Counted from the stretch's first letter, positions 1-64,000 are shown. The stretch is 64,000 nt of DNA from Dehalococcoidia bacterium (GCA_015661155.1 JACVQK010000004.1:9243-73242); one strand, 5' to 3'. Translations and numbers: made by a program. Notes: generated from the sequence alone by a model not told the origin.

Positions 1-174
1 CAAGACATGCATTATACCACCCCTCGCGAACCGCCTTGCGTCCCACCCCTGGATTCCAACTCCCCTTCAGACAGCAGGAAAGCTGCCAGAAGACGGCCAA
101 TATACGACTGTTACCGATGAGCGGAATGGCCTTCGGCGATGGCTATCGTGGAACGAGGAGCATTGCCAAACTGT

Positions 175-212
175 CCCGTTGGTCGTGGGGTCGAATCCCA
201 CCGGGCGTACCC
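175..212 (+). other. tRNA-like 3' half: variable-loop-like TGGTC, T-arm GTGGG/GTCGAAT/CCCAC, then a 7-nt acceptor-like strand CGGGCGT-A-CC. No matching 5' half in the window
   Basis: T-arm stem and loop read directly. No ACGCCCG-like 5' acceptor strand or canonical anticodon loop lies upstream. A strong hairpin follows immediately. Confidence 0.3.
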
Positions 213-223
213 GTTTACAGATA

Positions 224-258
224 CAAAGCCCCAGTCTCGCTCCGAGACTGGGGCTTTG
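224..258. terminator. Perfect 16-bp hairpin (CAAAGCCCCAGTCTCG-ctc-CGAGACTGGGGCTTTG), possible bidirectional terminator
   Basis: The inverted repeat is read directly. It is flanked by TTTGT on both strands. It sits after the tRNA-like end (+) and about 105 nt after the grdB stop (-). Confidence 0.6.
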
Positions 259-362
259 TGAATTATGTCAAGGAAGTGATTGCGAGGGCACTCTCCGCCG
301 GGGCATATGGTTGCAGTATCTCGAGAGGCCAACGCCGCCGCCTGTTGCAGTCCTCCAGCCTG

Positions 363-1643
363 CTAGCTCTTCACCTCTCTCTTGAGCGCCTCCAGGGCCT
401 GCTGAACCAGTTGCCGCCGCAGCTCCTTCTCCTCCTCGGGGGGCAGGTCCGCGTCGCCAAGGGGATGGACGATGCCGTGCCCCTGAATAACCCGGTTAGA
501 CCCCACCATCCTTGCCACCGGAGTCACCGCTGTGATCTGGACTACGGGGATACCCGCCTTCTCCATCTCAGTTCCGATCGCAGCGCCGCTGCGAGTGCTC
601 GTCCCTCAGGTGGAGGTGAGGATAACAGCGTCCACGACTCCCTTGAGCTTCTGGGCCATCTCCCGGCCCAAGCGCCGGCTGTTGCCCAGGGGATTCCCCA
701 GCCCCGACGTGGAGAGGAACTCCTCGTACAGCTTGCCGATGACCCCTGCCCGCTCCAGCTCCCGCAGGACGTCCAGGGGAACGAGCCGATTCGGGTCCTC
801 AAGCACATGGCGGGTGTCATAGCCGCGGTGGGCAACCTCGTAGTTCCCGCCCTCCAGGTTGTCGATGCCGGCGACGCTGTAGGAGCCCCAGATGGTCGCG
901 GCAGAGAGGGGGATATGATCCGGATTCCCCAGGGGCACCAGTCCCCCATCTGTGACTACGGCAATGATGGCCCTGGACATGTCACGCACCGGCGGCGGCG
1001 CTGGAACAGGCGGGAAGACGGTGACGGGGAGCTCTGACTCGAAGGGTTCCTCATTCGCCTTCGCCAGCACCATGTCCGCCATCCGCGCGGCCGCCGTCCT
1101 CTCCACCAGCTCGTCCCGGAGGATCCCGCGCGAGATGTAGCCCTCCTCAGAGGGCCGGCCAATGGGCTCCTGCCTCACCAGCTTCAGGGAGATGTGCGCC
1201 ATCCTCGCGACCACATCGCGCATGGCGGCAACGTTAGACCCGGAGTCGACGATGTAGAGCTCCTGCCTGTAGAGGTCCACCCCGGGATTCTCCGGAACCA
1301 TGGCCGTGACCGCGGGGATGCCCAGCTCGGCCTGGACAGCAGCGCAGAGAGCGCCGGCGGCCACGCCGTAGCGGCCCGCATTGAAGCAGGGGCCGGCAAC
1401 AAAGAGGTCGGCCTTGGCAGAGCGCACCATCTCCAGGACGCGGACCGACAGCTCATCCATGTTCTCCACGGCGTAGTTATCGCCGCAAACCAGGGTCTGA
1501 ACGACCTGGAATCCCTCACCTAGCGCCTGCTCCAGAACCCGACCAGGCCCCAAGGCCCCGGAATGCACCTCCAGGGACGTGCCCGCCTTCTCCTCGCCTC
1601 CGACGCCTCCAAAGAACTGATTGAGATAGTGAACCACACGCAT
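363..1643 (-). CDS. grdB: Glycine/sarcosine/betaine reductase selenoprotein B (GrdB/F/H family), Sec encoded by TGA at 606..608
   Basis: ORFs 606..1862(-) and 363..566(-) share a frame and are separated only by TGA. The joined product reads ...VDAVILTST-U-GTSTRSGAAIGTEMEKAGIPVVQITAV..., matching the Sec motif region of protein B. The start is ATG 1643 (MRVVHYLNQFFGG), 7 nt after GGGAGGAG. The tracked ORF's 70 upstream codons run through an intergenic repeat. Confidence 0.9.
579..593 (-). promoter_or_regulatory. Candidate bacterial SECIS hairpin for grdB (CGCAGC-GGC-GCTGCG), 12 nt 3' of the UGA
   Basis: The hairpin is read on the minus strand directly downstream of TGA 606..608. Confidence 0.45.
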
Positions 1644-1686
1644 TGGCATCTCCTCCCTTTCGCAGAGCGTTGCGCCCATCAGGTTG

Positions 1687-1890
1687 CTGAAAGACCCCTT
1701 CGACCATCCCCCTGTCCCCCTTCCTAGCCAGGAAGGGGGGAAAGCAGGGCGAGCCCTGCACCCACACTCAACTGTTGCTGTGCTGGTCTGACCATGTTCT
1801 ACGGTTCGTAAGGTGTGGGTCTGGGCCGTGCCCAGTGGGGGACACTCCCAGACCCCCGGCATCCCGATACGTCGGGACTACACTCCCCCT
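1687..1890 (+). repeat. Family A composite intergenic repeat, copy A1 (modules M1+M2+M3)
   Basis: It shares long near-identical blocks with 26085..26290 (inverted), 48931..49088 and other copies. It lies between the grdE stop and the grdB start. Confidence 0.9.
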
Positions 1891-1904
1891 TTTTCATCAG
1901 CCTT

Positions 1905-3170
1905 CTAATAGACGGTGATGCTGACCTTGGATGCGCCCTGGGCATTGGCAACTCCGCAGACCCGGGAGGCCGAGACCTCCCGCAGGGTGGCCAGGGCCTC
2001 TGCCGCCTCGGGGGTCCCCGCGAAAACCCGCTCAGGCCGCCCCACCGCCCATTTTATGCCGTTCCCGCCCACGTGTACGATAGCATCTACCTCCGGGTAG
2101 TTGAACAGGAGAGCCGACTCGGCCTGGCTGTCCCCGGCCGAACCCGTCACCGCGACGACGGTGCGCATTCCCATGGTCTCGCAGAGGCGGGCCGTCAGAC
2201 CCATGTCGGCATGGGGGGCACCGCCGCCGTATTTTGTCAGGAGCACCACGTCCGCTCCCAGGGTCCATTTGGCCAGGTGGGCCGCGACCATGCAGTTGCG
2301 GTCCCGCTCCTCCTCCAGGGACGCGGCGACGGTGGCGATGGAGCCAACGAAGGTGAGCTCGCCAGCCTGGTGCCGCCGGTAAAGCTCAAGGATGACGGGA
2401 TGGTTTTGATAGAAGTAGGTCTCTTCGTTGTGGTTGTTCCAGTAGGAGAGGACCACGGCTCCATCCAACCACTCGTTGGGATGCAGGGGTACGGGGATCA
2501 TCCCCTGGGTGTTGCTTCCGTATAGGATGTGCTCGTCTGCCTCACCCCCGTGCTGGTGGCCGTGGATTTGGCCGATGAAGGCGGCGCGCAGCAGCCCCTC
2601 TCGGCCCCCAACCTGGGGCCCTTCCAGATCGAAGACCTCAATCGTCGCGGGAACCCGCCGCACGGCGGCGCGCGCCAGATAGACGGAAGCCGTGACCGAT
2701 GCCAGTCTCAGCGCGTTCTGGAACGCGTGCCGTGGCAGGCCAGGGACGCCGTGGGGGATGATGACCAGGTGATGCAGGGCACCGTAGGGCGTGGCGGCAC
2801 CCGCCTCACCCCCCATCTCCAGGAGCTTGCCCCCCGCTCTGGGAAGACCCTCGTCGAGGACCGTGACCGCGGAGCCCCGGAGGACGTGGGTTGTCCCCTG
2901 CCCAGCCAGCACATAGGGGCCCAGAATGCCGGGAAAGTCCGCTCCGGAGCCCGGCTCCTTGGCACGAGGTTCGAGGATGTCGAAGATGTCGCCCACTCTG
3001 GAGGACTCCCCGGGGCAGACCGTCTCCAGGTCCACGCTCTGGAGGCGCCGATCCTTCAGAAGCAGCTGGCGCAGCTCCTCCCTGTCCACCTGGAGCCTGG
3101 TCCCGTCCAGTCGCGTGGCGTCAGCAAATTCGAGACCCGTAACCGGGTGAAGGGCGAGGGTCAGACGCAT
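1905..3170 (-). CDS. grdE: Glycine/sarcosine/betaine reductase component B alpha/beta proprotein (GrdE/GrdG/GrdI family)
   Basis: 421 aa. It sits directly upstream of grdB, as in grd operons. ATG 3170 is preceded by GGGAGGGAG. Family assignment rests on overall resemblance and context. Confidence 0.75.
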   Translation of the reverse strand: MRLTLALHPVTGLEFADATRLDGTRLQVDREELRQLLLKDRRLQSVDLETVCPGESSRVGDIFDILEPRAKEPGSGADFPGILGPYVLAGQGTTHVLRGSAVTVLDEGLPRAGGKLLEMGGEAGAATPYGALHHLVIIPHGVPGLPRHAFQNALRLASVTASVYLARAAVRRVPATIEVFDLEGPQVGGREGLLRAAFIGQIHGHQHGGEADEHILYGSNTQGMIPVPLHPNEWLDGAVVLSYWNNHNEETYFYQNHPVILELYRRHQAGELTFVGSIATVAASLEEERDRNCMVAAHLAKWTLGADVVLLTKYGGGAPHADMGLTARLCETMGMRTVVAVTGSAGDSQAESALLFNYPEVDAIVHVGGNGIKWAVGRPERVFAGTPEAAEALATLREVSASRVCGVANAQGASKVSITVY

Positions 3171-3232
3171 GGCACTCCCTCCCTTGCGTAGGCTTCTTTT
3201 CGTATCGCTGCTGGTTGTTGGACCCTCTAAGG

Positions 3233-3262
3233 TTGACTAATTGTAGAAATGTTTGCTAGAAT
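3233..3262 (+). promoter_or_regulatory. Sigma70-like promoter candidate TTGACT-N18-TAGAAT for grdC-grdA, overlapping a near-palindrome (TTGACTAATT...AATTGTCAA)
   Basis: The hexamers are read directly in the 142-nt divergent grdE/grdC intergenic region. Confidence 0.4.
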
Positions 3263-3312
3263 TGTCAACGTGCGTCTGTAAACGACGATTTTCCTCACGA
3301 GGGATGTTCGCT

Positions 3313-4764
3313 ATGGAGCTTCCCGTTGTCAGAGATGTCCGCTTCTTTCTGGCCCACACGCCGGGCCTGGTGCGCCACGGCTACAAGCCGACCCTGGATG
3401 TCGCCCGGGATCAGGCTCTCTGGAGCAAGGCCCAGGCGTACCTCCGCCCCTACGCTGATGCGGTGGCCTACGCACCCCATCAGGTCCTCCTGGGCAACCG
3501 GACGCCCGACTCGTTGACCGACCTCCCTCAGCCGTGGTACAACCACCCCTACTCAAACAGCTCCCGGAGGGGCCCTCACGGCGAGCTGATGTCAGAGGAG
3601 GAGCTCTACGGCCTCTTGAGGGCATCGGACGGGTTCGACTTCATCTGGCTGGAGGACGGTTTCGCCGCAGAGGCCCAAGGGCTCCTGGAGCGTCACCCCC
3701 TGGTCTCCAGGAAGGACCTGCAACAGATCGTGGGTGTCCCTTTCTCCAGGATAGAGGAGAAGCTGGCGGACGGCACGGGTGCTCTGCCTCTCACCCTTCG
3801 GGACGGGCGGGTCATTGGCCTCATACGGCGTCGTCTCCAGGACGACAGCAGCCTGGCAGCGGATATCCTCCTGGAGAACCTGGCCGCGAAGGCCACCGCC
3901 ACCGCGGCCCTGCGGGCCGTCCTGGAGGGGAGCGGCACGAACCCGGAGGGCGTCCAGTACGTCATTGGCTCTGGAGAGGAGGCGGTGGGAGACCGGTATA
4001 ACCGGGGAGGGGGAAACCTGGCCAAGGCCATCGCGGAGGCTGCTGGCTGTGTGGATGCCACCGGCTGCGACGTCAAATCCTTCTGCTGTGCTCCCGTCCA
4101 TGCCATGATCATCGCGGGCAGCCTCATCGCTTCGGGCGTCTACGAGAGTGTCGCCGTCGTCGGTGGCGGCTCCCTCGCCAAGCTGGGGATGAAGTTTCGG
4201 GGCCATCTGGCCAAGGAGATGCCAATACTTGAGGATGTCCTGGTGGGTTTCGCCATCCTCATGGGCCGCGACGACGGCCGTAGCCCGGTGCTCCGGCTGG
4301 ACAGCATCGGCCGCCACACCGTGGGAGTCGGGTCTGCTCAGCAGCAGATCATGGAGGCGCTGGTGAGTAAACCCCTGGACCAGGTGGGGCTGCACTTCCG
4401 CGACATGGGCAAGTACGCGACGGAGATGCATAACCCGGACATCACGGAAACCGTGGGGACGGGGAATGTCCCCCTCACCAACTACCGCGTCATCGCCGCT
4501 CTGGCGGCCCAGCGCGGGGAGATCGCATCCACCGCCGAGGCGCGAGACCGTTTCGTGGCTGAGCATGGGATGCCCGGCTTCTCCCCCACCCAGGGGCACG
4601 TTGCCTCCGCCATCCCCTACCTGGGACACGCCCTGGACAGCCTTCGGACGCGCGAGTACCAGCACGCCATGTTCCTGGCCAAGGGGAGCCTCTTTCTGGG
4701 ACGTATGACCCAGCTTTCGGACGGGGTCTCCTTCATACTGGAGGCGAACCCGGGCCAGGCATAG
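3313..4764 (+). CDS. grdC: Glycine reductase complex component C, beta subunit (GrdC)
   Basis: The N-terminus VVRDVRFFLAHTPGLVRHG..., the FabH-like middle and the C-terminal ...EMHNPDITE...GMPGFSPTQGHVASAIPYLGHA...FLAKGSLFLGRMTQLSDGVSF resemble GrdC. ATG 3313 lies 9 nt after GAGGG. ATG 3304 is an alternative start. Confidence 0.8.
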   Translation: MELPVVRDVRFFLAHTPGLVRHGYKPTLDVARDQALWSKAQAYLRPYADAVAYAPHQVLLGNRTPDSLTDLPQPWYNHPYSNSSRRGPHGELMSEEELYGLLRASDGFDFIWLEDGFAAEAQGLLERHPLVSRKDLQQIVGVPFSRIEEKLADGTGALPLTLRDGRVIGLIRRRLQDDSSLAADILLENLAAKATATAALRAVLEGSGTNPEGVQYVIGSGEEAVGDRYNRGGGNLAKAIAEAAGCVDATGCDVKSFCCAPVHAMIIAGSLIASGVYESVAVVGGGSLAKLGMKFRGHLAKEMPILEDVLVGFAILMGRDDGRSPVLRLDSIGRHTVGVGSAQQQIMEALVSKPLDQVGLHFRDMGKYATEMHNPDITETVGTGNVPLTNYRVIAALAAQRGEIASTAEARDRFVAEHGMPGFSPTQGHVASAIPYLGHALDSLRTREYQHAMFLAKGSLFLGRMTQLSDGVSFILEANPGQA

Positions 4765-4790
4765 ACACAAGACAGATACAGGAGAAAGCG

Positions 4791-5255
4791 ATGAATCTCA
4801 AAGGTAAGCACGTTATCATAGTCGGCGAGCGAGAGGGCATCCCCGGCCCGGCCATTGAGGCCTGTATGCGCAGCGCGGGGGCCGAACCGGTGCTGGTCCA
4901 GACCCAGTGCTTTGTGTGAACCTCCGCTGGCACCCTTGACCCGGAGGGTCAAGAAGAGATTCAGCAGACGGTGAAGCGCTACGGCAAGAAGGACATGGTC
5001 GTTGTCCTGGGCTCTCCCACCTCAGAGAGTGCGGAGGTCTTCGCCCGCACCCTCACCGAGGGCGATCCCTCTTGGGTCGGGCCCCTGGCAGGTGTCGCCC
5101 TGGGGTTGCCCGTTTACCACGTCCTGGAGCCCGAGATCAAGGGCCAGATTGATCCCCAGGTCTACCGGGAGCAGGTGAGCATCATGGAGTCTGTCCTGGA
5201 TGTGGAGGCGGTAATCCAGGCCGTGAGCAGTGTCCGAGGAAGCCTCGGCCTCTAG
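4791..5255 (+). CDS. grdA: Glycine reductase selenoprotein A (GrdA), Sec encoded by TGA at 4917..4919
   Basis: The gene is only partly in the ORF track (4971..5255). ATG 4791 follows GGAGAAAG. Translation reads MNLKGKHVIIVGEREGIPGPAIEACMRSAGAEPVLVQTQCFV-U-TSAGTLDPEGQ..., which is the CxxU motif of GrdA. The reading frame is continuous with 4971..5255. Confidence 0.9.
4935..4953 (+). promoter_or_regulatory. Candidate SECIS hairpin for grdA (CTTGACCC-gga-GGGTCAAG), 16 nt 3' of the UGA. An alternative outer stem is CCTCCG/CGGAGG at 4921..4949
   Basis: The inverted repeats are read directly downstream of TGA 4917..4919. Confidence 0.45.
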
Positions 5256-5390
5256 CAGGCTGCGGTCTACGTGGAGCGCTTTGGGCGGAAGGATGGCATC
5301 CCCATGTGCCGGGACTGCACTCCCTGATGATATCCTTAACAGGGTAGCGCGACACTAGCATCTGGTTGAGGAGCGGGGCGTCACGATTCT

Positions 5391-5520
5391 CCGCTTGTGG
5401 TAAGCCTGTCGAAGCATGCGAGCGGAGGGAAACTCCCGCTCATGTCCTTCGACAAGCTCAGGATGAGCGGGAACTCAGGTTATGCCCTTCCTCCGCTCGT
5501 GGTGAGCCTGTCGAACCATG
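5391..5520. repeat. Family B palindromic REP-like element, three units (CCGCTYRTGGTRAGCCTGTCGAA / TTCGACAAGCTCAGGATGAGCGG)
   Basis: The same units recur at 13865..13920, 47945..48000 and 57485..57580. Confidence 0.85.
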
Positions 5521-5613
5521 ATTTACGCAAGTGAGCACTAGCGCCCATAAAAAAGCGAGGGTGCCCCACCGGTTAACGGGGGGCACCCTCGTCCCTTCTC
5601 CGCTGATGCCGGG

Positions 5614-7510
5614 CTATTTGGCCAGCCACGTCCTCTCGAAGACGGAGAGGGTCATCATCGCGGGGGTCGGCGTCAAGATATATCCCTTCAGGTCCGGCGT
5701 GGTGCCATTGAAGACCAGTATCCACCCCAGGGAGAGTTCGAAGGTCATCTCCTGGGTGAGCTTCTTCTCTATGGCCCGGACCATCGGAGCACGCTTCACC
5801 CGGTCCATCTCGCCGGTCTGCGCCTCTATCATCGCCTGAATCTCCGCCTGCAAGGCGGGCTCGGCCGCCGTCATCCCCTCCAACATGCATTTGTTGCTGG
5901 AGCTCAGTGGATAGAGCCAGCTGTATCTGAGAAGCCGGTCATCCGGGTCCCCTTGAGTTTCTTGCAGATTGACCCCCTGTACATTGAAGTTGCACACATC
6001 GATGTAGGTCGTCTGCACCGCTTGCTCAAGGGGCTGCATGGTTATCTCGATGCCCAGCTTCTTCTTCACCTGGTCCTTGAGGAAGAGGCAATAGTTCATG
6101 AAGTTCTGGCTGTTCCTCGATATGCAGGTGGTTTCGAACCGCTTCCCCTTTCCGAACACCTCATCCAGCAGCCGGTTCGCCTCCATGATGTCCTGGTCCT
6201 TGGGCTGCCGGTAGCCAGGCCACGTCCTCAGCTCATCCTCAGGAGTGCCCCACCAGAAGGAAGGATAAGGCTCCGTGAGACCCGTCAGCAACGCCCCCGA
6301 GCGACTCCCGTACATCTGGAACAGCTGCCAGTCGTTCCGGTCCAGGGCCAGGTGAATGGCCTGCCTCACCCGCCGGTCATTGAAAGGGACCCGGTTCAGG
6401 TTGAACCTTATTCCCGAGCCCCAGGTGTGCAAGCCCACGTGGACCGCTATCCGGTCAGGGAAGTCCCGCTCCGCCTGGGACACCTGCCCGGGCAGCAGAG
6501 CGGAGCTGGCACCGCCCAGCCAGTTGATCTGCCCCGTGGCCAGGGCCGTGAACCGGGTGGTGAAGTCCTTGAGGATGTACGAGTCGATACCGTCCAAAAG
6601 CGGCAGTCCCTCCCGGAAGTAGCTGGGGTTCCGCCGGGTCTTTGTTACAACGTCGGGCTGGAACTCCAGAGGCGCAAAGGCCCCCGTGCCTGTATGAAAC
6701 CTGAAGCTCACGGGCGTACCCGTGCCCATCTCATCGAAGTGGTTGGCAACGTACCACTCTATCCACCCCTTGTCCAGCATGGGCACCGAGTAGAATACCC
6801 CCAGGGTCCTGGCCAGCACCTGGTTAAAGCTCACCACCGCGGTGTACCCCTTGGCTCCATCGGGGCAGGAGACGCCGGTGACGTGCTGCAGAGTGGCTCT
6901 CGGGACGCGCTTCGGCTCCGGCGGGCGCACATCGTACTCAACGCACCCCCTCCTCCAGCTTGAAGGTCAGGCTCAGGCCGTCGCTGGAGAGGGCCCAACT
7001 CTTGGCCAGGTCCCCGACCAGCGCTCCTGTCCCTGCCCACGGGTCATACCGCACCAGCGCGTTGTAGAGAGGGGGGACCATGGTTTCGTTGTTGGAGCTA
7101 GTAGTAACCGCCCGAAAGGTCGGTAAGGGGTTTGGCAACCCCGCCTTCATTATCCCGCCCCGCTTGGGCTCTCCCCACGCCGGCTTGTACCCCGGGAGCT
7201 GGGTGAGGGTGGCGGCAGACTGCCTGGGCGTGGCCGTGGGCGCTGCCGTGGCCGTGACCGTGGGCACTGCTGTAGCCGTGGGCACCAAGGTAGCCGTGGG
7301 CGTGGGCGCTCCCGGCACCAGGGTGGCCGTGGCCGTGGGCACCAAGGTGGCCGTGGGCACAGTGGTGGCCGTGGCCGCGGGAGCAAGGGTGGCCGTGGGC
7401 GGCGAGGTGGGCGTCGCCTTCTCGCCCGCGCACGCCAGGCCTACCCCCAGCATGGCCATTACGAGTACTGTCAGAACCTGCCCGTGACGCGCCGATATAC
7501 GCACACTCAC
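5614..7510 (-). pseudogene. ABC transporter substrate-binding lipoprotein, family 5 (peptide/nickel type), split by a 1-nt frameshift
   Basis: ORF 6938..7510 carries a signal peptide with Cys, a T/P/A-rich linker and ...GDLAKSWALSSDGLSLTFKLEEGV. ORF 5614..6930 carries the rest of an SBP_bac_5-like protein (HTGTGAFAPLEF...RNPSYF...). The frames differ by one nt at a C5 run (6946..6950). Removing one base gives a continuous ORF. Confidence 0.75.
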
Positions 7511-7794
7511 CCGTCACTTCCCAGGACAACTGCCGAGATGCTAGCATGGCATCCTGTGTTTGTCAACGAAGGGTGCCGTCTCCTGGTCTGTGAGTGGGCT
7601 GCTGTTGAGGGGAGCCATTGGCCGAACAAGGGAGGTTCGTCCCGAGAATCGGGCCTCTTCCGTCGGCAATTGTAAACCGTCAGCATTCGTGGGACACCTT
7701 CGGGCTCTGGAAAACCGAAGAGATGGAGGGTTCGTGAAGGCTCCTTCGGGGGGCAGAGCACCCTCACGCGAAAGGAGTGAGGTGGTCCCCGTTC

Positions 7795-8005
7795 TTAGGG
7801 CAGCGAGGGGGCTAACTCAAGAGAGTCTTCCGCTGTTGAACGTGGCGTGCCCTCAGGGTCTGACGATAACACATCCTGTTCCTGGGAGTACCTCCCTGGC
7901 TGTCCCTGTGGGAACACCTGGCGAGGCGTCTGATAGTCCAGGGCTTGGTGGGGCCGCTCATTGTTGTGGAAGCGCTCTTATACCTGTTCATGACCCAGGC
8001 GGCCT
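7795..8005 (-). pseudogene. C-terminal remnant of an rve-type (IS3/IS481-like) transposase
   Basis: The minus-strand translation contains ...ERFHNNERPHQALDYQTPRQVF..., the typical integrase-core C-terminus. Upstream the sequence is frame-broken and there is no N-terminal part. Confidence 0.5.
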
Positions 8006-8057
8006 GTCAACCTGCGGCGATGATGCCCACGCCCACCTCCGCTCAGGTGGCCCGCCC

Positions 8058-9188
8058 CTAATACCATCCCCGGGCCTTCATGGCCTCGGCCACCCTCCTG
8101 AGGGACACCATGTAGGCCGCATTCCGCATGTCAACCCTGTGCTCCACGGATACCGGGAGCACGTCGTGGAAGGCTTTGGTCATCTTCCGGTCGAGCCGCT
8201 GGTGCACCTCCTCCAGCTCCCAGTAGAGGCCAGAGATGTTCTGGACCCACTCGAAGTAGGAGACGGTAACCCCGCCGGCGTTGCAGAGGAAGTCGGGGAT
8301 GATGAAGACACCCTTGTCAAAGAGGATGTCGTCGGCTTCGGGGGTGGTGGGGCCGTTGGCCAACTCCGCTATTACCTTCGCCCTTATCCGGGAGGCGTTT
8401 TCCTGGGTGATGACGTTTTCCAAGGCGCTGGGCACCAGGATGTCCACCTCCATCTCCAGGAGCTCTTCGCCGGTTATCGCCCTGGTCCCGGGAAAGCCGA
8501 CGACGGAGCCAGTCCTGGCCTTGTGCTCCAGGACGGCGCGAGGGTCCAGTCCCCTGGAGTTGTAGATGCCTCCTCTTGTGTCGTTCACGGCCACGATCTT
8601 ACACCCCATGAGCTCCTTGAGCAGGATGGCACCGAAGGAGCCGACGTTTCCGTAGCCCTGGATGGCCACCGTGGCTGTTGCGAGGTCTATTCCCAGGTGC
8701 TTGGCCGCCTCCCGGACGCAGTAAACGCCCCCACGGGCGGTGGCATCGTTCCGCCCCTGGGAGCCTCCAATGGAGAGCGGCTTCCCCGTGATGACGCCAG
8801 GCGAGGGGAAGCCCTTTATCTTGCTGTACTCGTCCATCATCCAGGCCATGGTCTGAGAGTTGGTGTAGACGTCGGGGGCTGGGATGTCAATCTCCGGCCC
8901 CAGGAACTTCCAGACAGCCTGTATGTAGCCCCGGCTCAGCCTCTCCAGCTCGCCTTGAGACATGGTCCTGGGGTCGCAGATGACCCCACCCTTGGCCCCG
9001 CCGTAGGGGAGGTCCACCATGGCGCACTTCCAGGTCATCCAGGAGGCCAGTGCCCGCACCGTGTCGATGGTTTCCTGGGGATGGTAGCGGATGCCCCCCT
9101 TCATAGGGCCGCGGGCGTCGTTGTACTGGACCCGGAAGCCCTTGAAGAGCCTCAACTCGCCGTTGTCCATCCTCACCGGGAAATGCAC
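8058..9188 (-). CDS. gdhA: Glutamate dehydrogenase (Glu/Leu/Phe/Val dehydrogenase family), apparently N-terminally disrupted
   Basis: [95 protein letters not shown]. The tracked ORF begins at GTG 9188, about 30-40 codons short of typical GDHs. Confidence 0.85.
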
Positions 9189-9306
9189 CAGCAGCTCGCT
9201 ATTGCCACTGTAGGCTCCTCCTCAATCTCAATCTGCTATATACGATTGTCAGCCCTCGAAGGGGCCTTGGAGCCATACAGCCATGGTGCTCTATGCCGCT
9301 TCTCGA

Positions 9307-10644
9307 CTAAAGAATCGGCAGGTATCTCTTCAGCTCGTAGTCGGTGACATAGGCCCTGTACTGGTCCCACTCCATCTTTTTGTTCTGGATGAAGGAGTTG
9401 AAGACGTGATCACCCAGGGTCTTGCGCACCAGCTCGCTCTTCTCCGCCAGTAGAATGGCCTCCGAGAGGCTTCCAGGAAGGGTGCCGATCCCCCGCCGAG
9501 CGCGCTCCTTTTCCGTCATCTCGTACACGTTGTCCTGTACTGGATCGGGCACTGGGTAGCTCTTTTCAATCCCCTCCAGTCCCGCTGCCAGCATTACGGA
9601 AAAGGTCAGGTAAGGGTTGCAGGCGGGATCGGGGGCGCGGTACTCAATGCGCACCGATGACTCCCTGCCTTCCTTGAAGGCAGGCACTCTGATGAGGTCG
9701 GAGCGGTTGATGCTGGCCCAGGATATGTACACCGGGGCCTCGTACCCCGGCACCAGCCTCTTGTAGGAGTTGACCCACTGGTTGGTCACCGCGGTTATCT
9801 CCGGGGCATGGCGCATGAGGCCGGCGGTATAGGACCGGGCCAGTTTGGAAAGGTGGTACTGGCCATCGGCATCGAAGAAGGCGTTCTTATTCCCCCGAAA
9901 GAGGGACTGGTGAACGTGCATGCCGCTCCCGTTGATGCCGAAGACGGGCTTGGGCATGAAGGAAGCGTAGCAGCCGTGTTTCGCGGCGGTCTCTTTGATC
10001 ACCACCCGGTACGTCATGACGTTGTCGGCCATGGTCAGGGCGTCGGAGTAGCGTAGGCTTATCTCGTGCTGGCTGGGGGCCACCTCGTGGTGGCTGTACT
10101 CCACGGGGATGCCCATGGCTTCCAGGGTCAGGACGGCATCTCGCCGCAGCTCTGAGGCCGTCTCAGGGGGGGTCTGGTCGAAGTATCCCCCGTGGTCCAG
10201 TAGCTCTGTTCCCTCGGAGTTCTTGAAGTAGAAGAACTCCAGCTCCGGCCCGACGTAGAAGGTGTAACCCATGCGGGCGGCCCGCTCCAGGTTCCGCTTG
10301 AGGACGTATCTTGGGTCTCCCTCAAAGGGTTTTCCATCCGGGGTAAGGACGTCGCAGAACATCCGGGCCACGGCGTTCTGCTTGGGCCGCCACGGGAGGA
10401 TGCAGAAGGTGGTGGGATCGGGCATGGCCACCATATCGCTCTCGTCGATGCGGGCAAATCCCTCGATAGAGGAGCCGTCAAAGCCTGCCCCCTGCTCCAG
10501 GGCGGTCTCCAACTCCTGGGAGGTGAAGGCAAACCCCTTGAGGGTTCCCAGGATGTCGGTGAACCAGAAACGGATGAACTTGACGTCGTTCTCCCTTACG
10601 GTTCTCAGGACGTACTCCTTGGCTTCGTCTCGCTCTTTCGTCAT
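9307..10644 (-). CDS. glnA: Glutamine synthetase type I
   Basis: FIRFWFTDILG..FDGSSIEGF..GPELEFFYF..HHEVAPSQHEI..FMPKP..NGSGMHVHQS.. motifs. ATG 10644 lies 6 nt after GAGGAG. Confidence 0.95.
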   Translation of the reverse strand: MTKERDEAKEYVLRTVRENDVKFIRFWFTDILGTLKGFAFTSQELETALEQGAGFDGSSIEGFARIDESDMVAMPDPTTFCILPWRPKQNAVARMFCDVLTPDGKPFEGDPRYVLKRNLERAARMGYTFYVGPELEFFYFKNSEGTELLDHGGYFDQTPPETASELRRDAVLTLEAMGIPVEYSHHEVAPSQHEISLRYSDALTMADNVMTYRVVIKETAAKHGCYASFMPKPVFGINGSGMHVHQSLFRGNKNAFFDADGQYHLSKLARSYTAGLMRHAPEITAVTNQWVNSYKRLVPGYEAPVYISWASINRSDLIRVPAFKEGRESSVRIEYRAPDPACNPYLTFSVMLAAGLEGIEKSYPVPDPVQDNVYEMTEKERARRGIGTLPGSLSEAILLAEKSELVRKTLGDHVFNSFIQNKKMEWDQYRAYVTDYELKRYLPIL

Positions 10645-10683
10645 CAGCAACTCCTCGGCGCGTTAGGTGGATAAACAGGCTGA

Positions 10684-10712
10684 ATGATAGACGGTTGTGA
10701 AATTTCTGTCAA
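10684..10712 (-). promoter_or_regulatory. Sigma70-like promoter candidate TTGACA-N17-TATCAT upstream of glnA
   Basis: The hexamers are read on the minus strand, about 40 nt upstream of the glnA start. Confidence 0.45.
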
Positions 10713-10862
10713 ACATCCGCGGCAGACCTCCCCGTTCAGCACTTTCAACAAAAGAACCCAGAGAAACGGGCGCGGACACCCTCTTGGGGGGTCAAGGATG
10801 AGACCCTGCAGGACCTTCCACTTCAGGCTCCAGGGACGGCCCGAGGGCCCTTATCGGAGGTG

Positions 10863-11711
10863 CTAGGGCCTGACGGCGACTACCTCCAGCCAGTTTCGAG
10901 GTATGAACTCCACATTCATCTCCTCGAACACCTGGGTTGCCCCTTTCTGAAGAGCCATGCTGGCTTCCTTCAGAGGCACACCAGGCATGACGCCCATTAT
11001 CCAGTCCTCAAACTGACTTATCAGCACCCAGCCCTCCAGGGGGACCTGGACAGTGTTGACTCGCTGCTCCTTGATCTGGAAACCGCGCTCCTTCAGAATC
11101 TGGGTGTACTGCTCCACGGTCAGGTGCTGCCGGGCCTCCACCTTCTCCGCCTTGACCGGGGAGAGGCCATACTCCGACCGGAGAATACGCAACGACCTGA
11201 ACATCCACCGCCGGTACCACTGCTCCGTCTCCGGGGGGTGACTTCCCTCATAGAAAGAGGTGTTGAAGGCAAAAACCCCTCCACTCCGCAGGGTGGAGAA
11301 GACCTCGCCTGAAAGCTGCGCTTTGTCCGGCACCAGGTGGATGGCATTGCAGAACACCACTGCATCCACCTTCCCATTGACCAGCTGCGATAGCTGTTCG
11401 GCCCGACCCAGGACGAACTCTACCATGGCTGACTTGGCGTTCTGTAGCTCCTCCCTCGCCTGCTTCAGCGCCGAAGTCGAGAGGTCCACTCCGATGACCA
11501 GGCTCTCTCGGGCCCCCCGCAGCTTCTCAAGGATAATCTTGGTCACTCCACCAGTGCCACAGGCCAGGTCCACGACCCGCTGGCCCGGCCTCACCTGGGA
11601 GAGGTCTACGAGGCTGGCATTCACCCTCTGATAGAATGGGGATTTGGCAAAGGCCGCAAAGGAGAACTCCTCATGCCCGCCTTCATCAGTTACCCAACTC
11701 GCTGTCGTCAT
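10863..11711 (-). CDS. Class I SAM-dependent methyltransferase
   Basis: VVDLACGTGG motif I with a Rossmann-like layout, 282 aa. Confidence 0.75.
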   Translation of the reverse strand: MTTASWVTDEGGHEEFSFAAFAKSPFYQRVNASLVDLSQVRPGQRVVDLACGTGGVTKIILEKLRGARESLVIGVDLSTSALKQAREELQNAKSAMVEFVLGRAEQLSQLVNGKVDAVVFCNAIHLVPDKAQLSGEVFSTLRSGGVFAFNTSFYEGSHPPETEQWYRRWMFRSLRILRSEYGLSPVKAEKVEARQHLTVEQYTQILKERGFQIKEQRVNTVQVPLEGWVLISQFEDWIMGVMPGVPLKEASMALQKGATQVFEEMNVEFIPRNWLEVVAVRP

Positions 11712-11837
11712 TGCATCGGCCCCCTACACTTAGTTACTGTATGATACCGCCTGCGCTGGGCTCCCGTCAAGGCGTGCCCTCTCCAGAGGTGAAGGAGACC
11801 CGACTGGCCCCGAAGCCGCCACAGGGGAGACCCCTCT

Positions 11838-12689
11838 TCAATCCACCCTGGCCAGGAGGGCGCGCTCCCTTCCCGCCAGGTCCTTGACCAGTGAGAAGCT
11901 GCCCTGGGGTAGCATGGTGCCGGCCAGGACGCAGACCTCCGTCCTCTGGGTGGGGGATATCTCTACAACCAGGCCGCCGCCCCTGCGCAGCTTCGCCAGG
12001 GCTTGAGGTATCAGGGAGCGCACCACCTCCAGGCCGTCCAGGCCACCGTCCAGGGCCTCCCTGGGTTCAAAGCGCACCTCCCTGGGAAGATGGGGGATTT
12101 CGGCCCTTGGAACGTAGGGCGAGTTGCTGACCACTATGTCCACGGCCTCGGGCACCGGCTCAAGGAGGTTCCCCTCCAGCACGATGACTCTCCCCTCAAG
12201 CCGGTGGCGCTGGCAGTTATGCCGGGCCGTCTCTATCGCCCGGGTAGATACGTCGGTGGCGTACACCACCGCCTGGGGCAGATGCGCCGCCAGGGATATG
12301 GCGATGGCCCCACTGCCGGTGCCCACATCCGCTATGCGGATGGGCCGGTCCGAAGGGAGCGACCTGGCAAGCTCAAGGGCCAGCTCCACCAGCAGCTCCG
12401 TCTCTGGACGGGGAATGAAAACCCCGGGGCTCACCGCCATGTTGAGGCCGTAGAACTCCCGGTAGCCGCAGATATACGGCCATGGCTCTCCCCCCAGACG
12501 CCGGGCCAGGTCTTGCCCCAGGGCCTCTCGTTCCTCCAGGGTGACGGGTCTCTCGGGGGATGAGTAGAGTCGGGAACGGTTTAGACCCACGGCTTTCATC
12601 AGAAGCAGGTCTGCCTCCAGGGATGCCTCCTCTACTCCGTGGGACGCCAGGGAAGAGCGGGTCTCTTCCAGGAGCGCTTGGAGGATCAA
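11838..12689 (-). CDS. prmC: Release-factor glutamine N5-methyltransferase
   Basis: DVGTGSGAI and NSPYVP (NPPY-type) motifs. The TTG start overlaps the prfA stop (TTGA). Confidence 0.85.
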   Translation of the reverse strand: MILQALLEETRSSLASHGVEEASLEADLLLMKAVGLNRSRLYSSPERPVTLEEREALGQDLARRLGGEPWPYICGYREFYGLNMAVSPGVFIPRPETELLVELALELARSLPSDRPIRIADVGTGSGAIAISLAAHLPQAVVYATDVSTRAIETARHNCQRHRLEGRVIVLEGNLLEPVPEAVDIVVSNSPYVPRAEIPHLPREVRFEPREALDGGLDGLEVVRSLIPQALAKLRRGGGLVVEISPTQRTEVCVLAGTMLPQGSFSLVKDLAGRERALLARVD

Positions 12690-13765
12690 AGCGGGGCCTC
12701 TTGCAGCCGTTTGGCCTGCTCTTGAGCGGCCAGGGTGTCGATGAACTCGTCCAGCTCCCCCGCCAGCATCCGCTCCAGGTTATGGCTGGTAACGCCTATG
12801 CGGTGGTCCGTGACCCGGTTCTGGGGATAGTTATAGGTACGCACCTTCTCTGAACGGTCTCCTGTGCCCACCTGGGAGCGGCGGTCGGCCGCCGTCTCAT
12901 CCTGCTGTCGGCTTACCTCCCTGTCCAGGATGCGGGCCCGTAGAACTGCCATGGCCCGCTGCTTGTTCTTGAGCTGGGAGCGCTCGTCCTGACAGATGGC
13001 CACAATCCCCGTGGGGATGTGGATAATGCGCACCGCCGTGGCCACCTTCTGCACGCTCTGTCCGCCGTGCCCGCCGGCGTGGAATATGTCAATGCGCAGG
13101 TCGTTGGGGCCTACGTTCACCTCCACCTCCTCTGCCTCCGGGAGAACGGCCACGGTTGCCGTGGAGGTGTGGATGCGTCCCCCCGTCTCGGTGACGGGAA
13201 TCCTCTGCACCCGGTGAGCGCCCCTTTCGTGTTTGAGGCGACTGAAGGCGCCCTTGCCCTTGACCTCGAAGACGATCTCCTTGAACCCCCCGATGCCCGT
13301 GGAGTTGGAGTCTATGACATCCACCTCCCACCTCTTGCTCTGGGCGTAGCGGGCGTACATTCGATACAGGTCCCCGGCAAAGAGGGCGGCTTCCTCGCCC
13401 CCCGTTCCAGCCCTCACCTCCACTATAACGTCCCTGTCGTCGTTGCGGTCCCTGGGAAGCATGGCGAGACGCAACCTCTGCTCCAATTGCTCCCTTCGCT
13501 GCTGAAGGGAGTCCATCTCCTCCTGGGCCAGGGTTCTGAGACCTTCGTCGGAGCTCTCGTGCAGGAGGGCTCTGGTCTCCTCTAGCTGCCCACTGACCTT
13601 TCTGTGTTCCTGGTAGAGAGAAACCAGGCCCTCTATGGAGGCCCGCTCCTTGGCCAGGGCCTGGACGCGCTCGTGGTCCGTGGAGACCTCCGGGCGGGCC
13701 AGCAGCTCCTCTATCTCGGCAAAGCGCTGCTCTACGGACTGAAGCCTATCGTACACGGTGGTCAT
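12686..13765 (-). CDS. prfA: Peptide chain release factor 1
   Basis: GGQ motif (HAGGHGGQSVQK), a PVT tripeptide region, 359 aa. Confidence 0.95.
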   Translation of the reverse strand: MTTVYDRLQSVEQRFAEIEELLARPEVSTDHERVQALAKERASIEGLVSLYQEHRKVSGQLEETRALLHESSDEGLRTLAQEEMDSLQQRREQLEQRLRLAMLPRDRNDDRDVIVEVRAGTGGEEAALFAGDLYRMYARYAQSKRWEVDVIDSNSTGIGGFKEIVFEVKGKGAFSRLKHERGAHRVQRIPVTETGGRIHTSTATVAVLPEAEEVEVNVGPNDLRIDIFHAGGHGGQSVQKVATAVRIIHIPTGIVAICQDERSQLKNKQRAMAVLRARILDREVSRQQDETAADRRSQVGTGDRSEKVRTYNYPQNRVTDHRIGVTSHNLERMLAGELDEFIDTLAAQEQAKRLQEAPL

Positions 13766-13864
13766 CGTCTGTGAACATTATATCAGGAAGAGGAAGGCTG
13801 CGGAGTTACCGCGCCACAGCAGGGTCTTCTGATTGTTTTAGTTTAAGGATCGACCACGCTCGTA

Positions 13865-13920
13865 CCCTTCGACAGGCTCGCCATGAGCGGTTCTGCTTCC
13901 CGCTCATGGCGAGCCTGTCG
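13865..13920. repeat. Family B REP-like hairpin (perfect 21-bp stem CGACAGGCTCGCCATGAGCGG)
   Basis: The inverted repeat is read directly. Confidence 0.85.
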
Positions 13921-13973
13921 TCCCCTGACATGTAGCGGTATATGTGCTATACTCCTGGCAGTTGGGATAGGAG

Positions 13974-14190
13974 GTGCCTATGAGCACCGCTACTGCTGCC
14001 AAGAGTGCTGCTGCTGTAGGATACTTCAGGGTCTCCACCATGAACCAGGCCGGGGAGCGCCACGTCTCCCTTGAAACCCAAGAGGCGTCCTTCCGCGTAT
14101 ACTGTACCACCAACGGCCTTACGCCGATAGCCACTTTCACCGAAGTTCAGAGTGGCCGCCGGGATGATCGCATTCAGTACCAGGCCATGA
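13974..14190 (+). pseudogene. Serine recombinase (resolvase/invertase) N-terminal fragment, about 72 codons
   Basis: AVGYFRVSTMNQ..SLETQ..FTEVQSGRRDDR matches the catalytic N-terminus. The homology ends where the antisense IS3 orfB remnant begins. Confidence 0.6.
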
Positions 14191-14987
14191 TGGTCACCAG
14201 GTACAGGAACCCCCGTGCCATGGGTATATAGGTGATGTCTGCCGCCCACACCTGGCTGGGCCGGGTAATCTCCATGCCCTCCAGCAGGTATGGGTAAGAT
14301 TCTGTGTCCCGGTGTCGCCTTGCTAGTCCTGGGCCGCCGGTAGATGGCCCGCAGCCCCATTATCCGCATCAGCCGCCGGACCCGCTTCCGATTGACGCAG
14401 TACCCTTGTTTCCTCAACCCCACGGAGAACCGGCGTGACCCGTAGAAGGGCGTGGCCAGGTATTGGTGGTCATGAGCTTCATGCAATCCAAGTCCTCCCG
14501 TGGGGCTTTCGATGACCGGTAGTACACGCTGGAACGGCTGATATCCAATAACCTACACCGACGCACTACTGAGAGCGACGGGTGCTGGCGGTCCACCATG
14601 GCGCGCCGTCGCTCCCCACTCAGCGACCTAACCTCCCCTCCAAAAAATCCCGCTCCACCTTGAGCTGCCCAATCTGCTTCCTAGGGTTGAGCGACGAGGG
14701 CCTCGTCCTTCTTTTGACCCTGACCATCGCTAAAGATGCCGGAGGCACCCTCCGGCAGGGCCCTCTTCCAGATACGAACCTGGCTCGGATGAACCCCGTA
14801 CCGGCCGGCTATCTCTGCCGTGCTCTCTTCTTCTCTCAGCGCTTCCAGGGCCACCTTGGCCTTGAACGATGGGCTGTGGTTCTTACGACTCTGCTTCATA
14901 TCCTGCTCCTCCTTCTCTATCTCTCTCTGTCATTCTAGGAGCAGGACACGACCTTAACTACCTGTCCGAATTCTGGGGTCCACCTCA
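14178..14987 (-). mobile_element. Decayed, 3'-truncated IS3-family element (orfA 14681..14899; orfB fragments to about 14180)
   Basis: The orfA product reads MKQSRKNHSPSFKAKVALEAL..YGVHPSQVRIWK. The coiled-coil part KQIGQLKVERDFL lies in another frame beside a TTTTTTG slippery-like run. The orfB pieces read LSVVRRCRLLDISRSSVYY, YGSRR..NRKRVRRLMRIMGL and YPYLLEGMEITRPSQVWAADITYIPMARGFLYLVTIMAWY, in three frames. There is no DDE core beyond that. Confidence 0.8.
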
Positions 14988-15027
14988 GATTGCGCAGCCG
15001 AGGTCACGATCCACCGTTCCGGTACAT

Positions 15028-16125
15028 TCAGTCACCCTGGCGACGCCTAGCGCGATAGCCGGGCTCCATCAGCGATAGTTGCTCCACTTCCGCAAAGTTG
15101 GATACACCAACGCCCAACAACCGAAACCTCCGCCCAGGGTGCAACTCCTTTCCAAGGAGTTGCTGCGCAGTCCGCTGAATAGCAAAGATATGCGAAGTGG
15201 GAACCGGCAAGGAGGTCGAGCGCGTGAGGGTAGTGAAGTCTTCCAGCCTTAGCTTCACTGTCACCGTCCGGCCCTTGAGGCCCTCCCTGGAGAGGCGCAT
15301 GGCAACCTTCAAGCACAGCATGGAAAGCTGCAGGGTGATGGCCATCGGATCAGAGAGGTCTTTCTCAAAAGTGACCTCGGCACTGAGGGACTTGGCTTCG
15401 TGCTCTGTGACAACAGGCCTAGCGTCTTCACCCCGACTCAGGGCCAGTAGTCTCTCGCCTCGTTTTCCGAACCGCTCCTCGGCCCATTGCACGCTTTGAC
15501 CGGCCAGATCGCCAAGCGTGAGGATGCCTTCGTGACGCAATCGGTCTTCTGTCTTAGGGCCAATACCCCACAGGTGCTTCACTGGCAAAGGAGCAAGAAA
15601 GGTTCGTTCATGTCCGGGTTCTACCACCAGCAGGCCGTCGGGTTTGCTCAGGTCTGATGCAATCTTGGCCACTGATTTAGAAGTGGCAATACCCACGGAT
15701 ATGACAAGGCCGGTCTCCACCAGCACCCGTTCCTTGAGGTTTCCTCCCACCGCTGTTGTGGGGATGCCTTTCACCACCAAGTGCGTGATGTCCACGAAGG
15801 CCTCGTCCAGAGAGATTGGTTCTACTTGGGGAGTGACCTCGTGGAAGATAGCCATGACCTCTTTGGACTTCTCCTGGTAGCGGTGGAAACGGGGATGGAG
15901 CGTTACACCTCCGGGGCATAGCCGAACGGCCTGCGCCATCGACATAGCAGAGCGCACCCCGAACTTGCGAGCCTCGTAGGAACAGGATGCGACTACACCT
16001 CGCCCTTGTGGGCTTCCCCCTACCAAAACCGGCTTGCCCCTGAGCGCAGGGTTGTCCAGTTGCTCGACGGAGGCGCAGAAAGCATCCAGGTCTGCATGCA
16101 TCACAAACATCGCAGGCATGACCAT
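15028..16125 (-). CDS. dinB: DNA polymerase IV (Y-family)
   Basis: HADLDAFCASVE..SCSYEARKFGV..SLDEAFVD motifs. Confidence 0.9.
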   Translation of the reverse strand: MVMPAMFVMHADLDAFCASVEQLDNPALRGKPVLVGGSPQGRGVVASCSYEARKFGVRSAMSMAQAVRLCPGGVTLHPRFHRYQEKSKEVMAIFHEVTPQVEPISLDEAFVDITHLVVKGIPTTAVGGNLKERVLVETGLVISVGIATSKSVAKIASDLSKPDGLLVVEPGHERTFLAPLPVKHLWGIGPKTEDRLRHEGILTLGDLAGQSVQWAEERFGKRGERLLALSRGEDARPVVTEHEAKSLSAEVTFEKDLSDPMAITLQLSMLCLKVAMRLSREGLKGRTVTVKLRLEDFTTLTRSTSLPVPTSHIFAIQRTAQQLLGKELHPGRRFRLLGVGVSNFAEVEQLSLMEPGYRARRRQGD

Positions 16126-16410
16126 ATTGTAGAGATTGTGAGAGTGTTTTGCATTTCCAACTTGTTGTTGGCTTGGGATCGCAGAATCGGCGTCCGTGCT
16201 CTGTTTGGTGCGGTTCCTATGGCGGTTCCTTAGTTGTCGGCCTTCATCCCCATCTGCTGTGACAGTTTTGCGGTCTCGGTGACCGAAGATCTGTTGTCCT
16301 CACCCCAAGAACCGATCCAGGTTAATGTTAGAGACTCTGGACCGAGCAAGTAAAAGAGAGCGGGTAAGAGTCGGAATGGGGAGTGACTCCATTTATTCCA
16401 TCCTGCCTCA

Positions 16411-17325
16411 CTAACGGAGGGTCTGTCTTCCTAGGTCGAGTACTTGGTCAGCGAGGTGAGCTAGCATACCCCACCCAAATTCGTGGCGGCGAGTTACCTC
16501 AAGATCGCCAGTATACCAGTCGAAGAGGACGTGGCTGGCGCCCAGAGAACTCAATGCTTCAAGGTCTCGGCGCACTTGATCAATTGTCCCTTCGCCAACT
16601 TGGCGGGTTTCGTCGGGTTGGGGCTTGGCGGTAATCGTGAGGCGAATACGAGGCGCTAACGCAGGGACTGGACTCTGGGATTGTTCAGCGAATGCATGGA
16701 TCCTCGGCAGTCCGTCGTTGCGCAACCAGTCAAGTCTGAAGCGATTGGGATGCCAGGCCTCACCAAAACGGACAGCTCGTTTGAGCGCTGCATCGCTGAC
16801 GCCGCCGACCCAGATGGGCGGGTGAGGTTTCTGTAAGCACTCTATCCCAGAGACGTCTTGAAAACTGACGTACTTTCCGCTAAAGGACGCCGTCTCGTTG
16901 GTCCACAAGGTCTTTATGGCGGACAAGTATTCGTTAGCGATTGCGCCTCGCTGGTGGAAAGGAATGCCGAGTGCTTCATATTCAGTCTGAGTGTTACCGA
17001 TGCCAACGCCGAATATGAAGCGCCCGCCGCTCACGTTGTCTATGTTAGCACCAAGCCTAGCCATGAGCACCGGATGTCGGTAAGGGACGACAATCACGGT
17101 GGTGCCAAGCTTGATGTTTTTTGTCTGGCCCGCGAGCCAGGGAAGGGTAGCAAAGGCATCGTAGTAGGGCTCGGGATACCTTTTGCTCACCTCCTTGGTA
17201 ACCGCCAGATGGTCCGAAATCATGGCAAAGTGGTAGCCGAGGGACTCGGCGATAAGGGTCCACCTCAGGAGGCCTGACGGACTAACCCCCGGGCCAAAGT
17301 TGAGCAGGTTTACTCCAAACTGCAT
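16411..17325 (-). CDS. Luciferase-like monooxygenase (LLM) class, probably an F420-dependent oxidoreductase
   Basis: MQFGVNL..SLGYHFAMISDH..GGRFIFGVGIG.. layout. ATG 17325 follows GAGGAGGG. Confidence 0.75.
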   Translation of the reverse strand: MQFGVNLLNFGPGVSPSGLLRWTLIAESLGYHFAMISDHLAVTKEVSKRYPEPYYDAFATLPWLAGQTKNIKLGTTVIVVPYRHPVLMARLGANIDNVSGGRFIFGVGIGNTQTEYEALGIPFHQRGAIANEYLSAIKTLWTNETASFSGKYVSFQDVSGIECLQKPHPPIWVGGVSDAALKRAVRFGEAWHPNRFRLDWLRNDGLPRIHAFAEQSQSPVPALAPRIRLTITAKPQPDETRQVGEGTIDQVRRDLEALSSLGASHVLFDWYTGDLEVTRRHEFGWGMLAHLADQVLDLGRQTLR

Positions 17326-17354
17326 CTGTCCCTCCTCGTAACACGTATCGGCGG

Positions 17355-17609
17355 CTAGGCAGCGATCCCCAATAATGCTACCACGAAGATGCCCCAGCGG
17401 AGGTGCATTCGCTGGATCGCTTTCATAGTTGCCCTAGCTAAAGATCCGCCCCCGATGCCCTTGCCGAAAGAGAACTCGGTCTTGAGGAATCCCGACATGC
17501 TGGTGCGCATTTTCAGGACTGATCGTGGAGATCTACGATTGCCTGGTACCTCGCTTGGGGACATCGCTTGAATCCCCTCCGCCTTGACCGAGTGCTCGGA
17601 CTCTGACAT
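17355..17609 (-). CDS. Hypothetical small protein with a C-terminal hydrophobic segment
   Basis: ORF only, with no recognisable motif. Confidence 0.2.
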   Translation of the reverse strand: MSESEHSVKAEGIQAMSPSEVPGNRRSPRSVLKMRTSMSGFLKTEFSFGKGIGGGSLARATMKAIQRMHLRWGIFVVALLGIAA

Positions 17610-17814
17610 CTATTATATATACAGACTTGGCCGCTCTGACGCCCACTGATGCTGGCCACAGTACGGCTCTGGACCATCCCAACTCCCACGGGACCCCCAG
17701 CGGGGCTTTCATGGAGCAAGCATGAAGGGTGGCGAGTTCAATCTCATGATCCTTGAGCCATTGCTTCCGCCCTTGCCAGTCTGGACAGTACTGGGCAACG
17801 AGTTGCCAGAACGC

Positions 17815-17959
17815 CTTTAGCAGATAGTAGGCGATAAGGGTGGCGCCCCCCAGGTACCGCCGGTAGAATAGGTCATCGGGTTCATCCAAAGACACCCTAC
17901 GGCTCGTCAGATTAACTCGGATTAACTCGAAGGATATTGTGGGTCAGTCCCTGTACCAT
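17815..17959 (-). pseudogene. Aldehyde:ferredoxin oxidoreductase (tungsten AOR family) N-terminal remnant, frameshifted by a 10-bp tandem duplication
   Basis: ATG 17959 gives MVQGLTHNILRVN, then a stop. Removing one copy of ATTAACTCGG/ATTAACTCGA (17911..17930) gives ...ILRVNLTSRRVSLDEPDDLFYRRYLGGATLIAYYLLK, the AOR N-terminal signature. AOR similarity ends after about 50 residues. Confidence 0.55.
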
Positions 17960-18228
17960 GTCATGTCCTCCATCGGCCCGTGCTCAGTCGGCTGGCTACC
18001 CCCGATTATGGGAGGGAACACCAGTAAAACCGAACCCTCGGGCACAGTGTCCGAGGGGCTGGCCAGCGTACCGTTCAGGCTGGCGTTCCAGGGTTCATTC
18101 AGGTCTATGCCCCGTTTCACCAGCACTTCCCGCACGGTGCAACCCCCCTCTACCTCCAACTCCACGCGGCCTTTCCCGTTCTGGAGGAACTGCTGAAGCG
18201 TACCCAGCACATCCACAATCACGCGCAT
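17944..18228 (-). CDS. MoaD/ThiS-family ubiquitin-like protein with 17 residues after the Gly-Gly
   Basis: ...VLLVFPPIIGG-SQPTEHGPMEDMTWYRD. The beta-grasp-like length fits. AGGAG lies upstream of ATG 18228. The 3' end overlaps the AOR remnant start. Confidence 0.65.
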   Translation of the reverse strand: MRVIVDVLGTLQQFLQNGKGRVELEVEGGCTVREVLVKRGIDLNEPWNASLNGTLASPSDTVPEGSVLLVFPPIIGGSQPTEHGPMEDMTWYRD

Positions 18229-18493
18229 TCGTGAGACTCCTATCTGGGGATCGTTGCACCGGTTATCCGAGACACCCCACCCCGTGTCAATCTGGAGCTA
18301 TCGTGCACAGCATTCCCTATGCTAAAGACTCTGTCTGCACTGGAGGGTGCTGGACGTCAGAGCAAGGTCGAACCTTTCTTTTCTTTGCGCTGCTCTCCGT
18401 GGTATACTCCCGGCATTCTTCCGTCGTGACCAAGGGAGTCAACCTACCCAGGGAGTAGCCGTGGGTGGAGCAAACACCCCGAAGAAGAAGTGC

Positions 18494-21085
18494 ATGACCA
18501 ACTTTGTCATAACTCTTGACTACCCCGCAGCCCGTCTGCCCGCCGTAGCAGGAGGCAAAGGCGCTTCCCTGGCCAGAATGCGGAGTGTGGGACTGCCGGT
18601 CCCCTCGGGGTTCCTAGTGACCATTGAGGCATTCCATCGCTGCAACTTCACCCTGTCTGAGAACCTGGAACGGGAACTGGCCAACACAGACCCTGCTAAT
18701 CTGACAGCCCTGGAGCCCCTGTGCCAGGCAGCCCGCCAGGCTATTCTGAGCCAAGGAGTGCACGATGAGGTGGCCTCCGCCGTCGCAGCAGCTTACGCAG
18801 AGATGGGAGACGGTGTTGCGGTGTCCGTCCGCTCGTCGGCTACCGCCGAGGACCAGGCATGGGCCAGCTTCGCTGGACAGTACGACTCCTTCCTCAATAT
18901 CGTGGAGCCTGATGATCTTTTACAGCGACTGTCCCAAGTATGGGCGTCCCTCTACTCCACCAGGGCTGTCGCCTACAGGCTACGGCTAGGTTTGCCACAC
19001 CGCTCAGCAAGTATGGCCGTGGTTGTGCAGCGGCAGCTCCGGCCTCGGGCGGCGGGCGTCCTCTTCACCCGAGATCCCGTCACGGGGCATGGGGGTCACT
19101 ACCTGGTCAACGCCGCCCTTGGCCTGGGAGAAGGGGTGGTAGCAGGGCGGGCACCCTCTGATACCTTCACAGTGGACGGAGCCACCGGAGAGGTCCTCTC
19201 TCAGGTCTTGGCCAGGAAGGACGTCATGATGACTCTAGCCCCAGGGGGGGGAGTAGAACCGTCGCCTGTGCCCACGGGGCAACAGGATGCCCCGACACTG
19301 ACCCAGCAAGAGCTCGCCCAGTTGGGAAGGCTGGCCTACCAGGTGACGCAGCTTTTCCGTGCCGACCAGGACATAGAGTTTGCCGTCCAGGACGATGAGG
19401 TCTGGCTACTCCAAGCTCGGCCACTCACGGGCATGGGCGAACCCCCGCCTTTCCCGGTCGTATGGGAAGACCCAGCCGACGCCGAGCTCACCTGGACTCG
19501 TGACCAGTCTGGTGGCCGGGGACCCAGCTTCAGGCTCCAGGAGGATGCCGCGCGGTTCTATGCAGAGGGACTACGAGTCTGCTTTCAGGAAACGGGGACT
19601 CCCATGGCCCGCAGCCACCTCCTGGGCTTCTTTAACGGCTTTGCCTACTCCCACTCCCCTGTGATGGCGAATGCGGAGGTATCTGAGCGCCAAGATAGGC
19701 ACGCGGCCCGGGACAGCGCCTACCAAGAGCAGGGCACATCGTTGTACGAGAGAGAGATCCGCCCCCAGGTGGAGCAGACCCTGGCTGAGTTGGCCAAGCT
19801 CCGTTCTAAGAAGGCCTCGCTTGTGGTGCTGGTGGACCACCTGGAGCATGCCCTGGAGGCGTATGGACACGTTATGGGCAATCTGCACTGGAGTATGGCA
19901 GCAGCAGACACGCGCGTGGACTGGCCTTCCACTTACCGTGAGATCACCGGTGAGTCAGAGGTGGCTTCAGGCACCCTGCTTCAGGCCATACCAAACAAGA
20001 CCACCCGTCTGGTACATCGTCTCAGAAACCTGGGTCGCCTGGTACAGCAAGACCCCGATTTGACCGCTATCTTTCAGGAGCGCGCCTATCACAATCTTTG
20101 GGAAGCACCCCTACGCAGCCGCCCATCGGTGCGGCATTTCCGCACCCGGCTCCGAGGCCTCCTTCGCACCTATGGATTGCGGACGGGCAGAGGGTTTGGC
20201 TCAGCAATTGACTTCACCTCCCCCACCTGGAACATGAACCCCCAGCAACCCCTGGACATGATCGCTTCCTATGTCCAGCAAGACCTGGGTGCTCTGGAGC
20301 GTCTTGAGACCCAAGGTCGACGATCGCGGCGACAGGCAGAGCGTCGCGTGCGCCGTATGCTATCCAGCGATCCAGAACGCCTCCGGCATTTCAACAGGGA
20401 CCTGGCCATGGCAGTGGAGGGGGTGAAGCGGATGGAGAATCACAATCACATCATGGAGCAGGGGGTCAATGGCGCCTTGAGGGAGGCTATCTATTGGACC
20501 GGCCAGCGCCTGGTGAGAGTGGGCCTTCTGGATAACCCTGATGACGTCCTCCATCTCGCTCTGGCCGAGCTGCGGGAGTTGGCTGAGGGCAGAGGCCCCG
20601 ACAACCTCAAGGCGCTGGTGCAAGAGCGCTCAGAGGAGTTCAAGGCCCGTAGTCGTCTGCGGCCTCCCGCGACCTTGGGCAAAGTTGGGCCACCGGGAAC
20701 CCTACCTCCCAATCCCGGCGCTATGTATGACATCCCTCCAGGTGCAGGGGTGGATGGACTGCTGCTTCGGGGAACGGGGGCATCTCCTGGAAAGGTGACC
20801 GGCCGAGCACGAGTGGTATCTATGACCCCAGCGCTACCCCAGGTGGAGCGTGGAGACATCCTGGTAGCCCCAAACGTGGGCCCTGCCTGGACCCCCATCC
20901 TTCCACTGCTGGGGGGGTTGGTTCTGAATGCGGGTGCCGTTTTTCAGCACGCAGCCTTGGTAGCCCGGGAATACGGTCTCCCGGCGGTCATCATGACCAG
21001 AGATGCTACCAGGGTCATCGTGGATGGCCAGACCATCACTGTTGATGGTGACCAGGGCATCGTTGATCTCTTGCCCCCACCCTGA
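18494..21085 (+). CDS. PEP/pyruvate-binding plus PEP-utilising mobile-domain protein (PpsA-related; rifampicin-phosphotransferase-like architecture)
   Basis: N-terminal GGKGASLARM..VAVSVRSSATAEDQAWASFAGQYDS..VVVQRQ and C-terminal swivel domain GDILVAPNVGPAWTPILPLLGGLVLNAGAVFQHAALVAREYGLPAV. ATG 18494 is preferred to the tracked upstream start. Confidence 0.8.
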   Translation: MTNFVITLDYPAARLPAVAGGKGASLARMRSVGLPVPSGFLVTIEAFHRCNFTLSENLERELANTDPANLTALEPLCQAARQAILSQGVHDEVASAVAAAYAEMGDGVAVSVRSSATAEDQAWASFAGQYDSFLNIVEPDDLLQRLSQVWASLYSTRAVAYRLRLGLPHRSASMAVVVQRQLRPRAAGVLFTRDPVTGHGGHYLVNAALGLGEGVVAGRAPSDTFTVDGATGEVLSQVLARKDVMMTLAPGGGVEPSPVPTGQQDAPTLTQQELAQLGRLAYQVTQLFRADQDIEFAVQDDEVWLLQARPLTGMGEPPPFPVVWEDPADAELTWTRDQSGGRGPSFRLQEDAARFYAEGLRVCFQETGTPMARSHLLGFFNGFAYSHSPVMANAEVSERQDRHAARDSAYQEQGTSLYEREIRPQVEQTLAELAKLRSKKASLVVLVDHLEHALEAYGHVMGNLHWSMAAADTRVDWPSTYREITGESEVASGTLLQAIPNKTTRLVHRLRNLGRLVQQDPDLTAIFQERAYHNLWEAPLRSRPSVRHFRTRLRGLLRTYGLRTGRGFGSAIDFTSPTWNMNPQQPLDMIASYVQQDLGALERLETQGRRSRRQAERRVRRMLSSDPERLRHFNRDLAMAVEGVKRMENHNHIMEQGVNGALREAIYWTGQRLVRVGLLDNPDDVLHLALAELRELAEGRGPDNLKALVQERSEEFKARSRLRPPATLGKVGPPGTLPPNPGAMYDIPPGAGVDGLLLRGTGASPGKVTGRARVVSMTPALPQVERGDILVAPNVGPAWTPILPLLGGLVLNAGAVFQHAALVAREYGLPAVIMTRDATRVIVDGQTITVDGDQGIVDLLPPP

Positions 21086-21508
21086 GAAAGCTCATCCAAC
21101 CCAGGGCGGCTCCTCATGATTCCCCAGATCAAACGGCGCACCGGTGGCAGATTGTGACGCCGCCCTCGTTGAACCATCAAGTGGCTTAGGATACCCATCT
21201 AGGCGGGAAATACCCAGAGAAACAACGGAGGCATAACCATGAAATCAAGATGTCCTTTCAAAGTATGTATCTACGAGTTGAAGAAACCCGTCATAGATCC
21301 CAAGAAGTGCCCCGGTTGCCAAAGGTTGAGGTGGCCGTCCCCTGGATACGAGGAGCGCCCAAGCCTATCGCAGTCAAGCGACACACTACAACCTGCTCAG
21401 AAGCCCCATGCCACCGATGATGAACATCCAGAATGAGAACGTAATGCGGGAGGTGTCGTTGGTCAACGATTAGGTCGGTAGTTAAATGGTCAGGGAGGAT
21501 GTCAGTCA

Positions 21509-21590
21509 ATGAAAGGACTGACATTGACGACGAAAGAACAGGTACGGGTGCAGGTTCTGAACGGGGTGCTGGAGGGCCGCTGGTCAGCGA
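21509..21590 (+). pseudogene. N-terminal remnant of an ISNCY/IS481-like HTH transposase
   Basis: Only MKGLTLTTKEQVRVQVLNGVLEGRWSAK resembles the conserved N-terminus. The rest is unrelated. Confidence 0.35.
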
Positions 21591-21852
21591 AGGTGGTACA
21601 ATCAAGATGTCTGAAAAGACCTCAAACGAGGAGCCTCTTCACCCCAATCCCTCGGGTCTCGAAGTGTCCAATAGGCGCTGACACCCAACAACACTACACT
21701 AGGAGGTGGAGGGGTTGACTAGCACATGAAGCGTGGTGGTATGATGCATCCATTCCACCATTGCGAGCGCATGTCGATATAAGGGAGCGAATGAGGAGGT
21801 GACGATGGTATCAGTTGAAAGCCACGCATGTCGTAGATGCAACCCGTCAGAG

Positions 21853-22017
21853 TGAAGTAGACCCGAAGATTCGGACAGGACAGGGACTCCGACGGTTTGT
21901 GACGAGGGGTTGAGGCTGCCTCAAGCGAGGCGGCGCTCATCGGGACGACCCACAACTTGCTCAAGCTGTGGCGCAGCGGGCAGGCCCCTTGGGGATGGGC
22001 CAAGGCTCGGTGGAACT
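21853..22017 (+). pseudogene. C-terminal remnant of an IS5/IS1182-like DDE transposase (frame-broken)
   Basis: EVDPKIRTGQGLRRFVTRG, then after a 1-nt shift VEAASSEAALIGTTHNLLKLWR, fits the G-x-RRF-x-x-RG...NLxKL transposase C-terminus. Confidence 0.45.
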
Positions 22018-22160
22018 AGGCGAAGAATGTGCCTTCCTGGGACGCTCAGAGGCGGATGGATGTGAAGTCGCCCAGCTCAGCTGCTGCGGTGGAAAGCCCA
22101 CACATCGGTGGCAGGTAGTTAGCCTATGAGTCTGTGAGACAAGCTCAGGAGAGGTGCGCT

Positions 22161-23045
22161 ATGCAGGATTTTGAGTACGTTGCACCTACTACCCTAGAAG
22201 AGGCCGTGAGGCTCTTGGATGGAAATGGCCTAAAAGTGAAGGCCCTGGCTGGAGGGACGGATATCCTCGTCCAACTGCGGGCCAATCGCTTCCAGGTCGA
22301 CCGCCTGGTAGACATCAAGGGAATCCCTGAACTCAACCAGCTCTCCTGCTCCGAGGCTGACGGGCTCACCCTAGGAGCCGCCGTTCCCTGCTACCGGGTC
22401 TACGAAGACGAGCGTATTGCACGGCTGTACCCTGCCCTGGTAGACGCGACCTCCCTCATCGGTAGCATCCAGGTCCAGAGCCGGGGCACTGTCGGAGGCA
22501 ACCTCTGCAACGCCGCACCCAGCGGCGACTCCATCCCAGCCCTCATCATACTGGGTGCTACCTGTGAGATAGCAGGCCCCAAGGGACGCCGCACAGTACA
22601 GGTAGAGAGGTTCTGCACCGGACCTGGCAGGAACGTGCTCGAGCCAGGGGAGATGCTGGTGTCTCTGAAGCTCCCGCTTCCCAAGGCCAACTCCGGCGCC
22701 CACTTTCTGCGGTTCACTCCGAGAAAGGAAATGGACATCGCCGTTGTAGGAGTGGGAGCGTCCGTCCTTCTGGACGACGCTCGACAGCGTATCCTCTCGG
22801 CGCGAATAGCCCTGGGAGCGGTAGCACCCACGCCCCTCCTGGCCAGGGAAGCTGGTGACCTGCTCGCGGGCAGGGAGGCCAGCGAGGCCGCCATCGAGGA
22901 AGCCGCGAAGGCTGCCAGGGCGGCCGCTCGCCCCATCACCGACATCCGGGGCACCGCTCGCCAGCGGACCCACCTGGTAGGGGTGCTCACAAAACGTGCC
23001 CTTGGCACCGCCATCGCCAGGGCCAAGGAGGGAAAGAAGCCATGA
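22161..23045 (+). CDS. Xanthine dehydrogenase-family FAD-binding (medium, CoxM/CutM-like) subunit
   Basis: MQDFEYVAPTTLEEAV..LAGGTDILVQLR... ATG 22161 follows AGGAGAGG. ATGA overlap with the next gene. Confidence 0.85.
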   Translation: MQDFEYVAPTTLEEAVRLLDGNGLKVKALAGGTDILVQLRANRFQVDRLVDIKGIPELNQLSCSEADGLTLGAAVPCYRVYEDERIARLYPALVDATSLIGSIQVQSRGTVGGNLCNAAPSGDSIPALIILGATCEIAGPKGRRTVQVERFCTGPGRNVLEPGEMLVSLKLPLPKANSGAHFLRFTPRKEMDIAVVGVGASVLLDDARQRILSARIALGAVAPTPLLAREAGDLLAGREASEAAIEEAAKAARAAARPITDIRGTARQRTHLVGVLTKRALGTAIARAKEGKKP

Positions 23046-23527
23046 CGGGGAGGACCCACGTACACACCAGTATCAACGACACCGATGTGGACTTTCTCTG
23101 TGAGAGTCGCCAGAGCCTGCTGGAGGTACTCAGGGATGTGCTCTGGCTCTTCGGCACCAAGGAAGGCTGCAACGACGGAAACTGTGGCGCATGCACCGTC
23201 ATCATGGACGGGAGGATCGTGGACTCCTGCCTCGTCCTGGCCGTGGAGGCCGAGGGCAAGACCATTACCACCATAGAGGGGATAGCCCAGGCAGAGGGCC
23301 TGCACCCCTTGCAGCAGGCCTTCCTCGAAGGTGACGCCCTCCAGTGCGGCATCTGCACGCCGGGCTTCGTCCTAGCCGCCAAAGCCCTCCTGGACCGGGA
23401 GCCCGACGCCGACGAGACACGCATCCGCCACTGGCTGGCTGGGAACCTCTGCCGCTGCACCGGCTACGACAAGATAGTCCGGGCGGTTCTCAAAGCAGGT
23501 AAGGAAATGAGGGAGGAAGCCCCATGA
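23042..23527 (+). CDS. Xanthine dehydrogenase-family [2Fe-2S] small subunit (CoxS/CutS-like)
   Basis: GCNDGNCGACTV..SC.. and QCGICTPG..CRCTGY cysteine motifs. Confidence 0.9.
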   Translation: MTGRTHVHTSINDTDVDFLCESRQSLLEVLRDVLWLFGTKEGCNDGNCGACTVIMDGRIVDSCLVLAVEAEGKTITTIEGIAQAEGLHPLQQAFLEGDALQCGICTPGFVLAAKALLDREPDADETRIRHWLAGNLCRCTGYDKIVRAVLKAGKEMREEAP

Positions 23528-25758
23528 CCGCTACCGCCAGGCAAGAGAGCAAGGGTTCAGGCCCCTTCAAGGTCGTGGGAACCAGGACCACCCGCCACGA
23601 TGGCGTGGACAAGGTTACGGGACGCGCCAGGTTCGGGGCCGACATCTCCATGTCCGGACTGCTGCACGGCAAGGTGCTCCGCAGCCCCCACGCCCATGCC
23701 CGTATCCGCTCCATCGATACCAGCATGGCGGAGGCGCTGCCCGGCGTGAAGGGGGTGGCCACCGCCCAGGACTTTCCCATAATCCGAGGCCAGGCCCTCG
23801 ACTTTTCGGGGGCCGTGAGCAACGCCCGGGTCACGGCGGAGGTCATCCTGGCCCACGAGAGGGTGATGTACGCAGGTCACGCCGTGGCCGCCGTGGCGGC
23901 TACCAGCCCTCACATCGCTGAAGAGGCCACCAGGCTCATCCGGGTGGACTACGAAGCTTCGCGAGTCGAGCGGCTCGGCAGTGGAGAGGACACAAGCCCC
24001 GGGAGCAACATAGCCAGCCACATCCAGTTGAAGCGCGGCGACGTGGAGCAGGGGTTCGGGGAGGCCGAGGTCATAGTCGAGCGGGAGCTCTCCACCCAGA
24101 CCATCCACCAGGGTTACATCGAGCCTTTTGCCTCCACCGCGCACTGGGCGCCGGATGGCCACGTGACCATCTGGACCACCACCCAGGGTATCTTCGGCGT
24201 TCGTGCCTCCACCAGCGCCATCCTGGGTATACCAGAGTCCATGGTGAAGGTCATCCCCATGGAAGTCGGCGGCGGCTTCGGAGGCAAGGCCTCCATTTAC
24301 CTTGACCCCGTGGCAGCGGTCCTCTCCAAGAAGACCGGCCACCCAGTCAAGATGGTCATGACCCGCAAGGAGGTCTTCGAGGGCACAGGCCCCGGCTGCG
24401 CCGCCATAATGCGGGTCAAGATGGGCGCCGATAGCAGCGGGCGGATCACCGCGGCCCAGTTCTGGTTGGCCTACCAGGCGGGAGCATTCCCAGGCTCATC
24501 AGTGTCTGGGGGAGCGACCACCGGGACGGGACCCTACAACATCGACAACTTCCTGATAGATGGCTATGACGTGGTGTGCAACAAGCAGAAGACGTCGGGT
24601 TACCGGGCGCCCGGCCAGTGCCAGGCAAACTTCGCCATAGAGACCGTCATCGACGAGCTGGCGGAGAGGCTGGGCATGGACCCCCTGGAGCTACGGCTGA
24701 AGAACGTGGTGAAGGAAGGGGATCGAATGCCCACCGGAGTGCCTTTTCCCTATATCGACTTGAGGAAGCTGGAGGAGACTATGAAGACCCACCCCCACTA
24801 CAGCGCCCCCCTGGAGGGCCCTAACCGTGGCCGGGGTGTGGCCGTGGCCTTCCGGGGGCATGGAGGCCAAGGGGCTCCAGCCACCATGAACGTCAACGCC
24901 GATGGCACCATCAGCCTCATCACCGGTGCCATAGACCTCAGCGGTACCCGCACCACCGTGGCGATGCAAGCCGCCGAGGTGCTGGGCCTGGCGGCCAAGG
25001 ACGTGATACTCACCGTTGTCGATACAGACTCCGTGGCCCAGACCGGGACCACCGCGGGCAGCCGCGTCACCTTCGAAATGGGCCTGGCCGCCATCGCCGC
25101 GGCCCAGGAGGTGAAGCGGCAGATGAGCGCTCGCGCGGCCATGCTGTGGGAGGTGCAGCCCGAAGAAGTGGAGTTCCAAGACGGTGTCTTCACCTGCAAC
25201 AGGAGTCCGGCAAAGAGGATGACTTTCAAAGAGCTGGCGGGCAGACTCGCTCGCTCCGGCGGCCCCATAACCTGCTCGGTGTATGCACCCTCCACCGGAA
25301 TCGGGCCATCCTTCGCAGGAAACATAGTTGACGTGGAGATTGACCCCGAGACGGGCAAGGTGGATATCCTTCGCTACACCGCCTTTCTGGACGCCGGCCA
25401 GGCGGTCCACCCCGGCTTCGTGGAGGGACAGATGCAGGGCGCTACCGCCCAGGGCATCGGTTGGGCTTTGAGCGAGGAGTATCTCTACACCGAGGAGGGA
25501 GCGGTGGCCAACACCAGCTTCCTGGATTATCGGACGCCCACCAGCATGGACCTGCCCATGATTGACACGGTCATCATACAGGTGCCAAATCCCCACCATC
25601 CCTTCGGTGTGCGAGCAGTGGGCGAGGTACCCATCGTCCCCACCCTGGCTGCCGTCGCCAACGCTGTCTACCACGCCACAGGCGTCCGCATGACCCGGCT
25701 ACCCATGTCTCCCGGGGCTATCCTGGAAGCCCTTGAGGCGAAGAAAGCCCAGGAGTAG
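23524..25758 (+). CDS. Xanthine dehydrogenase/aldehyde oxidase-family molybdopterin-binding large subunit
   Basis: 744 aa with ..GRARFGADI.., ..SGYRAPGQCQANFAIE.., ..GVRAVGEVP... It lacks the form I CODH VAYRCSFR motif. Confidence 0.85.
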   Translation: MTATARQESKGSGPFKVVGTRTTRHDGVDKVTGRARFGADISMSGLLHGKVLRSPHAHARIRSIDTSMAEALPGVKGVATAQDFPIIRGQALDFSGAVSNARVTAEVILAHERVMYAGHAVAAVAATSPHIAEEATRLIRVDYEASRVERLGSGEDTSPGSNIASHIQLKRGDVEQGFGEAEVIVERELSTQTIHQGYIEPFASTAHWAPDGHVTIWTTTQGIFGVRASTSAILGIPESMVKVIPMEVGGGFGGKASIYLDPVAAVLSKKTGHPVKMVMTRKEVFEGTGPGCAAIMRVKMGADSSGRITAAQFWLAYQAGAFPGSSVSGGATTGTGPYNIDNFLIDGYDVVCNKQKTSGYRAPGQCQANFAIETVIDELAERLGMDPLELRLKNVVKEGDRMPTGVPFPYIDLRKLEETMKTHPHYSAPLEGPNRGRGVAVAFRGHGGQGAPATMNVNADGTISLITGAIDLSGTRTTVAMQAAEVLGLAAKDVILTVVDTDSVAQTGTTAGSRVTFEMGLAAIAAAQEVKRQMSARAAMLWEVQPEEVEFQDGVFTCNRSPAKRMTFKELAGRLARSGGPITCSVYAPSTGIGPSFAGNIVDVEIDPETGKVDILRYTAFLDAGQAVHPGFVEGQMQGATAQGIGWALSEEYLYTEEGAVANTSFLDYRTPTSMDLPMIDTVIIQVPNPHHPFGVRAVGEVPIVPTLAAVANAVYHATGVRMTRLPMSPGAILEALEAKKAQE

Positions 25759-25767
25759 ACCCAGCTT

Positions 25768-26031
25768 ATGGCCGTGGTGTGGATTCCCCCATTTCTGGAG
25801 AGCCTTACCGGAGGCGCCCACAAGGTGACGGTTTCCGGCAGGAACCTGCGTCAAGTGCTGAACAGCCTTGACACCCTCTACCCCGGGATCAAGGATGCCC
25901 TTCTGGAGGAGGACCACATCCATCCGAGCATCGCCGTGGTCATAGATGGAGCGACCGGCCATCTAGAGTTGATAGAGCCGGTAAGAGAGGAATCGGAGAT
26001 ACACTTCATCCCAGCCATCAGTGGGGGTTGA
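25768..26031 (+). CDS. MoaD/ThiS-family sulfur-carrier-like protein ending in Gly-Gly
   Basis: 87 aa ending ...IHFIPAISGG-stop. Confidence 0.7.
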   Translation: MAVVWIPPFLESLTGGAHKVTVSGRNLRQVLNSLDTLYPGIKDALLEEDHIHPSIAVVIDGATGHLELIEPVREESEIHFIPAISGG

Positions 26032-26084
26032 GGGGTATTCCCCAAATCCACAGATTGCCAGTACCTGCTGTCGCGTGAATGAAA

Positions 26085-26290
26085 AAGGGGGAGTCCAGAG
26101 GGAGCGAAGCCCCTTCTGGCGGGGGTCTGGGGGTGTCCCCCAGACTGGGCTTAGCCCAGACCCACATCTCACGAACCTAGAATATGGTCAGACCAGTGCA
26201 GCGACAGTTGAGTGTGGGTGCAGGGCGTGCCCTGCCCCTTCCTGGCCAGGAAGGGGGCTAGGGGAATGGTCGAAAGAGTTTTTCAGCACC
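26085..26290 (-). repeat. Family A composite repeat, copy A2 (M3-M2-M1 as read on the + strand; the only copy inverted relative to the others)
   Basis: It is the reverse complement of copy A1 block by block. It lies between the + strand moaD-like and xdhC genes. Confidence 0.9.
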
Positions 26291-26370
26291 CTGCTAGGAG
26301 AGCCGAATCGCTTGCTGTGTGCTAGAATTACACGCTAGTCTACATTGAGTCTGGTGAGAGGGAAACCACC

Positions 26371-27492
26371 ATGGAGATAGTGTTAAGGGAAGCGCAAAAC
26401 CTCCTGGGAAAGGGCGAGCCCTTTGCCATTGCCACGGTGGTGGACACCAAGGGCTCCACTCCCCAGAAGCCCGGGGCCAAACTCCTGGTGCGCCAGGATG
26501 GCAGTGGCGTGGGCACCCTGGGGGGTGGCTGCGTTGAAGGGGATATCTGGTTTGCCGCCAAGATGCTCCTGAAGGAGGGTGGCAAGCCTACCGTCAGGGA
26601 CTACCTGCTGAACGAGGAGATTGCCGCCAGAGAAGGCCTGGTGTGTGGCGGCACCATGTACTTCCTCATCGATCCGGTGGTGGAGCCTGAACCCCTTCTA
26701 CCATCCGTAAGGGGGATAGTAGGAGCCTACGATGGTGGCCCCAGCGTGGGTCTGGCCACCCTCCTCAAGCCCGCTAAGAACAAGGGCAGGGTTGGAGATA
26801 AGCTCTTCATCGGTGGAGACGGGGTAGCCACGGGAACCCTGGGAGACCCCCTGCGGGACCAGGAGGCGGCGTCCGCCCTCCAAGGGCTGATGGATCGCGG
26901 CAGGATAAAGTACCTGAGCACCCGAGATGGCTCCAAGGTCTTCCTGGAGGGCTATACCACACCTCCCACCGTGGTCCTCGCAGGGGGAGGCCACATCTCC
27001 AAGGCCCTGGCTCCCCTGGCCAAGGCCCTTGGATTGCGTCTCATGGTAATAGATGACCGGCCGGAGTTTGCCAACAAAGAGCGGTTCCCGGAGGCCGATG
27101 AGGTGATAGTCGCCGATTACGCCCAGGGCTTACAGCAGCTCGACCTTCGCCCCAACTCCGCGGTGGTGGTGGCAACCAGAGGACACAGGGAGGACGACCT
27201 GGCCCTGGAAGCCGCTGCTCGCAGCTCCGCGGGGTACGTGGGGCTGGTAGGCAGCAAACGCAAGGTCATTCTGATATACGAGGAGCTGCTCAAGCATGGC
27301 ATTCCCCCGGAAAGACTCAGGGCCATTCACGCGCCCATTGGCCTGAACATCGGCGCCACCACGCCGGAGGAGATTGCCCTGAGCATCATGGCAGAGATCG
27401 TGGCCTTCCGCGAGGGCCTCTCCGGCGGGCCGATGACCCTGGAGGAAAGGTACTTTCGGAAAGTCGTCAGCAAAGTGAAGGCATCCGCTTAG
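26371..27492 (+). CDS. XdhC/CoxI-family Mo-enzyme maturation factor
   Basis: FAIATVVDTKGSTPQKPGAKLLV..GTLGGGCVE plus a C-terminal Rossmann-like domain. Confidence 0.85.
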   Translation: MEIVLREAQNLLGKGEPFAIATVVDTKGSTPQKPGAKLLVRQDGSGVGTLGGGCVEGDIWFAAKMLLKEGGKPTVRDYLLNEEIAAREGLVCGGTMYFLIDPVVEPEPLLPSVRGIVGAYDGGPSVGLATLLKPAKNKGRVGDKLFIGGDGVATGTLGDPLRDQEAASALQGLMDRGRIKYLSTRDGSKVFLEGYTTPPTVVLAGGGHISKALAPLAKALGLRLMVIDDRPEFANKERFPEADEVIVADYAQGLQQLDLRPNSAVVVATRGHREDDLALEAAARSSAGYVGLVGSKRKVILIYEELLKHGIPPERLRAIHAPIGLNIGATTPEEIALSIMAEIVAFREGLSGGPMTLEERYFRKVVSKVKASA

Positions 27493-27501
27493 AAGAAGGC
27501 G

Positions 27502-28107
27502 ATGGCAGGGATATCCGCAGTTCTCCTGGCCGCAGGAGAGTCCACCCGAATGGGGAAACTCAAGGCCCTTCTGCCGTGGCGGGGTTCAACCCTGATTGAG
27601 CATCAGATAGAGTCCCTCCAACGAGCCGGAGTGGTGGAGGTGGTGGTGGTGGTGGGCCATATGGGCAAAGCGGTAGAGGCACGGGTGAAGGGAAGTTTTG
27701 GGGTAGTGACCGTGGCCAACCCCGACTATCGGCAGGGAAAGACCACCTCCATCAGGGCAGGCCTGAAAGCCTTATCTCCTGATGCCCAGGGCATTCTCAT
27801 ACTGGCGGTGGACCAGCCCCGACCGGCCCGGATCCTTGAGTCCCTCATCCAGGTCCACCTGGAAGGCAACAGCCTCATCACCGGCCCTCTTTACCGCGGG
27901 CGCTCAGGTCATCCCCTCATATTCTCTCGGAGGCTGTTGCCGGAGCTTATGTCCATCACCGAGGAGGGCCAGGGACTGAGGGAGATCACCCATCGACATC
28001 GAGAGAATATCTACCGGCTAGAGGTGGACAGCCCCCTGGTGACGGTGGACATCAACTCGCCGGAGGACCTGCGGGAGGCTGAAAGGCTCTCAGATGACCT
28101 TGAGTAG
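27502..28107 (+). CDS. mocA: Molybdenum cofactor cytidylyltransferase-like nucleotidyltransferase
   Basis: ISAVLLAAGESTRMG..K N-terminal motif, 201 aa, in xdh context. Confidence 0.75.
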   Translation: MAGISAVLLAAGESTRMGKLKALLPWRGSTLIEHQIESLQRAGVVEVVVVVGHMGKAVEARVKGSFGVVTVANPDYRQGKTTSIRAGLKALSPDAQGILILAVDQPRPARILESLIQVHLEGNSLITGPLYRGRSGHPLIFSRRLLPELMSITEEGQGLREITHRHRENIYRLEVDSPLVTVDINSPEDLREAERLSDDLE

Positions 28108-28336
28108 CTGAGCGGACACTCTCGGAGTGTTTCAGGTGAGGTAGACCCCATCATTAAGACAGGACAGGGGCTTTGTTAATATCGGGGCCCCGTACGGGAT
28201 ACGGCCTTCCTATCTGACAAACAGAGCTACTTGAACTTCGAAGGTTCTGCGTATTGTACCCGGTAACCTTACCCCCTAAAACAGTAACACTGGCAAGTAG
28301 AGTCCTCCGCTACAATAAAGCACCGAAGGAGGACTC

Positions 28337-28627
28337 ATGGTTCGCAAGAGGTATACCGAGGGACAGATCATAGCCGTGCTCAATGAAGCTGAGGCAGGGG
28401 CCAAGACAGTCGACCTCTGCCGCAAGCATGGCGTGAGCGACGCCACCTTCTACAACTGGAAGGCCAAGTATGCAGGCCTGACAGTGAGCGAGCTCAAGAG
28501 GCTAGGGTCCCCGGAGGATGAGAACCGGCGACTCAAGCAGATTGTGGCCCAGCAAGCGCTGGACAACTGGGCGCTCATGGCGGGCCTGAGTGTGCCCTAT
28601 GACGGGGGTTCAGCGGTTTCCCGGTAG
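28337..28627 (+). mobile_element. Solo IS3-family (IS407-like) orfA; no orfB follows
   Basis: MVRKRYTEGQIIAVLNEAEAG..DLCRKHGVSDATFYNWKAKYAG..ENRRLKQIVAQQALDN. The regulator gene begins 112 nt later. Confidence 0.8.
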
Positions 28628-28738
28628 GCCAGGATGACGATGAGACGTATATTTCAAAGGCCCCCTTTCAGCTTCTTGTCCTTTTCCCTGGACCGTCCCT
28701 TGACAATCATGAACCTGTCGGGATAATATATGTAGCGT

Positions 28739-29902
28739 ATGCATACAAACCACAGTAATTTGGATATCGGTTTCAATTCCAGCGAAGCGCTCTATCTGCA
28801 AATCGCTGACCATTTCAGGAGGCAGATCGCCTTCGACAGACTGCGTCCCGGCGACCGCATGCCGACCATTCGGGACCTTGCAGAGAAGCTAGGGCTTGAT
28901 CCAGGAACCGTTGCAAGGGCTTACCGAGAGCTGGAGAGAGAGGGAGTCATCACAAGCCGGCGCGGCAGCGGCAGCTTTGTTTCGGGAAGTGCGAGCCAAC
29001 AGCACCTGGCTGAACAGCAACGGAAACATCTGGGGGTATTGCTGGAGAAGACCATCCTGGAGGCGCTGGGCCTTGGCTTCACCACGGAAGACATAGAAGC
29101 CGCTTTTGCCCCGCGATTGGCCGAGTGGAGAAAGCGTCGCATCCAGTCCTCCCCAAAACCAGAGGCCATTGCCCCGCCGCAGGCCAATGAGATTCGCTTC
29201 TTTGGCAGTCATGACCTTGTCGTGGACCTTCTGGCGAGGCACATGGGCATCCTCTACCAGGACACTCGCTTCGCCACCTCTTTTGTGGGAAGCCTTGCCG
29301 GTCTTATGGCCCTGGAAAATCGAGATGCGGACATTGCCGGCTCACATCTGATAGACAACGATAGCGGCGAGTTCAATATCCCTTTCATAAAGAGACTCAT
29401 GCCCAATGAGACCGTCGTTTTGATGAACCTGGTACAACGAATTCAGGGATTGATGGTCGCGCCAGGGAACCCAAAACACATCACAGGCATAGGGGACCTG
29501 AAGAGGCCGGATGTTACATTCGTAAACAGGCAAAAGGGGTCTGGAACCCGCATGTTACTCGATTCTCAGCTTCTGAAATTGGGCATACAGCCATCTGAGA
29601 TCAGTGGCTATGAGCGCGAAGAGAACACGCACATAGCAGTCGCCACCATCGTTGCCCAAGGGCAGGCCGACGTAGGGCTTGGAGCTCAATCAGCGGCTGA
29701 CGTTGCCGGACTTGATTTCATGCCGCTGGTCAAAGAACGGTATGACCTCGTCAGCCGGCAAGAAACCTTTGAACAACCTAGCCTGCAAAGGATAAGGGGG
29801 GTGCTCTGCAACGAGAGCTTTCGGAGGATGATCAGCTCAATGCCAGGCTACGACCTCTCCGAGACTGGCAGCATCATAACCGTCAAGCCAAAACCAGGTT
29901 GA
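28739..29902 (+). CDS. GntR-type HTH regulator fused to a periplasmic-binding-protein-like (molybdate/tungstate-type) domain
   Basis: N-terminal LPTIRDLAEKLGLDPGTVARAYRELEREGVITSRRGSGSFV and a C-terminal PBP-like domain. It sits immediately upstream of the tup-like transporter. Confidence 0.65.
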   Translation: MHTNHSNLDIGFNSSEALYLQIADHFRRQIAFDRLRPGDRMPTIRDLAEKLGLDPGTVARAYRELEREGVITSRRGSGSFVSGSASQQHLAEQQRKHLGVLLEKTILEALGLGFTTEDIEAAFAPRLAEWRKRRIQSSPKPEAIAPPQANEIRFFGSHDLVVDLLARHMGILYQDTRFATSFVGSLAGLMALENRDADIAGSHLIDNDSGEFNIPFIKRLMPNETVVLMNLVQRIQGLMVAPGNPKHITGIGDLKRPDVTFVNRQKGSGTRMLLDSQLLKLGIQPSEISGYEREENTHIAVATIVAQGQADVGLGAQSAADVAGLDFMPLVKERYDLVSRQETFEQPSLQRIRGVLCNESFRRMISSMPGYDLSETGSIITVKPKPG

Positions 29903-29913
29903 AAGGGAGAGGA

Positions 29914-30897
29914 ATGAAAGTCGCTCTTCACGTGTACCCTCGGTTGCAACACCGGGTCGGTAGACCTTCCGAAAGTCGGCACATTGGATTCCTCGGCACC
30001 ACTCTGGTGGTCGCTTTTCTCATGGCCCTCACTCTTCTCATGGTGGGATGCTCCAGCTCAGCCACCCCTGTTCCTCTGACTCCTGCACCAACCGCGACGG
30101 CCACACCGATGCCACCCAAACCAGCCAATCCAGAGTTGATCCTATCGTCAACTACCAGCACCAGGGATTCCGGGCTGCTGGATGTGCTCATCCCAATCTT
30201 TCAGCAGAAGACCGGGTACCAGGTGAAACCCATCTACAGTGGGTCTGGGGCAGCCATGGCTCTGGGACAGAAGGGAGAGGCGGACGTGCTTCTGGTGCAT
30301 GCACCTGACTCTGAAGTAACGTTCATGCAGGGAGGCTATGGCATCAGCCGCAGGCTGGTCATGCACAACGATTTCATCTTCGTGGGGCCTGCCTCCGACC
30401 CTGCGGGCATAAAGGGAACCACATCTGCACTGGACGCCATGAAGAAACTGGCTGCGACAGAAGTCCCCTTCTACAGCCGCGGCGACGATTCCGGAACGGA
30501 CCAGTTGGAGAAGAAACTCTGGAGAACCGCAGGGATCACGCCAGACAGGGCCTGGTATTTTGAGGCCGGTCTTGGCATGGGTGACTTGCTGCGCGTCGCA
30601 TCTGAGAAGGCAGCCTACACCATCACCGACCGGGCCACCTACTTGGCCAACCAGAAAACGGTGAGCCTGGATGTTCTGGTGCAGGGCGATCCATCCCTGC
30701 TCAATGTCTACCATGTCATTCAGGTCAATCCACAGTTGTCCACCCTGATCAATGCCGAAGGGGCCAGGGCCTTTGCCGACTTCATGGTAGACCCAGCTAC
30801 GCAGCTGCTGATAAGCAAGTTTGGAGTGGACACCTACGGCCAGCCGCTGTTTTTCCCAGATGCAGGCAAGACCGAAGCTGGCCTGGGGTCCAAGTAA
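29914..30897 (+). CDS. tupA: Tungstate-type ABC transporter substrate-binding lipoprotein (TupA-like)
   Basis: Lipobox-like LLMVGC, a T/P/A linker, then LILSSTTSTRDSGLLDVLIP..VLLVHAPDSE..NDFIFVGP..DPAGI, the TupA-type signature. ATG 29914 follows AGGGAGAGG. Confidence 0.75.
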   Translation: MKVALHVYPRLQHRVGRPSESRHIGFLGTTLVVAFLMALTLLMVGCSSSATPVPLTPAPTATATPMPPKPANPELILSSTTSTRDSGLLDVLIPIFQQKTGYQVKPIYSGSGAAMALGQKGEADVLLVHAPDSEVTFMQGGYGISRRLVMHNDFIFVGPASDPAGIKGTTSALDAMKKLAATEVPFYSRGDDSGTDQLEKKLWRTAGITPDRAWYFEAGLGMGDLLRVASEKAAYTITDRATYLANQKTVSLDVLVQGDPSLLNVYHVIQVNPQLSTLINAEGARAFADFMVDPATQLLISKFGVDTYGQPLFFPDAGKTEAGLGSK

Positions 30898-30967
30898 TAA
30901 GATGAGCAATGCCCCTCCCATGAAACAGGGGAGGGGCGTGGTGCATCGCACATGAGGAGTCTCTGAC

Positions 30968-31666
30968 ATGGGAGTGCTCGCCGATGGTGTTGTCCAGGCA
31001 TTCCAGCTTCTGATCCATGGCGACCCGAAGGTCATACAGATAGCTCTGCTTTCCCTGGTTGTGTCTGGCATGGCCACCCTGCTTAGCCTTTGCGCAGGCA
31101 TTCCAGTGGGCAGTGCCCTGGCGCTGGCGCGGTTTCCAGGCAGACAGGTCCTGGTTAGCCTTGTCAACACCGGCATGGGAGCGCCACCAGTGGTGGTGGG
31201 GCTTGTTGTCACCATCTTCCTGTGGCGCAGCGGTCCGCTGGGGGTGCTTCACCTCCTCTACACGCCCTCGGCCATGATCACCGCGCAGTTCATCATTGCG
31301 TTCCCGGTTGTTGCCGGTTTCACCATGGCCGCCGTCCAACAGCTTGATCCCAAGCTGCGCTTACAGATACAGGCCCTGGGAGCTTCACGCTTTCAGATGG
31401 TCTGGCTGTTGTTGAGAGAAGCCCGGCTGCCTCTGCTTGCTGCCGTCATGGCTGGTTTCGGCGCGGTGATATCCGAGGTTGGCGCTTCCATGATGGTGGG
31501 CGGCAACATCTCGGGACAGACGCGAGTGCTGACCACCAGCATTGTGGCAGAGGCCAGCAGGGGTGATTTTGCCCTGGCCATAGCCCTCAGCGTGATCCTC
31601 CTGGCTCTTGTATACCTGGTCAATCTTGCACTGACGCTGATTCAGCAACGGGGCAGGACACGATGA
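30968..31666 (+). CDS. tupB: ABC transporter permease (TupB-like)
   Basis: 232 aa polytopic protein with an ATGA overlap with the ATPase gene. Confidence 0.75.
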   Translation: MGVLADGVVQAFQLLIHGDPKVIQIALLSLVVSGMATLLSLCAGIPVGSALALARFPGRQVLVSLVNTGMGAPPVVVGLVVTIFLWRSGPLGVLHLLYTPSAMITAQFIIAFPVVAGFTMAAVQQLDPKLRLQIQALGASRFQMVWLLLREARLPLLAAVMAGFGAVISEVGASMMVGGNISGQTRVLTTSIVAEASRGDFALAIALSVILLALVYLVNLALTLIQQRGRTR

Positions 31667-32829
31667 GCGGAGCGATGCCCCCAGACATGGCCAAGGGGCT
31701 GGAAGCAACAAAGCTGTCCGTCATGTTAGGTGGGCACCAGGTCCTGGACATACCTTCGTTTGACGTTCGCCCGGGTGAAGTGCTGGTTATCATCGGCCCA
31801 AATGGGTCGGGCAAGACCACTCTCCTCCTTTCTCTGGCTTCGTTGCTGAAACCGACAACGGGAACGGTCCTCTACCAGGGGATTCCCTATAGGGAGGGGC
31901 TTTCCGCATTGCAGCTTCGCCGCAAGTTTGCGGTGGTGTTCCAGGAGCCTCTGTTGCTCAATACCACGGTATGGGACAACGTGGCTCTTGGATTGCGTCT
32001 GCGGAGGATTGGACACCACGAGACGAATGAGAGAGTGAAGAAATGGCTTGCTCGCTTTGGCATGGCGCCGCTGGCAAGGAGACAGGCCAGGTCACTTTCT
32101 GGAGGCGAGGCCAAGCGAGTCAGCCTGGCACGGGCCTTTGCTCTGCAGCCCGAAGTGCTCTTTTTGGATGAACCCTTCACCGCCCTTGACAGCCCGACAC
32201 GCCAGGCATTGATTGAGGATTTTGAAAGCGTCTTGCGGGAGACCAAGGTCACGACCGTCATGGTTACCCATGAACGCAATGAAGCCCTTGTGCTGGCAGA
32301 CCGCGTAGCTGTACTCATGAATGGGCGCATGCGCCAGATTGGCACGCCAGAAGAGGTGTTCTCACGCCCAGCAGACGAGGAGACTGCCAGCTTCGTGGAG
32401 GCAGGAAACATACTGCATGGTGTGATTGGCTCGCAAAACAACGAGCTGGTGACCCTGGACACCAATGGGCAGGAGATTCAGGCTATCTCAGCCCTTGATC
32501 TCACAGTGGGTACGGAAGTAATCGCCTATTTGCATTATGAGGATGTCACCATCTCGCTGCCTTCGCCCCAGGCCATGTCCAGCAGTGCTCGCAATCAACC
32601 AAGGGGCAGGATAGTCAAGACCTCGCCCGTCGCCGGTTCCCAGGTGAAGGTCACCCTGGATTGTGGCTTTCCTCTTGCTGCAGTCATCACCAAACGTTCC
32701 TGGCAGGAGCTTGGGCTGGAGTTGGGCCAGGTGGTGGCGGCTTCCTTCAAGGCATCCTCCGTCCATTTGATACCCATTCCAGGCAAGCCAAGCGGCCTTT
32801 CTCCAGGGGTTTCGGAGCCAGCCAGCTAG
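31663..32829 (+). CDS. tupC: ABC transporter ATP-binding protein with a C-terminal TOBE/Mop-like domain (TupC-like)
   Basis: Walker A GPNGSGKT, signature LSGGEAKR, Walker B LFLDEP, and a roughly 130-aa C-terminal extension. Confidence 0.8.
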   Translation: MSGAMPPDMAKGLEATKLSVMLGGHQVLDIPSFDVRPGEVLVIIGPNGSGKTTLLLSLASLLKPTTGTVLYQGIPYREGLSALQLRRKFAVVFQEPLLLNTTVWDNVALGLRLRRIGHHETNERVKKWLARFGMAPLARRQARSLSGGEAKRVSLARAFALQPEVLFLDEPFTALDSPTRQALIEDFESVLRETKVTTVMVTHERNEALVLADRVAVLMNGRMRQIGTPEEVFSRPADEETASFVEAGNILHGVIGSQNNELVTLDTNGQEIQAISALDLTVGTEVIAYLHYEDVTISLPSPQAMSSSARNQPRGRIVKTSPVAGSQVKVTLDCGFPLAAVITKRSWQELGLELGQVVAASFKASSVHLIPIPGKPSGLSPGVSEPAS

Positions 32830-32982
32830 ACCATGTGAGCCTGGCGCAAGCGGGGTGCATTGGTATCGTGGTCAGGCTGATGTGAATTGGCAACTTGTAC
32901 CGTACCAAGGTTGGGGCGTTCCGTGAGGACAACGGGGCGTGGATGGCCGGTGGGATAGGCTCTGGTAGCCGTCGGTGATATA

Positions 32983-34242
32983 ATGCCCTGGGCTTTCAGT
33001 CCCAACCCGGGTGAGGCTGAAAGAAGCGCGGAGCAAGCGGAGGTGCTTCTCAGGGGAGCCCGACGCCTGGAACTCGACCAGGATGAAAACCAGGCCGCCC
33101 TGTTCCAACGACACCTCCCGGAGCTGGTAGAAGGGGTCTGCTCTGAACTCATCAATGGAGACACGGCCATCCCCGCTGTGAACGGGACTCCCCCTCCCGG
33201 CCAGAAACCCGTATCCCTGGGACGAAGGGTATTTTCCATCCCAACCCTGGTCTCCTTTGCCATTGCCGCGGCCTTCCTGATCTCCCTGGTGACCCGCTTC
33301 GACATAGACTGGGAGACGACCTGGAGCAAGCTGAGGGCCAGCAATCCATACCTTTATGGGGCTGCCTTTGCCTCCTACTATTTCGGTTTCTTCCTCAGGG
33401 GGCTCCGCTGGCGGATCATGCTGTCCAACGCCCAGGGGCAGGGTGAATCCTCCCGAAAGCTCCCCTCCACCCTGGCCTGTGCCCAGTACGTTTTCCTGGG
33501 ATGGTTTGCCAACACCGTAACCTGGTTTCGCCTGGGAGACGCCTACAGGGCCTACGTATTCACCGAGGACACCGGATACAGCTTTTCTCGCACCGCGGGG
33601 ACGCTGTTGGCGGAGCGGGTCATGGACGTGGTCACGGTCTTTGTGCTCCTGGTAGTGGCCTCCCTGGCCCTGTTCGGCGCTGGCGATATGGGTCGATTTG
33701 GGCTATTCCTGGGGGGAGCGCTGCTCCTGGTGCTCATTGGAGTGGCGGGGCTATTGGCTATGAAGCAGTTCGGGACGCGCCTGGCCCGCCTGCTGCCGGC
33801 CCGCCTGAAGAGCTCTTACGACCGCTTTCACCAGGGCGCTCTGGGGAGCTTCGGGCAGTTGCCTCTTCTGCTGGTCATAAGCCTTCTGACGTGGTTCACC
33901 GAGGTGGGCCGCCTCTTCTTCGTCATTCAAGCCCTGGGCCTCTCGGAGGCGACGGGGTTCCCTCTGGTCCTCTTTGTGACCCTGGCAAATGCCATCCTGA
34001 CCACCGTTCCCATAACCCCCGGGGGATTGGGCATAGTGGAGCCGGGCATTGTGGGGCTGTTGACCCTCAGCATGGCCCGCAGCGAGGCCCTCTCGGCGAC
34101 CCTCCTGGACCGCTCCATCAGCTATCTGAGCATTGTGGTGCTGGGAGGGCTGGTGTTTCTGTTGCGCCAGCTCAGCCGGCGTCGAAGAGGGAAAACATCC
34201 CTGGACTCTTCATCGGGTCGAGGTGGTAGCACCCTGGAGTAA
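32983..34242 (+). CDS. Flippase-like / lysylphosphatidylglycerol-synthase TM-region family (UPF0104) membrane protein
   Basis: ..FFLRGLRWRIML.. with multiple TM segments. The N-terminus is uncertain because a TATAAT-like hexamer overlaps the tracked ATG. Confidence 0.65.
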   Translation: MPWAFSPNPGEAERSAEQAEVLLRGARRLELDQDENQAALFQRHLPELVEGVCSELINGDTAIPAVNGTPPPGQKPVSLGRRVFSIPTLVSFAIAAAFLISLVTRFDIDWETTWSKLRASNPYLYGAAFASYYFGFFLRGLRWRIMLSNAQGQGESSRKLPSTLACAQYVFLGWFANTVTWFRLGDAYRAYVFTEDTGYSFSRTAGTLLAERVMDVVTVFVLLVVASLALFGAGDMGRFGLFLGGALLLVLIGVAGLLAMKQFGTRLARLLPARLKSSYDRFHQGALGSFGQLPLLLVISLLTWFTEVGRLFFVIQALGLSEATGFPLVLFVTLANAILTTVPITPGGLGIVEPGIVGLLTLSMARSEALSATLLDRSISYLSIVVLGGLVFLLRQLSRRRRGKTSLDSSSGRGGSTLE

Positions 34243-34306
34243 AAGAAGGGGCCGCCCCCTCTGGGAGCGGCCCCTTGCCCTTGCTGCCCGGGTTCCTAGT
34301 AGGTCG

Positions 34307-34428
34307 CTGGAAAACCCTTTCGACCATCCCCCTGTCCCCCTTCCTGGTCAGGAAGGGGGGAGAATTTGCATCTGGGGGACACCCCCAGACCCCCGTCAAA
34401 GGGGCTGCGCCCCTCTGCACTCCCCCTC
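34307..34428 (+). repeat. Family A repeat, copy A3 (M1+M3, no M2)
   Basis: Near-identical to 58233..58353. It directly follows the groEL stop on the minus strand. Confidence 0.9.
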
Positions 34429-34441
34429 TTTCAGCAGCCTC

Positions 34442-36052
34442 CTAGTAGTCCATGGGAGGCATAGAAGGCGTGCTCTTCGCCTCTGGGATGTCCGTTATCA
34501 GGGACTCGGTGGTGAGAATCATGGTAGCCACGCTGGCAGCATTCTCCACCGCTGCCCGGGTTACCTTGGCCGGGTCAATGATACCCCGCTGCATGAGGTG
34601 TCCGTACTCCTCGGCATCGGCATCAAAGCCCCAATCGCCCTTTCCCTTCCGCACCGCGTCCAGGACCACGGACCCCTCATGGCCGGAGTTCTCGGCGATG
34701 AGCCGGAGGGGTGTCTCCATGGCCTTCTGCATGATCCGCACCCCGGTTGCCTCATCCCCCCCTCGGGTCTGTATGTTCTTGAGGGCCTCTATGGCCCTCA
34801 CCAGGGCCACACCACCCCCGGGTACAATCCCCTCCTCCACCGCGGCCCGGGTTGCAGAGAGGGCGTCCTCTACCCTGCTCTTCTTCTCCTTCATCTCCAC
34901 CTCAGTGGCGGCTCCCACCTTGATGATGGCCACGCCCCCAGCCAGCTTGGCCTGCCGCTCCTGAAGCTTTTCCTTATCGTAGTCGGAGGTGCTCTCCTCA
35001 ATCTGGCTTCTGATGGACTTGATACGGGCCTCGATAGCCTTCTCGGAGCCCATTCCTCCCACGATGGTGGTCTCCTCTTTGGAGGCAACCACTCGGCGCG
35101 CCCGACCCAGGTCCTCCACGGTAACCGAGTCCAGCTTGCGGCCCACCTCTTCACCGATAACAGTGGCACCGGTGAGGATGGCCATGTCCTCTATCATGGC
35201 CTTGCGTCGGTCGCCGAAGCCGGGCGCCTTCACTGCCAGGGGGCTCAGAGTACCCCTCAGCTTGTTTACCACCAGGGTGGCCAGGGCCTCCCCCTCCACC
35301 TCCTCGGCAATGACCACAATGCTCTTGGTTACCCCCAGGGCCTTCTCCAGAGCGGGAAGGATATCCGAAACTGAGGAAATCTTCTTGTCGGTGATGAGGA
35401 TGTAGGGGTTCTCTATCACCGCCTCCATCCGGTCTGGGTTGGTGATGAAGTAGGGGCTGATGTACCCTCTATCGAACTGCATCCCCTCCACAAACTCCTT
35501 CTCGTACTGGAGGCCCTTGGACTCCTCCACGGTGATGACCCCGTCCTTGCCCACCTTCTCCATCACCTCCGCGATGAGCTCTCCGATCGCGTGCTCATGG
35601 GCGGAGAGGGATGCCACCTGGGCTATCTGCTCCCTCCCCTGGACGGGAGTCGCCATTCTCTTGATCTCCTCTTTTATGGCCACCACCGCCTTCTCAATGC
35701 CCCGCTTGAGGGCCATGGGGTCCGCCCCCGCGGCGACGTTCTTGAAACCCTCCTGGACAATGGTCTGGGCCAGCACCGTGGCTGTGGTGGTCCCGTCTCC
35801 AGCCATGTCGTTGGTCTTGCTGGCCGCTTCCTTCAGGAGCTGGGCGCCCATGTTCTCAAAGGGGTCCTTCAGATCGATCTCCTTGGCTATGGTCACGCCA
35901 TCGCTGCACACCGAAGGGGGACCGAACGCCTTGTCCAGGATAACGCTGCGCCCCCTGGGGCCCAGGGTCACCCTGACGCTGGAGGCAACCTGATCCACCC
36001 CACTCTTTAAAGCCTTCCTGGCGTCCTCACCGAAACACAGTTGCTTTGGCAT
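34442..36052 (-). CDS. groL: Chaperonin GroEL
   Basis: ..[12 protein letters not shown].. and the C-terminal ..PSMPPMDY, 536 aa. Confidence 0.97.
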
Positions 36053-36085
36053 TGTTCTCTCCTTTTATAATTTGACGGGTTGTGA

Positions 36086-36379
36086 CTAGGCGATCCTTGC
36101 CATGACGTCGCTCTCCCTCAGAATCAGGTAATCCTCGCCCTCCTCCTTGATCTCGCTTCCGGCGTACTTGGAGTAGATCACTCGGTCGCCGACCTTCACC
36201 TCCATGGCGATCCGCTTTCCATCATCACCGGTTCGCCCCGGCCCAACGGCGATGATCTCGCCCTCTTGCGGTCTCTCCTTGGCGCTATCCGGAAGGACTA
36301 GTCCCCCAGCGGAGACCTCTTCTCGCTCAATGGGCTTGACCACCACACGGTCAGCTAAGGGTTGGAATTTTCGTGCCAC
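36086..36379 (-). CDS. groS: Co-chaperonin GroES
   Basis: KFQPLADRVVVKP.. GTG 36379 lies 5 nt after GGAGG and is preferred over the tracked TTG 36397. Confidence 0.9.
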   Translation of the reverse strand: MARKFQPLADRVVVKPIEREEVSAGGLVLPDSAKERPQEGEIIAVGPGRTGDDGKRIAMEVKVGDRVIYSKYAGSEIKEEGEDYLILRESDVMARIA

Positions 36380-36420
36380 CTGCTCCTCCTTCTGCAACTT
36401 GGTTTCTGAATCTGCCTACT

Positions 36421-36447
36421 TTAGCAGTCTCGCCCTGAGACTGCTAA
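36421..36447. promoter_or_regulatory. CIRCE operator (HrcA site): TTAGCAGTC-N9-GACTGCTAA
   Basis: It matches the TTAGCACTC-N9-GAGTGCTAA consensus with one change per arm. It lies 42 nt upstream of groES. Confidence 0.85.
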
Positions 36448-36600
36448 CCAGCGATAGTATAGAGAGGGGCCTGAACCTTGTCAATGGGACGCCCTCGCCC
36501 TGCTTTGCACTGGGTTGTTGACACGGGCCTCAAGCCCCCTTACATTAGATTGGAGGCTTGGCAGTCCGCGACTGCGGTTGCACTATCATGGAGGGAGAGA

Positions 36601-36828
36601 ATGCCTACCTACGAGTACGAGTGTGGAAGCTGTCACCATCGCTTCGATCTGAAGCAGGGCTTTGATGCAGAGCCGGTGGAGCCTTGTCCCCTCTGCCATG
36701 AGCAATCCCGCCGGAGGTTCCACGCTCCTACCATTATCTCCAAGAGCGACCGCGTCTTCTACTCTGACTTCCTCGGGAAAGAGGACATACCCCCAGATGC
36801 GAGGGAAAGAAACGAGGAGCACCGGTAA
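36601..36828 (+). CDS. FmdB-family zinc-ribbon protein (CxxC...CxxC)
   Basis: MPTYEYECGSCHHRFDLKQ..PCPLCH. ATG 36601 follows GGAGGGAGAG. Confidence 0.8.
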   Translation: MPTYEYECGSCHHRFDLKQGFDAEPVEPCPLCHEQSRRRFHAPTIISKSDRVFYSDFLGKEDIPPDARERNEEHR

Positions 36829-36883
36829 GGGGTCAGGTGCTCCCGGGCCCGCCGATGGCAGCGTCTGGAGGAGGGTGCTGGGA

Positions 36884-38077
36884 TCAGGGAGGTGCGGGAG
36901 GCCCCCCCTGGCGAAGGAGTTTCTCTCTCAGCTCGCGCCTCCGCTGGAGGTACTCCTCCCTCCCCAGCTCTCCCCGCTGGAACTGGTCATCCAGCCGGGC
37001 CATGTCCTCGATGGTAGCGGGGTCTTGCCCCTCGCCCTCACGAGCCGAAGAACGTGTTCTCGCCAGCTTTCCTCTGCGGAGGAGGACGTAGGCCAGCAGG
37101 GCAAGCAGGGCCAAACCAAAGACCCCGGGAACAGCCCACAGGGCCAAATCCCCCCCCGGCATGGCGTCCCGCCACCGCTGCCATGAAGATTGTTGAGGCA
37201 GGCCGGTGAACTCCAGGGTAAGTTTGGCTCCTGCCTCCAGGCCCTCGGCCACCAGCTGTTGATATATTCCATCTTCAAAGAGGAGGGGCTCCACCTCCTG
37301 CAAACCCGTGCCACTGACCTGCCCCAGGTCCTGGAGGAGAAGAACCCGGAAGACATCGGCACCAAGGGGGAAGGAGTGGGTGAAGGGCATCTTGCCGTCC
37401 TCATAGGGCACGACGAAGGTGTAGTGAAGCTCGTGGCCCCCCGGAGGCACGGGAACAAGCAAGGCGAACCCCGCGCCCACCTGGATTAGCTGACCCTCCT
37501 GGAGGCTGCTCCGCACATCCAGCTCGCTGGCAGTGGTGGGAAGGGAGAAACGGAGGATGTCCATCGGCCCACCGGTGGTGATGTCCGGCACAAAGGTGCG
37601 ATCCCCGGTGTTTTCCAGGCTCACCAGCTCGAAGACGGTCATGAGCCGGCTCTTGGACTCAGCCCAGCCCACCATCAGCGTATGCCCTGCCACTCGAATC
37701 GCCTCGCTGCTGCTGGTGCTTTCATAGACCACCAGATCCACCGGCTCCGACGGCAGAGGGTAATCGCTCTCGTAGGTGTAGGTCACCCCCCCATACTCAG
37801 CGCTGATGATGTAGCCATGATTCTCGCCCCCTACCACTCCGGCAAAGAGAAAATGGCCCTGGTCATCGGCGACCGTTTCCCTGGTCTCCAGGCTCTCCCC
37901 CGATTTGAACACCTCCAGCGTAACGGTCAGCCCCTGGGGCGCATCTGCATCAAGGGTCCCGTTCAGCACCTGACCCTCGATGTCTATGGTCTCCTGGGCA
38001 TAGCCCGGAGAGGCCAGCAGGAGAAGACCCAGGATAAGAGTCATTCCCAGAAAGACACGCGTCACCCCTCTAATCAT
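36884..38077 (-). CDS. Hypothetical exported, C-terminally membrane-anchored protein with a SHOCT-like tail
   Basis: Signal peptide (LLLLASPGYAQE), a carboxypeptidase-regulatory-like beta-rich region, a TM segment (VPGVFGLALLALLAYVLL), then ..MARLDDQFQRGELGREEYLQRRRELREKL. The ATG overlaps the upstream stop (ATGATTAG). Confidence 0.6.
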   Translation of the reverse strand: MIRGVTRVFLGMTLILGLLLLASPGYAQETIDIEGQVLNGTLDADAPQGLTVTLEVFKSGESLETRETVADDQGHFLFAGVVGGENHGYIISAEYGGVTYTYESDYPLPSEPVDLVVYESTSSSEAIRVAGHTLMVGWAESKSRLMTVFELVSLENTGDRTFVPDITTGGPMDILRFSLPTTASELDVRSSLQEGQLIQVGAGFALLVPVPPGGHELHYTFVVPYEDGKMPFTHSFPLGADVFRVLLLQDLGQVSGTGLQEVEPLLFEDGIYQQLVAEGLEAGAKLTLEFTGLPQQSSWQRWRDAMPGGDLALWAVPGVFGLALLALLAYVLLRRGKLARTRSSAREGEGQDPATIEDMARLDDQFQRGELGREEYLQRRRELREKLLRQGGPPAPP

Positions 38078-38534
38078 GGGCTTTCTCCTCCGTGGACAGG
38101 TCTCTATCCGGGGAGAGCGCACACCGCGGACACACGACGGCCTTCGCGTCCATCTCTCCTCCGCATGAGGCGCAGCGCTTCACCGCCCTCACCGTTCCCC
38201 AGGACTTTCTAAGCTCCAGCGCCTCGTTCTCCATCTCCTCCTCCAGGCGAGCCATGGCCTGCTGGAGCTGATCCTGCTCCTGAAGGGCGTGGGCAGCCTT
38301 GAGACGCAAGGCCCTCAACTCCTCTTCATACTCCTCGTGGCGTACATTACCCAGCTCGTGGTCCAGGATGAGGGTCTGTATCTCCTCGTATATCTGTTGC
38401 TGCCGCCGCCTGACCTCCTCCAGGGGGTCCAGAGGAGAGATGGGGCCTGATGCGGGCCGCCCTCGCCTCAGTATCGGCCAAGCGAGAAGCACCATTGACA
38501 GCAGGGCCAGCGGGAGAGCTAAAAACAGGGCCAT
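38070..38534 (-). CDS. Hypothetical membrane protein: N-terminal TM, coiled coil, C-terminal zinc ribbon
   Basis: MALFLALPLALLSMVLLAWPIL.., then a heptad-rich segment, then CASCGG..CPRC. It lies between ccmF and the previous gene. Confidence 0.5.
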   Translation of the reverse strand: MALFLALPLALLSMVLLAWPILRRGRPASGPISPLDPLEEVRRRQQQIYEEIQTLILDHELGNVRHEEYEEELRALRLKAAHALQEQDQLQQAMARLEEEMENEALELRKSWGTVRAVKRCASCGGEMDAKAVVCPRCALSPDRDLSTEEKAHD

Positions 38535-38580
38535 ATCCACCCACCCTGGAAGGCCTGGTAGTTGAGGGTTCCGCTCAGCA

Positions 38581-40632
38581 TCATGGCGTTCCCCTGGTGA
38601 CGGCATCGATGGAGGACTCGGCCTCATCCCCGATCCTGGAGGCGTACCCGATGGCCAGCTTCCCCTGGGGCCAGAGGGCCACCAGCAGCCCTATCAGGAT
38701 GACGGGGCCAGCCACCCATATCCACACCACCATGGGATTGACGTAGATTCGGAAGACGACCCGCCCGTCCTCCAGGAGCTCGCCGGGGATGATGTAGAGG
38801 TCGTCTATGGGAGTGGAGCGAATGGCCGCCAGGGTGGAGTACTGCTTGAAGCTGGGGTAGTAGTCCCGCCGGGGGTAGTAGGTCCCCAGGAAGCTGTCCC
38901 CACGGTACGCCTCTACCGTCGCGATCATCCTGGACCTGTCCGCCCTCTCCACTATGGAGGAGGAGGCGAGCTTGACGGTGTATTCTCCCACCTGGGTGCT
39001 CTCTCCCGAAGCGAGAGCCACATCCCTCTGGACATCATAGAAGGAGGAGCCGACGACGCCCAGGGCCATCAACACCACCCCCAGGTGAACGATGTACCCG
39101 CCGTAGCGAGGGCGGTTGCCAGCGATGAGCCTTGCCAAGGCCAGGGGATATCCCTCGCCCCGCCTGTGCCTGGAGCGGGTCCCTCGTATCCACTCCCGAA
39201 GTATCCCGGAGACCACCAGGGTGCAAATGGCAAAGGCGACCAGGACGTAGGGTTTGTTCACCCCCACCAGTATCATGAGAGAGGCTACAGCCAGGGCCGC
39301 CGCGGAGGGCACCAGGAGCGTCCCCCTCAAGCTCCTCCAAGAGGCGCGTCGCCAGGGCAAGAAAGGGGCTATCCCCATGAGAAAAATGAGGGCCAGAAAG
39401 AGGTGGCCGTTCACCTGATTGTAGAAGGGCGCTCCCACGGTGATGGTCTCCCCCCGGAATATGTCTGTAATGAGAGGGTATATCACCCCCCAAAAGGTCG
39501 TGAAGGCTATGGTCAGGAGGAGCAGGTTGTTGACCAGGAAAGCCGCCTCCCGGGAGAGGGGCGACTCCAGGGACTGCGTGCTTTTAAGAGCGCTGTAACG
39601 TGTAAAGAGGACCACCAGGGAGAAAAGCATGGTTGTGCCCATGAACGCCAGGAAGACCCACCCCAGAGGGGACTGGCCGAAGGAGTGGACCGAGACGGAG
39701 GGCCCTCCCCGGTTTATGAACATCCCAAACTGGGCCAGGACGAAGGCTATGATGATCAGGGCCAGGTTCCACGTGCGAAACATCCCCCGGCGTCTCTGCA
39801 CTCCGAGGGAGTGGACGAAAGCGGTAAGGACAAGCCAGGGCATCAGGCCAACGCTCTCGATGGGGTCCCATCCCCAGTAGCCACCCCACCCCAGGATGGT
39901 GTAGGCCCACCAAGCCCCCAGCAGGTTCCCCGCGCCCAGCACGACCCAGGCGATGAGCCCCCATCTACGCCCGGCATCTACCCACTCATCCCCCGTTTTC
40001 CCCGAGAGCAGGGCGCCCAGGGCAAAGGCAAAGGGGACCGCAATGGCGATGTGCCCCATCATCTGCAGCGGCGGGTGAAGGAACATGCCGAAGTGGGTCA
40101 GCAGGGGGTTGATGCCCTGGCCGTCGGCTGGCACAAAGTCAAGGCGGGTGAAGGGACTGGCCATAAAAACCGTTATCGCCACGAAGAAGACCAGCACCGC
40201 CATGAGGACGGCGTTGATGTAGGGCATGCTCGGACGGAGGACTCTGGGCGCAAAGTAGACAGCCAATGCCGCCATGATGGACAGGGACAGGGCGATGAAT
40301 AGGAGGGAACCCTCGTTACCAGCGTAGAAGGCCACCCAGATATACTGGACGTCCATGGCACGGTTGCTGTGGGCCGCCACGTACTCCACCTGGAAGTCCC
40401 TGGTCACAAAGGCCCCCACAAGACCTGCCGTGGCCATCCCCAAAGCCAGGGGAGCGAGATAGGTGGCGTTGCGGGCGCTCTGGATCAGCTGCGGGGCCCT
40501 CTTCCAAACCCCCAGAAGAGACCCCGCGGCGGAGTACGAGGCCAGGACCAGGGCCAGGAGCAGGGAGATGGAACCCAGATCGGCCACGCTACTCTGCCCT
40601 CCTATCGGACTCTTTCTTCTCAGGGCGATCAC
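38581..40632 (-). CDS. ccmF: Cytochrome c-type biogenesis protein CcmF (heme lyase)
   Basis: WGGYWGWDPIE (WWD motif) in a polytopic protein. The true start may be GTG 40587, just after the ccmH stop. Confidence 0.9.
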   Translation of the reverse strand: MIALRRKSPIGGQSSVADLGSISLLLALVLASYSAAGSLLGVWKRAPQLIQSARNATYLAPLALGMATAGLVGAFVTRDFQVEYVAAHSNRAMDVQYIWVAFYAGNEGSLLFIALSLSIMAALAVYFAPRVLRPSMPYINAVLMAVLVFFVAITVFMASPFTRLDFVPADGQGINPLLTHFGMFLHPPLQMMGHIAIAVPFAFALGALLSGKTGDEWVDAGRRWGLIAWVVLGAGNLLGAWWAYTILGWGGYWGWDPIESVGLMPWLVLTAFVHSLGVQRRRGMFRTWNLALIIIAFVLAQFGMFINRGGPSVSVHSFGQSPLGWVFLAFMGTTMLFSLVVLFTRYSALKSTQSLESPLSREAAFLVNNLLLLTIAFTTFWGVIYPLITDIFRGETITVGAPFYNQVNGHLFLALIFLMGIAPFLPWRRASWRSLRGTLLVPSAAALAVASLMILVGVNKPYVLVAFAICTLVVSGILREWIRGTRSRHRRGEGYPLALARLIAGNRPRYGGYIVHLGVVLMALGVVGSSFYDVQRDVALASGESTQVGEYTVKLASSSIVERADRSRMIATVEAYRGDSFLGTYYPRRDYYPSFKQYSTLAAIRSTPIDDLYIIPGELLEDGRVVFRIYVNPMVVWIWVAGPVILIGLLVALWPQGKLAIGYASRIGDEAESSIDAVTRGTP

Positions 40633-41140
40633 CCGGGGGAATCAGACGCGCAATCTCCCGGTCCACCCGGGTGAGATAAGGCTCCAGCTCCGCCTCGGCC
40701 AGGGGTTCCTCGACCGGGACGTTCTCATGGGACGGCCGCCGCATCCCCCGCACAACCATCACCAGAATCACGCCTCCCAACACCAGGGCCACCGGAGGAA
40801 CTACCCAGACCAGGAGGTTGAAGCCGCGCTTGGGAGGCTCCGCCAGGACTGACGGGCCATACTTGTCCACGAAGAACTGGAGGATTTCCTCCCGGGACTC
40901 CCCCTGGGCCAGCTTCTCCCGGACGATGGTCTGCATCTGCTTGGCCAGGGTCGCCTGGGACTGGTCGATGGTCTCGCCGGGGCAGATGGGACACATGAGG
41001 CTCTTATCTATCCCCTGGGCCTTCTCCTCCAACTCATAGGCAGAGAGGGCCTTTGAGGTGGAGCTACACCCCCCCACGAGAAGCAAAATCGCGATAAAAA
41101 GGAGGAGAACCCCAGGCCCCAATCCTCTAGCTCTTACCAT
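40589..41140 (-). CDS. ccmH: Cytochrome c-type biogenesis protein CcmH/NrfF family
   Basis: LMCPICPGETIDQSQATLA..REEILQFFVDKYGPSVL plus a TM segment. The tracked ORF's N-terminus runs into repeat A4, so ATG 41140 was chosen. Confidence 0.8.
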   Translation of the reverse strand: MVRARGLGPGVLLLFIAILLLVGGCSSTSKALSAYELEEKAQGIDKSLMCPICPGETIDQSQATLAKQMQTIVREKLAQGESREEILQFFVDKYGPSVLAEPPKRGFNLLVWVVPPVALVLGGVILVMVVRGMRRPSHENVPVEEPLAEAELEPYLTRVDREIARLIPPGDRPEKKESDRRAE

Positions 41141-41171
41141 GACCACCGACGCTTCACCGTCCATCTTTCGG

Positions 41172-41275
41172 GCAGGGCGAGCCCTGCACCCACACTCTTC
41201 AGACGCATTCATGGGCAGGCTGAACTCAGGGTCTGTGATATGTGGATCTGGGCTAAGCCCAGTGGGGGACACCCC
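41172..41275 (+). repeat. Family A repeat, copy A4 (M2 subtype b plus partial M3)
   Basis: Closest to 52680..52833. Confidence 0.85.
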
Positions 41276-41436
41276 TTTTCCCGCAGCCTGCTATAGCTCA
41301 ACCCTTACAACTACTGGCCTTGAAGCTCTCGGACATAGTATACCAGCATACCCAGCTCCTCGTCCAACATGAGCTTCTTGAAGGTGGGCATGGCGGAGGG
41401 TGACTCAACGACTGCCAGGAGTTGCACTCCACCCGC

Positions 41437-43170
41437 CTACCGCCTTCCGAACTCCCGCTCCAGGTGGCTGGCGCTGATGTGAACCATGGTGGGGCGACCG
41501 TGGGGACACGTGTGGGGCTGGTCGGTGGCCGAAAGCTGTGCCAGAAGGTGCGCCATCTCTTCCTGGGTCAGGCTCTTTCCTGCCCGCACCGCGGAGTGGC
41601 AGGCTATGGAGCTTGCCAGAGCCTCCTCCCAGTCGCCGGTGCCCTTCCCCTGTCCCACCTCCTCCAGAATGGACATGAAGGTCTCCCCGGGGTCGGCGTC
41701 CTTGAAGATGACGGGAAGGGCACGGAGCAGGTATGAGTGAGGGCCAAAGGTCTCCAGGTCGAAGCCGTACCTCGACCACTCCTCACCATGGGCCGCCAGG
41801 GCCTCTTCCAGGGAGGGAGGCAGCTCCACCACCGCCGGCTCCAGCAGGCCCTGCACCTGAGGGGCGCGGTCTCTGAACTCTCCCCGCACCCTCTCGTAAA
41901 GCACCCGCTCATGGGCGGCGTGCTGGTCCACCAGGTACACCCCTCCTGGCCCCTCCGCCACTATGTAGAGGTTCTGCACCTGGCCCAACACCCTCAGGGA
42001 TGACGCGACCTCCCCGGGGGTAGAGGCGCTCCTCCCCCCCTCCTCAGAGACAGACCGGGACAGGGATGGCTGAGAGGGCACACCCTGAAGGGACAGCGTC
42101 CCGACTTCAGTCGGGACAGGGGCCGGCCAGGAAGGGGCGAGGCCGGAGCGCACCGTGGGCACGGGGGCACGGGCCACCAGGGCGCTCCTGACGGCGCGCT
42201 GGAGGGCTGAGAAGACCTCGCTCTCCTGGTGGAAGCGCACCTCCAGCTTGGCGGGATGCACGTTCACATCCACCTCCCGTGGGGGAACCGTGAGGTGAAT
42301 CACCGCCAGGGGATGTCGGCGTTCCATCAAAAAACCCTGATACGCCTCCTCCAAGGCGTAGGCCAGGGTGCGGCTCTGAATCCACCGGCGATTCATGAAG
42401 AGGTGAAGGTAGGCGCGGCTGGCGCGACTCATGTCCGGGGGACTTACCAGGCCATAGACCCCTATAGAGCCAGCGCCCTCCCCGGAAACGCCTGGGGTTG
42501 CTACTTCCAGCAAGGCCCGGGCCGTCTTTGGCCCGTAGATGGTGGAGCAGGCATCTCTCAGGTTGCCTCCTCCGGATGAGGCGAAGGCGGCGCGGCCGTC
42601 TATTGCCAGGTGGAACCTGACGTGAGGGAAGGCGAGGGCAAACTGTTGAATCATGGTCTGCACCCGAGACGCCTCCGCGGCGGGGGACTTGAGGAACTTG
42701 AGGCGGGCGGGCACGCTCTGGAAGAGGCGCCGGACACTTACCGAGGTGCCGGGAGGGCTGCCCTGGGGTACGCTACGGATGACCTGGCCCTCCGCGACCT
42801 CCACCAGAGTGCCAACGGCCTCCTGGGGCGGTCGGGTGAGAAGGGCGACGGCAGAGACGGCGGCGATGCTGGGCAGCGCCTCGCCCCGAAAGCCCAGGGT
42901 GGTGATGCAGTCCAGGTCCTCGGCGGAGGCGATCTTGCCGGTGGCGAAACGGTGGAAGGCCAGCTCGGCCTCTTCAGCAGGGATGCCGCAGCCGTTGTCC
43001 ACCACCCGGATCATCTCCAGCCCTCCACCCATTATCTCCACGGAGATGGAGGTGGCGTCGGCGTCCAGCCCGTTCTCCACCAGCTCCTTGACCACCGAGG
43101 CTGGCCTCTCCACCACCTCTCCCGCGGCGATCTGGGCGGCCAGCTGGGGGGCGAGGACCCGAATGGGCAT
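41437..43170 (-). CDS. mutL: DNA mismatch repair protein MutL
   Basis: IAAGEVVERPASVVKELVENGLDA..DNGCGI.. N-terminal GHKL motifs. Confidence 0.95.
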   Translation of the reverse strand: MPIRVLAPQLAAQIAAGEVVERPASVVKELVENGLDADATSISVEIMGGGLEMIRVVDNGCGIPAEEAELAFHRFATGKIASAEDLDCITTLGFRGEALPSIAAVSAVALLTRPPQEAVGTLVEVAEGQVIRSVPQGSPPGTSVSVRRLFQSVPARLKFLKSPAAEASRVQTMIQQFALAFPHVRFHLAIDGRAAFASSGGGNLRDACSTIYGPKTARALLEVATPGVSGEGAGSIGVYGLVSPPDMSRASRAYLHLFMNRRWIQSRTLAYALEEAYQGFLMERRHPLAVIHLTVPPREVDVNVHPAKLEVRFHQESEVFSALQRAVRSALVARAPVPTVRSGLAPSWPAPVPTEVGTLSLQGVPSQPSLSRSVSEEGGRSASTPGEVASSLRVLGQVQNLYIVAEGPGGVYLVDQHAAHERVLYERVRGEFRDRAPQVQGLLEPAVVELPPSLEEALAAHGEEWSRYGFDLETFGPHSYLLRALPVIFKDADPGETFMSILEEVGQGKGTGDWEEALASSIACHSAVRAGKSLTQEEMAHLLAQLSATDQPHTCPHGRPTMVHISASHLEREFGRR

Positions 43171-43179
43171 GGCGGCCGG

Positions 43180-43614
43180 CTACGCTGGCCCTGGGAAGAG
43201 GGCCTCTTGGGAGCTGTTCGTGGGGTGATGACCGTTCGGGCTGAGAGAGGAGAGTATCTGATAGACCTTCTTCATCTCCGAGTCCGTCGCGTCCTCCTGC
43301 ACGTAGGGCCTGACCTTGATGCCGCCCAGGGCTTTCACTATGTCCAGGTAGTCGTCCACCACCAGGTCTGGCCTGGGGGTGATGCCCATTCCCTCCAGCC
43401 TGCTCTGGTAGTCGAACAGGGGCTTGTGAAAGCACCCGGTGACGTAGGACTCCAGGCCGTGCATTTTCACCTCGCCCCAGCGTATGCCTGTGCCTGACCA
43501 CACGTAGAGGGCATGGCCGTCGCCGGTGAGCCGCTGGAACAGCTCTTTGACCCCGGGGCGGAGCCTCCCGTTCCAGGCAAGGATGGTGTAGTCGCAGTCG
43601 ATGAAGATGTTCAT
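43180..43614 (-). CDS. HAD-superfamily-like small hydrolase
   Basis: MNIFIDCDYTI (DxDxT) motif, 144 aa. Confidence 0.55.
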   Translation of the reverse strand: MNIFIDCDYTILAWNGRLRPGVKELFQRLTGDGHALYVWSGTGIRWGEVKMHGLESYVTGCFHKPLFDYQSRLEGMGITPRPDLVVDDYLDIVKALGGIKVRPYVQEDATDSEMKKVYQILSSLSPNGHHPTNSSQEALFPGPA

Positions 43615-44010
43615 GGGTTGCTACGCGAAGAGGGCACGGGCATTATAAGGGGCGGGCGTCAGGGGGGCAAGCCCATTCCTGCAAGGGGAGGCCCTTTGCC
43701 TATGGGGGTGCAGGTGAGAAAAGCCCGGCCCTTTAGCTACAGCCTACAGGGGGTTGCCAGGACGGGTCGTATATGGCGGCCACGGCCATATCCTCGCCGC
43801 CTCAGTAGTCGGCAAGACGGCGAAGGGCCATGATGTCGGAGGCGGAGAGGCCCGGGCGCTTTACGGCGGCGTGGATGGGCACGGAGTCGTTCAGGGAGTT
43901 TATCCAGGAAAGGGACCTTTGAACAAGAGATAGCTTCATGTTGGATGTACCTGCCATTATTGTACCACCCCCCTCCCTGTCGTGTCACCTCTCTGCGCGG
44001 CCTGATTCTG

Positions 44011-44127
44011 TTTGCTTTCCAGGGGCAAGAGGCCAACGAGCCGAAGCTGGCTACCCTGGACCACCGCCACTTCCACGTTCTCCGGCCCCGCCATGTGGAC
44101 GCGCTGCGGCTCCTTCCAGAAGAGTAG
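44011..44127 (+). pseudogene. PIN-domain (VapC-like) C-terminal fragment
   Basis: ..KLATLDHRHFHVLRPRHVDALRLLPEE resembles the xLxTxDxxHF...LLP end of VapC toxins. No N-terminal PIN part lies upstream. Confidence 0.4.
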
Positions 44128-44336
44128 GAGTGAGGAGCGGCTTGAGGCGTGCGAGAGGGAGGCAAGGGTTGGTTTTCTCGACCGAAATGCAGGAGAGGAG
44201 ACCCAACGGACAGTACCCTCTTCCGAGGCTGTTCGAATTCCGTTTGGTGGGCCATCGCATACAGAAACCAGAACTCAGCCCGTCTTTGAGATCAGGCTCT
44301 CCTTACCAGCGTAGGCCAGCACTCGCGGCCAAGGTA

Positions 44337-44756
44337 CTATTCGACTGAAAGCTGTGGGTTCCATACCACTTCCCACAAGTGATCGTCAGGGTCCTGGAAA
44401 TAACCGGCATAGCCTCCCCAAAAGGTACTTTCGGCAGGCTTGATTATCTTTGCACCCGCCTGTCTTGCTTGTTCCATAACCGAGTCAACTTCTTCTCTGG
44501 TCGCTACGTTATGGCCGATGGTAAATTCAGTGGGACTGGGAGCGGTTTTGGAAATGTTCACGTCGTACGCAATGTGATCGCGAAGCCAGATAGCGAGCTT
44601 CAATCCAGACTGCAAATCGAAAAAGGCAACGGCCCCATGTTCAAACTCTTGGCCAACAATTCCTTCGGTTGGAAATCCTAGTCCATCACGGTAAAAGGCC
44701 AGAGAACGTTCCAGGTCGTTAACGCCGAGAGTGATGACTGTAATCCGTGGTTTCAT
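44337..44756 (-). CDS. VOC (glyoxalase/bleomycin-resistance) family protein
   Basis: MKPRITVITLGVNDLERSLAFYRDGLGF..FQDPDDHLWEVVWNP. ATG 44756 follows GGGAGAGAG. The region is visibly more AT-rich than its surroundings. Confidence 0.8.
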   Translation of the reverse strand: MKPRITVITLGVNDLERSLAFYRDGLGFPTEGIVGQEFEHGAVAFFDLQSGLKLAIWLRDHIAYDVNISKTAPSPTEFTIGHNVATREEVDSVMEQARQAGAKIIKPAESTFWGGYAGYFQDPDDHLWEVVWNPQLSVE

Positions 44757-44884
44757 GCTTGCTCTCTCCCAAACCCAGAGGTATCTTGTCTCCGGGAGCG
44801 TATGGAAAACCCTTCGACCGAACACGTCTAGAATTATCTCCTACCCTTAAAACCACTTGCATTGGTTTCACGAACGCTTGCAAG

Positions 44885-44950
44885 GTGGGCTGTCAGGGAT
44901 TCGAACCATTGCCCTTTGGTAGGCGATTTGTACCGTTGTCTCAGTCCCTT
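44885..44950 (-). other. Degenerate tRNA-like remnant (GGTTCGAATCCC T-loop, ACAGCCC-A-CC acceptor-like end)
   Basis: The T-loop and 3' end are readable on the minus strand. The T-stem has mismatches, and there is no D-arm or valid anticodon loop. Confidence 0.2.
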
Positions 44951-44960
44951 CTCTAAGTCT

Positions 44961-45027
44961 CCCTCCCCTCCCCCGCCTCCTGCTGTAGCTGGTACAGCCG
45001 GTTGATGGCCTCCAGGGGGGTCATGGA
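44961..45027. repeat. Direct repeat copy A of the mutS 3' end (67 bp, 1 mismatch)
   Basis: CCCTCCCCTCCCC(G/T)GCCTCCTGCTGTAGCTGGTACAGCCGGTTGATGGCCTCCAGGGGGGTCATGGA is present at 44961..45027 and 45271..45337. Confidence 0.95.
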
Positions 45028-45032
45028 AGCTA

Positions 45033-45260
45033 TCACGCCGTGGCGAACTGTCGGACGTCCACCTGGACACCTGCCTGTTCCGCTTCGTCCGCAGCAATGC
45101 GGAGAGATTTCGTGGTCTCTTCATCCACGTACTCTTCCCCGCAGTTGCCGCAGATGAGGGCTGGTACACCCTTTACTACCAGGGTCATGTTCTCCCGCGT
45201 CAGCAGGACATCTGTCTTTCCGGGACGAGTCTCGCCGTGCCTGCAAATGGTACATTTCAC
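45033..45260 (-). CDS. YgiT-type zinc-finger protein (MqsA N-terminal-domain-like)
   Basis: VKCTICRHGETRPGKTDVLLTRENMTLVVKGVPALICGNCGEEYVDEETT... GTG 45260 follows GGGGAA. The tracked 208-aa ORF is an artefactual extension antisense to mutS. Confidence 0.7.
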   Translation of the reverse strand: MKCTICRHGETRPGKTDVLLTRENMTLVVKGVPALICGNCGEEYVDEETTKSLRIAADEAEQAGVQVDVRQFATA

Positions 45261-45265
45261 TTCCC

Positions 45266-47812
45266 CTACTCCCTCCCCTCCCCTGCCTCCTGCTGTAGCT
45301 GGTACAGCCGGTTGATGGCCTCCAGGGGGGTCATGGAGGAGACGTCCATCTCCAGCAGGGCTTCTATCACCGGGTGAGGGAGGGTGAACAGGGGGCGCTG
45401 CCGGGGAGCCGACGGCACGCCCTCTCCCTCCAGCTCGGAGAGGAGCTCCCAGGCCCGTGCTATCACCGAGGGCGGCAGGCCCGCAAGCTGCGCCACGTGG
45501 ACGCCGTAGCTCTTGTCGGCCCCTCCCGGCACAATGCGGTGCAGGAACACCACCCGGCCCTCGCTCTCCACCGCGGCCACGCTGAAGTTGCGCACCCTGG
45601 GAAGGGCCTGAGCGAGCTTGGTCAGCTCGTGGTAGTGGGTGGCGAAGAGGGTCTTGCACCCCAGCCTGGGGCTGTTGTGGATGTATTCGGCAGTCGCCCT
45701 GGCGATGGCCAGGCCGTCGTAGGTGCTGGTACCGCGGCCTATCTCGTCCAGGACCACCAGGGAACGCGGCGTGGCGTGGTGCAGGATGTTGGCCGTCTCC
45801 ACCATCTCCACCATGAAGGTGGACTGGCCGGTGAACAGGTCGTCCTGGAGACCGATACGGGTGAAGACCCGATCCACCAGGCCGATGGTGGCGGAGCGGG
45901 CGGGGACGAAGCTCCCTATCTGGGCCATGAGGACGATGAGGGCCACCTGCCGTATGTAGGTGGACTTGCCGGACATGTTGGGGCCCGTGAGGAGGATGAG
46001 CTGGGAGTCCCCGCTGCTCAATAGGGTGTCATTGGGCACAAAGGAGCCTGGGGGCAAGGTTCTCTCCACCACCGGATGCCTTCCCTCTTGGATTTCGATG
46101 GTATCCCCATTGGTGAGACGGGGCCGCACATAGCCGTAGCGGGATGCCCCCTCCGCCAGGGCGGCAAAGACGTCCAGGTGGGCCACGGCGGCGCCAGCGG
46201 AGGCGATGGAACGCCCCGCGTCGGCTATCTGGCGGCACACCTGGCGGAAGAGCGTGCCCTCCAGCTCCTCCGTGCGCTCCTGGGCGTTGAGCAGGATGGA
46301 CTCGTACTCCTTCAGCTCCGGGGTGATGAATCGCTCCCCGCCCACCAGGGTCTGGCGGCGGGTGTAGTCTGGAGGGACCTGCGGGAGGTTGGGATTGCTG
46401 ACCTCGATGTAGTAGCCAAAAACCCGGTTGTAGCCCACCTTGAGGGAGCGAATGCCCGTGCGCTCCTTCTCTCTACGCTCCAGGCCGGCTATGTACTCTC
46501 GACCGCTTCGAGACTTGGCCCTGAGGCCATCCAGCTCCGGGGAGAAGCCCTGCCGGATGACTCCCCCCTCACCCACACTTGCCAGGGGAGAGTCCTCCAG
46601 GGCACTCTCCACCAGCCCGACCACGGCGTCGCACGGGTCCAGGCCCTCTCCCAGCCAGGAGGGGTATCCCTGAGCGCCCTCCACCAGGGCCCTGAGGCGT
46701 CCTACCCCTACCAGTCCCCCCCGGAGGGATATCACCTCCCTGGGGATGGCGGCTCCTGAGGCGATGCGGTTCAGCAGCCTCTCCAGGTCAGGGATAGATT
46801 TGAGGGTGGAGATAATCTCCTCCCGGCGAATCTGGTCTGTGAAGAGGGCCTCCACCGCCTCCTGACGACGCTCCAACTGGGCCAGGTCCAGAAGGGGCTG
46901 TCCCAGCCATCTCTTGAGCAGTCGACCCCCCATGGGGGTGCTGGTAAGGTCCAGGGTAGCCAGAAGGGAGTGGGAGGCGCTACCCCACCTACCTCCCTGG
47001 AACAGCTCCAGATTTCGGCGGGTCTGATGGTCCAGGAACATGAAGGCCCTGGGCGAGTAGGTGTGGAGTCCCGTGAGGCGCTCCAGGGCCTGTTTTTGGG
47101 TTTTGCGCAGGTATGCCACCACGGCTGCCGACGCCTCTATAGCCAGGGGCATCCCCTGGCAGCCATACGCCTCCAGGGTGGCGACGCCGAAGTGCTCCCG
47201 CAGAATCTCCTCCGCCTCCCTGGGGCGGAACAGCGTCTCCTCCAGGGGAGTGACGAAGGGCGCTGAAAGGGAGGAGGGGAGGGGACAGTCGTGAGGATAG
47301 AGCACCTCCGAGGGGCTGAGCCGTGCCAGCTCCAAGGGCAGGTCCGCGAGGGGAATCTGGGTGGTGGCGAACTCGCTGGTAGTTATGTCAACATACGCCA
47401 GGCCCGCCTCCTCCCCTCGCGCCACCACCGCGGCCAGGTAGTTGTTGGAGCCCTGGGCCAGGAGAGAGGGCTCCGTCACCGTGCCGGGGGTCACCACCCG
47501 CACCACCTGCCGCTCCACCAGGCCCCTGGGAGATGGCTCCCCCATCTGCTCGCAGATGGCCACCCGGTAGCCCTTCTTGACCAGACGGGCCAGATAGCTG
47601 TCCAGGGCGTGATACGGTATCCCCGCCAGGGGAATGCTCTGGCCTTTCCCCATCTCCCGGGACGTAAGGACTATCTCCAGCTCCCGAGCGGCTATCCGAG
47701 CATCATCGTCGAAGGTCTCGTAGAAGTCCCCCATGCGGAAGAGAAGGATGGCATCGGGGTGCTCCTGCTTGAGCTTCAAGTATTGCTGCCGGATAGGAGT
47801 CAGGAAGGCCAT
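45266..47812 (-). CDS. mutS: DNA mismatch repair protein MutS
   Basis: ..MGDFYETF.., Walker A GPNMSGKST, ..DEIGRGTSTYDG.., 848 aa. Confidence 0.97.
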   Translation of the reverse strand: MAFLTPIRQQYLKLKQEHPDAILLFRMGDFYETFDDDARIAARELEIVLTSREMGKGQSIPLAGIPYHALDSYLARLVKKGYRVAICEQMGEPSPRGLVERQVVRVVTPGTVTEPSLLAQGSNNYLAAVVARGEEAGLAYVDITTSEFATTQIPLADLPLELARLSPSEVLYPHDCPLPSSLSAPFVTPLEETLFRPREAEEILREHFGVATLEAYGCQGMPLAIEASAAVVAYLRKTQKQALERLTGLHTYSPRAFMFLDHQTRRNLELFQGGRWGSASHSLLATLDLTSTPMGGRLLKRWLGQPLLDLAQLERRQEAVEALFTDQIRREEIISTLKSIPDLERLLNRIASGAAIPREVISLRGGLVGVGRLRALVEGAQGYPSWLGEGLDPCDAVVGLVESALEDSPLASVGEGGVIRQGFSPELDGLRAKSRSGREYIAGLERREKERTGIRSLKVGYNRVFGYYIEVSNPNLPQVPPDYTRRQTLVGGERFITPELKEYESILLNAQERTEELEGTLFRQVCRQIADAGRSIASAGAAVAHLDVFAALAEGASRYGYVRPRLTNGDTIEIQEGRHPVVERTLPPGSFVPNDTLLSSGDSQLILLTGPNMSGKSTYIRQVALIVLMAQIGSFVPARSATIGLVDRVFTRIGLQDDLFTGQSTFMVEMVETANILHHATPRSLVVLDEIGRGTSTYDGLAIARATAEYIHNSPRLGCKTLFATHYHELTKLAQALPRVRNFSVAAVESEGRVVFLHRIVPGGADKSYGVHVAQLAGLPPSVIARAWELLSELEGEGVPSAPRQRPLFTLPHPVIEALLEMDVSSMTPLEAINRLYQLQQEAGEGRE
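45271..45337. repeat. Direct repeat copy B (the functional mutS 3' end)
   Basis: See copy A. It encodes the mutS C-terminus MTPLEAINRLYQLQQEAGEGRE. Confidence 0.95.
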
Positions 47813-47944
47813 GCTTTAAGTCCGTCCTGTAGCCAGGGGTACGGTGCAATTCTACAGGACGCTGAGCACCCTGGCAAAGGCAGATCAGGTACAACGAATT
47901 CCAGGGACTCTCTGCTACTTGAGCTCAGACCGACCCCGCTCACG

Positions 47945-48069
47945 CCCTTCGACAGGCTCAGGGTGAGCAGTATTTATCTCCCCGCTCATGGTGAGCCTAG
48001 TTTACCCTGAGCGAGGCCGAAGGGAACCATATGAGCAGAAGCGTAGGGGCGATTCATGAATCGCCCCTA
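47945..48069. repeat. Family B REP-like hairpin plus two further GC-rich hairpin motifs (CCCTGAGCGAGGCCGAAGGG; TAGGGGCGATTCATGAATCGCCCCTA)
   Basis: The inverted repeats are read directly upstream of mutS. Confidence 0.8.
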
Positions 48070-48103
48070 AAGCGGGCTAGCATTTGGGCCTGTTAGTGGG
48101 GTG

Positions 48104-48156
48104 CTGAAAAACCCTTTCGACCAACCCCCTAGCCCCCTTCCTGTCCAGGAAGGGGG
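48104..48156 (+). repeat. Family A repeat, copy A5a (M1 alone)
   Basis: GAAAAACCCTTTCGACCAACCCCCTAGCCCCCTTCCTGTCCAGGAAGGGGG. Confidence 0.85.
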
Positions 48157-48206
48157 TAGACGGTTCGCAATGTAGCGCATCCCTTTGGAAACACCCTCAA
48201 GAGGGT

Positions 48207-48917
48207 TTACTGCTTCCAGAAGCGCTCCTCTTTTATCTTGAACCCTTTGGGGGTAAGGCGGGCCTTGACGTCCTCTATCATGCCGGGGTGGCCACAGGCA
48301 TAGACCAGGGTTTCCTTCTGGGGAAGTCCAAACTCCCCGATGCACTTCTCTACGACGAGGTTCACCCTGCCGGTTTGGCCTTTCCAGCCCCGGTTCCTCT
48401 CCTCCTGGGGACGGCTTACCGTGGGGAGGTAGGTGAGGGTCTGGGGGTGGGAAGATGCCAGCTTCTCCAGCTCCTCGCGGTAGGCGAACTCATCGCAGTA
48501 GCTAGCGCCCTGAAGCACGTAGAAATGGTGTCCCCCGCGACTCTGGTGAAGGTAGCTCCTCACTATGCTTATGAATGGCACGACACCGGTGACCGTGGAT
48601 ACCATGAGGTGGTTGGGGTACCTGTCCTCCATGAGGAACAGGCCCTTGGCCCGAGGGCGTATGGACACCTGGTCACCCTCGCGCAGCTTCCACAACCGCG
48701 CAGTGAGGGGGCCTTCAGGCACCAGCTCTACGAACAGCTCCAACCCGGGCTCGTGGGGCCCGGACGCTATGGAGTAGGCCCGCTCTATGCCCTCCAGCCC
48801 TATGGTGCAGTACTGGCCCGGCTCAAAGGTGAAGGGAATCTCCGGGGCCAACCACACCAGCATGAGGTCGGCCGTCAGGTCCTTCCGCCGGACAACGGTG
48901 GCTTTCGGTAGCTCCAT
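48207..48917 (-). CDS. Ferredoxin-NADP+ reductase-like FAD/NAD(P)-binding oxidoreductase
   Basis: ..RAYSIASGP.. (FAD RxYS motif), ..MVSTVTGVVPF.., ..VYACGHPGM... ATG 48917 was chosen because the upstream part of the tracked ORF is repeat A5b. Confidence 0.8.
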   Translation of the reverse strand: MELPKATVVRRKDLTADLMLVWLAPEIPFTFEPGQYCTIGLEGIERAYSIASGPHEPGLELFVELVPEGPLTARLWKLREGDQVSIRPRAKGLFLMEDRYPNHLMVSTVTGVVPFISIVRSYLHQSRGGHHFYVLQGASYCDEFAYREELEKLASSHPQTLTYLPTVSRPQEERNRGWKGQTGRVNLVVEKCIGEFGLPQKETLVYACGHPGMIEDVKARLTPKGFKIKEERFWKQ

Positions 48918-48930
48918 CACACACACTTCA

Positions 48931-49088
48931 GCAGGGCGTGCCCTGCACCCACACTCAACTGTTGCCGCGCCGGTCTGACCGTCCTTCAGATGAAGGACGG
49001 CTCGTAAGGTGTGGGTCTGGGCCTGGCCCAGTCTGGGAGACACCCCCAGAACCCCACCAATCCCAATGAATCGGGACTGGACTCCTCT
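48931..49088 (+). repeat. Family A repeat, copy A5b (M2 subtype a plus M3 variant)
   Basis: Closest to 1744..1890. Confidence 0.9.
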
Positions 49089-49192
49089 TCTTCAGGACAC
49101 TCTTTCGATGCACGGAGGCGTAGAGGCAATCCCATCCCTTGACGGAGGCGCGGAGCAACTCACCCTGAACCCAAGTCTCCAGGATGCGGCCG

Positions 49193-50692
49193 CTACGCTA
49201 TGACCTTCTTGCCCTTGGGCCAGACGCTGGGGATGCCATTGATTCGCCACATGTCGCACCGGATGCAGCGACGCGCTTCCTGGATGGCCTCATCGCGAGT
49301 GTATCCCCGCTCCACCTCATCGAAGGTGTGAATCCGCTCTTTGACGTCCAGCTCCGCCACGGGGAAAGCCTTGACTCCCAGGGGATGGAGCTTCGACGGC
49401 ATGTCCATCTCGTCCCCCGGGGGCGGTGCCAGGGTCTCTTCGATGTCGCCATCGCCCCCCAGATACCTGTCCATGGCTGAGGCGGAGCGGCGACCCGCGG
49501 CGATGGCCTCGGTGACATTGGACGGGCCGGTGATGACGTCGCCTCCTGCGAAGACCCCTGCCCTGTTGGTAGCCATGCTCTTGTTGTCCCCCTGGATGGT
49601 GCCGTTCCTGTTGAGGTCGATCCCCCAGGACTTGGCGACATCGGCCACCTGACCAATGGCCACCAGCAGGGTGTTTATTGGCAGGTCGGTCTCCTTGCCC
49701 TTGATGGGCACGGGACGGCGGCGACCGCTGTCGTCGGGCTCTCCCAGCTCCATGCACTGAAGGTGAAGCCTCAGGTGATCACCGTCGCGGTATACGCCCA
49801 TGGGGGAGACCAGGAACTGGAACTTCACCCCCTCCTTCTCAGCGGCCTGCACCTCGTCGGCGGTGGCTGGCATCTCCTGGCGAGTGCGGCGGTAGACGAT
49901 GGTAACCTCCTTGGCACCAAGTCTGAGAGCGGTGCGGGCGCCGTCGATGGCCACGTTTCCGCCCCCGATGATGGCGACCCTCTGTCCCACATCCAGGTTG
50001 TTGCCCAGGTTGACCTCCTGGAGGAAGTCAACACACTCCATCACGCCCGGCAAATCCTCCCCCTCGATCCCCATCTGCTGAGGCCTCAACGCCCCTGCGC
50101 CGATGAAGATGGCATCGAAACCCTCTTGGAAGAGCTTGTCCAGGGACTCCACCCTGTGGTTGGTCTTTATCTCCACCCTGGTCTCGGTGACCACGGCTAT
50201 CTGCTCATCCAGGATTTCCCGGGGAAGGCGGTAGACGGGAATACCAATGCGGAACTGCCCTCCGGCCTGGGAGAGGGCCTCGAATACGGTGACCTGATGT
50301 CCACAACGTTTGCCCAGGTAGTAGGCGACGGTGAGGCCCGCGGGCCCGGATCCCACCACGGCAACCCGCTTCCCCGTTGAAGGAGCGATGGTTGCCTCCC
50401 AGTTGTCACGGAACATCTCGCTCCTAAGGTCGCAGGCGGCACGCTTGAGGGCGTTGATGGAGACCGTGCCATCCATGGATGCGCGCCTGCACGCCACCTC
50501 GCAGTGGCGGTAGCACACGTGGCTACAGATGGCAGGGAAGGGGTTTTTCTCTCTGACCACCGCCTCGGCCTCGGCGAACTGTCCCTTCTGAACGTAGCCG
50601 ATGTAGCGGGGAACGTCTATGCCCGCGGGGCAGTCCCTCATACAGGGGGCGATGAGCCTCTTTGCGTTTGCTGAAACAGCCTTAGTAGTCAC
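49193..50692 (-). CDS. GltD-family (glutamate synthase small-chain-like) Fe-S/FAD NAD(P)H oxidoreductase
   Basis: ..CMRDCPAGIDVPRYI..NPFPAICSHVCYRHCEVACRR..VAVVGSGPAGLTVAYYL... The GTG start follows AGAGGTGA. Confidence 0.85.
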   Translation of the reverse strand: MTTKAVSANAKRLIAPCMRDCPAGIDVPRYIGYVQKGQFAEAEAVVREKNPFPAICSHVCYRHCEVACRRASMDGTVSINALKRAACDLRSEMFRDNWEATIAPSTGKRVAVVGSGPAGLTVAYYLGKRCGHQVTVFEALSQAGGQFRIGIPVYRLPREILDEQIAVVTETRVEIKTNHRVESLDKLFQEGFDAIFIGAGALRPQQMGIEGEDLPGVMECVDFLQEVNLGNNLDVGQRVAIIGGGNVAIDGARTALRLGAKEVTIVYRRTRQEMPATADEVQAAEKEGVKFQFLVSPMGVYRDGDHLRLHLQCMELGEPDDSGRRRPVPIKGKETDLPINTLLVAIGQVADVAKSWGIDLNRNGTIQGDNKSMATNRAGVFAGGDVITGPSNVTEAIAAGRRSASAMDRYLGGDGDIEETLAPPPGDEMDMPSKLHPLGVKAFPVAELDVKERIHTFDEVERGYTRDEAIQEARRCIRCDMWRINGIPSVWPKGKKVIA

Positions 50693-50729
50693 TGATCACC
50701 TCTATTCGTAATTATACACCATCTGGTCG
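50643..50729. repeat. Direct repeat copy 1: the gltD-like 5' coding end plus its upstream leader
   Basis: It aligns with 52551..52636, with about 86% identity over the first 49 nt and patchy similarity beyond. Confidence 0.8.
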
Positions 50730-50791
50730 GTTTCATCGGTGCCTGCTGTTTGTTGAGCCGCCGTCGGACCTACTTACCTTTGATCGGTGGT

Positions 50792-52054
50792 TCATGGCCC
50801 CGGCGCGCTGCACAGAATCTGCGCCCCCGGCGCGTCGGGAGGCGGCCCCGACTCGGCAATGCACAGGTCTCTGTTCTTGACCTGCCGCTTGCCAGCCCGC
50901 CCCTGGAGCTGTAGAACCGCATCGAGGTGCTGCGACACACCGTGGGTACGTCCGACTCCGTTGCTCCCGCCGGAGGTGTTGAGAGGAAAGCTCCCCTCGA
51001 TGGCGATGCGCTCCGCCGTCATCCACGGGAGCCCCTCCCCCTTTCCAGAGAGGCCAAAGGCCTCCACCCACATGGGAGTGACCACCGTGAAGCCATCGTA
51101 CAGATTGGCGAACTGCATGTCCTCCGGGCCGACCCCCGCGTCCGCGTAGAGGCGACTGGCAAAGGCCGCGTTGGTTTCCTCCACGTCCTCCAGAGAGTGG
51201 GTCACGGACCTGGCCCGGTGACGGGTACGGGCGTGGCCGAGGACAAAGGCCGGCGGATGTTTGAGATTTCGGGCGCGCTCGGCGGTGGTCAGGATAAAGG
51301 CCGCGGCCGTATGCACCGGCATGTCGCAATCGTAGAGGTTGATGGGCTCCGTTACCCACCGGGCGCTCAGGTACTCCTCCCTGGTCAAGGGTTCAGGCCG
51401 GTTCTGGTAGTAGTACCCGTACTCGCACATGAGGCCATTGCGACGGTTGTTCAATACGAAGTCGGCCAGCTCCTCGTGCCGACGGTTGTATTTCCACAAA
51501 TAGCGTTGGAACAGCGAGGCGAAACGGGCTGGCCCCGTGAAGCCGTAGGGATGCTCGAACTGGGCTGGCCCTCTGACCTCTCCGGCGGCGGCCTCGCCTA
51601 CCTGGCCGTACCGTCCGGCGAAGTTGTTCAGGGGCCGGACCACCAGGGCGTAGCTGCACCTGCCGGCGACCACCGCGTCGATGGCATGGTTCAGCAGGGT
51701 GCCGATGATGAGGTAGCGGTCCTCGCAGACCTTCAACTCCTTGAGCCCCATGTTCCGCGCGAGCCACGCCGCGGTCACCTTGGCGATGCCGTCCTCGGTG
51801 TCTCCCGGGGTCATCTGGAAACGCTCCACCATGGATATGGGCACCTCCCGGGGAGCCCACGCGTCTCCCAGGGGCCCCGGGGAGCTGAACACGCCGTCGA
51901 TATCCTCCAGCCTTAGCCCGCAGTCCTCGATGGCCCGGGTCGCTGCCCGGATGGCGAGAGCGCCTATGCTGGTCTGGGGGTCTTCATCCCAGCGTCGGGA
52001 CACTTCGGCGTGCCCGACCCCAGCGTACGCGACCTTGCCTCGGTGCTCCCACAT
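50792..52054 (-). CDS. Thiolase-fold (SCP-x/DUF35-partner type) protein
   Basis: 420 aa with a thiolase-like C-terminal ..NTSGGSNGVGRTHGVSQ... ATG 52054 follows AAGGAGCAAGG. The tracked upstream extension was rejected. Confidence 0.7.
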   Translation of the reverse strand: MWEHRGKVAYAGVGHAEVSRRWDEDPQTSIGALAIRAATRAIEDCGLRLEDIDGVFSSPGPLGDAWAPREVPISMVERFQMTPGDTEDGIAKVTAAWLARNMGLKELKVCEDRYLIIGTLLNHAIDAVVAGRCSYALVVRPLNNFAGRYGQVGEAAAGEVRGPAQFEHPYGFTGPARFASLFQRYLWKYNRRHEELADFVLNNRRNGLMCEYGYYYQNRPEPLTREEYLSARWVTEPINLYDCDMPVHTAAAFILTTAERARNLKHPPAFVLGHARTRHRARSVTHSLEDVEETNAAFASRLYADAGVGPEDMQFANLYDGFTVVTPMWVEAFGLSGKGEGLPWMTAERIAIEGSFPLNTSGGSNGVGRTHGVSQHLDAVLQLQGRAGKRQVKNRDLCIAESGPPPDAPGAQILCSAPGP

Positions 52055-52104
52055 ACCTTGCTCCTTTGATAACGGGCCGTGCGAAGCCCGCCCCGAACAT
52101 GGCG

Positions 52105-52515
52105 TTACCGGCGCACCACCCGGAACTGGGGGATGAACCTCCCTGGCCTTACCTCCTCGAACTCCACCTCCACGGGGTCTCCGATCTCGAATAGGCCCGG
52201 CACCGACCCGGGGAGGTTGGTGAGATGCCACACGTCCGGCGACTCGTCGCACTCCACCACCGCGATGATAAAGGGCTGGTACTCTTGCATGAGCCTCACC
52301 CGGGTATCATGCATTACCTGCCAGGAGTAGACCTTCCCTTTGCCAGAGAGCGGGCGAAACTCCAGGTTCTCTCCGCCGCATCTGGCGCACCGAGCCTCCG
52401 GCGGGTGCTGATACCTGTTGCAGCCATGACAGAACTGGGCCACCAGGCGTTTCTCATTGGCAGCGTCCCAGAAGGGCCTGGTGGCCTCATCGGGCGCTGG
52501 AACTGGCTTGGGCAT
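52105..52515 (-). CDS. Zn-ribbon/OB-fold DUF35-family protein
   Basis: ..PFWDAANEKRLVAQFCHGCNRYQHPPEARCARCGG..GKVYSW.. layout, typical partner of the thiolase-like protein. Confidence 0.8.
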   Translation of the reverse strand: MPKPVPAPDEATRPFWDAANEKRLVAQFCHGCNRYQHPPEARCARCGGENLEFRPLSGKGKVYSWQVMHDTRVRLMQEYQPFIIAVVECDESPDVWHLTNLPGSVPGLFEIGDPVEVEFEEVRPGRFIPQFRVVRR

Positions 52516-52550
52516 GTCTCACCTCGCGTCGAGTGGGGGAGCGTCTCGCC

Positions 52551-52636
52551 CAGGGGGCGATGAGCCTCTTCGCCATTGCCGAAACAGCCCTGGTGGTCAA
52601 GAGCACCTCCACACTCTATTGTAAGCCATCTAGTGT
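52551..52636. repeat. Direct repeat copy 2: a decayed duplicate of the gltD-like start region
   Basis: The minus strand reads TTG-ACC-ACC-AGG-GCT-GTT-TCG-GCA-ATG-GCG-AAG-AGG-CTC-ATC-GCC-CCC (TTRAVSAMAKRLIAP), against MTTKAVSANAKRLIAP of the intact gene. Confidence 0.8.
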
Positions 52637-52679
52637 CGCCGCGTCACCTGAACCAGGGTACATTGATAGGGTTCTCCCC

Positions 52680-52833
52680 AAGGGCGTATACCTCATCGCC
52701 CTGCACCCACACTCCTCAGAGGCATCCATAGGCAAGCCCAATTCAGGGTCTGTGAGATGTGGGTCTGGGCCATGCCCAGTGGGGGACACCCCCAGACCCC
52801 CGCCAAAGGGGCTGCGCCCCTCTGCACTCCCCC
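52680..52833 (+). repeat. Family A repeat, copy A6 (M2 subtype b plus M3)
   Basis: Block identity to 41172..41275 and to the M3 of 34375..34428. Confidence 0.9.
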
Positions 52834-52848
52834 TGCTTCACCGGCCTG

Positions 52849-55683
52849 CTAGACGGCTTTCTCCAGCCGCACGGGTAACACCTTCAACCCAGGCACCCGT
52901 GAGAAGGGGTCTGGGTCTTCGCTGCTCTCCAGGCGACTGGCCAGCCCGCCGAAGAGGAGGGTCGCGGACACCGCGCCGCGAAGGGCCCTCTCCGTGAGCT
53001 GAGCCCGAAGCCGCATCCGCGTCCCGGGTGAAATCACCTCCACCCAGTCCCCATCTCCGATGCCCAGGTCGGCGGCGTCCGAGGGGTGAATCTCCAGAAG
53101 CTCGTCCCGCCCGATGTAGCTCTTGTGGCCTGCCACCTGAATCTCCGCCCCTCTATGGGGCTGGTGAAGCACCCGCCCGGGGAGGAGAAGGAGGGGGTAC
53201 TCAACGGTCGTCGGAATGGGGACATCCCTCACCTCCAGAGGAGCCAGCCTGGCCTTTCCTCTGGGGAAGCCCCCGGCGTACAGAATGGGGGTGTCCCCAC
53301 TCTCCTGGGAGGTGCAGGGCCACTGAAGGCTCGCTCTCTGCCCCCCCTGGGCGGGGTAAAGCTGGCTGGGAATGGGGAAGTTGGGCCACGACATCGGCTC
53401 CAGCAAGCCCCTCTGGGAGAGGAGCCGCGGATAGGAGACGCCCGCGTAGAGGGGAACCAGGCGGGATATCTCCTCCATCACCTGGGACGGGGAGGCGTAG
53501 TCGAAGCCCTGGGCGCTCATGGCCCTGGCTATCTGGCACACTATCCACCAATCGGGCCGGGCCTGGGTGCTCTTCACCTCCAGGACTTTCCGCAGGGGCT
53601 GAACCCGCCGCTCCAGGTTCGTGTAGGTGCCCTCCTTCTCGGCGAAACTGACCGAGGGCAGCACCACGTCAGCAACCTGGGCCAACCCGGTGAGGAAGGC
53701 ATCCTGCACCACCAGGAACTCCAGCTTCTGGGCCGCCTCCAGCACATCCCCCAGCTCGCCGTTGGAGAAGCCGGGGCTATCGCCCACCACCAGCATGGCT
53801 TTCACGCGCCCCGAAGAGGCGGCCTCAAAGACCTCCCTGACCCCAAGTCCCTTGCTCTGGGGCAACTCCACCCCCCAGGCCCCCTGGAAGGCGGCGCGAG
53901 CCGCGGGGTCAGCCACCCCCTGGTAGCCTGGCAGCAGGTGAGGTACGCACCCCACGTCCCAGGAGCCCTGGTCGTTGGTGCCAGGACGCAGGGGATAGAG
54001 TCCCGTGTGGGGCTTGCCCACGTTGCCCGTCAGAAGGGCCATGTCCGCCAGGGCGCGCACGCACTCCTCCCGGTGGGAGGCAGGAACGTTGTCCAGGGCG
54101 TAGAGGATAGCGGCGGGGCCATTCTGGGCAAAGGTCCGGGCGGCCAGGCGTATCTCCTCCTGGGACACCCCTGTCATCTCCTCCACCCTGTTGAGGTCGA
54201 AGTGCCACAGGGAGTGTTTGAGGGTATTCAGGTTATCACACCGCTCCCTTAGAAAGGCCGTGTCCTCCATCACCTCGTCCACCATGGCCCTGAGCATTCC
54301 CCCCAGCAGGATGGAGTCGGTCCCGGGCCGGGGCCGTATCCACACCGTAGCGTAGCGGGTCAGCTCCACCTCCCGGGAGTCGATGACGATGAGCTTGGCC
54401 CCTTTCTTCACCGCCCGCTTCACGGGCACCGCCACCACGTTGTGGTCTTCGGTGGTGTTGGTTCCTATGGCCAGGATGCACCGGGCGTCCTCCAGCTCCC
54501 AGATGGTGTTGGTGGCCGCCGCATACCCCAGGACATCCCTCAGGGGCTCCGCTATCTCCGGTCGGAGGTTGGAGGAGTGGTCCACGTTGTTGGTTCCCAT
54601 CACGGAGCGGGCGAACTTCTGCAACAGGTAGCTCTCCTCGTTGGTTCCGCGGTAGGAGGCGATGGCGGCGAACTGGTCGCCCTTGTACCCGGAAAGCCTC
54701 TCCGCCACCAGGGAGAGGGCCTCCTCCCAGGAAGCCTCCTCCAGGGAGCCGTTTCGCCTCACCAGGGGAGCCTTGAGCCGCTCCCGGCTGTTGACGAAGC
54801 CGAGGCCGAACTTCCCCTTGAAACAGGCCTGTCCCCGGTTGGCACCGGCCTCCAGCTGGGGGATGGCGCGGATGACCCTGCCTCGCTGGCTCACCTCCAG
54901 CTTCAGCTGGCACCCCACAGGGCAGTGGGGACAGGTGGTGGATACGCGCTCCACCGCCTTCTCCCACTTGTGCTCCCGCTCCACCAGTGCTCCCACGGGG
55001 CAGACGTCGATGCAGGCCCCGCAGAACTCGCACCCCGACTCCAGCAGCGAGGATCCTCCGGCGGGGCCCACCAGAGAGAGCCCCCCTCTCTCCCTGAATC
55101 CCATGGCGCTGTCCCCCCGGACCTCTTCACAGACCCTCACGCACCGTCCGCACACTATGCACAGGTTCATATCCAGGTCGTAGAAGGGGTCTTTGTTCTC
55201 CACAGGGAGGTTACGGTATCTGTAGGTTAGAGGGGTGGTGAGGCCCATGCCCACGTAGCGGGTGGTGTCCTTCAGCTCGCACCGCTCGTTCTTGGGGCAG
55301 ACGACACACCGGTCGGTGACGGAGACGTGGCGCAGGCATATGTCCTGGGGGCCGCACAGCTCGACGCGGTGGCAGGTGAGGCAGCCGTGGGGATGCTCCG
55401 AGATGACCAGCTCCACGATGCCTTTGCGCAGCTCCTGGAGCTGGGGAGTGTTGGTCCACACCACCATGCCATCGGCCACGGGGGTGGTGCAGGAAGCGGG
55501 CGTCCCCCTGGTCTTCTCTATCTCCACCACGCACATCCTACAAGCGCCATAGGGCTTCATGCCGGGGGAGTAGCACAGATAGGGAATGTACAGCCCAGAC
55601 TCCGTGGCCACCTGGAGGATGGTCTTTCCGGGCTGATCCCTCACCTCCCTACCATCGATGAACAGGGTCAGGTCAGCGGCCAC
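52849..55683 (-). CDS. NuoG/FdhA-like Fe-S plus molybdopterin-domain subunit (NAD-linked formate dehydrogenase alpha-related)
   Basis: N-terminal 2Fe-2S/4Fe-4S cysteine clusters (..CYSPGMKPYGACRMC.., ..CIVCGRCVRVC.., ..CPHCPVGC..) followed by a molybdopterin oxidoreductase domain. GTG 55683 follows GGAGGAG and lies right after the nuoF-like stop. Confidence 0.8.
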   Translation of the reverse strand: MAADLTLFIDGREVRDQPGKTILQVATESGLYIPYLCYSPGMKPYGACRMCVVEIEKTRGTPASCTTPVADGMVVWTNTPQLQELRKGIVELVISEHPHGCLTCHRVELCGPQDICLRHVSVTDRCVVCPKNERCELKDTTRYVGMGLTTPLTYRYRNLPVENKDPFYDLDMNLCIVCGRCVRVCEEVRGDSAMGFRERGGLSLVGPAGGSSLLESGCEFCGACIDVCPVGALVEREHKWEKAVERVSTTCPHCPVGCQLKLEVSQRGRVIRAIPQLEAGANRGQACFKGKFGLGFVNSRERLKAPLVRRNGSLEEASWEEALSLVAERLSGYKGDQFAAIASYRGTNEESYLLQKFARSVMGTNNVDHSSNLRPEIAEPLRDVLGYAAATNTIWELEDARCILAIGTNTTEDHNVVAVPVKRAVKKGAKLIVIDSREVELTRYATVWIRPRPGTDSILLGGMLRAMVDEVMEDTAFLRERCDNLNTLKHSLWHFDLNRVEEMTGVSQEEIRLAARTFAQNGPAAILYALDNVPASHREECVRALADMALLTGNVGKPHTGLYPLRPGTNDQGSWDVGCVPHLLPGYQGVADPAARAAFQGAWGVELPQSKGLGVREVFEAASSGRVKAMLVVGDSPGFSNGELGDVLEAAQKLEFLVVQDAFLTGLAQVADVVLPSVSFAEKEGTYTNLERRVQPLRKVLEVKSTQARPDWWIVCQIARAMSAQGFDYASPSQVMEEISRLVPLYAGVSYPRLLSQRGLLEPMSWPNFPIPSQLYPAQGGQRASLQWPCTSQESGDTPILYAGGFPRGKARLAPLEVRDVPIPTTVEYPLLLLPGRVLHQPHRGAEIQVAGHKSYIGRDELLEIHPSDAADLGIGDGDWVEVISPGTRMRLRAQLTERALRGAVSATLLFGGLASRLESSEDPDPFSRVPGLKVLPVRLEKAV

Positions 55684-55691
55684 GCTCCTCC

Positions 55692-57437
55692 TTAAACCTT
55701 CATCTCTACCGGTTGGGCGGAGACCCACCTGGCCCTGGTGCGCTGGGGAGTGAAGATGGGGCCAAGGCACCGGCCCGTGGGACACCGTTTCTCTTCCATG
55801 TGGGCGGCGAACTCCTGGGAGAACTGCCGCAGGGCAGACTGGACCGGGTTCCACCCCAGCTGGCCATGTCCACAGAGGGAGCCTGCCGCCATGTCCTGGC
55901 CTATGTGGCGCATGACCTCCATGTCCCCCGGGCGGCTCTCAAAGCGGCACATCCGCTCCAGCACCTCCAGGAGGTGGGTCATCCCCAACCGACAGGGGAA
56001 GCACTTGCCGCAGGACTCGTACTGGCAGAAGGCCACCAGCAGGCGGGTCATGTCCACGGCACAGGCGTCCTCATCGGCGGCGATGATCCCCCCGGAGCCC
56101 AGGATGGCTCCTGCCCTGGCCATGGACTCGAAGTCCAGGGCAATGTCCACCTGGTCGGCATGGAGAAGGCCCCCCAGGGGCCCTCCCGTCTGAAGGAACT
56201 TCAGGCTTCTTCCTCCGGGAGCTCCTCCCGCTGCTTCGTAGATGATCTCCCGGAGGGAGGTGCCCATGGGCACCTCCACCATGCCGGGACGGGAGATGTT
56301 CCCGGACAGGCAGAGGATGGCGGTGCCCTTGCTGCTCTCGCTGCCTATGCCGGCGAACCACTCCCCTCCCCTGGATATGATCTCAGGGACGTAGGAGAGG
56401 GTCTTCACGTTGTTGATGTTGCTGGGGTGTCCCCACACCCCCACCGCGGCGGGGAAGGGAGGGCGATAGCGGGGCATGGCCCGCTTCCCCTCAATGGACT
56501 CCATGAGGGCCGTCTCCTCCCCGGCGACGTAGGACTCTCCGGTAAGGGAGACCTCCATGTGGAAGCTGAATGAGGAGCCCAGGATGTTCTCTCCCAGGAG
56601 GCCCAGCCCATAGGCCTGCTGGATGGCCTGCTCAGTGCGGTGGATAGGCCCCTCGTGGCCGTGGCGGATGAACACCACCCCGTTGCTGGCTCCCGTGGCA
56701 TAGCCGGCCAGGATGACGCCCTCCACCAGGGTGTGGGGGTCGCTCTCCAGGATGCCCTTGTCGTTGTAGGCTCCTGGGTCGCCCTCCTCACAGTTGGCCA
56801 GGATGTACTTCACCGGGCCGGGAGAGCGGGAGAGGAAGCTCCACTTGGTGCCCGTGGGGAAGGCGGCTCCTCCCCTTCCCCGCAGGCCGGAGGTCTGGAC
56901 CTCCTTCTGCACATCCTCGGGCTTCATGACCGAGAGGGCCTTGCAAAGCGCGGCGTAGCCCCCCCGGGCGATGTACTGGTGGATGTCCAGGGGGTCTATG
57001 TGGCCGCAGTTACGCAGGGCGATGCGCACCTGACGGCTCCACATGGGCAGCTCCTCCAGGCGGGGAATGCCCTCCACATGCCCGTCTCCCGTGTAGGCCA
57101 GGGCCAGGTCGGGACGGGGATTGTCGCCCGCCAGGTACGACTCCACCAGGCCAGGGACCTGCTCCGGAGTGAGGCTCTTGTAGAAGATGCGGGGTCTCCC
57201 CGGCTTGAGGATGTCCACCAGCGGCTCGGCGTAGCACAGGCCCAGGCAACCCACCGCGCTGACGTTGGCGGCGATGCCCCGCCTCTCCAGCTCGGCCCTG
57301 AAGGCTTCGACTACGGGCAACGCGCCCGCGGCCTCGCCACAGACGGCGGTGCCCACCCGAATCCAGGGCCGCTCACCCGATTCCAGCTCGTGGTGGCGGC
57401 GTTGCGCCTCTTGCAGCAACTCTTCGAAGGTGGCCAT
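55692..57437 (-). CDS. NuoF-like NAD(H)/FMN/4Fe-4S subunit with an N-terminal thioredoxin-like domain
   Basis: ..GLRGRGGAAFPTGTKW.., ..ESCGKCFPCR.., 581 aa. The ATG follows GGAGGAG. Confidence 0.9.
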   Translation of the reverse strand: MATFEELLQEAQRRHHELESGERPWIRVGTAVCGEAAGALPVVEAFRAELERRGIAANVSAVGCLGLCYAEPLVDILKPGRPRIFYKSLTPEQVPGLVESYLAGDNPRPDLALAYTGDGHVEGIPRLEELPMWSRQVRIALRNCGHIDPLDIHQYIARGGYAALCKALSVMKPEDVQKEVQTSGLRGRGGAAFPTGTKWSFLSRSPGPVKYILANCEEGDPGAYNDKGILESDPHTLVEGVILAGYATGASNGVVFIRHGHEGPIHRTEQAIQQAYGLGLLGENILGSSFSFHMEVSLTGESYVAGEETALMESIEGKRAMPRYRPPFPAAVGVWGHPSNINNVKTLSYVPEIISRGGEWFAGIGSESSKGTAILCLSGNISRPGMVEVPMGTSLREIIYEAAGGAPGGRSLKFLQTGGPLGGLLHADQVDIALDFESMARAGAILGSGGIIAADEDACAVDMTRLLVAFCQYESCGKCFPCRLGMTHLLEVLERMCRFESRPGDMEVMRHIGQDMAAGSLCGHGQLGWNPVQSALRQFSQEFAAHMEEKRCPTGRCLGPIFTPQRTRARWVSAQPVEMKV

Positions 57438-57484
57438 ACACTCCTCCGCAATAACCCGCTTCTCCTTCGGCAGGCTCTGAGCGA

Positions 57485-57580
57485 CCCTTCGACAAGCTCA
57501 GGGTGAACGGAATATATCTACCCGCTCATGGTGAGCCTGATGTATCTACCCGCTCGTGGTTCGGCAAGCTCACCACGAGC
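57485..57580. repeat. Family B REP-like hairpins lying between the nuoE-like and nuoF-like genes
   Basis: CCCTTCGACAAGCTCAGGGTGAACGG...CCGCTCATGGTGAGCCTG and GCTCGTGGT...ACCACGAGC. Confidence 0.85.
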
Positions 57581-57585
57581 ACGAC

Positions 57586-58110
57586 TCAGACGCTCCCGTC
57601 CTCAAGCTCCGCAACCATCTCCGTGATCCTCTCCACCAGGGCCTCGCCCGAGAGAGCGCCCACAGCCTGGGGGCCAAGGACCTGATGGTCGATGCTGACC
57701 ACCGGGCCCTGGGAACAGGCACCCAGACAGGTGTTGTACTTGAGGGACACCCTTCCGTCGGGGGTATCCCCTTCCCCAGAGAGGGCCAAGGCCCCAAGAA
57801 CGGCATGAAGGAGCCTCTGGGCACCCAGGAGATGGCAGGTCGGTCCCCAGCACACCTCGACCACATGCTCACCGGGAGGAGTGAAGCGAAAGTTGGGGTA
57901 GAAGGAGGCCACGCCCCACACGTCGTTGATGGTGGAGTGGGTGAAGCGGGCCACCTCTTCGATGGCCTGGGGGGGTATGTAGCCCAGCTCGTCCTCGATG
58001 GCCAGGAGGGAGGAGAGGAGAGTGACGGTCCTGGCCCTCTGGTTGGCCAGGGCTCCGCGTATCCTCTCCCGCAGGTCGCCGTGATTCGAGATCACCGCAC
58101 CTCCGTGCAT
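57586..58110 (-). CDS. NuoE-like [2Fe-2S] subunit
   Basis: ..VCWGPTCHLLG..CLGACSQGPVV.. motifs. Confidence 0.9.
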   Translation of the reverse strand: MHGGAVISNHGDLRERIRGALANQRARTVTLLSSLLAIEDELGYIPPQAIEEVARFTHSTINDVWGVASFYPNFRFTPPGEHVVEVCWGPTCHLLGAQRLLHAVLGALALSGEGDTPDGRVSLKYNTCLGACSQGPVVSIDHQVLGPQAVGALSGEALVERITEMVAELEDGSV

Positions 58111-58232
58111 CGTGATTTTTCTAATTAGCCGATGGTATCACAAGTGGCCCCGGCCTTCAACAGACATCTTGGTGGCCTTTTAGGCATCCATACAGGAGGC
58201 CGTGATAGTGCATAGCAAACGTAGTAGGGTGT

Positions 58233-58353
58233 TGAAAAACCCTTTCGACCATCCCCCTGGCCCCCTTCCTGGCCAGGAAGGGGGAGAAATTCGAATCTGG
58301 GGGACACCCCCAGACCCCCGCCAGAAGGGGCTTTGCCCCCTCTGGACTCCCCC
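58233..58353 (+). repeat. Family A repeat, copy A7 (M1+M3)
   Basis: Near-identical to 34307..34428. Confidence 0.9.
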
Positions 58354-58488
58354 AGAGTCACTTTCGGGGACCAGTTCGGAAGGAGACCGTGATAGCGCAC
58401 AGCCAACCTGGTAGAATAGTGGACACCCTGAACCTCAAGCTCCCCAGAGGAACAGGAAGACGTCTGCAAGGAGGATTCACAACCAGTC

Positions 58489-58647
58489 ATGGGAAGACCC
58501 ACTTGGTACGCTGAGCACCCTCCGGCATGTACCTGTGTTAGCTGCCAGGAGAAGCAGACCATAAGCCGGCACCACGGCAAGATTGGTCGAAACGAGAAGT
58601 GTCCCTGTGGAAGCGGCAAGAAGTACAAGAAATGCCACGGGCAGTGA
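58489..58647 (+). CDS. Small SEC-C motif ([14 protein letters not shown]) metal-binding protein, 52 aa; not in the ORF track
   Basis: Translates as [60 protein letters not shown] lies about 13 nt upstream. Confidence 0.55.
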
Positions 58648-58687
58648 ACTGCACGACGGCCGTAGTCCCGCCGGCATGGGTGCGCTT

Positions 58688-58771
58688 GTAGGGTGGGTGA
58701 GGTGAAACGAAACCCACCCCAAAGATTCCAGTTTGGGTAGGGCGGGTTTCGCTACGCTATACCCACCCTAC
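58688..58771. repeat. Two adjacent GTAGGGYGGGT...ACCCACCC(TAC) hairpins
   Basis: The inverted repeats are read at 58688..58720 and 58737..58771. Confidence 0.7.
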
Positions 58772-58795
58772 AACTCCTGCTCTGGCGGATGCGCC

Positions 58796-59443
58796 CTAGC
58801 CTGGCAGATGAGAGGGAGGGATTTCAGGAATGGGAGGCAGGAGGTCAGGGTATTCTGCAACCCAGGCCCGGTACAGCTTCTTGAAGGCCCCGAGGATGCT
58901 GCCATTGCCGTGGCCGGGCAGGAGGAAGGTGTCGTCTGGAAGGACAAGGAGCTTCTCCGTGATGCTCCTGAGGAGCTGCTGCGTAGCCTCCACACCATGG
59001 CTTTCCCCCGGCGCATGAGCGTAAAGGGTGTCCCCTGTGAAGAGGTGGTTGCTCACCAGGTAGCATACCGACCCCGGAGTGTGCCCGGGGGTATGGATTG
59101 CTTTAACCTCCATGGTGCCTGCCGTGATGGTATCGCCGTCCTTGACGAGGATGTTCGGGGACACCGGCATGTCGGCGGCGTCTTCGGCGTGGGCCGCCAT
59201 GGGAGCACCCGTGGCATCGGTGATCTCCTTCAGCCCCTCCAGGTGGTCACGGTGTTTGTGGGTGATGAGGATGGCCTTGACCCGGGTGCCCTTGGCCTGC
59301 TCCAGGAGCTTCTCTGGATTCATAGGAGCGTCGATGATTACGCTCTCCTGGGTCTGGGGACACACTACGAGGTAGGCGTTGTTGCCATCGGAGCCACAGA
59401 GAGTCCAGAACACCCGAAACTCTTTGTCGTACAGCAGGGTCAT
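58796..59443 (-). CDS. MBL-fold metallo-hydrolase (glyoxalase II-like)
   Basis: ILITHKHRDH (HxHxDH) motif, 215 aa. Confidence 0.85.
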   Translation of the reverse strand: MTLLYDKEFRVFWTLCGSDGNNAYLVVCPQTQESVIIDAPMNPEKLLEQAKGTRVKAILITHKHRDHLEGLKEITDATGAPMAAHAEDAADMPVSPNILVKDGDTITAGTMEVKAIHTPGHTPGSVCYLVSNHLFTGDTLYAHAPGESHGVEATQQLLRSITEKLLVLPDDTFLLPGHGNGSILGAFKKLYRAWVAEYPDLLPPIPEIPPSHLPG

Positions 59444-59449
59444 GCTATA

Positions 59450-59826
59450 TCAACTCTCGTGGGCGACCCGGCGCAGCTGCTGGTCGAAGGTGGCCAGGGG
59501 TGCGCCCAGGGCCTGCACGAGGTAGAGGTAGCTGGCGGCGTAGGTACTCAGACCTGTTTCATGAGCAAGGTCGAGGACGGAAGCGTGGTCTACCTCGTGC
59601 CACCGGATACCCATAGCCAGGGCCGTAATCAGAGCCTCTTTAATGGCCCCCCCCTCTGGACAGGGTATTGAAGACACTTCTTCTGGGCGATGTGCACAAG
59701 CTCGTAAGCCATGAGAGTGGGAGCCTGGAGATCGAACCCCCTCACAAGAGCATCCGCTTCATCCGCTCGCGGCTCCTCAAAGATGATGGCTCCCAGGATG
59801 CTGGCATCCACCACCTTATCGGGCAT
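59450..59826 (-). pseudogene. vapC: PIN-domain VapC-like toxin split by a frameshift in a G8 run
   Basis: ORF 59629..59859 (MPDKVVDASILGAIIF...) and ORF 59450..59677 (...LSTYAASYLYLVQALGAPLATFDQQL) are the two halves of a PIN domain. The frames differ at C8 (59647..59654, + strand). One extra G would restore a single ORF. Confidence 0.7.
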
Positions 59827-60049
59827 CCCGTAGCTCTCTAATCCAAGTGGTGGACTCATCGCCGGTCTGAATGCCCAGTTGTTTCACCCGCTGGCGAACC
59901 TCATCCAAAGATATCTCGTCTGGCGTGACTGCCTCTTCCAGGATAGTCATCATCTCCCCCTGAAGGGAGCGATGGTGGCGCTTCGCGCGGCTGCGGAGCT
60001 TGGCCACCAGGTCATCTGGGACGTTCTTCACCGACAGGTTGACTGGCAC
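59816..60049 (-). CDS. Ribbon-helix-helix (Arc/FitA-like) antitoxin
   Basis: PVNLSVKNVPDDLVAKLRSRAKRHHRSLQGEMMTILEE. Its stop overlaps the VapC-like start by 11 nt. Confidence 0.75.
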   Translation of the reverse strand: MPVNLSVKNVPDDLVAKLRSRAKRHHRSLQGEMMTILEEAVTPDEISLDEVRQRVKQLGIQTGDESTTWIRELRDAR

Positions 60050-60232
60050 GGACTTCCTCCAGAACGCATCTATATTGGCTCCATTATAGAACCACTGTCA
60101 CGCGGTGTCAACTTGACGTCGGCTGTCGGTGCTGAGCGTGCTGAGCCTCTGTGGACACTACTCGAACCTTCTGCGGCCGGTATTGCTGCCAAGGTTAAGG
60201 CGGTTACTCGAATGAATAAGGGAGCGTCAGCG

Positions 60233-60264
60233 TTGACAAACTGTACACTTACCTGTACAGTTTG
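60233..60264 (+). promoter_or_regulatory. Promoter TTGACA-N17-TACAGT overlapped by a perfect 11-bp inverted repeat CAAACTGTACA-N6-TGTACAGTTTG (candidate TA operator)
   Basis: The hexamers lie at 60233..60238 and 60256..60261. The palindrome spans 60237..60264. The relE-like ATG is 10 nt after the -10 element. Confidence 0.6.
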
Positions 60265-60270
60265 TGGTTG

Positions 60271-60585
60271 ATGGTCTACCGGATCGAAATCACCCCGACG
60301 GCCCTAGAAATGCTGGAAGCCATCACTGACCGGCGTACTCAATCTGCCATCGTGCGGCGCATCAATGGGTTGGCCCAGGAGCCCCAGATGCAGGGGAAAG
60401 CCCTCCGAGGTGAGCTGGCGGGCTTCCTGAGCATCCGGGCAGCCGGGCAGCGGTATCGAGTGGTATATCGAGTTGAAGAGCAAAACGAGCGGGTCATCGT
60501 GTACCTGGTGGGTATCCGAAAGGAGGGCAGCCGACAGGACGTGTACGCGTTGGCCCAGCGGCTCGTGCGACGGGGATTACTGTAG
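60271..60585 (+). CDS. relE: RelE/ParE-family toxin
   Basis: MVYRIEITPTALEMLEAI..GKALRGELAGFLSIRAAGQRYRVVYRVEEQNERVIVYLVGIRKEG. Confidence 0.8.
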   Translation: MVYRIEITPTALEMLEAITDRRTQSAIVRRINGLAQEPQMQGKALRGELAGFLSIRAAGQRYRVVYRVEEQNERVIVYLVGIRKEGSRQDVYALAQRLVRRGLL

Positions 60586-60598
60586 GAGGGAAGGGTAG

Positions 60599-60883
60599 AT
60601 GGAAGCTCCAAGGGAAACAGAAGAGATCACCATAGTGGATGCTCGGCGGCTTCTAACGAAGCTACCGGAACGGCTGGGGAGTCACCCTGCAACCGTGGCG
60701 GTCACACGACGGGGGAAGCCCGTTCTGGCCATCATGGCCTGGGAGGACTATGAGGCTATCCTGGAGACCCTGGAGATCCTCAGCGATGAGGAAGCGGTCG
60801 AGAAACTGCGCCGCAGCATCCAGGAAGTCAGGGAGAGCAAGACCATCCCCTGGGAAGAGGCCAAGACCCGCCTCGCCAGGTAG
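60599..60883 (+). CDS. Phd/YefM-family antitoxin
   Basis: ..VAVTRRGKPVLAIMAWEDYEAILETLEILSD... The ATG follows GGAGGGAAGGG, 13 nt after the relE stop. Confidence 0.75.
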   Translation: MEAPRETEEITIVDARRLLTKLPERLGSHPATVAVTRRGKPVLAIMAWEDYEAILETLEILSDEEAVEKLRRSIQEVRESKTIPWEEAKTRLAR

Positions 60884-60979
60884 ACCCAGGGACATAGTGG
60901 TAGCTTAGTTGTGCGCTGGGTTACGTCTTGGAAAGCTGGTGGACCGTCGTGGCTTCGAATCCCACGCACACTTTACACC

Positions 60980-62308
60980 TCACCCCAAGTCCTCCATCAT
61001 CATGCCCGCCAGGCGCTTGCCCATGCGGACGCTGTAGCTGGTGCCCCGATCTTCGGGGTAAATCTGGGTGGTGTTGGCCAGGTAGAGGCCCTTGACGGGC
61101 GTCCGGTGGTCGGGGATGTGCTGGGAGTAGTTGGCACCAGCTATGGGCTGGGCCGCCTCCACCCTGTGGTAGTACCACTCCTCGATCCAGGAAGGGTCGA
61201 AGCGGGGGTTGACCTTCTTCAGATGGGGGATGTACTCCTCCAGGAGTTGGCTGTCCTTCATGTGAAAGAGGGGGCTGTCCTCCCCCAGGTAGTTGGAGAT
61301 GTACAGGATGTGCTTTCCGCCGTAGTGGGAGGACTCGATGTAGTTGGTGTGCTCAATGAGGCCCACAAAGGGAATGGAGCGGTCGGCGATGTTGAGCCAG
61401 TAGAGGCGGGACAAGGGCTCCTTGAGCACCAGGACCATGAGGACCGCGGCCAGGTACTTGACCCCCTGGAGCTTCTCCAGATAGTCCTGGGGCAGCCCTG
61501 AAACCAGGCGGGGCAGCACGTAGGACGGCGTGGTGGCCAGAACGGCGTCGAAGGGCCGAAGGATTGTACTCCCCCAGGCAGACCGCGCCTCCAGGCCCGT
61601 GGCCCGTCCCTCCTCCACGGTGATGGCCCGCACCGGCGTTGAGAGGTTCACCTCCCCTCCCCTCTCCACGATGCGCTCCGCCAGGGTCTCGAACACCTCC
61701 GCGAAACTCCCCATGGGATAGCCCAGCCTCTCCTTCTGCATGCCCTTGCCCCGGGAGGCAAAACGGGTGTGTATCTTTCCCCAGAACCAGGGCATGCCCA
61801 CCTTATCGTAGTAGGCCCCGAACTTCCCCCTCAGCAGGGGCCCCCACACCACGTCGTATGCCCCCTTGCCGGCGTACTTCCGAATCCACTCGGCAGCGGT
61901 GAAACGCTCCAGCTTCTGCCACTCCTTGTACCGCTGGAGATAGAGAATCGCCAGTCCCATCCGAAGGCGGTCCACCGGACTCAGGGGCGTGAAGCGCAGG
62001 AGGTCCGTGGGAGAAACGAAGTTGTAGATTTTACCGCCGTGGAAGATGCCCACCTTGGATTCGATCCACGCCAGCTTGGGGCCCAGGCCCAGCTCGTGAA
62101 TCAGGTCCACCATATCCCGGTCGCTGGTGAACAGGTGGTGATACCCCTTCTCCAACCGGGCGCCTCCCACGTCGAAGGTGGAGGCTTGCCCCCCCACAAA
62201 GGGGTCTCCTTCATACACCGTCGCCTCATGCCCAGCCTTGACCAGGGTGTAGGCCGCAGCCAGGCCCGTGGCCCCCGCCCCGATAATGCCTACCTTCATT
62301 GGACTCAT
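60980..62308 (-). CDS. FAD/NAD(P)-dependent amine-oxidase/phytoene-desaturase-like oxidoreductase
   Basis: MKVGIIGAGATGLAAAYTL..VYEGDPFVGGQ dinucleotide-binding motif. ATG 62308 was chosen. Confidence 0.75.
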   Translation of the reverse strand: MSPMKVGIIGAGATGLAAAYTLVKAGHEATVYEGDPFVGGQASTFDVGGARLEKGYHHLFTSDRDMVDLIHELGLGPKLAWIESKVGIFHGGKIYNFVSPTDLLRFTPLSPVDRLRMGLAILYLQRYKEWQKLERFTAAEWIRKYAGKGAYDVVWGPLLRGKFGAYYDKVGMPWFWGKIHTRFASRGKGMQKERLGYPMGSFAEVFETLAERIVERGGEVNLSTPVRAITVEEGRATGLEARSAWGSTILRPFDAVLATTPSYVLPRLVSGLPQDYLEKLQGVKYLAAVLMVLVLKEPLSRLYWLNIADRSIPFVGLIEHTNYIESSHYGGKHILYISNYLGEDSPLFHMKDSQLLEEYIPHLKKVNPRFDPSWIEEWYYHRVEAAQPIAGANYSQHIPDHRTPVKGLYLANTTQIYPEDRGTSYSVRMGKRLAGMMMEDLG

Positions 62309-62310
62309 TG

Positions 62311-62428
62311 CAAAACCCTCACCCCCTGTGTCCCCCTCTCCCTTGCGAAGGGAGAGGGGGAAGAAAACCCCGTTGGGGGACACCCCCAAACCCCCGCCAG
62401 AGGGGGCACAGCCCCTCTGGACTCCCCC
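62311..62428 (+). repeat. Family A repeat, copy A8 (M1 variant with a CCCCCTCTCCCTTGCGAAGGGAGAGGGGG hairpin, plus M3)
   Basis: M3 is near-identical to the other copies. It abuts the oxidoreductase start codon. Confidence 0.85.
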
Positions 62429-62452
62429 TAGAAAACCAGTCTTGACATGCCT

Positions 62453-63544
62453 TCATTGAGAATCCTCCGCTTCCACGGCAGGCCCTGCCGACGCGTGAGA
62501 TAGGGGAGCAGACCCCCCACGGCTCTCCCGGGTGAGCCTCGCCAGCGAGAGGTTCCCCACCCAGAGGAATACCAGGCCCAACAACGTCACCGGCAGAAGC
62601 AGAGCCACGTGGAGGACGATGGTGTAGGCCCCAGCGACGGCCCCCTCCACCCCCAGCAGGGTCAGAGTGGCGGCCGCGGCCAGGTCGAAGGTGCCGATGC
62701 CCCCCCCGGACGAGGGGATGATCCCGGCCAAATTTGAGGTGGCGGTGACCAGCAGGATAACCCCCGCCATCTCCGCCGGGCTGAATGTCTCGTTCAGGCC
62801 GAAGGAGAATCCGATGATGTAGTACATCAGGGCCTCTGCCAGCCACACCGGGAGGGAGAGGAGGAACACCACCAGCAGGCGTCGGGGGCTTTTGAGGACA
62901 TCCAGCCCGTCGACGAACATCTGAACAAGCCCCTTTACCCGGGGCCGGACCCGAGAGGGAAGAACCGCGGTGACCCGCTCCACGAGCCTCTCCAGCCAGG
63001 GAGGAGAGAAGGAGGCGGCCACCATGAAGGCGATGGCCAGCACGAAGGGCATGGACATGGCCAGGGCGAGAAGCACCCAGGGTATGCCCGCCTTTTCCCC
63101 AAGCCCTTGAAGAAGGCCCACCAGGGGCAGGAACAGAGAAACCACCGCGGCGAAGAAGAGCAGGGTGAGGCCATCGAAGACCCGCTCCACGATGATGGTG
63201 GCCAGGGCAGCGGTCTTGCTGACCCTCTCCCTCTCCCCCAGGTAGTAAGCTCGTACCACCTCTCCCAGACGTATGGGAAGGAGGTTGTTGGCCATGTAGC
63301 CTACCACCACCACCGGGAAGAGACGCCCTATGGGCATGACCCTCATGGGGCTGAGAAGGTACTGCCAGCGCAGGGAGCGGAAATAAACGGCTCCAAAGTA
63401 GACCAGGATGGCGGGAATGAGCAGGAGATAGTTGGCCTCGCTCAGCTTTCCCCACGTCTCACCCATGTCTATGCGGGAGAAAAAGAGGCCCAGGAAGAGG
63501 AGGCTTACCCCCGTGGCCAGCCAGAACCGAGGAGACTTGAGCAA
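62453..63544 (-). CDS. Flippase-like / UPF0104 family membrane protein (paralog type of 32983..34242)
   Basis: ..YFRSLRWQYLL..GYMANNLLPIRLGEVVRAYYL.. in a polytopic protein. Confidence 0.7.
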   Translation of the reverse strand: MLKSPRFWLATGVSLLFLGLFFSRIDMGETWGKLSEANYLLLIPAILVYFGAVYFRSLRWQYLLSPMRVMPIGRLFPVVVVGYMANNLLPIRLGEVVRAYYLGERERVSKTAALATIIVERVFDGLTLLFFAAVVSLFLPLVGLLQGLGEKAGIPWVLLALAMSMPFVLAIAFMVAASFSPPWLERLVERVTAVLPSRVRPRVKGLVQMFVDGLDVLKSPRRLLVVFLLSLPVWLAEALMYYIIGFSFGLNETFSPAEMAGVILLVTATSNLAGIIPSSGGGIGTFDLAAAATLTLLGVEGAVAGAYTIVLHVALLLPVTLLGLVFLWVGNLSLARLTRESRGGSAPLSHASAGPAVEAEDSQ

Positions 63545-63750
63545 GGATGGGACTCCGTGATTGGGGTGCTGTAGCTATAGTTCAGACAAACCAGTATAGC
63601 TTCAATGGGCGAAGGAGGACAAGCAGGGCGTGCCCCTACTACACTCGTGTGGTTCGACAGCCTTACTTGTTATTATACGTGCCAACAGGCAACACCATAA
63701 GATGACTGCTATAATACGATCATCTGATGTGGCCGAGGAGAAACCGGCTT

Positions 63751-64000
63751 ATGTCCCTTCGCGATGAATGGCTGGAGGTAAATCAAACACTAGAGGCAAT
63801 TTGCCAGGACTTGTTGAAGCACCTTCCTAGCACAGGACCTACTGATAACCGCTTCTGCGACTTCATGACTGGCTTCCTAAGGAAGGCTACAAGACTTCTT
63901 ACCGCATCGAATACTTTAGCTCAGGTAAACCTCTGGGATGAAACTCAGATTATAGCGCGAGTTCTTCTTGAGCACAGAATTAATGTAGACTATTTCATGA
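63751..64000 (+). CDS. Partial ORF of unknown function running off the window end
   Basis: ATG 63751 lies 10 nt after GAGGAG. The frame stays open for 83 codons (MSLRDEWLEVNQTLEAICQDLLKHLP...). The region is visibly AT-richer than the rest. Confidence 0.35.
   Translation, partial: MSLRDEWLEVNQTLEAICQDLLKHLPSTGPTDNRFCDFMTGFLRKATRLLTASNTLAQVNLWDETQIIARVLLEHRINVDYFM

Follow-up and report, generated by a model that had tools for sequence, protein, structure and literature searches.

The nine repeats dispersed over the 64-kb stretch of DNA analysed here (hereafter referred to as the window) are probably copies of a family of non-autonomous DNA transposons (MITEs) that is widespread in Chloroflexota. 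Judged from the sequence, the family probably targets CTAG/TA and is IS630-like, and the orientation bias of its copies relative to the neighbouring genes most likely results from selection against polar insertions. The family adds to a known element type, the MITEs, and is not a new RNA regulator.

An earlier note on this DNA had described nine copies of a repeat built from three modules (M1, M2 and M3), and exactly these loci and none other were recovered by self-BLAST of the window with five copies, with E-values of 1e-11 to 1e-120. A separate repeat search of the window returned identical repeat families, and a covariance model of M3 gave seven strong matches in the window (E-values 1e-11 to 1e-19) and nothing else. 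The intergenic placement of the copies, their composition (M1+M2+M3, M1+M3, M2+M3 or M1 alone), the 12+12 palindrome of M1 and the two M2 subtypes were all borne out; the copy boundaries proved to be about 10-20 nt too narrow, as the elements run on into TA-flanked terminal inverted repeats. The elements have no coding capacity and the sole ORFs crossing them are spurious. The conserved peptides that had been called spurious were found again (WGTPPDPR four times, ECGCRARPA three times and GWSKGFFS once), as were the false N-terminal extensions of ORFs, with the Pfam match beginning at residue 74 in the grdB ORF and at residue 60 in the ccmH ORF.

A complete element of about 85-230 bp opens with TA and an inverted terminus (consensus GCAGGSTGCTGAAAAA) followed by the hairpin H1 (M1), continues through an optional three-hairpin M2, a near-invariant core hairpin TGGGGGACACCCCCAGACCCCCG and a variable hairpin H3, and closes with an inverted terminus and TA, the ends of complete copies reading TA-GCAGGSTGCTGAAAAA ... 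TTTTTCAGCASCCTGC-TA. Variants of the terminus are GAGACYGCTGAAAWAG in a low-GC subfamily and GARGCTRTTCGGGAAA in the M1b subfamily. The terminal inverted repeats of complete copies, assessed both by eye and with a tool, are 16-25 nt long and 79-94% complementary (for example 18 nt at 94% in locus L089, 20 nt at 90% in L057, 19 nt in L059 and 25 nt in L102). Both termini are recognisable in two of the window copies and one terminus in four more, at least five of the nine being without one or both.

Copy 1 (1679-1907, minus strand) is full-length (M1+M2a+M3, 227 nt) with two inverted termini; its terminal G and the flanking TA (1906-1907) make up the TAG stop codon of a grdE-like gene, and 35 nt separate its other end from the downstream grdB start (1643), the distances to downstream start codons in the earlier note being roughly right. 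Copy 2 (26064-26296, plus strand), also full-length, is the sole window copy with its G-rich strand on the plus strand, where its order is M3+M2a+M1, and is located between two plus-strand genes, an xdh small ORF and xdhC. Its M1-side terminus matches the consensus perfectly (TTTTTCAGCACCCTGC followed by TA, 26279-26296), and its M3-side boundary is approximate because the terminus on that side is degenerate. Copy 3 (34297-34444, minus strand), an M1+M3 element of 144 nt (34299-34442) with TA at either side, had been placed directly after the groEL stop; more precisely, it occupies the TA of the TAG that ends groEL, and its insertion restores this stop codon. The genes at its two sides, groEL (minus strand) and LPG-synthase (plus strand), are convergent. 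The intrinsic terminator of groEL (34246-34276, minus strand), a 14-bp stem followed by a T-run that is kept in the closest relative, stands downstream of copy 3, which is thus part of the groEL 3' UTR and, from its position between stop codon and terminator, must be transcribed.

The remaining copies are all on the minus strand. Copy 4 (41172-41293), between mutL and ccmH, consists of M2b and an M3 core that is truncated and directly adjoins the M3-side inverted terminus (TTTTCCCGCAGCCTGC followed by TA), with M1 and the second terminus absent. Copy 5 (48094-48156) is a solo end, comprising TA, the M1-side terminus and the M1 hairpin, between an FNR-like gene and mutS, while copy 6 (48931-49105; M2a and degenerate M3, termini decayed) lies between gltD-like and FNR-like genes, with the FNR-like start about 13 nt downstream. 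Copy 7 (52680-52851) combines M2b and M3 with the M3-side terminus and carries a terminal TAG (52849-52851) that serves an FdhA/NuoG-like gene as its stop codon; a DUF35 gene follows 165 nt downstream. Copy 8 (58222-58376; M1+M3, the M1 side closing with its terminus and TA, the M3 side with a variant and decayed end) separates the divergent nuoE-like gene (minus strand) from a SEC-C ORF of 52 aa (58489-58647, plus strand), its flanks forming a 33-nt imperfect direct repeat. Copy 9 (62297-62441) belongs to a subfamily with another M1 hairpin (CCCCCTCTCCCTTGCGAAGGGAGAGGGGG) joined to M3; its boundaries are approximate because its termini are of a variant type and decayed, and at its 3' end it touches or runs into the start codon of an amine-oxidase gene.

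The dinucleotide TA, with a frequency of 2.45% in the window, adjoins 38 of 93 terminus-like ends and brackets 7 of the 11 complete high-GC copies, the TA flanks of the low-GC subfamily being less regular. The bases outside the flanking TA follow the pattern Y...R, mostly as C-TA-G, and CTAG is 3.7-fold under-represented in the window. The ends coincide with TAG stop codons at copies 1, 3 and 7, and nine TA-flanked ends altogether provide the stop of an ORF of at least 100 codons.

Orthologous sites in other genomes display presence/absence polymorphism, two of the window copies being missing in the closest available relatives. In the closest of these (L126, 85% GroEL identity) the groEL site is empty (...TTAC TAG GAAC...), with a 58-nt gap between groEL and the neighbouring gene versus the 144-nt element in the window, and C-TA-G occurs once in the empty site and twice in the filled one. 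The two groEL junctions have 9 nt in common (CTACTAGGA), and because of these the breakpoints and a 2-bp duplication fit the data and are not uniquely fixed; a 2-bp TA duplication would be the most economical reading of the site and not the sole one. The grdE-grdB spacer measures 54-55 nt in four relatives (L127-L130), where it is empty, versus 257 nt in the window, including a 227-nt element; here the second TA reads TG. On this comparison of sites, the groEL and grdE-grdB copies are insertions.

The orientation of the copies had been described as always following transcription. This is true of all seven informative copies in the window, the remaining two being uninformative because the 34.3-kb copy is flanked by convergent and the 58.2-kb copy by divergent genes; within the 64 kb, the orientation flips with the gene strand (copy 2). 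Outside the window the bias is real but not absolute, at about 66-80%: sense and antisense copies number 45:11, 29:8 (de-duplicated, with strict gene calls) and 20:5 under increasingly strict criteria, and a cruder first-pass count gave 31:16. The home-made gene caller used for these counts made 0 strand errors in 40 comparisons with tool-called genes. The sense strand is G-rich (skew +0.15 versus +0.03 in genes), and the C-rich strand is predicted to fold into a closed three-way structure adjoining a U-run.

With nine non-coding copies of 60-230 nt dispersed over 64 kb, the family has the small size (less than about 300 bp) and the copy number of a bacterial MITE. It was found at more than 110 loci in Chloroflexota MAGs and Dictyobacter, with 154 M3 matches in 100 sources, and includes a low-GC homologous form of 122 nt in which the order of the parts is identical. 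In Dictyobacter (L065), M3-like units also occur in tandem arrays, and one Chloroflexota locus bearing an element contains a rho gene. The window genes scanned contain no transposase domain, and no Y1/HUH transposase gene was found in the window. Pairs of termini around an ORF were absent from 130 loci, where the candidate ORFs proved to be housekeeping genes. Neither the window nor about 0.85 Mb of related loci yielded an autonomous element bounded by matching termini, so that the IS630 assignment has TA/CTAG targeting as its sole basis.

The earlier note had favoured a structured RNA over a MITE. According to such an explanation the repeats would be functional cis-acting RNAs (stabilisers, processing sites or attenuators) kept by selection at each locus, with their mobility being incidental, and several observations agree with it, namely the sense bias (seen in 7/7 informative window copies and in about 80% of those elsewhere), the presence of copy 3 in the groEL 3' UTR and the core hairpin of M3, which is almost unchanged among the classes of Chloroflexota. 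The predicted stems are kept, with compensatory change in 15 of 18 M3 pairs and 92% of the M3 alignment cells paired as against 47-60% in slid controls. In addition, sense-strand G-U pairs in the H3 stem exceed the opposite kind 28 to 6, which could reflect some RNA-level constraint, and the whole covariance-model alignment has a wobble asymmetry of 78:34. But the asymmetry of G-U versus A-C is weak and owes most of its size to one recurrent position; in the H1 region it is missing (42:31, not significant). Compensatory changes in palindromes can also be produced by subfamily masters or template-switch correction. Stems are preserved equally well in sense and antisense copies (integrity 0.928 and 0.924, respectively), which argues for the orientation bias being an insertion filter and not RNA maintenance; stems in convergent and divergent contexts are likewise intact. 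The functions of the host genes are unrelated, both sites compared are empty in the closest relatives, with short functional spacers in place of the elements, and the inverted termini with TA flanks are hallmarks of transposons. Rfam, including Chloroflexi-1, yielded no match at gathering thresholds and two unrelated sub-threshold matches at E<=1, in agreement with the statement that no named RNA family is matched. Of the earlier interpretation, then, the strand bias, the covariation and the transcription of the groEL copy stand, while an RNA function maintained in place finds no support; the inverted 16-25-nt termini flanked by TA in complete copies are of the kind that the note itself had named as evidence for a MITE, namely terminal inverted repeats with target-site duplications. 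An RNA kept locus by locus is accordingly regarded as unlikely.

Movement as single-stranded DNA by an HUH/tyrosine transposase, as in REP/REPIN sequences with RAYT or IS200/IS605-derived PATEs, would entail recognition of hairpins and strand-specific insertion beside a short target word, the bias arising via the direction of replication. The hairpin-rich interior with conserved stems, the existence of an orientation bias, the G-T-tolerant asymmetry of one H3 strand and the tandem arrays of Dictyobacter are in keeping with it, and the groEL junction may also be read as a duplication-free insertion after ...CTAC. PATEs derived from IS200/IS605 have subterminal hairpins, neither inverted termini nor duplication, and strand-specific insertion beside a word of 4-5 nt. 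A REP/REPIN sequence is by definition an imperfect palindrome of 20-40 nt that is headed by a conserved GTAG or CGTC and accompanied by a RAYT gene (PMC3733652). Inverted termini of 16-25 nt with TA at both sides are foreign to either kind. REP/REPIN was rejected for elements of 85-230 nt with such termini (TAGCAGG...), no GTAG or CGTC tag at their heads and no Y1 transposase gene in the window, and a PATE was rejected in view of the inverted termini, the symmetric TA flanks and an orientation that tracks the local gene strand within 64 kb, where a replication-linked bias would need an intervening origin or terminus. This mode of movement thus appears very unlikely. More improbable still is a mere likeness among ordinary transcription terminators or among GC-rich palindromes that arose by chance: GC-rich hairpins, T-runs and intergenic sites after genes might suggest so, but homology between copies spans 60-230 nt with E-values down to 1e-50, and most copies occupy operon junctions a few nt before the next start codon. 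An intrinsic terminator, in which a U-tract directly follows a GC-rich stem on the transcribed strand, was also rejected, as a simple consensus scan left the elements unflagged on the sense strand and groEL has its real terminator in another hairpin, downstream of copy 3.

For the MITE interpretation, the following course of events is proposed. The termini would be bound by a DDE transposase of the IS630/Tc1-mariner type, acting by cut and paste and with its gene at another place in the genome; this enzyme would insert the element at TA, mostly within CTAG, duplicating the TA. As TA/CTAG is rare in a genome of about 62% GC and intragenic insertions would be lost, copies would persist in short intergenic spacers, a striking share of them exactly on TAG stops, where the terminal G of the element would restore the stop codon. 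The copies would then be co-transcribed with the neighbouring genes. The insertion step itself is probably orientation-neutral; that copies with the G-rich strand in the mRNA outnumber the others by approximately 4:1 would then be due to selection against the reverse orientation. Transcripts of the latter would be C-rich, with a strongly closed multi-hairpin and then a U-run at their end; from folding and composition, intrinsic or Rho-dependent termination may be expected to make this orientation polar. The simple terminator scan did not pick out the elements. Where the orientation is tolerated, the stable hairpins may be neutral or may stabilise 3' ends or intercistronic segments.

A further, rather doubtful possibility is that the M3 core and H3 (sense GGGGGAGU-[stem]-CGGGGGUCUGGGGGUGUCCCCCAG) constitute a phylum-wide functional module carried by the transposon. 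Such a module could be a cis-acting RNA (a barrier to 3'-exonucleases, a processing site or a G-rich protein- or ribosome-binding motif) or a target on the DNA for some conserved protein of the host. The sense orientation of about 80% and the G-U-compatible mismatches would in that case signify positive selection, and the MITE would be a vehicle that rewires mRNA stability and operon polarity across Chloroflexota, docking preferentially on stop codons.

Combinatorial assembly from short modules is a feature of BOX elements of S. pneumoniae (boxA/B/C) and of BIMEs of E. coli (REPs with linker motifs), the REPs of the latter being mobilised by RAYT. Both are intergenic, transcribed and hairpin-rich, and they are not known to have inverted termini flanked by TA. 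The window family resembles them in its assembly from a few modules, its transcribed intergenic positions and its many hairpins, and is unlike them in having inverted termini flanked by TA. The preferred target of IS630 is CTAG, which matches the C-TA-G flanks of the window family. Members of the IS630/Tc1 family characteristically duplicate TA and require in cis just their terminal inverted repeats of about 24-30 bp (PMC2170065). Insertion at TA with its duplication, as proposed here, would be shared with IS630/Tc1-mariner MITEs such as RUP of S. pneumoniae and the ISY100 mini-transposons; the difference is that a cognate transposase gene with the present termini was not found in the window or the 130 loci.

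Among bacterial MITEs, cases with inverted termini and TA at the ends whose effects on mRNA depend on orientation are already known (PMC2229807). The ERIC/IRU elements of enterobacteria, likewise small and intergenic, have inverted ends, terminate in TA and are co-transcribed with flanking genes, although their inverted termini are of 7 bp, they form one long stem-loop and their sequence is unrelated. Their effect on mRNA stability depends on element orientation, as summarised in PMC2229807 from De Gregorio et al. 2005; this dependence is experimental for ERIC and deduced for the window family. The Correia/NEMIS elements of Neisseria are non-coding, about 100-155 bp long, and have terminal inverted repeats of about 24 bp with TA termini (PMC2229807). 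The window family is similar to them in its small non-coding size, inverted repeats, TA ends and length variants through an internal module, in being defined by filled versus empty sites, in gene-adjacent insertion with co-transcription and in the long hairpins expected of the transcripts (PMC2229807). Correia elements, for which RNase III processing and IHF sites have been documented, are unrelated in sequence, belong to another host phylum and form one long hairpin from their termini, whereas the window family has several independent GC-rich interior hairpins and is further set apart by its strong orientation bias and its many insertions on stop codons.

Self-BLAST searches with five copies against the window returned nine loci, at E-values between 1e-11 and <1e-100, and revealed no other strong copy. 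A repeat finder returned the same families, and a covariance model (CM) of module M3 gave seven window matches (E 1e-11 to 1e-19), the next appearing only at E ~0.1. These searches agree with the nine copies and the modules described in the earlier note. The copies lie at 1679-1907, 26064-26296, 34297-34444, 41172-41293, 48094-48156, 48931-49105, 52680-52851, 58222-58376 and 62297-62441 (copies 1 to 9), all on the minus strand except copy 2. M1 is the hairpin H1, a perfect 12+12 palindrome (CCCCCTTCCTGG/CCAGGAAGGGGG); M2 is an optional block of three hairpins with two internal subtypes; and M3 comprises a core, TGGGGGACACCCCCAGACCCCCG, followed by a variable hairpin, H3. The boundaries previously assigned were too short; complete copies extend beyond them and, in the orientation used at that time, start with YTA/GCAGGSTGCTGAAAAAC... 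and finish with ...TTTTTCAGCASCCTGC/TAR (the slash marking the element end).

Pfam annotation supports the names given earlier to the neighbouring genes (grdB, grdE-like, xdh/xdhC, groEL, ccmH, mutL, mutS, FNR-like, gltD-like, DUF35, FdhA/NuoG-like, NuoF, NuoE and amine oxidase) and the false N-terminal extensions created by the elements, and the spurious conserved peptides reported with them are present in the window. All copies had been placed among genes of the same direction, which is correct for seven. The copy at 34.3 kb lies between convergent neighbours, an LPG-synthase-like gene (+) and groEL (-), and that at 58.2 kb between the nuoE-like gene (-) and a divergent 52-aa ORF at 58489-58647 (+), which carries a C-terminal SEC-C motif of 14 residues (Pfam PF02810, E 1.2e-10) and is shorter than the usual ORF length cut-offs. 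Since this ORF is on the plus strand, the context of copy 8 is divergent and not co-directional, and seven copies are thus informative for orientation.

The element is a miniature transposon (MITE), as indicated by three agreeing lines of evidence, namely inverted termini, TA flanks and empty sites. Inverted repeats were located by a repeat finder at the extreme ends of complete copies in four different metagenome-assembled genomes (MAGs), with lengths of 18 nt (94% identity; L089, the L-numbers denoting loci from other genomes), 20 nt (90%; L057), 19 nt (L059) and 25 nt (L102). The TA-bounded terminus sequences of the family are TA-GCAGGSTGCTGAAAAA, TA-GAGACYGCTGAAATAG and TA-GARGCTRTTCGGGAAA; in the window, both termini are present in copy 1 (1679-1905) and copy 3 (34299-34442), one recognisable terminus in copies 2, 4, 5 and 8, and a diverged one, judged by eye, in copy 7. 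TA is found on both sides of 7 of the 11 complete high-GC copies and precedes 38 of the 93 terminus-like ends, TA constituting 2.45% of the dinucleotides in the window. The bases outside the TA are Y and R, mostly yielding C-TA-G, and CTAG is under-represented 3.7-fold.

Empty sites were found for both window insertions for which close relatives could be compared. The closest retrievable relative, an ENA contig (L126; 85% GroEL identity), has the groES-groEL/LPG-synthase order of the window, and its groEL 3' end reads ...GGATTAC TAG GAACACGG..., directly followed by a conserved terminator hairpin. The corresponding filled site in the window reads ...GGACTAC TAG [GAGGCTGCTGAAAG ... 144 nt ... 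TTTTCCAGCGACCTAC TAG] GAACCCGGG..., after which comes the same terminator; the groEL copy is co-transcribed. Similarly, the grdE-grdB spacer measures 54-55 nt in L127/L128 (80% GrdE identity) and L129/L130 (74%), and 257 nt in the window, where the terminus-bounded element takes up 227 nt. Both tested sites in the window are therefore insertions. A target duplication of 2 bp is compatible with these data, being one of the possible readings of the breakpoints. For copies 4-8, a metagenome scan with the GltD-like protein yielded relatives of at most 46% identity and no empty sites. Copy 8 is bracketed by an imperfect direct repeat of 33 nt (AGGAGRCCGTGATAGYGCAYAGC...GTAG; 58194-58226 and 58381-58413), which is unique within the window, absent from all 130 loci and greatly in excess of a 2-bp duplication; a promoter-like site (GTGATA-17-TAGAAT) overlaps the right copy of this repeat.

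The elements are intergenic and often dock at stop codons. In copies 1, 3 and 7, the flanking TA and the terminal G of the element form the TAG stop of the upstream gene, and nine TA-flanked ends in the window and the related loci terminate ORFs of at least 100 codons; one M3 copy (L011) immediately follows a rho gene. As both termini begin with G, the stop codon is regenerated in either direction of insertion. In the simplest reading, stop codons are among the few TA/CTAG sites tolerated in a high-GC genome, the scarcity of TA steering insertions to stop codons and operon junctions.

The earlier note had the orientation of the copies always following transcription. The bias is real and the rule is not absolute. 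In the window, the G-rich strand is mRNA-sense in all seven informative copies. Outside the window, M3 copies between co-directional genes were counted, flank strands being assigned with a purpose-written codon-usage gene caller that, against 40 tool-called genes, made no strand errors or extra calls and missed 10 short genes. The sense to antisense ratio was 45 : 11 for all CM hits (p 5e-6), 29 : 8 after de-duplication per intergenic region with flanks of at least 150 aa, and 20 : 5 under stricter criteria still, with p <=0.004 for all three criteria sets of the stricter recount; a first pass with exact core matches and a looser flank rule gave 31 : 16. The favoured orientation thus accounts for ~66-80% of copies. 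Copy 2, the only plus-strand copy, sits in the only plus-strand gene block of the window, which argues for a link to transcription over one to replication; with a copy flipping together with the gene strand inside the window, a replication-linked orientation is judged unlikely.

The interpretation offered earlier, a transcribed and structured RNA element in preference to a MITE, has to be divided accordingly: it is right about a transcribed, structured element with a strand bias, and the preference over a MITE does not survive the termini, the TA flanks and the empty sites. Conserved stems characterise the family. Among 149 distinct M3 sequences, 92% of cells are standard pairs, against 47-60% with slid partners; changes on both sides occur in 15 of the 18 M3 pairs, so that substitutions preserve the predicted stems, and the observed pairing values were reached by none of 500 shuffles. 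For one covarying pair (C-G to U-A), one side lies outside the pattern with which the loci were collected. Covariation in a palindrome does not tell whether the RNA or the DNA form is selected. Wobble asymmetry was considered as proof of selection on the RNA and is not taken as decisive: a symmetric stem finder counted 28 mismatches in H3 that would be G-U on the sense strand and 6 on the other, a significant difference, but most of these represent one recurrent position, the H1 region gave a non-significant 42 vs 31, and the CM-fitted count of 78:34 is biased towards G-U by construction. The paired fraction is equal in sense (0.928, n=51) and antisense copies (0.924, n=13) and the same in convergent and divergent contexts, with no direction-dependent local upkeep of the stems seen across these four contexts. 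The stems seem to belong to the design of the element itself.

The orientation bias probably results from a survival filter. G exceeds C on the sense strand, the (G-C)/(G+C) skew being +0.15 vs +0.03 in the flanking genes, and the disfavoured orientation would insert a C-rich RNA into the message. The fold predicted for this RNA is a three-way structure with GGGGGAG/CUCCCCC as its closing stem, immediately beside the U-run of the terminus; with such a fold it could plausibly terminate transcription, either intrinsically or through Rho, for which these genomes carry a gene. The hypothesis of a terminator on the sense strand was rejected. In the tolerated orientation, the hairpins may have no effect, or they may stabilise the mRNA upstream of them, an effect known for other intergenic repeats and, for ERIC, dependent on orientation (PMC2229807).

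No transposase or RAYT gene is present in the window, and no autonomous partner was detected through terminus pairs 420-4000 nt apart, relaxed pairs 700-2600 nt apart or a generic search for ORFs with inverted repeats on either side; the candidates that came up were RlmN, an alcohol dehydrogenase, Rho and an MFS transporter. IS630 shows a preference for CTAG. The elements are probably mobilised in trans by a DDE transposase of the IS630/Tc1 type, a family in which TA is duplicated and only ~24-30 bp of each end are required (PMC2170065).

The M3 core occurs in at least 110 stretches in an exact-pattern scan of one genome per GTDB species, and nearly all the listed matches belong to Chloroflexota (Dehalococcoidia, Anaerolineae, Chloroflexia, Herpetosiphonaceae and the isolate Dictyobacter aurantiacus); Streptomyces matches (L031, L056, L083, L106) had low scores and coding or unrelated contexts and were treated as chance. 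The family has a 122-nt version in low-GC Dehalococcoidales MAGs, with the order of the parts kept, TA/GAGACTGCTGAAATAG - AACCCCCT..CCCCCAATCTTGGGGG - core - GCAGGAAGTATCCTGC - CTTTTTCAGCGGTCTC/TA. A third subfamily, including window copy 9, has another M1 hairpin and variant termini (CTAGARGCTRTTCGGGAAA), a minimal form of ~85 nt lacks any M1 (L023:276), and some copies have a second short unrelated repeat (CCTTCGACAGGCTCAGG...) nested in an H1 or H3 loop. The modules are thus interchangeable or insertable blocks within one terminus-defined element. In several Dehalococcoidia MAGs (L009, L010, L013, L048, L049, L074, L077, L087, L097, L104, L109), M1 is replaced by a different left module (CTTCCCACCCRCCCGCCC...) before the core, M3 therefore being common to otherwise different elements. 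In Dictyobacter aurantiacus S27 (L065, NZ_BIFQ01000001.1), the stretch 4140-4485 contains four M3-like units in head-to-tail order with ~90 nt spacing, and a fifth lies 1.4 kb off; in this cultured Ktedonobacterium the module thus forms tandem arrays and not single terminus-bounded elements.

Other repeats and gene features were also observed in the window. A second repeat family (CCCTTCGACAGGCTCAGGGTGAGC... / GCTCATGGTGAGCCTGTCGAAC, often in inverted pairs) occurs at 5391-5521, 13848-13891, 47928-47998 and 57485-57580, and its motif lies inside element copies in L053, L012, L023, L061 and L084; it may be a separate tiny insertable hairpin module. An inverted repeat of 34 nt with a 20-nt spacer (58686-58773; TTGTAGGGTGGGTGAGGTGAAACGAAACCCACCC / GGGCGGGTTTCGCTACGCTATACCCACCCTACAA), between the SEC-C ORF and a metallo-beta-lactamase gene, is outside the MITE family. 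A direct repeat of 69 nt with 99% identity (44959-45027 and 45269-45337, 310 nt apart), one copy of which overlaps the 3' end of mutS (stop at 45266), may be a recent local duplication of that end. The grdB gene (363-1643, -) contains an in-frame TGA at 606-608, followed by 80 more codons to 363 (...VILTST*GTSTR...), as expected of glycine reductase selenoprotein B, in which this codon would encode selenocysteine; grdB is split in the ORF list for this reason. A family-5 solute-binding protein gene (5614-7510, -) is apparently split into ORFs 6938-7510 and 5614-6930, the upstream one with a signal-peptide-like start and a Thr/Ala/Pro-rich linker encoded by periodic repeats of 18-33 nt (7212-7414); a frameshift, a pseudogene or an assembly error could account for this.

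The family is of interest for its phylum-wide spread, its stop-codon docking and its strong, testable orientation bias, and is a clear example, from high-GC genomes, of a miniature transposon that targets TA/CTAG. The ~4:1 bias is a natural experiment on what renders an intergenic insertion polar, and the RNA-level questions are directly testable because the element is also present in the cultured D. aurantiacus S27. The elements give rise to false N-terminal extensions, to spurious conserved 'proteins' and to contig breaks, many family matches lying at contig ends of Chloroflexota MAGs, so that a family model would clean annotation across a large, mostly uncultured phylum.

Rfam returned nothing relevant at gathering thresholds or at E<=1, and no paper describing this family came up in literature searches on Chloroflexi MITEs/REPs, the core motif, Dehalococcoidia MITEs and IS630 in Chloroflexi. 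The inverted termini and the TA flanks rule out REP/RAYT and IS200/IS605-type elements. The family matches bacterial MITEs, the closest known elements in function and structure, in its size, its copy number, its inverted termini and its presence/absence polymorphism. These MITEs include IS630-derived ones such as RUP; Correia/NEMIS, which the family resembles in inverted termini, TA ends, internal-module variants and co-transcription; and ERIC, in the orientation-dependent effects on mRNA. The modular make-up is reminiscent of BOX and BIME elements.
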